Source of the DNA: Thalia democratica | Lineage: Eukaryota | DNA: 64,000 nucleotides | Assembly (NCBI GenBank): GCA_965202585.1 | Contig: OZ241830.1 | Coordinates: forward strand, 26,784,001 to 26,848,000 | Direction of reading: 5' to 3' | Shown here: one piece after another, positions 1-64,000 of the stretch | Numbering within the stretch: position 1 is the first letter of the stretch | Layout: every line of letters begins with the position of its first letter | Notes under the pieces: generated by a model | The model's input: only the letters and a program-made list of their open reading frames with translations | Told to the model about the DNA's origin: nothing | The model's database searches: none | Program-made: the position numbers and the translations under genes

Positions 1-3000
1 GAATGATTGTTTAAAACTGTAGGTGAAATTACATTTTTAATTAAAAGTCTTTTCTATTTTCATCTACTCCTTTAATATAAAAGTTATTAAACTTTACAAT
101 TTAAAATTGTTTATTTTAAGAAGTTGTTTCAGTTTATAATTTGCATTTAAATTCTTAAGTTTACAGTTAAAGGAAAAATAAATTATCATTACATTAAAGT
201 TTAAAAAATATCTATATAACTTTGTTTTCTAGATTGTCCACCTGATACACAAAATCTCATTAATGGGTTTGCTAGACCAACCAAACATAGTGCTTGGCAC
301 CAGACATCTATTTACAAATGTAATACAGATTATACTCTTCATCCAGCAGAAAACAACAAGAGAGATTGTGTTGAGAACGGCGAGTGGGTAGGAGATGTAG
401 GAACTTGTTATCCTGGTAAGAAAATAAATTCTAAAAAAAATGAAAAGTATAAATGAGTAAATTATATTTAACACTTCTCAATAGAGATAAGAAAAACATT
501 TTAAATATTGCCTTTTTGTGAAAATTCAAAGTTTTTTTTACAAATTATGCAGGTTTGTTAAATAATGTGTCAGAAAAAAATCATTTTATATTCAACAGTA
601 TAACATTAGTTTTGTTTACCACTTTTTAATTGTATATTTTCACTGAAGACTTTGAACATTTCGACATTATTTTTGTTTGTCATTACGTTAAGATAAGAAT
701 GAAAAGTTTTTAGCATGATTCTTTAAAACTTTCGGGTAAATTGTATGTTTTATAAAAAGTATTTTCTTTTTTTTTATCTGCTCCTTATATAAAAAACTTA
801 TTATACTTTGCGATTTAAAATAGTTAATTTTTAGAAATAGTCTAGTTTATAATTTATAAATAGATCCTTAATATTTATAATTGTAGGAAAAGTAAATTAT
901 CATCACATTAAAAAAGCACAAAATTCTAAATAACTTTGCTTTCTAGATTGCCCATCTGATACACAAAATCTCAATAATGGATTTGCTAATCTAACCAAAC
1001 ATAGTGCTTGGAACCAGACATCTATTTACAAATGTAATACAGATTATACTCTTCATCCAGGAGAAAACAACAAAAGAGATTGTGTTGAGAACGGCGAGTG
1101 GGTAGGAGATGTAGGAACATGTTATCCTGGTGAGAAAATAAATTCTAAAAAAAATGAAAAATATAAATGAGTAAATTATATTTAGCACTTTTCAATTGAA
1201 TTAATTAAAACATTTTAAATATTGCCTCTTATGTGAAAATTAAAGTTTTATTACAAATTATGCAGGTTTATTAAATAATGTATTAGAAAAAATCATGTAA
1301 TATCTAAAAGTACAACATTGGTTTTGTTTACTATTTTTATAAATGTATATGTTCACTGAAGAATTTGAACATTTTGACATTGTTTGTGTTTGTCATTACG
1401 TTAAGATTAGAATGAAAAGTTTTTAGCATGATTCATTAAAACTTTGGGGAAATTGTGTTTTTTATAAAAAGTATCTTCTTTTTTCTATCTGCTCCTTTTA
1501 TAAAAAAAATTTTATACTTTGCGATTTAAAATAGTTTATTTTTAGAAATAGTCTAGTTTAAAACTTTTATATAGATCCTTAATATTTATAATTAAAGGAA
1601 AAGTAAATTATCATCACATTTATAGAACAGGAAAATCTAAATAACTTTGTTGTCTAGATTGTCCACCTGATACAAAAAATCTCGATAATGGATTTGCTAA
1701 TCTAACCAAACATAGTGCTTGGAACCAGACATCTATTTACAAATGTAATACAGATTATACTCTTCATCCAGCAAAAAACAACAAGAGAGATTGTATTGAG
1801 AACGGCGAGTGGGTAGGAGATGTAGGAACTTGTTATCCTGGTAAGAAAATAAATTCTATAAAAAATGGAAAGTATAAATGAGTATATTATATTTAACAGT
1901 TTTCAATAGAGATAAGAAAAAAAATTTGAAAAATTGCAATATTTTTTTAAATACAAAGTTTTTTTACAAACTATGCAGGTTTGTTAAATAATGTGTCAGA
2001 AAAAAATCATCTTATATCCAACAGTACAACAGTAGTTTTGTTTACCACTTTTTAATTGTATATTTTTATTGAAGACTTTTAACATTTCGACATTATTTTC
2101 GTTTGTAATTACGTTCTAATTAGAATAAAAATTTTTTAGCAAGATTTTTTAAAACTATAGGGGAAATTGTATGTTTTAAAAAAAGATTTTTTCTTTTTCT
2201 ATCAACTCCTTTTATAAAAAAAATTTTATACTTTACGATTTAAAACAGTTTATTTTAAGAAATAGTCTAGTTTATAATTTATTATTGGATCCTTAATGTT
2301 TATAATTAAACAAAAATTAATTATCATCGCATTAATTAAGTAAGATAATCTAAATAACTTTGCTTTCTAGATTGTCCATCTGATACACAAAATCTCGATA
2401 ATGGATTTGCTAACCTAACCAAACATAGTGCTTGGAACCAGACATCTATTTACAAATGTAATACAGATTATACTCTTCATCCAGCAGAAAACAACAAGAG
2501 AGATTGTGTTGAGAATGGCGAGTGGGTAGGAGATGTAGGAACTTGTTATCCTGGTGAGAAAATCAATTCTATAATTAATATTAAAAAATATATAATTGAA
2601 CTAATTGTATTTAACAGTTTTCAATTGAGTTAAGAAACACATTTTAAGTATTGACTTTTTGTAAAAATACAAAGTTTTATTACAAATTATGCAGGTTTGT
2701 TCAATAATGTATTAGAAAAAAATCATCTTATGTCTAAAAGTACAAGATTTGTTTTGTTTACCATTTTTATAGATGACTATTTACTCTGAAGTTTTAAACA
2801 TTTCGACATTATTTTTGTTTGTTGTTACAATAAGATTAGAATCGAAATTTCTAGCATGCTTGATTAAAACTGTAGGAGAAATTGTAGGTTTTATAAAAAG
2901 TATCTCTATTTTATATCTACTCTTTAAAAAAAACTTATTAAACTTTACGATTTAAAATTGTTTATTTAAAAAAACAGTTTCAGTTTATAGTTTATATATA

Positions 3001-4010
3001 GATCCTTAATGTTTATAACTTTACTAAAAGTAAATTATCATTTCGTTAATTAAGAACAAAAATCTAAAAAACTTTGCTTTATAGATTGTCCATCTGATAC
3101 ACAAAATCTCGATAATGGATTTTCTAACCTAACCAAACATAGTGCTTGGAACCAGACATCTATTTACAAATGTAATACAGATTATACTCTTCATCCAGCA
3201 GAAAACAACAAGAGAGATTGTGTTGAGAATGGCGAGTGGGTAGGAGATGTAGGAACTTGTTATCCTGGTGAGAAAATCAATTCTATAATAGCAATGAAAA
3301 ATATTAATGAAGAAACTATATTTATTAGCACTTTAAAATGAAATTTAGAAAAACATTTTGAAAGATTACTTTTTTTATGAAAATACCAAGTTTTATTACA
3401 AATTCTACAGGTTTTGTTCAGTAGTGTATTAGGAAATAATCATGTTATGTCCAAAAGTACAACTTTAATTTTGATTACCATTTTTATAAATGTATATGTT
3501 CACTGAAGCCTTTGAACATTCCGACATTGTTTTTGTTTCTCATTACGTTATAATTAGAATAAAAAATGTTTAGCATAATTGTTAAAAACTGTAGGAGAAA
3601 TTGTATGTTTTATAAAAAGCCTTTTCTTTTTACTATCTGCTCTTTTATAAAAAACATATTAAACTTTACGATTTAAAATAGTGTATTTTAAGAATTAGTT
3701 TCAGTTTATGACTTATATTCAAATGCTTAATGTTTATAATAAAAAGAAAAATAAATTATCACCACATTAAAAAAATACCAAAAATCTAAAAAACTTTGCT
3801 TTCTAGATTGTCCGTCTGATACACAAAATCTCGATAATGGATTTTCTAACCTAACCAAACATAGTACTTGGAACCAGACATCTATTTACAAATGTAATAC
3901 AGATTATACTCTTCATCCCGCAGAAAACAACAAGAGAGAATGTGTTGAGAACGGCGAGTGGGTAGGAGATGTAGGAACTTGTTATCGTGGTGAGAAAATT
4001 GAATCTTAGA
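1..4010 (+). repeat. Tandem array of ~714-bp exon+intron units (plus-strand CCP array); continues off the left edge
   Basis: Exon starts at 233, 947, 1658, 2371, 3085, 3807 (spacing 711-722). Introns are recognisably homologous (e.g. caaattatgcaggttt, gatttaaaatag, taactttgctttctag). Bases 1-232 match the intron 3' part. Confidence 0.95.
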
Positions 4011-5826
4011 CAATCTGAAATATATATATATAACTTAATTTTGTTTTTAAATTACTCTTTAAAGTTTTTTTTCTTTAACATGCTGAAAACTTTAGATAAA
4101 AGTTGCAGATTTTTTCTATGATTTTCTAAAAAGTTTATAAAAAGCACTCAAAAGATTGTTTTATTACCATTTTTGTTTCAAACCTGATACATTTGTACAG
4201 CTTGCCCTCTGCTTGATATTCCTGATGATGGTAAAGAGATTATTTTGCACAATCACTCACATCGGCCCGATGTTCGCTTGCCAGGGGAAGTCGTTAAAAT
4301 TGTTTGCAACTCGGATTTCGTTTTTGTCGAAAAGGAAGCTGACTATGCGTACCAATGTTTGAACGACGGTACTTGGAACAACAGTGTAGTGGCAATTTGC
4401 ATGAAAAGTCAGAAAATATATTCAAACATTTTTTATTAAAAAATATAAGCTTTTTTGTTAATTTTTTGTTGTTAAAGTTGATTTTTGCCACCCTTTGAGC
4501 ACAACAAAACAGTAAAACTCAACTTTGTCAACAACAGAATGCGGTGCGCCGCCGAACGTAGAAGATTACGAAGTGGAATTCAATTACAGCGCTGTAGTTG
4601 ACCAGTACTGGTTCAACACAACTGTAACCTACCTAGCTTGCAAGGCTGAAAAATACCTTCTGTACCCTGATGACGTCACAAACGCAAGAAACGTGCTAAC
4701 GTGCGAAAGGACCGGCACGTGGAATCCTGAAACGGCCCCCAACTGCGGATTGTGTTAGTTTCCTTCAACTGTTCAGTTAAATTTTCACAAAAATATCTTT
4801 TTCTGCTTTGTAGCAACTACAATTCTTTATTTGGACACTTTTGTCGGCTCTATTTTTGATTGGCACCAGATGCAACCTACCGTACACTTTAAACTATTTT
4901 TTTAACAGCTTGCATCTATGAACCTGTGGAGTGCATAGAAACTCTTACGAATCAACTGACATGCACTTATGAAGGAGAAGGCAAAGTAAAAGGCAGCAAG
5001 ATCCTATGGAAGGACATTACGCATCACCTCGACTTGTTCAGAACGGAAAGCTGGACTTCAAGGAAGAGGATAATACACTGCATTGATGGGTTGTTTTTCG
5101 AGTTTCCCTCGAATAGAGAATACACTTGCCAACGAGATGCTCCTTGGTCGCCTTACCCGCTTCCGAGGTGCCTGAGAGGTTTGGTGAATTTGTCATTTAA
5201 AGTATAGTGATTTGATTAGCAGTGCATTCGCTCTTTTTTTTTTTTTAAACTGCATTATTGCGTGTGGCTTAGATCGTAAAAGCTATTGGAAGTATATGAG
5301 AGCGTAACATGTGTCTCATTAGAATTATTCTAAAGTATTAAAAAAAAAAATTTTTGTAAATAAGCTACATGTTTCAACTTACAGCTTCGTTGAACTTTTA
5401 ATTTGCTCGATATTGGTTTAAAAAATCCAAATTTGATGTAATTTATGCAAAACTTAAACCACCCAAAAAGAAAAAACAATAAAATTTTCATATAAAGTAA
5501 AGCTAAAAATACCAAATTAAGATAATGTATTTTTACTTACAAAATAACAACTATGTGTTATCAATTAAAGAACTACTACATAGAAATATTTAAAAAGCTT
5601 TTAACTTGTGAAATTTTCAGCCTGTGCCAGTAATTATTCTGACTTCGACAATGTTGGCACATTTACTTTTTCAAACTATGAAGATGGCAAAAACTTTAGA
5701 GATGGAAATTATCTGGTGGGAACTAAAGTCACGTACACTTGCCTTTATGAGTACGAAGCGGTGAATGGCGTAGAAGCTACTTGCAAACCCGATGGAGAGT
5801 GGGATCCGCCTGTTGTATGCAATTAA
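233..5826 (+). CDS. Gene A: multi-Sushi/CCP (SCR) domain protein, 3' part (5' end off-window); at least 10 CCP-type domains, no TM segment before the stop, so probably secreted
   Basis: Manually read phase-1/phase-1 exons with AG/GT ends: 233-415, 947-1129, 1658-1840, 2371-2553, 3085-3267, 3807-3989 (each 183 nt, consensus DCPSDTQNLDNGFANLTKHSAWNQTSIYKCNTDYTLHPAENNKRDCVENGEWVGDVGTCYP, all open), then 4201-4407 (ACPLLDIPDDG...CLNDGTWNNSVVAICMK), 4538-4753 (CGAPPNVED...TCERTGTWNPETAPNCGL), 4909-5178 (divergent, extra Cys) and 5621-5826 (ACASNYS...TCKPDGEWDPPVVCN stop). The C..C..C..GxW..C pattern is the CCP signature. Confidence 0.9.
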
Positions 5827-7949
5827 TATGCATACTATATTGTATGCAAAATAACTAACACTTTTAATTTTTGTTTCGACTTGTTTAAATTGTACTTTAC
5901 CTGTTTATTTGTGTTGAAATAAGAAGTTTTAACTTTACTTGCTTGTTGTTTTTTTTTTTAGTTTTATTTGTTGAATTCAAGTGTTTTCCATATATTTATA
6001 AAAAATCTTTTTTAATAAATTTAGATGCTTTGTTTATAGACTTTTATTTTTTTTTACGAATATATTTATGTGCGTTATTAAATTTTCGCTTCAATTAAAA
6101 TTACAACCTCTTTCTTTAACATCAAAACAGCTTTGGATTTTTTTAGATGGTTTTTTAGCAAAACATCTAATATTTATTCGGATTAACTGTTTAACAGTGT
6201 TTACTAACGTAAAAGTACTTAAGGTTAGCCTTAGTAAAACGTTTATATTTTGTACTACTTTTTTTTAATAGTTCATTGATTATGATATGATTGTTTTTAC
6301 AGTGATTTTAGTTAAACCTAAGAGATACTTATAATTGAATAAACTTTTACTCTTCACAAATATAAAGTATTAAAATAAGTTGTAAGAAAGAGAGATGGGT
6401 ATCAAAACTTATTGTCTTAAATATTTTATAAATTTCAATAAATATTTTTTAAATTAAATTTTTACACGGAAAATTATATTTTCACGAGGTATTATAAGCT
6501 GATAGCATGGTTGCCATAGTTCCGAACAATTAGGGTTTTTTTTATAGCTTAGGGACGGTTAAGGTTTATTAATGGGTTCATATATGCAGTTGTACGTTAT
6601 TTATGCATGTGCGTTGTACGTAAAATACTACGCTTAAAGCTTTCAAATAAAATAATATTACTTGACTGATACATTAAATGGAACTATTGTTTTATAATAA
6701 TTGATTATTAGTAGAAACATTCTATTTCAGAATTATAACTTTTTAAATCAAGTTTACTTAGTTTTACGAAAACAAAATGTAACATTAATGTGAATCGGTC
6801 TACCAACATTGTGATAAGGATTATACTTGATTTTCGTATTTCAAAGCAGGCATTTTTCGTCTATATATGTGTTTATTAATTTAAATGGAAAGTCTTGAAT
6901 ACTTAAAATTAAAACTGTGAAAATTAAATTCGATTTAAATTATAATTTTACTTAAAAATAAAGTCCAAAACATAAATGTAACCAGAGATTAGCTTTTCAA
7001 ATTAAAAACTAGACTAATTGTTGCAAAATAAAAAATCTTATTTTAATTTCAAACAATAGTTAATTAAAAACAAAGATTTAGTTAGTTTATGAAGTGTAAA
7101 GGTATTTCAGACTTTACTTGTTGTTTAATTTTATTTTTTTATTTAGCGTGAGAATAAAAAAGCAATAAAATAGCGCATTTTTTATGGTGTAAACATAGAT
7201 TATTTTATAACAATAATGTTGCATGATCATGATAAGCCAATGAGAGAATAACATTTGGAAGTTCGAACTTATGTTTTTCAAAAGTATCAAGAGATGCTTA
7301 CACCAGCATTCCATAATCATGAAATAAGCCTATGAGAGCCTAAAGTTAATGTCCTTGGAGCGTTAGGTTTTTATTTTTGTTGTTAGTCAATGCATTTAAA
7401 TACTTGATGTTGATCGTTCTACATAAAATCGTAAATAAATATAATGTGATTAAAATTTTGCTTTTTATGTTAACTTATAAACTTTATATCAAATTATGAT
7501 TTTATATTTGTTATAATAAATAAACTATATGTGTTATTTAATCTTTTATTTATACGTCTTCCAGTTTAAGTGGTCTAGGTTTTGATGCCTAGGTTCATCA
7601 TATGAACAATAAACTTGTAACCGTATAGTAAAATATATAAAAAGGCATAGTTGTTGATTAAAATATTAAAATGAATTAGAACAACCTATATACATTTAAA
7701 GTGTTTTTTATCCTAGTTTCTAAATAAACTAACTTTATTGTCCCTGGTATGAATCTTTTATAAAAAAAATTATTTTACCTATACGTTAGTTTGTTTCTAA
7801 CATTAACTTTTATTGTTTAAGATTTTAGACCTTTAATTTTTTACCTTTAATAAAGGTATATTATAAAATTTTAGTTTTCAGTTTCTTTTTATGTTACACA
7901 CTTGGTAGTAGCTAAAAAAACTTTTGATCGGTCTGCATGCAAAATTGAT

Positions 7950-8378
7950 TTTCCGTGCGAAAAAGTCATCGTGCGAAAATGTCGCCGTGCAAAAATTTCA
8001 TTGTAAAAATGTGACGTTGTGCAACAATGTTGCCGTAAAAAATTGTCATCGTGAAAAATGTCGCCGTGCAAAAGTGTCTCCTCGTGCAAAAGTGACGCCG
8101 TGCAAAAGTGTCACCTCGTGCAAAAGTGACCCTCCGTGCAAAAGAGTCGCCGTGCAAAAGTGTCCCCTCGTGCAAAAGTGACCCTCCGTGCAAAAGTGTC
8201 GCCGTGCAAAAGTATCCCCTCGTGCAAAAGTGACGCTCGTGCAAAAGTGTCCCCTCGTGCTAAAGTGACGCTCGTGCAAAAGAGTCGCCGTGAAAAAGTG
8301 TCCCCTCGTGCAAAAGTGACCCTTCGTGCAAAAGTGACCCTCGTGCAAAAGTGTCCTCTCGTGCAAAAGTGACGCTGT
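7950..8378. repeat. Minisatellite of ~16-18-nt units (core CGTGCAAAAGTG), probably expanded subterminal repeats of a non-autonomous DNA transposon
   Basis: Many gtgcaaaagtg(a/t)c(c/g)c units. The same core occurs in the terminal regions of the elements at 14315-14476 and 15473-15965. The five ORFs called here are repeat artefacts. Confidence 0.85.
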
Positions 8379-9701
8379 ATATGTAAAACAATAAACTTAA
8401 TAGAAACAAAACTTTTTTAGTCTGGCTAGAAGATTAATTAAATGCCACTAAAGCTGCGGCCCGCGAAGATTTTAAAACTTGAAATTGGCCCGCGAGCACC
8501 CCCTGGTCTAATACTAAAAAAAAGACCAAATTTAGTTAAACTATTATTAGACTCTCTTATGGTTTTAAGTAACATGTGCGTTTACTCAGGATAAACTTGC
8601 TTACACAAAAGAAACATTTGCGGTTGACATTGAAAAGGTTGTATTTAAAAGACAAAAACTTTAAATCGGCTTTAAAATGAAGGAGAATGTATATTATATA
8701 AGCGCTTTATTATATATTATACAAGATTCGAATCCTGGTAGTGATTATTTATTACTCTTAAACCGGTCTGTATTGTCAGTTTATACAATTGCATTGTTTT
8801 TAACTTAAACCAAATAATTATGCATTTCGTTCTGGGTATTACATCCAATTATAAAGATATTCGTAAAATAAAATATTTTACTAATAATCAGTAAATATAA
8901 AAAAAAAATTCCACTTTATGTATAAATCGAAAACATCGCTTTCATTAAAATCGCTTATAGTAATAAATATCATAATAAATTTCTAACTTACAGCTACGGC
9001 TATGAGCTCATAAATAAAGCTAATTAGCTTTAAGCAAACTCTAGGATTTAAGTTAAAGACAAACTTATTTTAAATTTACGACTCTAAATAGTAAGAAAAA
9101 ACTAAATATTGTTCTGAAATTCAGGTCGTAACTTTTATATAAAGCAGTTATATCTAAGCAATAAGTTTTCATACTAACCTTCCGTTCGAATAACTTGTTT
9201 TAACAATTAAAAAGTCTAAATAACTAAACTCAATTTGGTTAATGCTACATATTTTTAACTTTTTACGTTATTACATTGAAAATAATTTGATAGCAAAACT
9301 AACTATTGAAAACTAGACAAAGTAGACATTCAGAAAATCCTTTTATTTAGAAAAAACATTGGCTACTATTAAGTTCGTATTCACTGCTAAACAAAACCTA
9401 AACGTATACTTATCAAAAATTTTGGCCAAGCAAGTAGCTAAACTATGAATATATATTTATTTCAATGAAAGACACTGTTATTTTTGTATATGTTTTTATA
9501 GTAATTGAATGTTTTAAAAAACAAATTTATCAAACAAATTTAAACATCTATCATATTCGATTAGAAAAAATTTGTGTATTATGGAAAAAAGTGAAACAAA
9601 AAAAAACTAAAAAAACAAGTGGGTAAAATTAAAGAGTCTAAATCAAACACGAAGAAACAAGTAAAAACAATTTAAACAAGTTAAAACACAAATGAAAAGT
9701 G

Positions 9702-12700
9702 TTAGTTAGTTTGATGTTTATTGCACCTAATAGGCGGATCCCACTCTCCATCCCATCTGCAAGTAGCTTCACCGTCATTATTCTCATTATACCCCGAATC
9801 GCAAGTGTACTTGACTTTAGTTCCCCGTATATAATTTTCTTGTCTTAAATTTTCGTTTGAAAAATTAAAACCGCTGACATTGTTGTCAATTCCACTAAGA
9901 TCACTTTGACAAGCTGAAAATTTATTAACAGTTGTAATAAGTACTAACTCTACACAACAAACTACATAGCATGATTAATAGAAAAAAATATATATCACCT
10001 TTTTTACATTTTCCTCGTACACCCACCCACGTTGCGTTCTTGCTACAAGTAAGTTGGAACGAATCTGCGCTGCTCCCGTCTTCGAAAAAGAGCGAAGAAC
10101 CAACTTCGCACGTGAAAATTGCTACGCGATGATAAGGAGCATGGTCGGTCACTGATGATTGGGTGTTATTAAATGATGGGACGTCAGGACAATCTGTAAT
10201 GAATGATTCATACGCTCCAGGTTTGTATAACTTTGTCAATTAGTTGAGAAAACTATAACAATAAACGCCTTACTTTAATAGTTTAATATAAGTATTCTAT
10301 TAATTTGAAAATCGGCAACAGATAGAAAATTTTGAAAAAAAAAAATTATCATTTCAAAATCGAGTCCAAAACTTGGCATCAAGTTAAGGGTATTATATAT
10401 CAGGTAATTGATACACACATGAGTGCACTTAATAAGTTTCTAAATAAACTTAAAAATATACATATAATTTTTTTTTGGTCAATCACTTTAGTGATATTTT
10501 TTTACATATAACTTTTTAGACTTTGTTTAAAGTGAAAGCTTTGTTATAAAAAACATGTTTATTTATTTCTGTTCTATCAAAAAAAGACAAATTTGTGGTA
10601 AACCCACATATTTAATAACTGTGGTATACTACTTAATGACGTTCACATTTTATTAAGCTATTTTGCAAAATTTGTTTGCTGAAATCAAACACAAAGACTT
10701 TAGCTATTTGTGGTAATTAATATGTCTATGGTATGAGCCTAAAATATTTTACTTAAAAAAAACCACTCTAGTCATACATCACGAATGCGAACTTATCATA
10801 AATTCGATTAAAATTAATAATTTTCATAACATTACCTGATTTTATTTTAAATTTAATTGCAAAATTCATAACAGTTTTGATTTATCATAAGTTATAGGAA
10901 ACATCTTTATTTTGTACATAAAATAATAAAGTAACTAATCCGTGTCACTAATCAAACTAACAAAAAATCGTTACTATTAGATTTTAGGTTGATATAAGTA
11001 TCATTTGCAAAAAAAAAAAAAACAATTTTAAAATTTGGAAAAGTATTATTTAAAGACTACAGCTAAGTGATCATTTCAGATATATTTTAAATGTAAGTTA
11101 AATATATGTTAATACTAGTTGTTAGAAATTAAATTCAGTTAAAAATGAACAAAGTTTACGCAGTTATTTTTGACAACACAAAAAAACATATCAAAAATAA
11201 GAATGATTCTAGTAAAGTTTTCCAACATTATCTTAATTTGAACGCTCAGAGGTGTATAAAATATATTTAGTGATCTGGATTGATAAAGAAGCTGTTTCTA
11301 GAAAATACTTTATTTTAATTCAAATGTTGAGAAAAGTCTATTTTTGGCATTAATGTTGAAGTTACAAAAAAATATCTATAATTTGTATTTTAGGTCAAGT
11401 TAAATAAGTAAAACCACCGTCTATAATTAATAAACATTCTCTATATAAGCTTTTAATGAGGATATTATCACAACTAGTTATTTTCATATACAATATGTCA
11501 ACTAAATCATAGTTTTCCTTATTTAATATTTGATTCTTACAAATCTCTTATGAAAAATATGTACACTAACTGTACTAGATCAGTAAAGTTTTATGACATT
11601 TAAAAAAAAAACTACAATGTGTTTGTTCTTTACTTGCAACAAAAATCGTAACAACCTCTGACGCAGGCAACCTCATGTTCCCACCCCATCGTAGTGCACA
11701 CAGCTTGGTTGCCGGTTAACGAATACGCACCGGCGTCGCAGGTGTAGTTCAAACGTTCGCCGTCCGTGTAAACTCCGTTGTGCAGTTCCGGTGGCTCGCA
11801 AGCTGCAATTGAAAAATTTCAAGTGAAAATGTTTCAGGTAGTAACAGTTTGGGGCAGTTTAAAAAAAAAAGTAGCTTTTAAAAGTTTACTTTTTGTACAA
11901 AAATTTCATGCAACTGTGGCTTCCGTTTCAAGCGCAACAAACTGCGCCACCTCGAAACTAGGAACGCCAAGTGTAAAAACTCACGGTCGAAAGAGAACGT
12001 TTTGTCGATGATGAGGCGCTCGAGGCTGTAAGTTTTGCACTCGGCCCAGCTGGGAACAGGGGCGTGCTCGGGAAACCTACCTGTTACCGCAACCCATGAG
12101 TAGTAAGAGTCTGAAAATAAAAGTACTTTGAGTTCTTTTTTGTTCTGAATAAAAACTTTGAGTTTGTATAACAGTTAAACGTGAAAATTTGATGGGTATT
12201 TTAGTATTTTAGATGTGCACAGATTTCGCTTGGTGTATTTTTGATTGTAAGATTTTTTATATTAAAGTGTTTTAGTAAGTTAGATAAGTCAACCATGACT
12301 ATTTTAAATATAATATGTAAAATAATATTATACTATACTAATCTTATATATAAAATAGTATGTTAATAATGATGCATAAAATTTTATAAAAATATATTTA
12401 ATACATTTAAATATTAAAAAATGTGTTAACAATTACTACAATTAATATAATAAATATAACATACGTAAAAGGTGTACATTAAATGTGTGCTAGGATCTTA
12501 ATCGTTTTACATAACTAAAGTTAAAACAGTCAAAACCATAAGTAATCTAAATTTTTTCAGATATTAACTCAAAAGGTTGATTCTTTTAAATCAACGAATA
12601 AGTAAACATAAACACCAGCGCGAATTTATATTTATAAAACACAAATTATAAATGTTCACTGTTATATGAGAGCGCGCATCCGTCAATACGATCGAGCCCG

Positions 12701-13208
12701 ATCTTTCTCAGTACTGTTTTCACTTGACTGTGGTGAGTAAATTCGCTGACGCGCGATTCTCCCCTCACCGCCATAATTATGACGTCACCGTAACTTGAGT
12801 TGCTTTCGATCCAAAGGCACATGTCAATAGCCTGTAAAAATGTAATCTCTCTTCAAGTGTGTTAAGTAACACATAGTAAACTACTAGAAAATCTTTGTTA
12901 CCAAGCCTACAAACTAAACTTTGGAATTATTACAAAATTACAACAAGCTGTCGTTGAAGGTCGACAAACATTAAATCAAAATCCGAACCCGCATTTGAAA
13001 CCACACAAAAACATCGAATTACAAACTTCGCTCTGATGGACGGTGTCAAACTTCTCGTATTTAATTTCGTTAGTCAGGGGGTTTATGATGGCGACGCCCG
13101 TCCCCCTGTAAGCCGTATCCAGGTTACCCGACCCCTGCCACCTGATAGCGGCGTCACGCTTCGTCGACCCCTTGCATCCCGCCGAATACGCGTACACGTG
13201 GAAAGTTC
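9702..13208 (-). CDS. Locus B, downstream part: ILEI/PANDER (FAM3-like GG) domain followed by three CCP domains; either the C-terminus of the 14917-24968 gene or a separate gene
   Basis: Phase-consistent exons 13027-13208 (GTFHVYAYSAG...YRGTGVAIINPLTNEIKYEKFDTV), 12660-12831 (AIDMCLWIE...GDVIIMAVRGES...VLRKIG), 11985-12110 (SYYSWVAVTG...), 11656-11802 (CEPPELHNG...C..GWEHEVACVR), 9999-10193 (DCPDVPSF...CSKNATWVGVRGKCKK) and 9702-9913 (ACQSDLS...TCRWDGEWDPPIRCNKHQTN stop). SAG / RG..V.IIN / FDT / IIMAV.GE / LRKIG / SW.AV.G follows the ILEI motif order as recalled. Confidence 0.8.
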
Positions 13209-14916
13209 CTGCGAAAATTAAACTGAATAAACGTGCTGATTGCAATTGGGTTCAATGAACAATGTTTCTTGACACTTCAGTCTACAGAAGAACTCGTGAT
13301 TTAAAGTTTAAAATTAATGTTTTTAAAAACGCTTATACGTGGAAACTCTCTGCATAAAAACACTGATTAAAAGATAATTAAATAACACAATAAAGCACAC
13401 ATAGAAAAGTTCCTGTAGGAATAAAATTATTCTAAATAAAAAAATATGCTGATTTAAATTTGAAGCAGAATGAACAATGCTTTTTTATAAATAAATTTAC
13501 AAGACAGCTCATGATTTTGAATGTGACATTTCAAATTTAAAACACGCGTCGCACGTGTCATATCAGAATCAGATTGTGAAAGTTAATTAAACAAAAACGA
13601 AAAGTACTTGACACTTCAACATGCAACACAGAATTTAGTAGCTCTGCGTTGAAACGCGCGTTTTTCTGAAGAATCTTAGCGGAAAAAATTTTCTAAAAAA
13701 CTTTTTTTACATTTCAACATGCAGGAAAGCAAATGAGATGAAACGAAGAAACTAATTCAAATTTATTTACCAGTTTCTAATGATTGAACAAAATATATTT
13801 AATAAATACGTAACAATATATATGAACATTAGAGTTAAATATTAGCAAGCGGTAAATAAACTTGAATTAGTTTCTTCGTTCCATTCATGTAAGTAATTTA
13901 TATTATGATTTATTATTTTATTTTGTATTTTAGTTTACTTTTCTTAATTTAGACTTAAAAACTACAAATATCATATAGTTTTATAACAGTCGAATTTAAC
14001 ATTAAGTATTTTACCTATTATTAACCAATAACCTCTAAAATTCTGTAGAACTTACCTTTATTTTAATGAACACATGTAGACACCTACCTTAGCTTCTATT
14101 CTTTTTCTTTTAGAGTATTTATAATTTTTTACAGAACCCTGTTGAAGTGTCTTAATCCGTTAACACACAGAAACATATGTCGGTACAATAAAAGAAGATA
14201 CTGTATGAATTGTTTTTATCATATATTCCAGTGAACTTGTTTCAGTAGGATATTTTATTAACAAACACTTAAATTTATATTTTGAATAGTTAAAAAAATT
14301 AATAAAAACTCAATTCTTGCAAAAATGACCCCTCGTGCAAAAGTTTTTTCGTGTAATTTTGTTCCCTTGAGCAAAAGTGTCTTCTTGCAAAAGTACTTAT
14401 CTGTTTTTTTTTTTACTCTCGTGCAAAAATGACCCTCCGTGCAAAATTGTCTTCGTGAAATTTTGACCTGTTCCCATTTTAAACACCTCTTTTATACTAT
14501 AGATACAGTTTTTACTTTGTGACTAATTAACTTGTGTCAATTACTGCTCATTTATTGCGTCATAATAATTAGCGCGCTTTCTAACACAAGCAAGCAGCTT
14601 TAAAACTTCTAAAAAAACTCCACATTTTGTAACAAAAAATCATGTTTCTTATATATTTTACCTTTTGCAAATTTGGCTTTTTGCAAACTTTTAAAAAAGT
14701 AAATTGTATACTACTAATACTTTTACTATTACGTAATAGTAATACATTTACGTACTTACGTGGAAATGAAAGCCACATCGTAAGCTAGACATCTTGAAAT
14801 TTTAGAAACTAATAAACTATCTCCTCAAAACTACAAAGCACTTGTTTGGTAAGCACTAAGCGCAGCACTCAAAGCGCTCTTGTTACTAAAACCGAGCAAA
14901 CAACTCAAGTACAAGT

Positions 14917-17900
14917 TTACCAAACAAACTTATTTGGGGAGCAAGTGAAAGCTGGTTCGTGATCCCAATCACCATCCAGACAAGTTATCGTATTTGAACC
15001 CTCCATGGTGTGGTGAGCATCGCATGTGTAGACGGCTCGTGTCCCGCGAATCAACAGTGTGTCATCTGTGTTGTACTCCAACACATAAGTGGACCGACCG
15101 TCTCTTGGCGGGTGCGAGCAGACTGATTAAAAAGTAGATAAGTTACGCCTCTACTATTAGTGGGCAGATTTATCGAGGTACTATTTGAAATTTTTTAAGT
15201 GGTAAGACAATTCTTTATATATATGAGAAATTTGAACTTGTAAGTCTAAATAAAACAAGAAAATTATTTTTAAACTGCATAAAAGTTAAGTTTAAACTAT
15301 TTTAAAAGTTAAACTATTTTGATTAAATCAAAAACTTTTCTAGGTTGTTACTGTGTTTATCCTAAACCGTGCTGCTTAAACTTAAATTATAGCAAATGTA
15401 TTCGTTTTTCCAATAAACATACGTTTAAACTATCAAAAGTTCAAAAAATATTATTAATTATATATTAATATAGGGAACGGGTCAAAGTTGCACCAAGACA
15501 GAATTTCACAAGGTTACTAAATTGCACGAAGACAAAATTGCTTGAGGGCACAAAATTGCACGAAGACAGATTTGCAACAATTTTGCACGAGAGTGAAAAA
15601 AAAACAGAAGATAAAAACTAAAATATAAATTAGTAAAAAAAAAAAAAGATAATAAAAGTTACTGACCGAGGGTAAGGGTTTGGGGTAAAAATGATAGTAA
15701 AAAAAAACTAATAAAAATAATTAAAACTTAAAGAAAAAGAATTAATTAATAAGGCAGAATAAAAAAACCTACCAACCGAGGGTAAGGGTTAAGAGTAAAA
15801 GTAAAAAACTAATTTATATATTTAAAAAAAATACTAAGTTATAAAAAAAAAAGTTCAACTCGTGCATTTTATCTTGGTTCAATTTTATCTCCTCGTGCAA
15901 AAGTGTTTTCGTGCAAAAGTATCTTAGTGAAATTTTGTGCCCTCGTGCAAATTTGACAGCTACCCATTAATATAAGTTAGCAAACGATAAAAACGAACTA
16001 ATAAAATCTGATTATCTTAAAGACTAATTAAAGTTTAATTTAATTATGCCATTAACTTAACAGCAAAGGCCCGTCAAACTGTTGGTCACTTTATCATTCT
16101 TCTAAATTTAAACAATCATTCTAAAAATTTTACATTCTAAATATAACGTAATGATAAACAAAAAGAATGTCGGAATGTTCAAAGGCTTTGGTGAAAATAG
16201 TTATTTATAAAATTGGTGATCAAAACTAATGTTGTACTTATGGACATAACATGATTTTTTTCTAATACATTATTGAACAAAAAAAGTATAGCTTGTAATA
16301 AAACTTTGTATTTTCACAAAAAAGTAATCTTTAAAAATGTTTATCTTAACTCAATTGAAAACAGTTAAATATAATTTACTCATTTATACTTTTCATTTTT
16401 TATAGAATTGATTTTCTTACCAAGATAACAAGTTCCTACATCTCCTACCCACTCGCCGTTCTCAACACAATCTCTCTTGTTGTTTTCTGCTGGATGAAGA
16501 GTATAATCTGTATTACATTTGTAAATAGATGTCTGGTTCCAAGAACTACGTTTGGTTAGATTAGCGAATCCATTATCGAGATTTTGTGTATCAGATGGAC
16601 AATCTAGAAAGCAAAGTTATTTAGATTTTCGTAATTTTTTATGTGATGATAATTTACGTTTTCTTTAATTATGAACATTAAGGATTTAAGTACAAATTAT
16701 AAACTGAGACTGTTTCTTGAAATAAACAATTTTAAATCGTAAAGTTAATAAGTTTCTTATAAAAATAGTAGATAGAAAAAAGAAAAGAATTATTATAGAA
16801 CATACAATTTCTCCTACAATTTAAACAATCTTGCTAAAAAAATTTCATTCTAGTTATAACGTAATGACAAACAAAACAATGTCGAAATGATCAAAGTCCT
16901 TAATGAAAACATGCATTTAAAAAAAATAGTAAACTAAACCAAAGTTGTACTTTTGGACATAAGATGATTTTTTTCTAATACATTATAGAACAAAACCTGC
17001 ATAAATTGTAATAAAACTTTGTATTTTCACAAAAAAAGGCAATATTTAAAATGTGTTTCTTAATTCAATTAAAAACTGTTAAACATAATTTACTCATTTA
17101 TATTTTTAATTTTTTAAAAATTGTTATTTTTACCAGGATAACAAGTTCCTACATCTCCTACCCACTCGCCGTTCTCAACACAATCTCTCTTGTTGTTTTC
17201 TGCTGGATGAAGAGTATAATCTGTATTACATTTGTAAATAGATGTCTGGTTCCAAGTACTATGTTTGGTTAGGTTAGCAAATCCATTATCGAGATTTTTT
17301 GTATCAGGTGGACAATCTAGAAAGCAAAGTTTTTTAGATTATCATAATTTATTAATGTGATGATAATTTACGTTTTCTTTGATTATAAACATTGTGGCTT
17401 ATATACAAATTAGAAACTGAAACTATTTCTTGAAATAAACAATTTTAAATCGTAAAGTTTAATAAGTTTTTTATAAAAGGAGCAGATGAAAAATAGAAAA
17501 TACTTTTTATAAAGCATACAATTTCTCCTACAGTTTTAAACAACCATGCTAAAAATTTTTCATTCTAATCTTATTGTAATAACAAACAAAAATAAAGTAG
17601 AAGTTTTTAAAGTTTTCAGTGAAAATAGTCATTTATAAAAATGGTTAACAAAACTAATGTTGTACTTTTGGACATAAGATGATTTTATTCTGACACATTA
17701 TTGAACAAAGCCTGTATAGATTGTAATAAAACTTTGTATTTTCATAAAAAAAGTAATCTTTAAAATGTTTTTCTAAACTTTATTGAAAACTGTAATATAC
17801 AATTTATTAAATTACAGTTTTAATTTTTTTTAAATCGATTTTCTCACCAGGTAAACAAGTTCCTACATCTCCTACCCACTTGCCGTTCTGAACACAATCT

Positions 17901-20900
17901 CTCTTGTTGTTTTCTGCTGGATGAAGAGTATAATCTGTATTACATTTGTAAATAGATGTCTGGTTCCAAGCACTATGTTTGGTTAGGTTAGCAAATCCAT
18001 TATCGAGATTTTGTGTATCAGATGGACAATCTAGAAAGCAAAGTTATATAGAATTTCATGTTTTTTTAATTTGATGATAATTTAATTTTCGTTTAATTAT
18101 AAATATTAAAGATTTAAATATAAGTTATAAACTAGACTATTTCTTAAAACAAACTATTTTAATGTGTAAAGTATTGAAAGTTTTTAATAAAAGGAGCAGA
18201 TAGAAAAATTAAAATACTTTTCATAAAACATACAATTTCCCTAAAGTTTTAATGAATCATGCTAAAAACTTTTCATTCTAATCTTAACGTAATGACAAAC
18301 AATAATAATGTCGAAATGTTCCAAGTCTTCAGTAAAATTATACATTTAAAATACAGTAATTAAAACCGATGTTGTCCTTTTAGACATAATATGATATTTT
18401 TTGACACATTATTGTACAATCCTGCATAATTTGTAAAAAAAACTTTGTATTTAAAAAAAAAACTTTATTGAAAATGTTTTTCTTAACTCAATTGAAAACT
18501 GTTAAATATAATATACTCATTTATACTTTTCATTTTTTTAGAATTGATTATCTTACCAGGATAACAAGTTCCTACATCTCCTACCCACTCGCCGTTCTCA
18601 ACACAATCTCTCTTGTTGTTTTCTGCTGGATGAAGAGTATAATCTGTATTACATTTGTAAATAGATGTCTGGTGCCAAGCACTATGTTTGGTTAGTCTAG
18701 CAAATCCATTATTGAGATTTTGTGTATCAGATGGACAATCTAGAAAGCAAAGTTATTTAGAATTTCATGTTTTTTTAATTTGATTATAGTTTAATTTCTC
18801 TTTAATGATAAACATAAAACATTTTAATATAAATTATAACCTAGACTATTTCAATAAAACAGACTATTTTAAATCGTAAAGTACAAAAAGTTTTTCATAA
18901 AAGAGTAGATAGAAAAAAGAAAATGCTTTTTATAAAACATACAATTTCCCCTAAAGTTTTTTAACAATCATGCTAAACATTTTTCATTCTAATTATAACG
19001 TAAGGAGAAATAAAAACAATGTCGGAATGTTGAAAGTCTTCAATGAAAATTTACATTTAAAAAACTGTAAACAAAACCAATGTTGTCCTTTTGGACATAA
19101 TATGATTTTTTTCTGAAACATTATTGAACAAACCTGCATAATTTGTAAAAAAACTTTGTATTTTCTTTAAAAAAGCTTTATTTAAAATGTTTTTCTTAAC
19201 TCCATTGAAAAATGTTAAATATAATTTATTCACTTATTTATTTTATTTTATTTTATTATTGATTTTCTTACCAGGATAACAAGTTCCTCCATCTCCTACC
19301 CACTCGCCGTTCTCAACACAATCTCTCTTGTTGTGTTTGCTGGATGAAGAGAATAGTCTGTATTACATTTGTAAATAGATGTCTGGTTCCAAGTACTATG
19401 TTTGGTTAGGTTAGCAAATCCATTATCGAGATTTTGTGTATCAGATGGACAATCTAGAAAGCAAAGTTATCTAGAATTTCATTATTTTTTTAATTGATGA
19501 TAATTTACGTTTTCTTTAACTATGAAAATTAACGATTTAAGTACAAATTATTAACTGAAACTGTTTCTTGAAACAAACAATTTTAAATCGTAAAGTTTAA
19601 TGATTTTTTATAAAAGGAGCAGACGAAAAATAGAAAATACTTTTTATAAAAATTACAATTTCTCGTACAGTTTTAAACAACCATGCTAAAAGTTTTTCAT
19701 TCTAATCTTATTGTAATAACAAACAAAAATAAAGTTAAAATTTTTAAATTTTTCAGTGTAAATAGTCATTTATAAAAGTGGTTAAAAACAGTAATGTTGT
19801 ACTTTTAGACATAAAATAGTTTTTTTTCTAATACATTATTGAACAGAACCCGCATAATTTGTAAAAAACTTTGTATTTTCACGAAAAAATTAATCTTTAA
19901 AATGTCTTTCTTAACTTTATTGAAAAGTGTTATATACAATTTATTAATTTACACTTTTCATTTTTAAATTAATTTTCTAACCAGGATAACAAGTTCCTAC
20001 ATCTCCTACCCACTCGCCGATCTCAACACAATCTCTCTTGTTGTTTTCTGCTGGATGAAGAGTATAATCTGTATTACATTTGTAAATAGATGTCTGGTTC
20101 CAAGCACTATGTTTGGTTAGGTTAGCAAATCAATTATCGAGATTTTGTGTATCAGATGGACAATCTAGAAAGTAAAGTTATTTAGATTTTCGAACTTTTT
20201 TATTTTGATGATAATTTACGTTTTCTTTAATTATGAAAATTAACGACTAAAGTACAAATTATTAACTGAAACTGTTTCTTGAAACAAACAATTTTAAATC
20301 GTAAAGTTTAATGAGTTTTTTATAAAAGTAGCAGACGAAAAATAGAAAAATACTTTTTATAAAACATACAATTTCTCCTACAGTTTTAAACAACCATGCT
20401 AAAAGTTTTTCATTCTAATCTTATTGTAATAAAAAACAAAAATAAATTTGAAATTTTTAAAGTTTTCAGTGTAAATAGTCATTTATAAAAATGGTTAAAA
20501 ACAGTAATGTTGAACTTTTAGACATAAAATAGTTTTTTTTCTAATACATTATTGAACAGAACCCGCATAATTTGTAAAAAACTTTATATTTTCACGAAAA
20601 AAGTAATCTTTAAAATGGTTTCGTAGCTTTATTGAAAAGTGTTATATACAATTTATTAATTTACACTTTTCATTTTTTAAATTAATTTTCTAACCAGGAT
20701 AACAAGTTCCTACATCTCCTACCCACTCGCCGTTCTCAACACAATCTCTCTTGTTGTTTTCTGCTGGATGAAGAGTATAATCTGTATTACATTTGTAAAT
20801 AGATGTCTGGTTCCAAGCACTATGTTTGGTTAGGTTAGCAAATCCATTATCGAGATTTTTTGTATCAGGTGGACAATCTAGAAAGCAAAGTTATTTAGAT

Positions 20901-23900
20901 TATCTTTTTTTTTTTGTTATTATAATGTACTTGTTTAAATTATAAGCATTAATGATTTAAAAATAAATAAAAAAACATAGTTTCTGACATTTTATGCAAA
21001 TTGCCACTACACTGTTGTTCCAAGTACCGTCGTTCAAACATTCGTACGCATAGTCAGCTTCCTTTTCGACAAAAACGAAATCCGAGTTGCAAACAATTTT
21101 AACGACTTCCCCTGGCAAGCGAACATCGGGCCGATGTGAGTGATTGTGCAAAATCAACTCTTTACCATCATCAGGAACATCAAGCAGAGGGCATGCTGTA
21201 CAAATATATCAGGTTTGAAATAAAAATGTTAATAAAACAATCTTTTGAGTGCTTTTTATAAACTTCTTAGGAATTCAAAGAAAAAATCTACAACGTTTAT
21301 CTAAAGTTTTCAGCATGTTAAAGAAAATAAAACTTTAAAGGGTAATTTTAAAACAAATTAAGTAATATATCTATTTCAGATTTTTTTAGATTCGGTTTTC
21401 TCACCACGATAACAAGTTCCTATATTTCATACCCACTAGCCGTCTTTAACACAATCTCTCTTGTTGTTTTCTGCTGGATGAAGAGTATAATATGTATTAC
21501 ATTTGTAAATAGATGTCTTGTTCCAAGCACTATGTTTGATTAGGTTAGCAAATCCATTATCGAGATTTTGTGTATCGGATGGACAATCTAGAAAGCATAG
21601 TTTTATAGATTTTTTCAAAATTTTTAAGTAATGATAATTTACCTTTTCTTTAACTATAAACTTTAGGAATTTAAATACAAATTATAAACTGAAACTGTTT
21701 CTTAAAATAAACAGTTTTAAATCGTAAAGTTTAATAAGATTTACCAAAGGAGTAGATTAAAATAGAAAATACTTTTAATATAAAATATAATTTCTCTTAC
21801 AGTATTTAACAATCATTCTTAAAAATTTTTATTCTAATCTTTACGTAATAAGAAAAAATAATAGTTTTAGAATGTTCAAAGTTTTCAGTGACGATATTCA
21901 TTATAAAGATGATAAATACAAATAAAGTTGTACTATTGGACATAACTTAATTTTATCTAATACATTATTGCTCAAAACGAGCATTATTCGCAAAAAAAAC
22001 CTTGTATTTTCACTAAAAGGGTAACCTTTTTTGCGTTTTTTTGAATTCTTAAAACCTCATACTTGTTTTATCTAACATTTAAAAGTGTTAATAAATACAA
22101 TTTATTCATTTAAAATTTTCATAATTATTATAGAATTTATTTTCTCACCAGGATAACAAGTTCCTACATCTCCTACCCACTCGCCGTTCTCAACACATTC
22201 TCTCTTGTTGTTTTCTGCTGGATGAAGAGTATAATCTGTATTACATTTGTAAATAGATGTCTGGATCAAAGCACTATGTTTGGTTAGATTAGCAAATCCA
22301 TTATCGAGATTTTGTGTTTCAGATTGACAATCTAGAAAGCAAAGTTATCTTGCTTACCGTATTTTTTTGATATATATTTTTTTGTATTTATCATGAACTT
22401 TTGTTAAAATTATAACTATAAAAAATTAAAACAAAAATTGCAAAAATAACATTAATTCTATAATAATTTGAAAGTCGAAGAGCTTAGTGAAATTTTTATA
22501 AAAGGAGCGGATAAAAAGGTGAAAAGACTTTTTGTAAAACATACAATTTCTCTTAATGTTTTAAATAATTATACTTAAACATTTTCATTATAATCTTGAC
22601 GTAATATCAAAAAATCATAGTGTCAGAATGTTTCAAGTTTTCAGTGAAAATATTCATTTCATAAAAATGGTAAACAAAACTAATGTTATACTTTTGGACA
22701 TAACATGATTTTGATCTAATACATTTATGCAGAATACGAGCACTATTAGTAATTTTAATTTGAGTTTTCACAAAAAGGGTAATCTTTTAAATGTTTTTTT
22801 TATCTTCTTAAAAACTCATACGTGTTTTTTCTAATACTGAAAAATATAGTTTATTCATTTATATTTTTCATATCTATTTTAGAACTAATTTTCTTACCAG
22901 GATAACAAGTTCCTACATCTCCTACCCACTCGCCGTTCTCAACACAATCTCTCTTGTTGTTTTCTGCTGGATGAAGAGTATAATCTGTATTACATTTGTA
23001 TATAGATGTGTGGTTCTAAGCACTATGTTTGGTAAGATTAGCAAATCCATTATCGAGACTTAATGGATCAGATGGACAATCTAGAAAGCAAAGTTATTTA
23101 GTTTTTCTTAACGTTTTGTTAATCTTATATTCATTAATGTAAAGATAATAAAATTTTCTTTAACTATGTGCATTAAAACTTTAATATAAACAAAAAACTA
23201 CGATTTTTTCTAAGATAAATCATTAAAATTTGTTAAGCATAATAATTTATTTATTAAAGGAGCGAATAAAGAAGAGAATAAACTTTTTATAAAACATACA
23301 ACTTATCCTATAGTTTTAAACATTTATTCTGAAACATTTTAATTCTAGTCCATGCATTTAATTCTAATCTTAACGTAATGACAAACAATCATTATTTCAA
23401 ATTTTTCTAAGTCTTCATTGGAAATGTTCTTTTATAAAATTGGTAAACAATACAAGTATTTTTTATACTTTTGGTCTTAAAGTAATTTTTTTCTACTACA
23501 TTATCGCACGAAAGGAGCATCGGAAAATAACTTTGCATTCTGCATAACAGGTAATTTTTCAAATGCTTATTCTTTTTTACACTTCATAGAACTCATACGT
23601 GTTTTATCTTAAATTGAAAAGTGTTTTTAAATATAACTTGTTTATGTATCGTTGACAACTTATTTGGAATATATTCTCTAAAATCTCCTTTTCATTAAAT
23701 TATTAAAATTTAGGATATGTGATAATTTTACTTGACTGATATAAAATCTTAAATACTTTCTTATAAAAAAATAATAGTTTTATTTTTAATAATACTAGAT
23801 AAGTTGTTTTAATTGTTTTAAGCTTTAAATTATAACTAAGAAAGTTTTAATAAGATCTAAACACACTTGATTGGTTTGATTAAACCTGCTTTTCCCAAAA

Positions 23901-24968
23901 AATAAACTTATAAGTGCCCCCTTTATTAGAATTTAAAACAAATCTCCTTTTTTGTTTGTTAAATACCCTACCAATTTTTCTGCCCCTTATTATCTTATGC
24001 TTTTTGATAGGGATTGCTATAAAAAACCCTGGTGTTTATCTTACTTTAGTCAAAAACATTGAAAAGTAAACAAATTTTAGAACTATAGCAAACTAAAAAG
24101 TAAAATTTTATGATTTTCCAAAATTTAAAACCGCCAAATTAGACGCTATTTTCACTTTTAAAGAAACCCTGGATTATTCGGGTATTATATAAATGTTATT
24201 GAAGCTAAAACTAACTTTTTTGTGCGCAAGAAGGCTTTATGTTCCAGTCACCGACATCACACTTGATAACACCAACAAAGTTGTCAGGGCTAAAATCGCA
24301 TGTGTAGCTGATAATTTCTCCCTTTTCGTAAAATTCAAACGTCTCATTTAAATACTTACCATTGTTTAGTGCAGGAGGAGCGTTGCAACCTATTAGTACT
24401 TATTTTTTTTTAGTTTTTAATACTTTTTTAATAAAAAAGATATGTTGATTGATGACAACAAGTATTTTGGTTGTGACTGACTGATGAGTCCTACTAAGGA
24501 CGAACCCGGTCTCAGTCTGACGAATGCTTGTGGTCGGATGATCGAGTTGGTGTGATCAAATTTTATGTAAACTTGAGTAAGATAAAAGTACTACACTTAC
24601 AATAAACTGTTTGTCAACAAAAGTTTTTTAAGGTACAGTAATTTTTAAACTTTATAACATTATATTAAGTTTTTTTGGATGGAGCATCTGCTCTAATGCT
24701 CCACGCAACCTAAACAAAAAAAATACTAGGCTCTTAGTTTATCTGCAATAAAAAAAAGTTATCGAAATAAACTTACTCCGGACACAAACAGGTAGGTTTT
24801 CATTTTGAAAACTCCAAGTAGCGTTTACCTCGCAAACGACGTACTTTGGTGATTGCTTGCTCAGCACATAACCAGAATCACAGCTGTAAGTGTAGTTTGA
24901 CCCGACAGTCGGCTGGCTCGGGTCGCTCACTTTTCCGTTATTCAACGGCAATGGTGGCGTGCTACACA
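14917..24968 (-). CDS. Locus B, upstream part: multi-CCP protein with an inverted copy of the 61-aa CCP exon array; functional only if broken exons are skipped, otherwise a pseudogene
   Basis: Phase-1 exons in transcription order: 24777-24968 (CSTPPLPLNNG...CEVNATWSFQNENLPVCVR), 24216-24389 (CNAPPALNNG...CDVGDWNIKPSCAQK), array copies 22898-23080, 22149-22331, 21405-21587, then the ACPLLD-type exon 20989-21195, array copies 20695-20877, 19982-20164, 19272-19453, 18557-18739, 17848-18030, 17134-17316, 16421-16603, and the CCP exon starting at 15122 (CSHPPRDG...TCLDGDWDHEPAFTCSPNKFVW stop 14917-14919). Four array copies are disrupted. Confidence 0.75.
15473..15965. mobile_element. Unclassified MITE with GGG-ended imperfect TIRs and ttgcacga subterminal repeats (partial related copy at 14315-14476)
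   Basis: Left gggaacgggtcaaagttgcac versus right gtgcaaatttgacagctaccc; internal duplicated accgagggtaagggtt; 14462-14476 ttttgacctgttccc matches the terminus. Confidence 0.7.
19272..19453 (-). pseudogene. Array CCP exon with a 1-nt deletion (182 nt, frameshift)
   Basis: Plus strand reads ttgtgtttgctgg where other copies read ttgttttctgctgg; the shifted frame reaches TAG before the donor. Confidence 0.8.
19982..20164 (-). pseudogene. Array CCP exon with in-frame TGA (Gly12 GGA to TGA)
   Basis: CTC GAT AAT TGA at 20130-20132; splice sites intact (donor GTTAG). Confidence 0.85.
21405..21587 (-). pseudogene. Array CCP exon with two in-frame stops
   Basis: ...DCVKDG TAG TGG GTA TGA...; ends CYR like plus copy 6; splice sites intact. 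Confidence 0.85.
22898..23080 (-). pseudogene. Array CCP exon with in-frame TAG (Trp22 codon TGG to TAG)
   Basis: Reads DCPSDPLSLDNGFANLTKHSA*; stop at 23016-23018; AG and GTAAG splice sites intact. Confidence 0.85.
24454..24535 (+). ncRNA. Type I hammerhead ribozyme motif with extended helix I and a minimal palindromic helix III; A15.1 appears mutated to C
   Basis: gacaacaagtattt tggttgt GACTGA CTGATGA GTCC tactaa GGAC GAA cccg GTC TCAGTC tgac gaatgcttgtggtc: conserved CUGAUGA and GAA boxes, 4-bp helix II with hexaloop, GUC cleavage triplet (24509-24511), GACUGA/UCAGUC helix I, and a further ~14-bp helix (24454-24467 with 24522-24535). Confidence 0.8.
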
Positions 24969-25217
24969 CTTTAAAGAAAAAATAAGCAAAAGTTTTTTTC
25001 TTACAAAAATATGTTAAATGCTAAACTCACTGTATTAAAATCTTGTTTATTATTAACAATTGTTGTTTTTTAAATTTCACATGAATACAAATAAAGTAAA
25101 GACTTTAAAGAAACAAAACAGCGATCACATCTGTTTAAGAGTCAATGCCGTCAGGCTTCTACTATTTTTTAAGTCTTTGGTTAATAAAAAACAGTTATAA
25201 AATGTAAATTTACTCAC

Positions 25218-26788
25218 TTAACATTGTTCGCCAAACAAGATTAACTAGATGGCAAGAAGAGCACTTCATTCTGCAATATTTATTAAAATATGATTAATTT
25301 ATCTTAATAAATTGTTTTGTAAATAATAATTATAAAGTTTGACAAAATTGCAAGCTCCATAATTTTTTTACAAAACTAAGATGTTATATATAGAATTAAC
25401 AAGAAAAAAAAAGTTGAACTTTGAGGTCAAAAAAAATATTTTGATGGTTTAATTCAACCTAAACCAAAAATGTAATATCTACATAACAAGATGAATCGTT
25501 TATGATGTTTTTTCTCTAAATTGATTAAGAATTGTAAGCTCCATTAATTTTTTACATAAACTTGTTTATAGCGAATAAGTGTTCAAAAATCCGAATATAT
25601 GATTTTGAAAATCAGCGAAACTTTAGCCTCCCAAGTATTAGTTTTTGTAATGAAAAAATATTGATAAATAATAAATTTAACAATGATTTTTTCTTTTGTA
25701 AACTACTGTGAACAGCTTTTTAAGATTTTGGATATTACTATTCTAAAACTTAAATTGCGTATTTTAAGTTAATAATTATTATTTTATGTTGTTTGTTTGT
25801 TCTAAGATCATTATTTTTTAAATCTATCATAAGTTTTATTTTTCACATCATTTGGTTTTCTTAGAACGTCAGTGGTTACTATAACAACTCTTTTACAACT
25901 ACAAGTTGGCCAAAAAAAAACCAAACCTACTAAACCTAATTTACCATAGATTTCATTAAATAATTGTTTTTCAAAACAGAAATAAAACTATATTATATAT
26001 ATAAAGTTTTACGCTAGCCAAAGTTTGTTAGGAACTTACAGAGAAAGTTTTTATTTGCATATTTTTCCTTAGAATGACTAAACTAAATTAAACTTTACTT
26101 TTGAACATAATTATTTTGTATAATCTTTAAATATAATAATAACATAATTAAATATAGTTATCAATAGTTTTAAAAGTTTGTATAAACAACATTATTTAAT
26201 ATTAAGTAGCTTATAAAAAAAAACAAAAAAAAACTAACATAGCTTAAATAGTTCTTCAATGTTGAAAATTGTTGAAGTATTCTTGTCATTTCATAGCATT
26301 TTAATTTATATGTTTTTAATTTTCTTAAAGAAGCCAAAAAATATAAGGAACTGAATAGTTACGTCACAAAAAAAATTGTTCAGTTTTGCTGTAAACAACT
26401 CCGTTTGCATACAATTTGCATACATTATTTCAATCTCCTTCCTGGAAACTCTTTCAAATTTATTTTTAACTCAATATTATCTTATTTTTGATGAAATACT
26501 TATTGTACTCAATAAGCTAACTGCTTAATCAAACTATATTAACTTTAGATTTAGTGAAGCTAGTTTTTACAACAAAAACTTCTTTGTTTAAAAAAAGGTT
26601 GTTAAAATGCAATTAAACTATTTTTAACTATACACTTTTTATAACTTCATATACAAAGTAGTAGCAATAACCAAAAGAATAAATAATTAATGGAGTAAAG
26701 TATACTGACCTGCCGCCCGCGTAACTTTGCATGATAAACACCAAAAGGAAAGCGAACACAAACGGCAGGTGCGAAGAATCGTGGCAGG
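25218..26788 (-). other. Candidate 5' exons of locus B, including a signal-peptide-like exon
   Basis: 26710-26788 is a GC-rich island reading ...HLPFVFAFLLVFIMQSYAGG with donor AG|GTCAG. 25218-25270 (gcag|a...a|GTGAGT) converts phase 2 to phase 1 and joins the 24968 exon in frame. No initiator ATG was located. Confidence 0.3.
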
Positions 26789-26990
26789 CTCAAAAATAGT
26801 CTTTAAAAATATGTTCAATAGACGTAGTAACCCGTTTTTATATTTATAGCTTCAGTTAATACAAACTTATAATAACTAATTTAAAGTTTATATTAAAAGG
26901 GTATGAATTATTATTTAACATACTTGTTGTACACATTTTTATTTAAGTTAAAATTTAAATGTGCACTAAACAGTTTATTGTATTAGAGTA

Positions 26991-27678
26991 AGGGTGGGCA
27001 ACGTACGGCCCGCAGATGAAAATTACTGGCACGTGAGTGAAGTGTACAGCCAGCCAAAGTTAATATTGAAAAATTGCATGAAATTTTGTATCAAAGTTTT
27101 ACAAAACAAAACTGTGAGAGTTTGACTGTTAAACATGTTTACAAATGAGTTTTAATTTTTCAAGTACTGATAAAAACACTAGTTTTTTCTTATATTTTGT
27201 ATTATTATAGCTTAATTGAAATATCATTTTGTCAACTTAACCCAAACAAAGTGTTTGTTTAAATCTGATACTTAAAATACCTACCTTTTTCAGTTACTAT
27301 GTCAATTCTGTTTTTAGACACAAAATAAACATCTGACATGTCTTAATCTACATCTTAAATTGTCAAACTTGGGAAATTTTTGTCAATTAGAAAGATTCAG
27401 AAAAGTGATCAACCGTATCAATAAAGTTAGATTCCGATCAATGCCGTAACATTTATTTAAGTTGGAATCGGACCGGATCCGGATCTCGATTAAAATATTT
27501 TATTTAATCAGATCCGGAAATATTTTCAAATTAGGATCCGGCTGGATCCGGATCTAAAAATACATTATTCGGCTGGATCCGGTAGGATTTAGTAAATCAC
27601 TAATTCGAAATGCTCCGGCCCGCCAAAGACTAAAACTTTTCGGATGCGGCCCGCCGAATAAAAACGTTCCTTACGCCG
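26991..27678. mobile_element. Degenerate hAT (Charlie-like) MITE with a nested gatccgg-rich insert (~27405-27600)
   Basis: agggtgggcaacgtacggcccgc at the left, gcggcccgcc...acgttccttacgcc at the right; a related right-end fragment lies at ~8455-8505. Confidence 0.55.
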
Positions 27679-27690
27679 ATATTAGATTAA

Positions 27691-28375
27691 GGCCATAGGG
27701 GGGAGGTAAACCATGTTTTTCACAAGTTGATCTTATTTTATAGAGTTTTTTTATAAGCTTCAAGATGCTTTTTATCGTTTTAAAAAATCCGAATTATTTT
27801 TTGATGTATGACCAGTCAAAGTCGGACCGCATAATAGGTTCCCTATGGGAAGGGAAAACTAAAACAGCAAAAAAAGACTATCTCATTTAAAATCTATCTT
27901 CTCCTACATTTTTCAAGCAATCTTCTTCAAACTTTCACAGTCTAATCTTTATACAATAACAAAAAAACGTTACTTAAAAAAAACACTTTTTTTGTAAAAA
28001 ATTTTTTTTTCAAAAAAAAACACTTTTTTTTTTAATATTTGTGATAAATTTTTATTTTTTTAAATTATTAAAATTCATAAATAACGTTTTTTCCTTTTAT
28101 TATAAGGAATACTTCCTGAAAATTTGAAGAAGATTGCTTGAAAAATAAAGGAGGAGATAGATTTTTAGTGAATTTTAAAAATTCAGAGAAAATTAACCCC
28201 GAAAAATTTGCGATCCATTCGTTTATATTGAAAAGTTTTTTGAAAAATTGAATATCTCAAAAATTAAATGATATTTTTGAATTCTATAAAAACTGGCTTG
28301 TAGTTTGTAGTTAAAGCTTTCATATAAATACTAAAGTTAATTATTATAAAAAAAATGTTGGACCCCCCTATGGCC
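27691..28375. mobile_element. Kolobok-like MITE (TTAA TSD, GG...CC termini)
   Basis: TTAA-ggccataggggg ... cccccctatggcc-TTAA. Confidence 0.75.
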
Positions 28376-28977
28376 TTAACTTGCTAAGATAAGCTTCTTC
28401 ATATTTACTTATTATTAAGTATAGAAAGCCTTCCTAAAAGTGTAAAACTAGACATAGTAGTCAGTTTTTATATATTTACAAATTCAGTTACTACAAATTT
28501 ACAACAAAAATTTGTTAGTTTATAAATTAGCCTGAATTATATTAATAAAAGTTATTTAAATGATCAATTAAATAAAAGTCAGATCATTAAAAAAGTTGCA
28601 AGACATATTCAAGACATAAAAAAAGCCGGAACATAGAGTTTAGAAGATCATATAAGTTTGTTAAATTAACTTTAGTTATACAACATGGCCATACAAAACA
28701 TATACTTTTAAGATATTTTTAGTTGTCAAGTCATACGGCAGAATAATGCAATAAACTTTTAATGATAGTTAAAAGGATGTATTATTGTTTTTAATAACTT
28801 ATTTCATGATAACGAGCTTAAAAGTAATGATCTAATATGTTTACAAGAAAAAAAACAATTATTTTATGAAGTAAACATCTTATTTAAACAAAGCTTTGTA
28901 GCATAAAATAATTTAGAAACCAAGGTAAGTCTAAAGAAAAAAGTTGCATTATCTTTTAATTTTCTCACAGTTTAAAT

Positions 28978-29218
28978 TAGGGTTTCCCAATTTTTTTTCT
29001 CCTTTAAAAAAATTAAAAATATTGCCCCCCTTAACCTAAGAATATCTAGTGTTAGTTTCATAACTACCATTAAAAACACCTAAGACCTTTTTCTTTCTTC
29101 GTCATCAACTCCAAAATACCTAGTAAAAGTTTCAAATTATAACTCCATAGCCAATAATGTGGTCCCTTTGCAGCTCATGGCCCACAAGGGGGCTACTTGA
29201 CCTCTTTGGAAAACCCTG
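28978..29218. mobile_element. hAT (Buster-type) MITE
   Basis: TIRs tagggtttcccaa / ttggaaaaccctg; near-perfect 8-bp TSD gtttaaat / gtttaaac with central TA. Confidence 0.75.
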
Positions 29219-32200
29219 GTTTAAACCAATGTGTTATTTTTTAAACATAAATTAGTATATGGGTTGGCACCCTTTTGTAAGTCACGACCCACATGACAAA
29301 ACAACAGCAGGCAGAAATAAAATAAGTCTTCCGCGGTTATATAAATCAGTGGTAGAAATTATTTTTAAAGTGCTATTTTAGACTAAGTATATGATGAATT
29401 AAGCAGTATTATATTACTAGTTGTAAATAGTTATGAAATTAAGAGCAAAATTTTTAGTTTTCGCCACAAAACCTTTCTTAATGCTTTAAAAAATTAAGTG
29501 TTTAGCTATAAAGTACTTCGCAAGCCGCAGTTTGCCGACCCTTACTTTAGTATAATTTCACATATTTTATACTAAACAAACAACAGAGCAATTTTAACAT
29601 AGCTACTTTATTCAAATTTTCTACAAATCATTTAGTTTTTGATAAGATAGTTTTTAGTTTAATTTAAATAAATTATTTACGTGGCTCAGCTAAAACAAAA
29701 ATTTTTATTGATATAAAAATTAAACACAGTTGTAAATAGCAACAAAAATTATCTAATAAAGTTGTGTACCAATAAAAGTAATATATGCACCTAGAGTCTA
29801 GCTAGACCTTAGTTATTAAAAACGGGTGACTTGGCAAATAGTCAGGTTATCATTCGCTCCAAAAAGCACGAAGTATAGCTTTTTCAAGAAAGTGTTTACC
29901 GTTTAAAATATATGCACTTAAAGTGTAGCTAGACCATAGTAATTAGCAACTACTCTCTGTTCAAGTGTTTTGCTGATTTTATATCAAGTCTGAGAAATCA
30001 AACAAGCTAAAAACTTTACTTGTAAAGGTACTTAAATCAAATCAATAGTTTTGCTCGAACAAATCCTATCAAAGTACCAATTAGGATAAATAGCATGGGA
30101 GGTACATTGATTTATCATTTTCATTGTTCTTGTCCAGAAAACGTAACTAATTCTAATGTATTACTATTAGATATATCAGACCATTTTCCAATATAAATAA
30201 ATTAAAAAAATTCCGTTTTAATTAAAAGTAACTCTAGAACAAAATAAATATAATTAAGTTCTTTTTTAAATTAACACTAATTGTATTTTTACTAATGCTT
30301 CTTACATTATCAAAAAACATGAATCAGGCAAACTATAAATCTAAAAATTCCTTAAATACCAAATTTAATAACTTAATAGTTCACTTAATGAGATTACTGA
30401 CCAAAATTTCACAACTAAAATAATGTCTAAAGGTAAATAAAAATAAAAGTGTAAACCCTGGATAACTAAAGAAAAACATTTAAATAAAATCAAAAAAGAG
30501 TTAAGTAAAAACATTTACAAAAATGACTTTATTAACCTAGTTCAGGGTTTCCCAAACTCATTTACTAAATTGCCCCCTTTTAAGTAATTTGAAAAAAAAT
30601 CGCCCCCCACGATTTTACAAAGTAGTTTTTCTTTTAAGCTAAAAAAAGTTGTGTTCGAAATGTAATTTAGTCTGGTACTTCTTATGCACGTACTTTTGTG
30701 TTCAAAATAGTTTACAGGGCTTGAGAGGTAATTTACAGTTATTTTCTTAGAAGCTCAGTAAAGTGTATTAAAATACTTAATTATTAAAAAGTCTTGTGTA
30801 ATCTGTAATCAATCCTGTTTAAATATGAACTGTTTTGAAACTAATGAAACTTTTAGGTCAGTGGTGGACAACTTTTGTAGTCAGCAATTCATATTTACTA
30901 AACATTTTTTTCTAGTTTCAACTCGTTAAAAAAATGTAATTGCGGACTGCCTGATTTAAAAAAAACACAAATAAGAAAATTAAAAAACTCGAGCAAATTT
31001 GTAATAAAATGAATTAGTGTTATTATGATCTAGGAAATACTATTGTGAACTGAAAACGAAATGAAATCGTAATTCAAAATATTAAGTATCAAAAAACTAA
31101 ATTTTAATTATTTTGCATAAGTAGTTTTCAATCTTCTTAGCGGGTCGAAATTCGACTGGATATGCGACTGGATCTGAGCCGTACGTTACCTATCTGAAAT
31201 CTTAACTGAAACCTGACATTATAATAGTATCTCCTATTACAAATTTCGGACATTCAGAAGTTAATACTAAGTAACTTTTTTAAGCAGCACAAAATACTTA
31301 ATTTATTTTATAAATAGGCAGATTCTAAAATAACTATACCAGAGATTAAAAAAGTATAAAAAAATGAACAGATTATTTTACACATAATAAAATAAAAATT
31401 AAAAAATAATTTCTGATCTAGTTTAAGGAAGTTTGACCGACTGGTTGATTATCTCACATGAAAAGTGGTTTCATCAACAGCTTCAGTTAATGCAGTAAAT
31501 TTGTTAATTTAAATGCTAAGATATATTGTAAGCAAGTTAGTTGTAAAGTTAAAAATTTAATTTTAAACTTTTTAAGCTTTTTGTTACGTAGTAGATACCA
31601 TGAAATAGTATTTGAATCGGAATAATCTTTAGGGTACTAAACCTTAATTCTAACAATTTTTTTCTTTATTTAAATTCAAAAAAAAAAAAACTCCAATGTT
31701 TTACAATTAATTCTGTGAACAGAAAGTAATCAATTAAAAAAAACTTTTAACTAGGTTAAAACTTTGTTTTGTAACTGTAGCAGTCTTTTTGATGGCTTAT
31801 TTAATTCTGTTTAAAAAGTTTTTTTTTTTCTAGCTATTAGCCTATAATAGTTTAACAGAGGAAAATAGTAAAAAACTAAAAGCTAGCGTTGAAGTATTAA
31901 AATAAACTAGTATATTCTAATTGCTAATATATATTGAATTAAGATAAAACAAAAAACAGTTGTGTTAATAGTTTGAAACTCCTTATATAATGGTAACTTT
32001 TTTAACAATAATAAATCAAGTTAGAAAATAAAATTGAGTTTAAGAAACTTTTAAATGAAAAAGTAGAAGTCATTTTAAATAGAGACCTCAAATTTATACT
32101 CTTTTAAAACCAAAAAATTCTTTTTAGAAATACAAACTTTAATGGTTATCAAAATCTTACAATCAGATAATAGTTATATAGTGATATAAGTTATATACAG

Positions 32201-32374
32201 ATTAAACAAGTATTAACAAAAACCTGTCAAATAAAGGTCTTTCAAACAAATATTTTAATCACTATGCTATAAAAACTTTAGTGTAATGTAAAACGACGAA
32301 TATGAACTACAAAATTAACCAGATCAAAATAAAACTATTAAAAACTTTAAAACATAAACCATTTAATAAATGTA

Positions 32375-32688
32375 GTAGACTTCCGCTTGAGTTCGCTTTT
32401 TGAAAAAAAATCAAAAAAAGCAAACTCAAAAAATTATTACCATATTTTTTTTACAAAATGACAAATTTCAATATGTTATATGCGATAATGTTATGTATAA
32501 ACATGAAATCCACTAAAACATAAAACAAATTTTTATAAAAAAAAAAGATCTATATAAGCTATTAAATATTATATATTTTTGTTTTTTGTAATATTTAGTT
32601 ACTAATAGACTTTACTTTAGTTAATTTTAAGAAAAAAAAAATTACACTTTTCATTGGGTAAAAAGTGCGAACTCAAGAGGAAGTCTAC
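32375..32688. mobile_element. MITE nested in the hAT element
   Basis: ~27-bp TIRs gtagacttccgcttgagttcgc-tttt / aaaagtgcgaactcaagaggaagtctac. Confidence 0.7.
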
Positions 32689-32871
32689 CGTAATTGATAT
32701 TTATTAGGCATTATGCAAACCTGTTGTAGAATAAATAGCTTAATAAGGTTGTTTTAATAAAAAGACTGTCTTAAATACAATACAAACCAGGTTAAATAAA
32801 AAATATTTCAAAAGATCAAATAAAATTTGAAAATTTTCATAAAATAATGTCTGCTACTATAGTCTAATATA

Positions 32872-33223
32872 ATGTGAAGGATGAGGTTCATTACTGCTTG
32901 CAAGTTTTTCTAATCTGATTCTTAATCAGTAAAATAGAGCCTTAAGTCACCTCCTTTATAAGTATCTAGATTAGATCTTTTGCTCAAGATGTTGATAACT
33001 GAACTGAAAGCTTTCTCAACAACATAGCTAGAAGGAAAAGCTATAAACAACAATCTAAATTCCTCTCAAATGATTGCATGCTTTTGCCTTAGTTTTTTTG
33101 TGTCCAAAAGCTTTCATATCGTTCATTGGAAAAATTTACTTTAAGTTCAAGGTCAGTTTGTAAGTCTGAGAAGGTTTCCTGTAAGTAGTTTACTTCAAAA
33201 GTATCTGCCTCGAAGGGATCCAT
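32872..33223 (-). pseudogene. hAT transposase C-terminal dimerisation region remnant
   Basis: ...YESFWTQ...FRLLFIAFPSSYVVEKAFSSVINILSKRSNL...GDLRLYFTD...HPSH with stops and a frameshift; matches the Buster-type FPSSYLVE.GFS / GDLRL / PSH motifs. Confidence 0.85.
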
Positions 33224-34724
33224 ACTTTTATCTATATGATAGTTTTTTTTGTGTCAAATCTAAATTTTACTACTTAATATTTTAAAATTGTTAAATTCAG
33301 ATTTTTTCCTGGTATTTTTTTTCCTTAAATTGTCAAATTCCACGTTTTTCCAGGTTTCTAGGTAAATTGGCAACCCTGTATAGTTTTATTTCTTAGTCTA
33401 ACTTAGTGACTTTTCAAAAAACAACTGGAAATATCATGAGGTGATAGTTAATAATAAATAATATAGAATTTTACAAACCATTTATGATTCCAAATAACAT
33501 ATATGTCAGGTAATAAAATAGTGAGAGGGATTCCAATGGTCTATGATCTATATAATTGTTAAATAAGGAAATATATGAATGAAAATATAGTATTTACTTG
33601 AAAGTAAGAGTCATAAGCACTTGAATTTTTTTCTATTTTTTACATAAATAAAATAAACTTTTTTGTTTAAGTTTTACCTCAGGGTCAAATAATCAATAGC
33701 AAGCTAAAATTAGTAAACTAGCAAGAAAAAAGTAAAAATCTTATAATAGCCCAAAATTTTTAAATCGCCCCCTTTTCGCCCCCTTACTAGTTATCGCCCA
33801 CCCTTTCGCCCCCTTACTAATTATCGCCCCCCGAATTACTAAAATCGCCCCCAGGGGGGCGATATCGCCCACTTTGGGAAACCCTGACCTAGTTAGACAA
33901 CAAGAATACAAAAAATGTAGAAATAAACTTAAAAATACCAATAGAATTCTAAAAAAACATACTATAAAAACATGTTTAAACATTCTTATAAAATTACATC
34001 TAAAATTTGGAAAGTAATGAATAACATTACTAATATACAGAAAAAAAGCAGCTTTTTTCCACTTAGATTAAATTTGAATCAAAAATCTTAAAAAAAACCA
34101 ACAGATACAGTAAACAAACTAAACACTCAAATTTTTAAGATTTGAAAGCAGACCTTAACAAATAAAGATTAGGTATTATTACACTACGAGAACTTTTAGT
34201 GATATTTTTTTTAGTGGTTTGATGTTTTTTCAACTGAAGTATGTAATATTATTTAGAGCATAGATCGAAACAAAGCCAGTGGTGAGAATAGTATATTTGT
34301 AAAGATCCTTAATAAAATAAACAAATTTATATTTTTTTTATTAAGTAAATTAATTAACCAAGCATTTTATGAAGGCACTTATTTAAGTAGCCTAAAAATT
34401 GCAAAATAAGCTACTTAAATAATCCAGTTTTAATACCATTTTTTTAGTTAGGATGTAATGTTAGGCTATTTTTCGCAAAAGGACAAAATAGTCATAAAAC
34501 ATTATAAGTGCCAAAATAAGTCTTCAGTTTGCATTTTTGAGTTGGAGATTTTGAGTTAGTGTGTTAGCAGAGTAAATTTAGGTGTATCTGCAAGATTGTT
34601 ACTAAAATGCAACTGTGAGTTCTTATTTGTTCTCTCCTTAAATCTTATTATTTTATTATTTGCAACCTCATAGTTAATTTGTTTGAGTGTAAACTTAGTA
34701 ATTTTTTGATTGTATAAAGTTCAT

Positions 34725-34960
34725 TAGTGATTTCTAGCACTATTTTAGTGATATTTAAGGTTTAAGTTTTCTCTATTTATTAAAGTTAGGCTTAGGTCTA
34801 TTAGTAATGTAATAGTTGTGTATAATTTATTAGAGATTTTTAGTGATATTTAAAGTTTAAGTTGTCTATATTTATTAAAGTTGGGCCATTTAGTAATTTT
34901 ATAGTTGTGATTTATAGTACTTTTTTAGTGGTATTTAAAGTTAAAGTTTCTGTAGTTACT
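34725..34960. repeat. Degenerate tandem repeat, ~92-bp unit, about 2.5 copies
   Basis: ttagtg(a/g)tatttaa(g/a)gtt(t)aagtt recurs at ~34746, ~34840 and ~34925. Confidence 0.6.
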
Positions 34961-35643
34961 AGTTAATACTAAGTTTTAATTTAAATAATTATTATTGATA
35001 TTCAGATTGATATTCATATTTGTTTTCAATTTAATATTCATATTATTATGAGGGTGAACTTGGCTTGAATGGTGTTTTTGTAATTGTTTTTTTAACCAAA
35101 CTTTAAAACCAATTAATTTAAAATTCTTTTATGCTAACTTGAAACTTTTTTTTTATTCTAAAGTTCTTTGCTTTTCACAATAATTTCCATCGAATTGGGG
35201 TTTGACTTTTGCAGTGGGGCCCCTTGAAAAAATTTGAGTTTTTTCTATGTTTTTAGTTTTACAAGTTTTTCTCCAAAAATAATATTTTTTTAATTTTTTT
35301 ATTTAACATACTTATTAAACTAAGTTTAAACTTGTAATTAATTTTTTTTTTCCAATTTTTTTTTATACCATAAGCCCAAATAAATTTTTCAGAGAAATTC
35401 CAGTTTAGTATTATTTTTGATTTTTAGGTTTAAAGACTTTTATGCAAAATTTTTTTTTTTCAATAATTTTTATTAATAACAGACTTTATTAGTTAAGTTT
35501 CATGACGTAATTATTTTTTTTCCCAATCAATTATTGTTTTTGAAATATATGACTCATACAAGTTTTACGTAAACTCTTAGCACTTGAGCAAGAAATCCCT
35601 CAAATAACTTTGCTAAGAATTTAAGTAAAACTTGTATGGGTAA

Positions 35644-36063
35644 CAGGGTTGCCACTTTACCTGGAAACCTGGAAATACCTGGAACTTGATAATTTAGGCT
35701 AAAATAACCTGGAAAAACCTGGAATTTGAGAAATTTTGAAAAATACGTGGAATTTTGATCAAAAAACCTGGAAAAACCTGGAATTTTTAATAATTTTAAC
35801 ATTTCCAGTAGTAGAATTTTGATTTGAAACAAAAAATCTATCATAGAATTAAGATTTTTGTCATCATCAATTTCTTTTTTGATGAAAAACACATTTAAAG
35901 TAACTTTACAATATTTTTTCTATATTTTTATACTTTTTAACACAGTTTCTTAAATAGAAATTAACTTGAAACTAAAAATAGACCCAAAAATGTGTACTTT
36001 TAAAGACCTGGAAGAAATTTGGAAAACTTGGAAAATTTTTTGAAAAAACGAGTGGCAACCCTG
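35644..36063. mobile_element. hAT-like MITE, CAGGGTTGCCAC TIR family with aacctggaa repeats
   Basis: cagggttgccact ... agtggcaaccctg; no TSD visible. An inverted partial copy lies at ~33225-33378 and decayed internal copies at ~36070-36250 and ~38390-38575. Confidence 0.8.
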
Positions 36064-37696
36064 TTTTTTAGATGTTTAGTAATAAAATTTAGGTTTGACA
36101 CAAATAATCTAGCAAATTAAAAAAAGTTTTTCTTCACCAAGTTTTTTTTATTGAACAAATAATTAAAGTAGTTTTACAGTATCTTTTCAATGTTTTTACC
36201 TACTCAGCACAATTTTAACCTTAAACTTAGCTTTAAATTAAAATAAATCTAAAAATCTGCGCTTAAAATCTGGATGAATTCTTTCTCTTAAATATAAACC
36301 AAACAACTCTCAGACATCTTGAATGTCTCCGTATCTACCCAAAATTCAGGAAGTATCTTTCGTATGGAATACCGGTTCCACCGATGGGATTTTTCCCGTC
36401 ATTAGCATTTGTATCTCTTGCTGCCGATATTGAAGTCACCTGTGCCACCTCGGGAGCTGAAGTGCCAGGTATTGACGCATCACTATTATTTTGATTCATT
36501 GTGTTGTGAATAATATAAGGGTGACGTGGGTTAACGATAGCAGGTGTTAATTACTACCAGACGTAAAAGGAGGTGGCTCCCCGCTAACAACACAAACCTA
36601 CAAAAACATTGCACTAAAAGTGCGCATTCTTCTATGTCTACTCGTAGATTTCCCTTATAAATCTACTTTCAATTATTTTCTTTTTTCTTGACCAGGCGGG
36701 TTTTCCATGGACGCCACCCCCTACGCGTCAGCAGGTCATCGACCCACCGTTGCCCATTTTTGAACGATCGAACTGTTCAACGCTGGACACGACCATCGCT
36801 AAAAGCCGTAAACACGTAGCAGCAGTATAATGGAGTATAAAGGAGACTGCCACCGAACCCAAAGCCTATGACACTTTCCCTGTGCAATGAAGTCTCACAC
36901 AGACATGTTAAAAAGCTCTGCTTTGTTTACTCGAGCGTGAAATTACTAACTTAAAACAAACCAAAGTTTATACGCTTCATTGCTGAATTACCATAGTAAC
37001 TATTAGCATTTTACCAACTCTGCTCACATCTTTGGTGATATGGTCGTCAAACCGAGCAACAACCCCACCCGTCCATTAATAGACGGGCGTGAAAGTTGCT
37101 TGTGCTGACATGTTAATACCACCGTTGCCTTGACATTGGGCCTCCTGCTTGAATTGGTTGAACATGCAGATCCATACAAACGTCACATACACTATTGAGC
37201 CCAATTTATTTGGCCCGTCAGCCTAGTAATGACTTGGATCCCCAAACCAAACGACCCCCCTCCCCCCCAGGCTGACCCGATGACAACACTTGTGCGTGGA
37301 AGACCGACCCAGCTAGGGTGGAACTTATCAAAAAAAATTTGGGACCTGTATAATCAACCCTATGTCATCATTAGATTTTGACTAGTTTATAAATTTAGAG
37401 TAGTTTTTCAAATTTAGATGAATTTTTTGAAAGTTTAAATAAGTTCCTTATGGAAGGTGCAAACTAAAAGCAGATAGACTTCTTATTAGAAGATAGTACT
37501 GGTTGAAAGCTAGAACCCTTTTGTTTATCAAAGATACTACACAATATGTTTGAAAACTTCTATACATACCACTTAAGACCATTTTGTTATATTATTAAAT
37601 TTTTAAGTTTTAATAATTCAGGTTTTGTTACACTGAAACAAATTTTGATAGTCCAACGATTATTGTTTTTTTAATTAATATTTTTTATTGACTTAA

Positions 37697-38358
37697 GGGC
37701 ATAGAAGGGGTCCACCTTGATTTTAACAAGTTGATCTTATTTTATAGAGTTTTATCTGAGCTATCAGAAATTTTTAACCGCTTAGAAAAATTCAAAGTAA
37801 TTTTTTTGAGATATGAGCGATCAAAATCTGTGACCTCAATAGGTTCCTAATGGAAGGCGCAAACTAAAACGTGAAAAAAAAGACCATTTCGCTAAAAATA
37901 TATCTCCTCCTTCATTTTTTAAGCAATTTTCTTCAAATTTTCACAGATAATGTATTATTAAGTTTTAAAATGATTGAATGCAGAATTTTTTTTATTTTAA
38001 AAAGATAAAATTTTTATAAAAAAAAACCACCTATTTTTTTTGTTTTTTTAATCTAAAATTTTTATTTTTTTATTTTTTAAAAATTCCAATATTCAAAGTC
38101 TTAAAAATACTTGATAAAGGAGAAGATTTGAAGAAGAATTATAGAGAAGATTGATTTTTTAAATTTCCAAGAAAATTGACCTTGAATAATTTGCTGTCCG
38201 TACGTTTGTATCAAATTTTTTTATAAAAGTTACAATATCTCTAAAGTTAAATAATATTTTTTAATTCTTTAAAAACTGGCTGTAGTTTGTACTTTGATCT
38301 TTTATTTAAGATCAAATACTATTTTTAGTAAAAAAATAATGTCGGAACCCCTATGCCC
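37697..38358. mobile_element. Kolobok-like MITE, second copy
   Basis: TTAA-gggcatag ... ctatgccc-TTAA; internal sequence similar to 27691-28375. Confidence 0.75.
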
Positions 38359-39022
38359 TTAATTCATTTTAACATATTAATCATTAAACTTAGAGAATCA
38401 AACATATAAGTAAAAAAAAATATGTCATCATCAAATTTTTTTTATTAAAAAACATATTCAGAGTAGCTTTACAGCATCTTTTCAATGTTTTTATACTATT
38501 TATCACAATTTCTTACCTTTAACTTAACTTATTAAAAATAGACCCAAAAATGTGTACTTTTAAAAACCCAACCCTGTATAGATTAAACAATGAATTTCAA
38601 AATTATACATAGAATTTATAAAAATTTATGTACAGTAATCTTGCCAATAAAAGTGCCTAATCAAAACTGCATACTACAACTGTTTTCAAACTGTCCTTCA
38701 ATAAGAAGTCTATCTTAAAGTAGACAACTCACCAAAAAAGAATCTCTTAACATTTTTAAGCAATAATTTTCATACTTGTTTGTTAGTGTTATCTTATTTG
38801 AATTTCAGTAATTAATGTTTTAAAAACTATCTTTCTTAAAAAACGATTTAGTTTTTTTTAATTCGAAAATTTATCTTTTTTATTAAAATTATTTGTTGTG
38901 ATGAATATTTTAAAATGTTGCTAGGAAAATTTCCTAAAAATTTGAGTTTTGAATAATTACAAAAAAAGAGTACTTATTTAACTTCTTAAAAAATCTTTAA
39001 AAAGAATTTTATTCTCAATTAA

Positions 39023-39624
39023 GGTCATAGGGGTGGGAGTAAATTACCTTTTTCACAATTTAGTCTTATTTTATAAGGATTTAATAAACATATAAGTGTT
39101 TTTTTCCAGATTTTTAAAACTCAAAATAATTTTGAGATACAGCAAGTCGAAGTCAGATACTACAATTTGTTTCTTATAGGAGGCGAAAACTAAAACAGCA
39201 AATAACTAGAAATCACTTTTGCACATAGATTGACTTTCAACGATTGATTTTTGCATTCATATGAAGGCTTAATGTACAAACACAGTTTTTATAGAATTCA
39301 AAAATATAATTTAACTTTTGAGATATTTTATTTTTTGTAAAAAGTTTCACGTACTGAGGGCAACTTTTCAAGGTCAATTTTCTTGGAAATTTTAAAAATT
39401 ACTAAAAATCTATCTCCTTCATTTTTCAAGCAATCTTCGTCAAATTTCCAGGAAATATTCCATATATTAAAGGAAAAAAATATACTTATGAATTTTGATA
39501 GTTTATAAAATAGTAAAAATTTTCATGACAAAAATTAGAAAAATCTTTATTTTCAAAACAAATTTTTTTACTCAAATTTTTGGAAATTCAAAGTAAGTTT
39601 TTGTTATTGTTTAAAGATTAGACT
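39023..39624. mobile_element. Rearranged third copy of the Kolobok-like MITE (left end forward, right half inverted, truncated at the foreign-ORF junction)
   Basis: TTAA-ggtcatagggg start. From ~39270 it is the reverse complement of the right half of 27691-28375 (e.g. cagtttttatagaattcaaaaa; tttttcaagcaatcttc; ttgttattgtttaaagattagact). Confidence 0.65.
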
Positions 39625-39718
39625 TTACGGTTTAGATTAGACCACAGTTTTACGGCATATCCGGGCCGAGATGGACACCTTTTAACGTCATATCCGGAAC
39701 AAGTATTGCTGAACACCC

Positions 39719-40905
39719 TCAGTTTAACCCCTTTGCTATCTCAATACCCAAGAATTTTGATTTACCCTTACTATGAGCCACGTAAGGATCGTCAATTGTA
39801 AAGAGCGTCTTACAAAACATTAACTCATGAGTATACCCCAGAAAAGTAGAACTATCCAATTGACACAAATCCATCCAACGCACACCCTCCAAAGCGTCAG
39901 GATACATAGCCAAAATTGGCAGTGTAACATGAAGCGCTTCGTTATCCTTCAACAAATGATTGACATCATCAAACCTGTGCCTAAGCTGCCTAGAGTAGAG
40001 AGCATCAGACACATAAGCAGTCACATACGCGCAGTCAGGAACCGGAGCCTCTGTAATCTTCCATGCCAAAGAGAATTTCATCGCCTCGCGAACAAATTCA
40101 GCATAATTTAAATTCAAATTCTTCTTTACTATATGCGCCAATGCCCTATCACCCTATCACCAATGCCCTACCTAACTATGTCTCGCTCTAATACTCTATC
40201 AATATCGTGCGGCTGCCCACCTAGCTCCTTCTCCCGCTCACCTTGACGATGCCCGCAGGGGAAAGAAAGTTTAATGCAGTCGTTGATCTTGAACTTAAGA
40301 ACTCTGTTCAGGCTCATCACCCAAAGCAAAACCTTGTGACGTCCGCCTAGTTGCAGACTTATCAAAGGCATCCGATGTTATAAAATCGACACCCATACCT
40401 ATAAAATGCTCTACTTTTGAACCCTTAAAATACATGAAACACTTATTAAGAACATCCTCCAACAGGAAACCCACTAACTCTCTCTGAACCTCTGGTTTAG
40501 GCAACCAGCATAAATTCTGAAAACTACCAACCGTCATTCGCAGACAATTACCTACAAGATTGCCCATAGAACAACCTCGATTATATACCAACTTAGATAT
40601 TTGTTCCAATTACCAACAACAACCTCATCCTCTGATGTAAGAAGATACATCTTAAGACAAGCTCCAAACCGTACCTTCCAATCACAGGTAGGCAACTCAA
40701 TAGGTGGATCATAACCCTCCGTGTTTAAGACACGAGTCCAATTTCCAATCTCAGGATTACAATACTCAACACTGGATGCTGCCAGATAATCCCTAGTCTT
40801 AAGCATATCGGTAGTAGTAAAAGTCAGTTTTTGATTTTTAAAAAGATGATAAACTAATAAAGTAAGATCAACAGGATCATCACTCAAATATCTAAGTCCA
40901 ATTTC
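39719..40905 (-). pseudogene. Decayed intronless ORF of unknown origin (~370 aa reconstructed over three frameshifts); possible endogenous viral element or retro-insert
   Basis: Overlapping same-strand ORFs 40552-40887, 40295-40609, 40168-40371 and 39719-40141 form a continuous coding-like island that is visibly GC-richer than its flanks. A 26-nt local duplication at ~40140-40170 explains one frameshift (ERDIVR/ALAHIVKK). No family motif was recognised. Confidence 0.55.
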
Positions 40906-40916
40906 CGTTCACAAAT

Positions 40917-41359
40917 CAGGGTTGCCACTTAACCTGGAAACCTGGAAAAACCTTGAAAAACCTGGAATTCGACAATTTAGGCAAAAATAACCTGGAAAAA
41001 CCTGGAATTATAGAAATTTTAAAAAAAATCTGAAAAAACCTGGAATTTTGATTAAAAAACCTGGAGAAACCTGGAACTTTTAATAATTTTAACATTTACA
41101 GGATTAAAATTTCAATTTGACACAAAAAATCTATCATATAAATAATAAGTTTTTGTCATCATCAAAAAGTTTTTTTATTAAAAAACACATTTAAAGTAAC
41201 TTTACAGCATCTTTTAAATGTTTTTGTACTATTTAAGACAGTTTCTTTTATAGAAATTAACTTTAAGCTAAAAATAGACCCAAAAATGTAGACTTTTAAA
41301 AGCCTGGAAGAAATTAGGAAAACCTGGAAAAAATTTAGAAAAAACGAGTGGCAACCCTG
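40917..41359. mobile_element. Second full copy of the CAGGGTTGCCAC MITE; lies at the 5' side of the foreign ORF
   Basis: cagggttgccact ... agtggcaaccctg, similar to 35644-36063; no TSD visible. Confidence 0.8.
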
Positions 41360-41749
41360 GTAATATATTAAAAAACAATAATTAATTGGGAAAAAAATAT
41401 AATTTCTTCATGAAACAAAAAAAGTCAAACCACAATTCGATGGAAGTTATTGTGAAAAGCAAAGCAAAGAACGTTCTTTAGAATAAAAAAAAATCCAAGT
41501 TAGCATAAAAGAGTTTGAAAATAATTGATTTTAAAGTTTGGTTAAAAAAAAATACAAAAAAAGCCCTACAAGCCGAGTTCACGCTTGTATTACTACTTAT
41601 AATTTCTAATTGATATTGGTTATGAGTTAGAGACGCATAACTACTTGTAGTAAAAAGAAAGATACTAACCATAGCCTTGCAACTATGATGAGTGACTCTG
41701 AGGCATTACCTGTTCGCCGCTGCTACCAGACCCTCTGAGCGGACAAGGA

Positions 41750-43045
41750 ATAAAAACTTTAGTAGGAAATTATAGACCTATTTAACTTCTATTTTGCTCG
41801 AATAAAATAATTGAAAAAGTAATCTTCAATCGCCTGTACGGTTATTTTTTTTTCTAAAAACAATGTTTTAAACAATTTTAAGTTTGGTTTCAAATAGGAT
41901 CATTCCTTAATTTTGGCTTTTTAAGAATTTGTTGAAGGGGTACTGTCCAATTTTAACAGGGGAAACACAGTTTGTGCAGTCTCTTTAGATCTAGGTAAAG
42001 TATTTGATAGTGTAGATAGAAATATCTTACTATGGAAATTTGAATATTATGGTGTAAGAGCAATATGCATCTACTAATTATTTTATCTAGTACATTATAT
42101 TTGCTTAAGAGGATAAGAGTAAAATTCAGGGTACCATAAGGCTTAGTGTTAGAACCGTTGTTATTCCTTATACAAACAAATGACTTACAGAATAATACTG
42201 ATCTTAGCTGCCTCAACTTTGCAGATGATACAATCTTGTTCAAAACATTCATAAAAAACACATACCTATATGACAGTCAAATTTTAACACAGTTCTAAGA
42301 AAGGTTTCAAATTAGCTTATGATAAACAATCTCAACCTTTAAAAAACAAGAAGTATGCTTTTACACCAATCAATTTTTATTTTTGAAAAATATAGTTCTT
42401 AATGTAAAAATAGGTTTAATAAAAGACAAATAGTTATAAATATTTGGGATGAATTATAAACAAAAACTTAAATAGGTCAAATCATAAAAAAAACTATAAA
42501 ACAAAATTACAAAAACATTAGGTGTATTATATAAAAAAATAAATTTCTTAAATGAAAATTAATTATATTTCATCTTTAATTTTTTGTTTATGAGCAATGT
42601 TAGATATAGTTTGTTGTGCTGGGTAATGGCAAATGTAAAGTTTACAAACTGTATCAATGTTTTGCGTAAACAGAGAACCTAGGTGCATACATTATAAGAA
42701 ATATTTTGATAATATTAGAAAATCAAAAACTGAAAAAAAAAAATAAATCTTGAAAGTCTGTATCTATATGAATTAGTTCATATTATGTTTGTATTTTACA
42801 ATAATTTGTTCGCAGCTAACTTTAATGATAACTTAAAAAATGTGAAAAATGTCCATAATTATCATACGATACAAGGTCTTTAAAACATTTTTTTTTTCTA
42901 CCTAGATTTAAAAACAAGATTGGTCACAAATCGCTAGCTAGCCAAGGTAGTAAATTATGGGCTGAGTTACCATTATGTTTAAGAAATCTAAGTCATTTTG
43001 GAAAGTTCCATGATGAACTTATAAACTATTTTTTAAATAGTGATT
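41750..43045 (+). mobile_element. CR1/L2-clade LINE reverse transcriptase remnant, 5'-truncated
   Basis: Decayed translation NYRPI...KIIEKVIFNRL...FGF...AVSLDLGKVFDSVDRNILL...YYGVR...GVP*G.VL.PLLFLI..ND...FADDT...KSLASQGSKLWAELP... Confidence 0.9.
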
Positions 43046-46000
43046 ATCAAGTTCATAAGTTATCATTGCTACTTGTTTATTTACTTTTGTTTAAAGAGTT
43101 AATAATAATTGTCATTTAGTTCAAAAGTTTGTTTGTTTGGTTACAATAACAGTCCTTAGTCTAAATTGTAGCATTTTCTATCTGGCTATTTTTTATATTT
43201 TCTATTAAGGTTAATATTTTGAACTAACTACCAATTCTTACAAACATCTTTATATATACTTATTATCTCCCATGTAAATAATTAGTTATAAAATTAATTT
43301 TAAATAGAAACTTAAATTCAGAGTAAACATGTTTCAGCTTATTATAATTTCAATTTCTTTAAAAAAATGTGACCTATATTTCAAGTATTTTTATGTCTGA
43401 TATGAATATTGTTTATTTTGTTTTTTAAAATAAGTTTAAGTTATTTTTTTTAGGTTTAAACAGGTTCTCTACTTCTATTTTTATTCTTTTGAGTTTTACC
43501 TTTAGACTATATTTTAATTTTTATGTTGTTAGACAAGTTGTTTAGTTCTTTATAAATAAAACCTTATTAAATTAACACATTAGTTAGTGTACATAATTAA
43601 AACTTTTAGCTTAATTTTACTATATTTTCTTTCATTTTATTAGTTGTTATATTTCTTAAGGTTTAAAAGTTTAGATTGAACTTTTTTTTATAATTCTGTA
43701 AGAAATTGTAAAAGCATGTGGTGTACGACTCGATAATGAATTAAATTTTATGGAAAGTTTTGAGCTGAAATCCTTGTTCATCCAAGCGTTTAAGAAAAAG
43801 CTCGCAAGGTCAACTGTTATACTGGTGAAAGTTAAGACAAGGAGAAAATAAAGAACAGATTAAAAGTTTCTGATGTAATGTTGAATAAAGTAAAGAACAT
43901 TGCTATAACAACCAGTTACAGAGAATGTTGGTGACATTCTATCCACAGAGTGCTGCAGTAAACATGTTATTTAAGCATAGACATTTATGTTGTTTGATTA
44001 TTTTGTGTTAAGTTATTATTTAACTATGTTTTTTTTCTCATAAATATCTTTATAATTTCTGTTTCAAGCATTTAATTGTCATTTTGATTTAAAAATTCTC
44101 AATGTATAATCACTAGAAGTTTAATTCTTATGTAAAAGTGTTGACCACTTTTAGAGTGTTATGTAAATATTCTGTTCTTTATATATTTGTTAGTGCTTGT
44201 AATTGTTCTTTGAAACAACATGTTCATACGTTGTCATGCTTTGTTATATATAGATTAGCCATAAGTATTGTTTCATATCAGCATTTATTTCAAATTAAGT
44301 ATAGATTTAGTTATGATTTATAATGTGGTTGTACACCACATTAAAACCCTGCAGTAGTACTCTGATTAGTTAATACAAATATGCAAGTCTCGTATGTTTT
44401 ATACAAATTCAAAGTTTTTTGGTTTTATGTTGATTTGCTAAAATAATTTTTTAGTAAAATTTTGTTTTTATTAAAAGTTTCAAATCTTTAAAGTTTTACT
44501 TCTTTACTTTTAACTTGTTCAATTTTAAAATTTTTTGTTATTAATCAGATAATTTATAATGTTACAACAGTTTATTTTTGCATCCATTATAGTTTTTATG
44601 CACTCTTGTCTTATATTATACAAAATTACTCGGTTTGTAGTTAGTAATAAGTTGAATATTATAATAAGTAGAATAAGTACCAACAAAACAATATGCCAGC
44701 ATAATAATGGTTGTAACGTGATATTTAACAACAATCGACTAACTATTTTGTTTTTAATGGAAATTTTGAGAATCTTATGCAAATACAGATGTAACTTAAA
44801 TAAAGTTACATCTGTATTTAGTAAAGAGAATAAAGTGTAACATAAAATAAATAGAAAGAGCAGAGCTAATCAAAATGTCTGATGCAACAATGCATCGCAT
44901 TGTACAGCTATAATCAGTTTGTACATAAAGACATTCTGGCCACAACTTGCTGCCAGTGCTAGTGTCAACAAGTAGGTTCGAAGCTGAATTAAATCATATT
45001 TTTTGTTGTGTTTTGTAAAATTATAATTAAATGATGTATTTTTTTAAAACAGTTTCTTTGTTAAAACCGAGCTTAGATATAATAACTAGTTTAATAAAAT
45101 TTTAAATTTATTACTAATACATTCTAACTAAAGTATAATTATGTATGTTATTAGTGTGTGTACTAACATTTGTTTTTTTTATAAAGTATATCATTCATTC
45201 GGTATTGTTAACTTGTTTAAATAAAATAGTACTAAATGGCTTAAAGATCAATATTATTATTATAAGATTTTGTCTCAGATTAATTATTGGTTATAGTGTG
45301 GATGTAAAGTGCACTACAACCAGACATTTATCTTAGGTACTATCCGAGATTTTTTGGTGGGCAATTTTATGTTACAGCTAAGCAAAAATAGGTAGGAAAA
45401 AAAAATTTTTGCTTTGTTTCCCAGGTGTTTATCCATATGTTACTGTAGTTTTATTTTATGTTTATTTAAATTATAAAAAAATAATTAAATTGTATATTGT
45501 TTTAATTACTTGGTATGAACGAGTAGATATTTTGACACTAATTGTGATTTTAATTGAAATAAATTTTTAAATATTAATTAATTTTTTTATTGTTTTTTAA
45601 TTTAAGTTTAACATTTTTTCAACAAAGCTGTTTAGAACCATCTCAATGAACAGAATGTTTAAAATTTTATTAGAAATAAATACTTTGAAAAAAAAATTCT
45701 AATTTTTTTAATTATAAATTCATTGTCAACTCGTTCTCAACAAAAAATTATAAGTTCTAAATTTATTTTACATAATTTGTTTTAAAAAATTTGTACTCAA
45801 ATAAAAATTAATTGATAAACTACATAACAAAGTTCAATTTTTTAGAATAAATTTATAATATGAAAATAATTTTGAATTACACTTTATCATAAAAAATGTG
45901 TTAAGTTTATTTGTTTTAAATAAGTAAGCCATAAGTATTGGTTTTTAGCATGATGTTTTTAATAACAATTACAACTACCTTCAATTTTAAGTTTTTGGCC

Positions 46001-46104
46001 AAGTAACAAATAAAAAAGTAAGTTTTATGAAAGCTTTGGTTTAATCTACCACAATCAGTTTACATATTATTGATACTACATTACTTACGCAGTTTATAGC
46101 AAAG

Positions 46105-46222
46105 TAGTTTATTGAACGACAAATAAAACACTAAAAATATTTAGTTCTAGGACCTGGTGCACAAAAAAACCTTTCAGTAATCGAGCAGCACACCACATGG
46201 ATACCTTTTAACGTCTTGTCCA
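46105..46222. repeat. Short dispersed repeat (SINE-like remnant); second copy at 57196-57306, related motif at ~39670-39700
   Basis: Shared tagtttattgaacgac ... gacctggtg ... ggataccttttaa(c/t)gtcttgtcc. 39671-39695 reads atggacaccttttaacgtcatatcc. Confidence 0.55.
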
Positions 46223-46906
46223 GCGCTATATCAAGTTTTTGTTTTTTATTTGTAGTTAAATTAAAGACATTGATAAAAAAGTGTGTCTTTAAATTTTAAT
46301 TACACATATAGATTGCACAATTTTTTTTACTCAGAAAATTCAGGCTATTTTCAGATTAGTAAAAAAATTTGGCCACTGCTGCAAGTTTATTAAATTTTTT
46401 GCATAGACAAAACAATCAGTATTATTTTCTCAATCTTCAATTATCGTTTCTCATAGTCTAGTTAGGATTCCATCTTTTATAATGTTGCATATAGTAGATA
46501 ATATTTTTCATATTTGTCTACGTCTCAAAAAATGATTTAAACTGTTGTACATTTGTCTTCATCTCATTTTTATGTTAACTCTGTCAGTCTTGATCACTTT
46601 TATGTATTTTTTCAGTGATTTGACTCTAAGTTATATCGTTATTGGTTTATTTAAAACCTTCAGCGAGCTATATGTCATAAATTTTTAATTATAAAGTAAG
46701 TTTGTAGTTGTAAACTTGCATAAACCATGTCAACTTGAATTGGATTTATTGAAAACTATGACATTATAATTGATTTTAAAGTATTGCTATAAAATAAAAT
46801 TTTAAATTTTTTAGTTTGTTTAATAAAAAGCACAAGTTACTAAAATACTATTAGTTAGATTGCATTAAAATAACACAAATTATATGTTTTTTTCAGAATT
46901 TATAAA

Positions 46907-49900
46907 ATGTCAATATCAAATTCCCAGGAAGATATAGAAACTAACAGCAACGATAGTTTATTGTTGGAAAATGATCTTGAATACAAAGGTTCATCAGATG
47001 AGACCAAATCTGTATTAAAAGTTTTGAAAGATTCCTCAAAAAATTTACAGAAAATGTTGATTGAAAGAGTTACAACCGTTGAAAATGAAAATTCTAAGTT
47101 GACGAAAGATCTACAAAAATGTAGAAAAGAAAACAAAGTTTTTCAAAAAGTTAACTTGCGTTTAAAGAAAAAGGTTGAACAGCTAAAAACCAAAGATGAA
47201 GAAGTAAAACAATTAAAAGCACAAATTACAGAACTAAATATGAAGTTTGTGTTAAGAACAAATTTGCTCCTAGAAGATCGTTTGTCGACTTATGAACTAG
47301 ACGAGAATGAAGTTCAAAATTCAATTGAAGAACAAACTTCAAATGATGCGAAAAGTATAAACGACAAATTGGTCTCAAATGATGTAGAAAACTTGAATGA
47401 TTTGGTCAATTTTCATGAAGAAAAATTCACAAGTGAAACAGTAAGTTTTTATAATGAAACACCTAAATTTACAATTGTAAATTTTTATGATGAACCAGTC
47501 ACAATTGAAGTAGTAAATTTTTTTGATGAACCATCTGAAAATGAAGATGAAATTTTAAATAAAAAGGAAAATTTGAATGAAGAATCATTTTCAAATGATG
47601 TAAAAAGTATAAATGATATATTACCTTTTAATGATGTAGAAAATTTATATGAAGAATTATTTATAACTGAAAAGAAAAATTTAAATGATAAACCATCTAA
47701 AAATGAAATAAAAAATTTAAATGGAGAACCATCAATTGAAAATGATAAAAACATAAAGGAAGAACTAACTTCAAACGAATTAGGAAATCCAAGTCCAAGT
47801 TAGATAGTTCTTCGTTTTTTAAAACTAGAACTGAAGGTCTACCTTAAAAATTTTAAGTTAAAAAGTTAAATTTTAAGTTAAGAAAAGAGTTTTATATCAA
47901 TGAAAAAAAACTAAGCGTACGAAACTTTAGTATTTACAAAACGTTTTAATGATTAGTACTTACAATAATATAACCTTTTTGATATCCACGGAAGACGTTT
48001 CAATTTATGCAAATGCAGCAATTAAGACATATCTAATTATTAAGATTTTCTCTTAGTTTATTCATAAAATGTATTATAGCTCAAGCTAATTTTACATGAA
48101 AACAAACAAACAAGCTAAACAAAAAATTAAGATTTACTGGGTTTTCAAGTTAACGCACTTAATGGTTTTATAAAAATACAGACTAGTTTACATAAAAATG
48201 ACATTTTAGGTTATAATTAAAACTCTAAATTATTTTTTTTGCTTATTTCAGGCCGAACCATTTAAACTTATACTCAATGAATATTTTCTAATTTTTAAGT
48301 CTTTTGTAATGAAACTAACATTTCATTTTAGTATTTTAAAGCTTGTGAATAAATATGGAATTTTTTGTAACAATAAAAGCTTTTCCAAAACATATTTCAT
48401 TATTTTCAAAACAAGCTTTTCCAAAACAATTTTTATAACTCTTAAAACAATTTTCTAAAACAATAAACAATATTGTTTACTTAAAGGAGTTACATTTATT
48501 TCAGTGCTTATAAAACGGAAATTTAATTGCATTTACTTGCAGTAGCAGTTTCGGCAGAGCATTCGGCAAGTGTGTTTTTAGTTAAGATGCATTTTAAGCA
48601 CGTTAGATTTAAGAACTAATGTTTTCTTGTGTGTTTAACTTTAGTTCTCGTATAGAGTGATGTAATTGTATCTTTGTGTTGTTTAGTTTATGTAAATAAA
48701 ATATAAGTGTTGTTTTGATTGTTGTACCAATCTACTTTACTAATCCCTATTACCCCCCTTTAACATCTTTGTAACGAGACACTTTTTTGATTATGATTTT
48801 CATAAGTGTTTATGTATAACTTTAATTAAAAGTCAGTCTTTTAATATTTTGATACTTATTTTGTTTTATTTTCAAAATTATTTTACAATTTAAGTCTGAC
48901 TTATTCTAACTTATAGTAAATGACCGTAGTTTATAATCACTTAATCTGAATTTTTTCATTTGAAACGTCAAAAATCTGTAACTCTTTTTTTTACGAATTA
49001 CTTAATAAAAAGTTTAAATATTTTATTAACTCATTTAACTTTTAATAAACAGGTTTTTAATAAAGTATTAAAGTGCATAATTTTTTTATTAAATGGAACA
49101 CATTTTGGTTTAAATCAAATGATACAATAAAGGATTTTATTTGTTTTAAAACATAATATGTTGTTATGCATAATTAGTTCTTTTATTAACTAGCTAAGGT
49201 TTTAGTATAAAATAAACTTACTTTATTTTTTTATTAAACATTCACAGTTTGTTACATCTGTCTAAATGAAAATGATGAGCAGTCTATATCTCCGTGTAAA
49301 TGCAAAGGTATTTTGAAAACTAGTTCAAGTTTTATATTTCTATTTGACTTTAAATCAATAAGAACATTCATTTAATATTGCTGTAACGTTTATGATAATC
49401 AATTCTAATCTTATAATAAATTATTTAAATGTAAATAATATGTAAATACCTAGTATTTTAGTTTAAAAATTAATATTTTCTAACCATATTTCTAATATTA
49501 TAGCACAAGTAATTTTGATAAATAAACTTTTAGGTGATACTAAACTTGTCCATGAAGAATGCTTAATTGAATTAGTTAAGTCTAGACCAGACACTCCAGA
49601 GTGTGGTATTTGCAAATATAAGTTAGTTTTAGTTTTTGAAAATTTTACTATCAACATTAAAAATAAATGAATACAATACAGTACGTTAAGTTATTTGAAA
49701 TATGGCCTAGTTCGTGAAACACAGCAAAATTGCTAAAGTATTTCAACTCGCACAGTTATGTGCGTGTATTTTTTATTGTATTTAAATTTATTAAGCTTTG
49801 AATTATACTTATAAAAATGTAAAGCAGCTTATGATAATTTGTTATAGGTTATAAGACATATAATAATTCGAATGAAAATATATTATTAATTTGCAGCTTA

Positions 49901-50491
49901 GTATGTACAAATCTTTTTTGCTATAATGCATCAGCGCTATTGTAAAACTTATGCTACTTTATGATCATATAATGTTTTTTTAAACTTTAACTACAAGATG
50001 TTATGTTTTATCTAAATTGATAAATTTTAACAGTACAGTACTTAACTTTAAAATTAAAAAAAAAAAATTTCTCATCAGATACAAAATACTTCAAACTCAA
50101 AATGAAAAATTGAATAGGATTTATACTTTAATAATTTTCGCCATAACTGTTACATGGATTATTTCAATTGCCAAAATGGTTTCCTGGGATTCAGAAACAA
50201 AATATTTTCTGGCAGCTTTCTTTGTAATAATTGTCTTGCTTTTTATTGTTACAGCTATCGGAATTAAATTGGAAAGGTTAAAACAAATTATATTAAATTT
50301 TTACTTTTTCTTTTAAAGAACTTCATACATTTTTTTTCTTAATATAAATCTTTAAGCTATAAGCTGATAAAGTTTATGTTATTTTGTTGTATCATCCTAT
50401 TATACGTTTTACATTAGTATAAAAAGAAATATTGCTTTATAGAACGGAATACTTCAAAATGAAATTTGTTCCTTATACTGAAGAAAGTTAA
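46907..50491 (+). CDS. RING-CH (RINGv/MARCH-type) membrane E3 ubiquitin ligase with a long coiled-coil and acidic N-terminal extension, 428 aa predicted
   Basis: Phase-consistent exons 46907-47798, 49248-49307, 49534-49621, 50079-50276 and 50443-50491 give ...GNPSPICYICLNENDEQSISPCKCKGDTKLVHEECLIELVKSRPDTPECGICKYK (C4HC3), two TM helices (IYTLIIFAITVTWIISIA; YFLAAFFVIIVLLFIVTAIGI) and RTEYFKMKFVPYTEES stop. An acceptor ttttcag lies just upstream of the ATG, implying a 5' UTR exon. Confidence 0.85.
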
Positions 50492-51088
50492 TCTTGACCA
50501 AGTTTCGAAAGATCATTGCAGTTATTAGCATAAAGAGTAAACAAGTAAAGAACAAAATATCAAACAGCTTAATTGTAATTTGCTTTTTATACGTTAAACT
50601 TGTATTTTTATCTCCGTAAATAAATATTATTGTACACTTAATAAACTTTGTTTTGCTTCTGAAAATGTATTTCATGTCTTATTTTATTTTTATTCAAAAT
50701 TTAATAAAGTGTAAATTTGATTGTGGGTTTTTTTATCTTGAAAGCCAAATAAACTCATATAACAACTATACTAACATTCCAACCAGGTAAGCACTTTGAA
50801 CACAGTGTAAAAGTACCCAACCGGCAGTGCGCACCTCGAACATTTTGGTCTTTAATCACCTACATTAAGACTAACACAAACATACTACTAGCTACTAAAG
50901 TTTAAAAATTAATTTTAAAACAAAATGCCCATGACAAAAACTTTACGATAAAAACAAAACTTTTTTGTTGATAGTAGATTATAAGTCTTCAGTATTTTTA
51001 AATTTATGTAATCATGTATAAATATTTATGCAAGTAATATTTATTTTCAAAAAACAAAGTTTGTAACCTATGTTGTATTTCTTTGTAC

Positions 51089-52570
51089 CAGGGGCGTGTT
51101 TTGACTGGTTTCCTGTTAACCCCCTGAAAAAAAAAAAGAAAAAAATATTCTTAGAATATCACCAAAAACGTTGTTTACTGATTTTGTTTTGGTTATTTGA
51201 TAAACTTTAAATAATGAATGTTTGATTTAAAAAACTGAAAAATTATTTTTTTCCGTAACAAAAAATTCTCTTTTTTGCCCAGCTGAAATAGATTTCAAAT
51301 AAAACTTTAATTGTGACGTGATAGTAGGTTAAAGTTTTAAAGTATAATTTTTCTTCTAGGAAACTTTTTACTAAGATGCTCTTTGTTCCCATTATAAATT
51401 AATACTTAGTGTAAATAACTTTTGATAAATTATTTATTTTCAACTAGTAAGTACAGTTTTACTGAAAAAATGTCCAATATAATCACTAAAGTTTTATTTT
51501 ACCAAGTTTGTTGTATATATAATCATGTTGTGTGAAGCTTCTGTACTTTAAAATTTATATTTTTTGTTTATGTGTCCACCAACTGGGTTTAAACCTTAAA
51601 AAGTTCAGTTTAGAAAGTCTTCAAAATTATCTTTAATGGTGTTTCAATATTTTTTAATTTAAGTTGTTTTATTTTTGTATATTTGTTGGCCACAAATTTG
51701 GTTCATGATTTTTTGAAATTGTTAACTCAGAGAGATTTCAAAATCATTATTAGAATTCCTGCACCATCAGGCAAACATTTAATTATAATATAAAGATATT
51801 TTAATTTTGTTGTAAAAGTCTAAACATTTTTTGGTAATTATCTAGGATGATTTCGCACCAATATCAAGCTGAAATTATATTGTGTTTAATAATTACCATA
51901 AATTTAGGCTTAAAATCAATATTTTAAGCCTTATATGATTGATCTAAAATAGTTCTTCGTTTTATACAAGCTATAGAAATACATAGTTAGAATTAAGTTC
52001 ATTTGTTATTAACTAAGACACTTAATTGATTTTATTTTACAGTATAGGAATGTATATAAGTTGTTGTACCATTTACTTTATTTTAAAAATAAAAGCAATT
52101 AAATATATAAGTTTTATTGATTTATGATAAATAACTTTAATTTATGTATTTAAAAAAAAGATATTCTTAAAGCCTACATTTATGGTAAAAAACAACATTA
52201 AATTTAATATAATTTCAGCTTGATATTGGTGCTACATCTTCCTAAATAATTACCCATGTATTTAGTGAACTTTCAATTTTTATTGATTAAATTACTTAAA
52301 AAAATGTTTTTATTATAAATATAATTTTTTCCGGCTCCTTAGTTTCAATTTATCTAAATTTAATACAGTATAATAAATAAAAATATATAATACTACTTAT
52401 ATGTTTTTTTTTATTTCTAAGCAGAAAAAGTCATTTCAAACACAGAGTTTTTCGGCTAAATATTGCGTACTTAACTAGCAATGCATACCTAAGAAATGCG
52501 TAATTAAGCGGGAAGTTAAGAACAAAAAAAATTGTGAACCCCCTTTTAAAAAAGTCTAGACACGCCCCTG
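51089..52570. mobile_element. Non-autonomous hAT element, copy 1 (contains a nested long-TIR MITE at ~51832-52256)
   Basis: TIRs caggggcgtgt / acacgcccctg; TSD ctttgtac / ctttgtat. The nested inverted repeat caccaatatcaagctgaaattatatt / aatataatttcagcttgatattggtg is absent from copy 2. Confidence 0.85.
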
Positions 52571-54462
52571 CTTTGTATCTGAAAAACTTACAAAATCATA
52601 CAATTATTAACTTATTTAAAATATGAAAATATTTTTTTCAAACTGTTATCATGCTTTTATTAAACAGTTTATATTTGAAAAATTTAGTTTAAGTTTTTAT
52701 AATTTTACTCCTGCTTCCTTTTATTTTTCTTTTTTTTTTCCAAAAATATTACCTTTATTTTGCAGATGCTACGAGAAAATTTAAACGTACACTAAATCAG
52801 TGGGCCATTGTAAAAATTTGGAGGGCCATAACTGCAAAGGTGTGGTGCATAAGGCTATCATTTGAAAATTACTATATAAGTTGGTGATGGGGGCTACAAA
52901 ATATGATTTAGGGTTTTCGAGATGTCCAGAAAGGGGACATTACTTTTTTTTTTTCAAAGGAAGCCTTTTGAAGAAAGTTTGAGAAACACTGGTTCAAAAA
53001 TTTCTTAAAGTAAATATAACATATTCTGAAGAACAATGAAATTCGTAGAAATATTATTTCTAAGTGAGAATTTATGTAAAGCATAGTACAAAAAGTTACT
53101 TTACTTGTGTTCAAACTTTTGAGAAGCTTAATAATTAAGCTTCGTCAAACTTGTTAAACAGTCTGTTTTAATCTACGGCGCCAAATATACAAACTTATAA
53201 GAGTTTAACTAACTTAATTCTTTTTAAAGCCAAAATAACGTTAATTTTAAGCTATACTGAAGGCTGTACTTTTATTAATATTAACCAATAAATCAAAAGT
53301 TTTCTACTAAAAGAGTTGGTCATATAACTACATGTTTTGGTAAAGTTCACAAAAGTCTGTAAAAGTTTTTGATATCAACAGGATTTAGTTACTTTACAAT
53401 TGATTTCCATTTAACATGCAGTTTTTAATGATTAAAATCATATTAAGTAATGCATCAAGACTTTAAAAACCTCAACAACTTTGATCGATTTCAATTGTCT
53501 CGTTGACATGTTAAAACAATTTTTTTTTATTTTTGTTAAGTTAACTTTGTAAAGAGTATACCCAAAATCACTATGAATTTTTTTATATGAGCTGGACATA
53601 TATAAGTAAATAAAAAAATAAACTATCTTACGCTATTTAAAACAAATATTGATTTTGACGAAATTTTTATCTTTTTTTATTGTAATATTCCGACCTAAGG
53701 TTTTAGAAATAATGAATTCCATTTAATTTAAATACCATAGTGAATTTTAGCTTTAGTTTTGGCAAGCTAAGAGCTAAATGTTTTTAAACTCAATATGCAA
53801 AACTAAAAAATTGAACATCATATGAAAGATGCATTCCATCACAGTGTTAAATAAAAATGATAATAAAATATGTTATTCGAATGTTTGTTTTGAAGTACAA
53901 ATTAAACAGTTTTCTATATTTAAACAGTTGAATATATATGCTTTCTTTGATGGTAATAATATTTTAAAACACTCTGAATTTCCTATGATATACTTTTAAT
54001 ACAACATCGAGGTAAGAAAACCACACCCTAAGAGCCGAATCTTGACCACGACGTGTTGAAAGTTGAAATCAGTTTCTGCAAAAAATACAAACTTCACTTT
54101 TAATGTATTAAGTATTTTTTTATTTCATCTGGATATTTTTAAAATTTCGGAGACCAAAAAGACTGTGTTCCATCGAAAAAGTCCTATGGACGGCTTTCTA
54201 TAGTACAAATGGCCACTAACATACAAAATGACCCCTCGGACGGCATGTATAAACAAATAATTTTAGATAATTTTAACAGTTTTAACGCAAAAACTTTTTT
54301 TTTCTAATTTAGAAGTTTTGTAAGTTAAATTTTCTTATCTACTTATTTGTCTAATCTTTATGTGTACAAAACCTTTAAGAAATTACACCTACAAGCTATT
54401 ACTTTAAATTAAAAATTAAGTAAAATTATTTAATTTTACTTTTAAAATAACTTAGTCTGTTG

Positions 54463-55860
54463 CAGGGGCGTGTTTTAATTGGTTTCCTATTTCCTGTGAA
54501 CACCCTGAAAATAGAAAGAAGAAGAAAAAAAAATTCCTAGAACATCACTAAAAACGTTGTTTGTTGACTTTGTTTTGGTTATTTGATAAACTTTAAATAA
54601 TGAATGTTTGATTTATATAACTGAAAAATTATAAGTTTCCGTAACAAAAAATGCTCTTTTTTGCCCAGCTGAAATAGATTTCAAATAAAAATTTAATTGT
54701 GACGTGATAGTAGGTAAAAGTTTTAAAGTATAATTTTTCTTCTGGGAAACTTGTTCCCATTATAAATTAATACTTAGTGTAAATACCTTTTGATAAATTA
54801 TTTATAATCAACTAGTAAGTACAATTCTACTTAAAAAATGTCCATTATAATCACAAAATCTTTATTTTACTTAGTTGATTCTATATAAAAATGTTGAGTG
54901 AAAATTTTAAACCTTGAAAAGTTCAATTCAGAGAATTTTCGAAATCCTCTTTAGACCACTACTTAGCAATTTATTCTTTTATTATTTAATGGTATTTTAA
55001 TATGTTATTCAAATTATTTTAGTTTTGTATATCTGTTGGCCTCAGAGTTGATTTTTAATTTTTTGAAATTTTCAACTCAGAGATATTTCAAAACCATCAT
55101 TAGAATCTCTGCACCACCAGGCAAACATTTATTTATAATTTAAAAATATTTTAGTTTAATTTTATAAGTCCAAATATTTTTTTTTAGTGAAACTTCTATT
55201 TTATAAGTTCAATTACTTAAAAGAAATATTTTTATTTGAAATAGATATATAAACGTAAAGAGTTTAAAATTAAAAAAAACTTTGTAAGAACTCCATTATT
55301 ACTAACATTTAAATCAAAATTGAAATACATATATTTTTTAAATTTATTCTAGTTTTAATTATTTTATAATATTGTTTTGTGATAAAAAGGTTAATTTTTT
55401 AAAGAGTAAGTTAGTTATGTCTGTAACAGTTAAAGAGAAAAAAAAATGTTTTTAAACCTTTCACTGGAAAAAAATATTCAAATAAAGATGAGATGAATAG
55501 CAAGTGTATGTAATAAAAACTGTATGTAATATATTCGTTCTAAATAACATATTTGAATTTTGGTTTATAATTTGTAAGTTCTTAACTTTTTTCTGGTTCT
55601 TTTAGTTTAAATTTATCTAAATTAAATACAGTATAATGAATAAAAATATATTTTTTTTTCCATTACTACTTATATGTTTTTTTCAAATTTATAAGCAGAA
55701 AAAAGCATTTTAAACACAGAGTTTTTCGGCTAAATATTGCGTAGTACGCACATTGCGTACTTAACTGGCAGTGCATACCTAAGAAATGCGTACTTAAGTG
55801 GCAAATTAAGAACAATAAAGATTGTGAACCCTTTTTGAAAAACGTCTAGACACGCCCCTG
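54463..55860. mobile_element. Non-autonomous hAT element, copy 2
   Basis: Same TIRs; perfect 8-bp TSD gtctgttg; internal sequence colinear with copy 1. Confidence 0.9.
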
Positions 55861-58800
55861 GTCTGTTGTTGTTTACAAGCTTAAAAATAAAAATGAATTG
55901 TTAAAATCAAAACAAAAAAGATATTTTTTCATTTCTCTACAATTTTAAAAGCATTTAAAAAATAATTAGTCAGGAAGGCCGAAACTTAAAAAATATAAAA
56001 GAAATTAATTGCATAATAATAAAAATTCAAAAAACAAAAATAATGAAAAAAGTAATTTAGTTACAAAATATAACATGTTTGAAATCTGAATTACTTTTTC
56101 AGAGGTTTAGTTAAAAAAAAAACTAGCTCAAAAAAGCAAAAATATTCAAAATATTATTATGTAAGAAACATAGAGCAAAAAAACGGTTTTATTTATGACA
56201 AATGTAGTCTTTACCGAGTAAACTTAATTTCAAATGTTTCTGATGCTATTTATGTACTTTTTTGAGTAGTTTAAAGTTAATATGTTTTCAATACTTAACC
56301 ATATAAAGATTGTTTAGAAATATAATTAGACGAAACTTTAACTGTTTTTAATACTTTTCAGGGTTGCTAATTCTGCTACAACAATTTAATAATCAAACAA
56401 TTTAACAATACTTAAATATCATTTGGATGTGTAATATCATGTTCGAGTAATTTTTCAAAAAATTGTAGAAATGTTGGATTAGTAAATGATATGGCTGCAT
56501 TTCCTGTATATATACATCATTAATCTGTTAATTTAAATCCGTATAATCCTAAACTCAGCAAAAACTAATATTGATTTCTGTTAATTCAGTATAAAATTTG
56601 TTTATTACTATCTTATTTCGTGTAATTTATATTTTCATTAAAGTAAGACTTGTAAAATGTAGCCAAAGTTTTAATGTATGTTAGTTTTAATTACGCCTTT
56701 AGAATAATTTTGCAATTTAAAAAATTAGCCGAAATGTAGTCACAGGGTCCTATTATGGATTCTACTAAAAGGCATTTATATAATTTTTAAATACAAATAA
56801 TCTTACACATCCTGAACAAGACATCCAAATGATGTGCAACACGATAACCAAATGATTTTATTCCTACCAAAGGTTTTTTTTTGGTCCTTCGACTACAATT
56901 TTTGAGCGTTTTTTTTATCGTTCGATAAACATATATCAAAGACAAATTTTGAAATGTAGATATTTGCTAAAATTTAAAAATTAGTAGAATAAGTAGAAAC
57001 AATATATTTTTTTTATTTGTTAGACCCACAGTTTGTTATTAAACCTTTTTTTCCTGTTTAAGTACAAAATTAGTTTTTACATCTATACTTTTTTTTATAA
57101 TTTTTTTTTATAGTGGTTGTTATTATATTATTGCTTTTATATAAACTAATTGTCTAGTACCTTCTTATGTTAAATATAATTTTCATAACAAGTTATAGTT
57201 TATTGAACGACATACAAAAAAATTTCAAAAAACTTTGTCTTGGGACCTGGTGTAAGAAAATCCTTTGTTTTATTAACACAACGGATACCTTTTAATGTCT
57301 TGTCCAAGACAGTCGTTTTACGTTAGTTTAATTATTATTGGTAAGTAAACTAAATACGAAAAAGTATGGCAATTTTAGCAAAATATGCCAAAATAAAACA
57401 AACATAAAACTACTTCCCATTTTGCTTTATAGACTGTAGACTGAAAAGAGGATATTCTGTTTTTGACACAAAATGTACAATTTTCTAAACCTACATTGTT
57501 AGCAAAGATGATAAATTAGTAAATCTGTATGATCATTTAACTTAAGTATGTTTGTCACGCTTTAGATTATTTATGTTTAATTTAAACTTAAAGGCATACA
57601 ATCTTTGGTTTTTAATAATCAAGTAAAGACTAAGTTAAAGTATAAAACAATATTTAAAAAAACTACTGACCTTAAATATTTATAGTTAGACAAAATATTT
57701 TATAATTAGTTAAATTCTATTTTTGGTTTTAAAAAATAAGTCAAACAAGCTATACGCATTGAAATACATGTATGAAAATAATAGTCCGTATTTAATTTAC
57801 AACAAACATTGACAAATATAAGACAAAATTTGATTTTTCAACTCAAAATGTTGGCTTTACTGGGTAAAAAAATGAAAACTTTGGTTGAAGTAAATCAAAA
57901 AGGCAAAACATGTTTTGAAGCTGGATATACACAGTTTATTTCAAATTGTTGTACTATTCTCACTTTTATAATTTTTTTTTCAACCAAGAGCTGCTTCTAA
58001 GAAAAAAATAATTATAAGAAAAAATTAAACAATTACTTATGATGTTTGGAAAACAACTTATTAAATTTTCCCTAAGTATTTTTAAATGATTCTGTTAATA
58101 TAGTTTTCCACTAACTTTATTTAATTAGTTTAATTGATTTTTACATAACTCAAAAAGTGTAAGTAAATATTTTAATTTTTTTTTACTCTTAAAAATTTAT
58201 AAAATATAGATTAATCATATACATCAGCTCTGTAATCAAGAAAAAGTTATCTTGAAATATGTTGAATCAGTCTTAAAAATCAAGGTTAAAACGTAAGCTT
58301 AGCCTCGTATAAAATGTCTCGTTCAGGTATAAATTGATATCAAAACAAATATAAACAAAACCAATTATGTACTAAAACTTTTTGAATACACAGTGTTATA
58401 TGTAGTTTTCTAAAATTATAATACTTAGCATAATAGGTTTAGATAAAGGTAGATATTTGTTTGTGGTGAATCTTTCCGTAGTGAATTTAAATTACACTTA
58501 CTTCATGAAAAAAGATACAATTACATAAACTGTTACCATTAAACCTAATAAATATTAACATGGTTTTTGTCTAGGTATAGAAAGGTATTATAACTTTGTA
58601 AAGTAAAAAACTTTGTAAAGTATACTTAGGTTATAGACATGCCGAAATGCTTGTGTTTATAAAACAAATGAAGAAAATAAAGTAATTTTCTTAGTTTGTC
58701 ATTTTACTGTTTTTAAACTGATAGTATAAGAACAACAACTATTTAAACTAATTTAAGTGTTTAAGCAATAAGTCATACATACAAAAACTAACTATATTTT

Positions 58801-61199
58801 TAACAAGACTGAATGAAACAGTTTACAGTATAACTCATTCATGCTAATTAGGAAATAAAAAATAGTAAGTGTATATAAAAAAAAATTAAATATTTATAAA
58901 AATAGCTACTTACATATGTTTAAAGCTTTAAGTAGAAAAGTATTAAAATCAAAAGTTTAAACCTTGGATAATTATATACCTTGAATGAATATTATAAAAA
59001 CTTTCATATAATTAATAGTGTGTAAAAAATAATTTTCAATTAAAATTTGACTTTTAACCATTTTTCGTTTATTAAAGTTACCTAGTAAACAAGTTTTAAA
59101 AAGTAACAAAACTATCAGTAATTTAAGATGAATTATGGTAATAAACAAAGTTATATATGTTACTAAACAAATAATAAATTGTGCTGAAAGAAATCTAAAC
59201 GCTATTAACAAATAAAAGTTAAAAAACTACTATATTTACATATTACTATGCTATTTTTCAAATATAATTTTCAGACCTGTTTTTCAAATGTTTTTTGAAT
59301 ACTTTTTATTATTTTATAGTTCTTCAGTCACTACCTAAACCAGAAATTAGCAGTATTTTATTAGCAACGGGCTAGATTTAATAAATGCTTAATGCGTGCT
59401 AAATTATTTTTTAACGGTACTTATTAGTACTAAAAAAGGTATGTAAGCCTTAAATTGTAAGGTATATATTCTGTTTTCGAAGGGTGTAGTTTAAAAAACT
59501 ATATGTACTTCTTTAACTGGTAAAAAACAAATATCTATGTATACCTTTATAACTTATACAGTTTAAGTGCATATGAAAAGACTTTTAAGTGGATCTAGTA
59601 GTAGCATACTAATACTCGTATAAATACAAAAATGAACATTACATTAAGCTTAACCTTAAGTCTTTGCGTTTTTTCATCTTTTATGAAAATCCTAAAAATA
59701 ACAATAAGAACCAGAAATAAGATATAGTGACATTGCAAATATCAGCAGAAAACAATGGTTTCGTACAGTTAGTAGATATTTGTTATTTCAATAGTAGTCA
59801 GCAGATTTAAGAAAACATCAAAGCCTGAATTTTCTTGGCAATACAGTCTTTTTCCTCTTGATTACGCACTCCAAGCATAGTAAAACAATAAGTTCTTTTC
59901 TATACGGAAAACTATGGTTTTTACTAGTGGTTTTGGCTCAAAAGTGTTTACTCAAATAAAACTGCTGTATTAGTACTTCACTCATTTTGGTAAAAGGTAA
60001 AAAACAATGAGGATTTATAAAAACTTTGTTTCACAGAGCTATATAAATCTGATCATCTAAACTTTATCGGTTTAAATTAATATAATAAAAGAGTTACTAT
60101 AAAAGAATGGATACACAAACTCTTAGTTGAAAATTTATTAAAACTGTTTAAACTCATTCAAAACGGTATTTGAAAATGATAACAAAATAACACTATATGG
60201 TTAGCGCACAAATGTCTAGTTTTATAAGTTTTTCATGTGTAAATTTTAAATTAACCCAAATTGAAGAAAATATCTAAGTTTGCTGAAAAAATATACTATG
60301 TAGCTAAACCAAGATTTAATTTACTTTTAATTATATTATCAGTCAACAAAAAAAAACTTTTACTCAACTAATAAAATAGTTATGTGGTCTACATATATAT
60401 ATTTTTTTTAAACTAAACCATAATGGTTCCTTTTTTTTCAATTTGTTTAAATGTTCTTATCTTAATAATTAAAGTTAGAGATAACTTTTGTTAACTTTAT
60501 TTAGAAGTTTCTGTTTTATTTGGAATGTTTTTTATTGGTTATTTGTTTGTATTTATTTAACAACTATGATTACTTATAATTAGAACAAAAACTTCACAAG
60601 TTTAAAATTAGCAGTATTTTATTTTAAATTTGTACATTCTGATGAAGATTTTTTTTTTAATGTACAAGCTATTAACTAAAAAATACATAGTTTTGTTTAT
60701 ATCAACAAGGTAAAAAAACAAAATAGTTGCTAAAAAATTCTATGTTCTTTAAAAATACAATCAGTAAAACCAACAACACTCAAAATAAAAATAATAACTA
60801 AGAAAAAGATAAAAATTATCTAGTTTTTTTAATTAATTAGACAACTATCAGTGTAATATGCTTTTAGTTTTGATTTATATACATTTAGTTCATTTGTTAT
60901 TGAATATGTTAACTTGAAGTACTAAGCTCCTTTAAAAAATCTAAAACGAGAACTTTTAATTTCAAAACATAAAAAAACTTAAAATTTGTTTCACACAAGG
61001 TTCTTAGCCTTATCTTTTTCCAAGTAAATTGTTTTTTTAGCTTTATAGTTAATGTGTTTAAACTAGTGAGTCTTTATTAAAATCTTATAGACCGCTAAAC
61101 GACCTTATAACGACGTCCTATGAAAAACCGGCTTTATTCATCTCGATGAATTCAAATGTTCCAAACAACCAAGTAAGAAAAAGTTTAGAAGAAGAAACG

Positions 61200-61760
61200 C
61201 CATATTGGAAAACAATTCCTCCAGCTAATAAATACGCATGTCCCTGAAGGATCCAAGCTGCTGAAAACATTTTACAAAAACGCGGTCAAGATCACGTATA
61301 GCTGATTTATTAACCTGCAACCAATCATCCTAGCACACAATAAAAAATGTTATTCAAATCAAGCTAGACTTCTAAATTTTTCAACTGTAAAAATACCATC
61401 CAATGTCTGTTTTACGGTCAATGCCTACAAAAAGGGATATACAAAGCCACAGCTTCACACCAAAACAAAATTAAAGAGTACATAAGCTTCACTGTTGTAT
61501 CTTTCAAGACCAGATACAACCAGCACAAACCCAGCTTTAAGCCAAAAACATACACCCAGATAACGTTGCCGGCGTACACAAAGAGAAATAGCCCAAACTA
61601 CAGCAATATCTCATGATCAATCATGTAAAAAACCAAATGCAACTACCCCCTCCCTCAGAAACCAGAAGCGTGTCTTATACTTAAATTGGAATGAATTTTC
61701 ATCTCAGAGTCTAACATAGAAAGATAAAAGGATTAATGAACAGAGCTCGCTGCCCTGTTC
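61200..61760 (+). mobile_element. Penelope-like element remnant (end of RT/thumb and GIY-YIG endonuclease)
   Basis: Decayed translation HIGKQFLQLINTHVPEGSKLLKTFYKNAVKITYS*FINLQPIILAHNKK ... NCKNTIQCLFYGQCLQKGIYKAT...KEYISFTVVSFKTRYNQHKPSF..., matching the recalled PLE pattern (C..C.GxCL..xIYxA..YIG.T..FK.RY..H..SF). Confidence 0.85.
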
Positions 61761-62334
61761 CCCCAATTCAAATTGTCCTATTTTAATTAGGTTATGTTTT
61801 TTGTAATATAGTTAATGTTTTTTTAACTCGCCATTTATTAATTATTTTAATCTTTTTATTTTTTTTTTTTATTTTGTCGTAAATGCTTAATTTAACTAAG
61901 TTGTATTTTGGATGAATTTCGTCCTAACACTTACTAATACTTTTTTATTTATTCTGTTTTTATGTATTAAGTGTTTTATATCGTCGTTTATCTATTTTAC
62001 CTAAATATCTGTCATAAGGTTTTGAAACTTTAGTCGTACTAATAAACGTTTGGTAACTAAACCTTGTGTTATAAGTGCGTCTCTATTAGTAACTTTTAGT
62101 ACCTAATGTATAAAAACTCATTAAATGTGTATCAATGAGGCTTGTTGTTAGGCCACAAGAAAAAGCTAATAATAAAAGACTGAATGTTGTAATTGAATAA
62201 CAATATTCTAAAACTCAAAATTTTGGTTCTAAAACAACAACAAAACAACAAATACCATAAATTTAAGTTTATTTCTAAATTAATAATTTTACTAAAAACT
62301 TATTATATAAGTAGCTATTAATGTTGTCTAAAGT

Positions 62335-63997
62335 TTAAAGATCTTCCTCATCGTTTTCCTCTTCTTCATTAGCTCCTTCACTGTACTGCTGAAAAAATTC
62401 ATCTACGTTACCGTTTAGTTCCAAGAACTTTGCGAACATCTCGACATTTGGACTTTCTTTGACATCTTCTGGATGCTTAAAAAATAGTTAAATGTAACTT
62501 TCTTTTTAATTATTGAAAAAATTAGACTTGACAATCCTAAAATATAATATTTGTTGTTTTAACTTAGATATCATCCGCAAATAAAAATAACTTAGTTTAT
62601 TTATAGAGAAAACTTACTTGATAACCGACAGCTTCACCTTCTTTCTGGAACAACACGAAAGCGCTTTTTGGCACGAAACCGTCAGCATCGTTTGCAGAGT
62701 AGTCGATCTTCGCCACGATGACGTCATCACTGTCTACGTAATTTTCTCCCAGCTGCTGCCAAACGGGCTCGTAATATTCGGCCTGCTTCGATCCGGGGCC
62801 GTAGAACCACACAAAGACTGTTTTGCTTTCATCGAAAGCCACTTGCTTGAAGTTCTTACCGACAAGAACTTTCACCGGTGCCTCGTTCCAGTTTTCGGGA
62901 ACTTCTTCGGAATAAAAGAAACTCTCGGCGTTTCCAGCCAAAAATTTCTTGCTGAACTCAATCACCGACTCGGATGTTACTTTATCAAAGTCAGGTTTGA
63001 ACTTTCTCACGGTTCCGTTTTCAAAATGGAAAATTCTCATAGCCGGGGCGTCTTTCACATCGAGCTTGAGATTTTTGGCGAAACTTTTGACGACGTCATT
63101 TTCAACGTAAGCGTAGGAAAAAACCAGCTCGGAATCTTTTATTTCCTCCGCGACCTTCCTCACATCTTCAACCGTGTCCTCTTCAGAGTCTTTTGGGAGA
63201 AAGACGATGGCGTGTTTCGCGTTGGGGTTGCCTTGTAGCAGGTAGCGAGCGGTGGTCTCGTTGAGCTCCGAGAGAATGGGAAGGTTGTTTTTGAACATAA
63301 AGTTGACAAGTTCGGTTTCCACCAAGTTGCCTTTGAAGTCAGCGCGCGTTTCGTTTGATTTTTTGAAAAGAGCCACTTTGCCGCTCTCCAGCGCAATTTT
63401 TTCAGCAAGCTCCGGATTGTTGACAGTAAAGAAAAGGGCTTTATAGGATGAGGACAGAGTTTTTTCCGCTACATTTTCGTAAGCCTCGTTTACACTGTCG
63501 GGAAAGTGCCCTACCATGAAAACAGGAAATTTTTCCTTTGTCTCTTCAAACTCTTTTTCACTTTCAATCTCAACAACAGCCGGACCGGAAAGAGCCTTTA
63601 AGTTTTCAACAAAAACTTCAGGTGATTCCCCGCGGTATTGGTAGTCGAAAACCTGGCCGTTTTTGAAGAACTTCAACTTCGGGTAGCCTGGGATCTCAAA
63701 CTTTTCTGCGGTTTCTCTGTTTTCGGTGGCGTCAATTTTCGCGATGGTCACTTCTGGCGTTTTGTTTTCCGCGAAATAATCCGCAACCTTGGCGTAATCC
63801 GGTTCCAATTTCTGGCAGTATCCGCACCAGGGGGCGTAAAACTCTACGAGCATGCGAGGGTTGTCACTGACTGCTTGATCGAAAGTGGCATCTGTGAGGA
63901 CCATGACGTTTTTGTCGTCGACCACCGGTTTGCTTGGTTGACTTGGGTTACTGGTGCCCAAAAAAGACATTGCATTAGGGTAGAAGAAAAATACCAA
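62335..63997 (-). CDS. Protein disulfide isomerase family protein (a-b-b'-a'-c), 5' end/signal peptide probably off-window
   Basis: Large exon from ~63950 (acceptor uncertain) to 62618 (donor CAA|GTAAGT): VLTDATFD...LVEFYAPWCGYCQKLEP...AKIDAT...GYPKLKFFKNG...; a' region PVKVLVGKNF...VFVWFYGPGS. Last exon 62335-62475 HPEDVKES...EEEENDEEDL stop (acidic tail, KDEL-like EEDL). Confidence 0.92.
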
Positions 63998-64000
63998 AAA

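Follow-up and report, generated by a model that had tools for sequence, protein, structure and literature searches.

In the window analysed here, the 64,000 nucleotides of Thalia democratica DNA between positions 26,784,001 and 26,848,000 (forward strand) of contig OZ241830.1 in assembly GCA_965202585.1, two genes share an array of one exon. The genes, A on the plus strand and B on the minus strand, are convergent, tail-to-tail paralogues for multi-CCP (sushi) proteins that are presumably secreted. The locus raises the question of how the array exons can be so alike in two genes whose terminal exons have diverged heavily, and whether DNA has passed between the two arms since the duplication that formed them.

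Anatomy of the two genes

When the first array exon was compared with the window by blastn, exactly 16 copies were recovered at 89-98% identity, six on the plus strand and ten on the minus strand, in convergent arms separated by 12.4 kb (3989 to 16421). This agrees with the initial annotation, which had described 16 facing CCP exons, at least six plus and ten minus, about 12 kb apart. The array exon is 183 nt long, of phase 1-1, and is bordered by ...ctag and gt; with its intron it makes up a unit of 709-749 nt, about 713 nt. Every intact copy retains C1, C29, C45, W51 and C58 and holds one Sushi/CCP domain. Against Pfam Sushi PF00084 the array exon scored 21.3 bits, a marginal pass of the curated cut-off of 20.7, while the V exon scored 23.1-23.6, the two terminal exons 32.0 and 34.8, and the remaining CCP exons 18.7-34.9 bits, some of them slightly below the cut-off. 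Three sequence variants that had been noticed earlier as common to both arms were recovered as such, namely PPDTKN in P1658, M17316 and M20877, AR(P/L)TKHSAWHQ in P233 and M18739, and a terminal CYR shared by P3807 and M21587.

Table 1. Features of the locus, in window coordinates. Array exons are named by P and the start (plus strand, as in P233) or by M and the higher coordinate (minus strand, as in M23080).
Feature	Position	Strand	Remarks
Gene A tandem array	1-3989	+	six 183-nt CCP exons, all 6 intact; introns ~530 nt
Gene A array exons	233-415, 947-1129, 1658-1840, 2371-2553, 3085-3267, 3807-3989	+	
Gene A variant unit	3990-4440	+	intron and variant CCP exon V
Gene A V exon	4201-4407	+	207 nt, phase 1-1
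Gene A unique 3' exons	4516-5826	+	CCP-like reading frames 4516-4755, 4893-5204
Gene A terminal CCP exon	5621-5826	+	ends in stop codon
Gene A 3' flank	5859-6746	+	mirror-image alignment to gene B 3' flank 9701-8849
Central spacer of inverted duplication	6747-8848	.	axis near 7790
Gene B 3' flank	8849-9701	-	mirror-image partner of 5859-6746
Gene B unique 3' part	9702-15126	-	terminal CCP exon 9702-9913
Gene B CCP reading frames	9928-10239, 11633-11818, 14920-15126	-	
Gene B array, promoter-distal block	16097-20877	-	seven units
Gene B promoter-distal exons, by end	20877, 20164, 19453, 18739, 18030, 17316, 16603	-	
Gene B variant unit, inside array	20956-21587	-	exon M21587 (21405-21587), intron, V exon 20989-21195
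Gene B array, promoter-proximal old units	21588-23632	-	M22331 and M23080
Minus-strand array exons	16421-16603, 17134-17316, 17848-18030, 18557-18739, 19272-19453, 19982-20164, 20695-20877, 21405-21587, 22149-22331, 22898-23080	-	
Two more CCP exons upstream of gene B array	24214-24399, 24742-25020 (span 24214-25020)	-	probably part of gene B

Since a standard intron occupies window positions 1-232, the plus array extends past the left edge. Units like M23080 or M22331, or a second V unit, in that left part of gene A could change the history proposed below. In gene B, homology to the standard intron stops at about 16097, and upstream of M23080 a complete standard intron (23081-23632) stands without a recognisable exon before it. 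No Pfam match to an ILEI/FAM3 domain was obtained on the separate gene B reading frames at 12649-13251. The central spacer includes a minisatellite of 16-18-nt period at 7953-8371.

Age layers, mixing of units and decay

It was proposed in the initial annotation that the two loci descend from an ancient inverted duplication, and that their terminal exons are homologous and heavily diverged. Both proposals were borne out, as the terminal exons are identical at 36 of 68 aligned residues (BLASTP, 53%, E = 2e-21), and mirror-image homology takes in the terminal exon and about 900 nt of 3' flank (5690-6746 vs 9853-8849, 61-72% identity). Within it, 5690-5972 and 9853-9586 are 71.7% identical, and the flank proper (5859-6746 vs 9701-8849) is 61% identical over 914 columns, or about 67% at ungapped positions, where 269 mismatches in 827 positions give a K of ~0.44. 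No homology between the arms is left in the spacer at 6747-8848.

The regular introns of the array are about 80% alike (K ~0.2), and this holds equally for comparisons between the arms and inside either one. A maximum-likelihood tree of the introns recovered a supported mixed clade of P233, P947 and P1658 with M19453 and M18739 (95-98% support), grouped P2371 with M18030, M20877 and M20164, and P3085 with M16603, and placed the introns of M23080 and M22331 as outgroup to every other unit. The units are thus not clustered by arm, and a plus-only clade was rejected in an AU test (delta lnL 31.8, p-AU 0.0022). The tree is near star-like and collinearity of the arms is weak, with unit register 4 marginally the best (0.835 vs 0.80-0.82). 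In a PHI-like test neighbouring informative sites were more compatible than shuffled ones (0 of 2000 shufflings fell to the observed value), and the four-gamete test failed for 46% of informative site pairs; a Sawyer-type run test, corrected for all pairs, gave no significant inter-arm tract among the regular units. A search for conversion tracts, one of the checks that had been proposed, yielded the PHI-like signal and the V tract described next, but no significant inter-arm tract among the regular units. The intron tree is compatible with one array-wide transfer followed by duplications within the arms, and the intron data fit such a single block event equally well as repeated conversion.

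A younger relation between the arms was found at the V tract (~3785-4430 vs 21609-20965), where about 650 nt are 91-94% identical (K ~0.06-0.09). Its array exon is 91.3%, its intron 91.2% and its V exon 94.0% identical between the arms, and the segment 3990-4440, which is 91.6% identical to 21404-20956, makes up the high-identity tract together with exon 3807-3989. The neighbouring segments stand at 78-80% and 60%, identity falling to 60% just outside the tract, and in the minus-arm V unit the last ~75-110 nt of the standard intron resume some 25-40 nt past the V donor. A tract less diverged than its surroundings and with discrete ends is what interlocus gene conversion leaves behind. There are accordingly three age layers within 23 kb, namely the flank (K ~0.44), the array introns (~0.2) and the V tract (~0.06-0.09). 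The gene conversion or unequal exchange between arms that the initial annotation envisaged is supported as an exchange that postdates the duplication, on the grounds of the lower K of introns than of flank, of the V tract and of the AU test. Its view that exchange is ongoing is not supported, as even the youngest tract has diverged by about 6-9% and the minus array is decaying.

The exons of the array are 4-5 times closer to one another than the introns, at all three codon positions, divergence from the consensus being 0.130 for introns and 0.037, 0.020 and 0.027 for codon positions 1, 2 and 3 (each p < 1e-22). Exon dS is 0.05-0.085, against an intron K of ~0.2, and synonymous divergence between the arms is 0.067, figures that rest on few sites, each exon having about 37 synonymous sites and the whole set 19 synonymous changes. 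At the exon edges, 20-40 nt suffice for identity to rise from ~0.67-0.78 to more than 0.9. With exons about 95% alike and introns of the same units about 80%, homogenisation did not extend to the whole unit, and the earlier description of the arrays as near-identical holds for the exons (89-99%) and fails for their introns. Exon and intron distances are correlated (Mantel r = 0.48, p = 0.018), which would also come from a uniformly lower exon rate. Within the V tract K is equal in array exon (0.093) and intron (0.094), so that exons are not simply slower to mutate; a lower exon mutation rate and misaligned introns were both ruled out on this ground. GC-biased conversion was considered and set aside, since exon changes run mainly from G/C to A/T (40 vs 22) and carry no such signal. 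The similarity of the exons suggests gene conversion limited to exons. Whereas the anatomy, the age layers, the mixing of the arms and the decay can be read directly from the sequence, we infer that conversion was at work, that it kept to the exons, and which way it ran.

The two arms also differ in their state. Damaged array exons number six of ten in the minus arm and none of six in the plus arm. Four of the ten carry stops or a frameshift (a stop in M20164, a 1-nt deletion in M19453, two stops in M21587 and a stop at W21 in M23080), and two have substitutions at residues invariant in related species (W21L, an invariant Trp, in M22331 and H18R in M16603). The dN/dS ratio is 0.47 among plus exons, 1.1 among minus exons and 0.67 between arms. 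As the minus array gains stops and has a dN/dS of about 1, it is not under current repair; it evolves neutrally and is no longer maintained. It is either a dying part of gene B, or the damaged exons are skipped.

Explanations for the shared array

The account that we consider on balance probable joins an old duplication, at least two transfers between the arms, conversion limited to exons and decay of the minus arm. After an old inverted duplication, with each gene holding a tandem array of the phase 1-1 CCP exon and its intron, array DNA would have been copied from arm to arm at least twice by non-allelic homologous repair, as interlocus gene conversion or equivalent block copying. An early transfer would have carried a block of several units, of types a, b and c (K ~0.2), and a later one the ~650-nt tract with the last array exon and the variant exon V (K ~0.06-0.09), while unequal exchange would have multiplied units within each arm between and after the transfers. 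Short conversion tracts would be initiated in the exon, where alone a long run of highly identical, GC-richer sequence is available, and would break off where the introns have diverged and are rich in indels. The exons were probably kept alike in part by selection on the plus-strand gene, which is intact, and the minus-arm array is no longer maintained and evolves neutrally.

A block may instead have been copied between the arms and the exons since held alike by selection, at the nucleotide level (exon definition or splicing enhancers amid 20%-GC introns) and at the protein level, with the minus arm released recently. Identity steps up sharply, exactly at the edges of exons and splice signals, and such edges would be the expected product of selection on exons and splice signals, conversion ends usually being ragged. 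The correlation of exon and intron distances, the fit of changes per exon to a simple star tree, and the retention of the exon type in marine relatives (41-57% of amino acids identical), the mark of a domain long selected, point the same way. However, third codon positions are conserved as much as first positions, and in both arms intron divergence exceeds synonymous divergence by a factor of 2.5-5. The constraint known from splicing enhancers falls far short of explaining such a gap. Moreover, the minus arm combines a dN/dS of about 1 with a synonymous rate below that of the plus arm, which long constraint and recent release would not predict, and we regard this explanation as unlikely, albeit one to be taken seriously. 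Somewhat more doubtful is an origin in crossovers between the inverted arrays, which would flip the 12-kb spacer and swap array ends and 3' tails, tandem duplication doing the rest without non-reciprocal conversion. Long inverted repeats 12.4 kb apart are a substrate for inversion by non-allelic recombination, recombinant genes would remain in frame as all exons are of phase 1-1, and in the minus array the shared units occupy the end facing the spacer, in an a-b-c order roughly as in the plus arm. Yet a crossover moves units without copying them, so that the paired clades a, b and c at equal depth still need a copying step. The V tract, for its part, is a short segment that both begins and ends within the minus array, as conversion or a double exchange would leave it and a single crossover would not.

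It is also conceivable that nothing was exchanged, the array having held diverged unit types before the inverted duplication and the flank evolving faster than the introns, as the near star-like intron tree and the weak collinearity would allow. This reading is disfavoured and has little probability, given that part of the flank is 3' UTR, where slower evolution is expected, and its K is still about double the array-intron value, that the V tract (K ~0.09, abrupt ends) cannot match the age of the flank, and that synonymous divergence between the arms is as low as 0.067. There is a similarly small chance, if anything slighter, that the decaying minus array serves as a nearby reservoir of pseudo-exons donating short patches to the intact plus array, much as chicken pseudo-V genes act as donors in templated diversification, or that spliced RNA or cDNA serves as the template for a repair that keeps the exons homogeneous. 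Least credible of all is an assembly artefact, be it a haplotype that was collapsed or joined wrongly or an inversion falsely introduced within a repeat. Tandem arrays are error-prone in assemblies, and the read support consists of short unitigs, none spanning an array. Against this, the arms lie about 20% apart in their introns, differ in their unique exons and are linked by a decayed mirror-image flank; intron unitigs that are specific to single units and differ from them at 0-4 positions were present at single-copy depth in runs X1 and X2, and the V region at about double depth, as two copies predict; and in a second sample (run X3) an independent 437-nt contig covers 21008-21437 of the minus-arm V unit. 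Logan unitig joints within the array were discarded as repeat artefacts, because their sides measure only 20-30 nt and the unitigs (60-450 nt) are shorter than a unit.

Relation to known systems

In a HMMER search of 1.84 billion representatives, the relatives recovered were generic multi-Sushi proteins at ~33% identity and single-exon fragments at 41-58%; among relatives that bear a name, the closest was a generic Sushi protein, and no orthology to a named complement regulator or to a Botryllus fester-type allorecognition gene was found. Marine metagenome contigs, those of Tara Oceans among them, yielded relatives of the exon on pieces of 0.6-1.1 kb, each with one array-type exon, and a JGI metagenome scan for such relatives gave no match. 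For a PDI-like reading frame, the nearest relatives are marine transcripts at 53-58% identity, with named animals following at 31-37%. Sequencing runs containing 4000-10300 were sought as RNA evidence, and all that were recovered are of unknown kind and carry intronic DNA. Sequence comparison revealed no link to complement control or allorecognition, and the findings speak neither for nor against the variable-length recognition or complement-regulator system suggested in the initial annotation.

Concerted evolution that homogenises the whole unit within one locus is familiar from the abalone VERL repeats, the long homologous repeats of human CR1 and the kringle IV-2 of LPA. Like these, the Thalia array is a tandem extracellular module kept similar within a gene, with copy number presumably shifting by unequal exchange; unlike these, its homogeneity is limited to the exon and common to two inverted loci. 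In the primate class I ADH genes, exon and intron trees conflict owing to conversion of coding parts (PMC3409193), and there as here the introns hold the older duplication history and the exons look younger and more alike, but those genes are whole-gene tandem paralogues, whereas here 16 copies of one exon lie over two inverted arrays. Arm-to-arm gene conversion in sex-chromosome palindromes keeps arms more than 99% identical, non-coding DNA included (PMC8600007, PMC8327919, bioRxiv 10.1101/800185). The Thalia locus resembles them in its inverted arms around a spacer, the genes in the arms and the transfer of sequence between them, and differs in that introns are ~80%, flanks 61-72%, the best tract 91-94% and the exons alone 89-99% identical, with no recent tract; with introns at ~80%, the likeness to a palindrome drawn in the initial annotation was not sustained. 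The 3' ends of human RHD and RHCE face each other, and gene conversion moves segments from one to the other (PMC4824203 and literature therein). Both pairs are tail-to-tail paralogues at most a few tens of kb apart with mosaic tracts, tree discordance and transfer after duplication, although in Thalia, a marine invertebrate, the exchange concerns an internal array of exons and introns, the duplication is far older (K ~0.44) and one array is decaying.

The locus opens no new kind of mechanism. If the minus array were indeed a reservoir of pseudo-exons, or repair were templated by RNA or cDNA, it would be a built-in means to vary or reset a CCP recognition stalk. Caution is called for in annotation, since 4-6 of the ten minus-arm exons are unable to encode a sound domain, and in the phylogeny of such genes, since exon trees would badly under-date the duplication. 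The locus offers a clear and datable case of inverted paralogues that exchange an internal exon array, in which the fate of the exons can be separated from that of the introns.

Anatomy of the convergent CCP genes

The initial annotation had described 16 copies of one CCP exon on two strands, facing each other and sharing variants across the arms. This was borne out, since blastn with the first exon as query found 16 copies in the window and none further, six on the plus strand (gene A) and ten on the minus strand (gene B), in two convergent arrays spaced 12.4 kb apart, and all three sets of shared variants were recovered. The description of the array as near-identical holds for the exons, which are 89-98% identical to the first exon across the window, and fails for the introns of the array units, which are only ~80% alike. 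Fifteen of the copies measure 183 nt and the remaining one carries a 1-nt deletion; each has a ...ctag acceptor upstream and a gt donor downstream, in phase 1-1, and the tandem units of exon plus intron are 709-749 nt long in both arrays. The four cysteines of the Sushi/CCP module and its tryptophan are present in the translated exon, which narrowly passes Pfam PF00084 (21.3 bits, cut-off 20.7). As positions 1-232 are standard intron sequence, the plus array extends left past the window edge. Phase 1-1 is common to all exons of the two genes, thus exons could be added, lost or swapped with the frame kept.

Features of genes A and B and of the surrounding window (V, variant 207-nt CCP exon; M units are named by the highest coordinate of their exon)
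Feature	Position	Strand	Remark
Gene A array exons, at least 6		+	Array runs off left edge
Gene A V exon	4201-4407	+	
Gene A two CCP-like exons	within 4516-4755 and 4893-5204	+	
Gene A terminal CCP exon	5621-5826	+	Stop at its end
Minisatellite, 16-18 nt	7953-8371		Unit near TCGTGCAAAAGTGTCCC
Gene B terminal exon	9913-9702	-	
Gene B CCP exons in unique part	14920-15126, 11633-11818, 9928-10239	-	
Two reading frames	12649-13251	-	Amid gene B CCP exons
Related minisatellite copies	14261-14491, 15483-15576, 15817-15966		Gene B long intron; opposite orientation
Gene B further seven array exons		-	Downstream of V copy
Gene B V exon copy	21195-20989	-	
Gene B first three array exons		-	M23080, M22331, M21587
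Gene B standard intron	23632-23081	-	Full length, without preceding exon
Gene B upstream CCP exons	24742-25020 and 24214-24399	-	
Hammerhead_HH9 match	24466-24531	+	Gene B intron; below threshold
Clustered reading frames, 104-140 codons	39719-40887	-	G+C raised (34%)
Low-complexity frame, 298 codons	46907-47803	+	Acidic, lysine-rich; overlaps 36-nt tandem repeats at 47408-47733
Protein disulfide-isomerase-like frame, 466 codons	62597-63997	-	Intronless; continues to window end

Scanned separately, the two reading frames lying amid the gene B CCP exons had no Pfam match, ILEI/FAM3 included. The hammerhead match came from a 401-nt Rfam search (22 bits, gathering score 52, E = 0.004), and no match over the whole window reached the gathering threshold. 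Elsewhere, the disulfide-isomerase-like frame has its nearest relatives in marine transcripts (53-58% identity) and is only 31-37% identical to named animal PDIs, which points to a fast-evolving lineage, and the cluster of short frames may be a mobile-element remnant.

Misassembly of the arrays is unlikely. Two sequencing runs, X1 and X2, possibly of the very individual that was assembled, contain no read spanning an array; their unitigs differ from the unit-specific introns at 0-4 positions (depth ~60-100), and the V region has a depth of ~200, in line with its presence in two copies. Depth at the exon cores reached 1000-2000 in unitigs, suggesting more genomic copies than 16, and their k-mer depth (17100-23099; X1, X2 and a second sample, X3) stood at 10-35 times the value for single-copy intron unitigs. 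Further copies are thus probably present in the genome, whether in the portion of gene A beyond the left window edge or elsewhere.

Old duplication and later exchange between the arms

The two loci had been proposed to be old paralogues in inverted orientation with homologous terminal exons. The terminal exons are indeed 53% identical in amino acids (E = 2e-21), and past the stop codons a mirror-image match of 914 columns was found, pairing 5859-6746 with 8849-9701 in reverse complement (E = 7e-50; 269 mismatches, 87 gap positions, ~67% identity at ungapped sites). A stricter search gave 71.7% identity between 5690-5972 and 9853-9586, and the mirror axis lies near 7790. The composition-corrected distance between the flanks, K ~0.44, should be taken as a minimum for neutral divergence, as the stretch is partly coding or 3' UTR. 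Genes A and B can no longer be aligned as DNA from the V exon to the terminal exon, and their exon numbers differ there. The minisatellite adjoining the axis may be a dispersed repeat or mobile-element remnant.

The arrays postdate this duplication, and their units are mixed across the arms. Whether the array introns are compared inside the plus arm, inside the minus arm or across the two, their mean identity does not change (71% with odd units counted; ~80%, or K ~0.2, for regular units), and a maximum-likelihood tree contained no arm-specific clades. Plus-arm units P233, P947 and P1658 (named by exon start) clustered with M19453 and M18739 (95-98% support), P2371 with M18030, M20877 and M20164, and P3085 with M16603. 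Constraining the plus units to one clade was rejected (31.8 log-likelihood units worse, p-AU 0.0022), and the proposed exchange between arms thus survives the possibility that units cluster strictly by arm. Adjacent informative sites were more compatible than shuffled ones (0 of 2000 permutations as low as observed), and 46% of informative site pairs failed the four-gamete test. Since the three mixed clades have a similar between-arm depth (~0.2) and are arranged in a broadly similar order in genes A and B, the simplest reading is that a block of several units was transferred once between the arms and that units were then duplicated in tandem inside each, rather than continuous unit-by-unit conversion. 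In agreement with a single block transfer, a Sawyer-type run test found no inter-arm tract among regular units that was significant after all-pairs correction. The youngest within-arm duplication is M20877/M20164, with introns 95% identical. M23080 and M22331, which fall outside all other units in the tree and whose introns are 70-79% identical to the rest, close to the flank value, may be the minus arm's original residents.

A later transfer is seen in the V tract, the ~650-nt stretch with the last array exon and V. Between the arms its array exon is 91.3% identical, its intron 91.2% and the V exon 94.0%, while identity falls to 60% just past it and is at the ordinary 78-80% in the upstream intron. 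The gene B copy of the tract stops ~25-40 nt past the V donor site, after which the last ~75-110 nt of a standard intron resume, followed by a standard exon. Judged from these junctions, the V tract is a patch within the array, of the sort that conversion or double exchange typically leaves. As a 437-nt contig from X3, a few per cent different, has the minus-arm form of the patch, the transfer predates the split of that sample.

Exon-limited similarity and decay of the minus arm

Divergence from the consensus was 0.130 for introns (splice signals excluded) and 0.037, 0.020 and 0.027 for the first, second and third codon positions of exons (p <1e-22 in each case). Pairwise dS between array exons was 0.05-0.085 against an intron K of ~0.2. 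For dN/dS, plus-arm exons compared with one another gave 0.47, minus-arm exons 1.1 and cross-arm pairs 0.67. Ordinary protein-level selection would put third positions near the intron rate, which the array exons do not fit. Slower mutation of exons or misaligned introns can be excluded, as inside the V tract the K of array exon and intron are equal (0.093 and 0.094). The best reading of these sequence comparisons is that the array exons would have a more recent common ancestor than their introns, through exon-limited homogenisation acting in both arms. Two observations count against it: identity changes abruptly, the whole step being confined to the 20-40 nt next to the exon edges, and exon and intron distances are still correlated (Mantel r = 0.48). 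Both would also suit constraint on the exons at the nucleotide level, the main rival. Conflict between exon and intron histories due to conversion is known, for example in the primate ADH1 genes (PMC3409193).

Whatever process has kept the exons similar, it is not repairing the minus arm at present, as the exons there are broken and the substitutions neutral. M23080 and M20164 each have one stop, M21587 has two, and M19453 has the 1-nt deletion. Together with one W21L and one H18R change, six of the ten minus-arm exons are damaged, whereas none of the six plus-arm exons is changed at the ten invariant residues of the exon type, which were defined from fragments of related AT-rich marine organisms (one-sided hypergeometric p ~0.03 for the split). 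Non-synonymous to synonymous changes number 34:9 in the minus arm, the neutral expectation, and in the plus arm the ratio is about half of that.

Known systems and relatives

CR1, LPA and VERL contain repeat arrays resembling those described here; in these, the whole unit is homogenised inside one locus, whereas here the similarity is exon-limited. The suggested likeness to a palindrome was not upheld, given the diverged introns and the unrepaired minus-arm exons; sex-chromosome palindromes keep >99% identity across entire arms (PMC8600007, PMC8327919). Closest in both geometry and process is RHD/RHCE, in which the 3' ends of the paralogues face each other and segments have been exchanged (PMC4824203).

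A HMMER search against 1.84 billion representative proteins returned only generic multi-Sushi matches (~33% identity) and unnamed single-exon fragments (41-58%), which gives no basis for assigning gene A or B to complement regulation or allorecognition. In one Tara Oceans contig, from a related marine organism, an exon like that of gene B at 11633-11818 (ending ...MGWEHE.AC) lies at 1-189, with an array-type exon ~260 nt downstream at 451-723; as this order differs from that of the window, exons of this CCP gene family have been rearranged across species.

The locus is real and is best described as an old inverted gene pair that later underwent at least two transfers of array sequence between its arms, with units tandemly duplicated inside each arm, exon-limited similarity probably arising from short-tract conversion, and one array, that of the minus arm, in decay. 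It adds one more case to processes already known and is no new kind of system.
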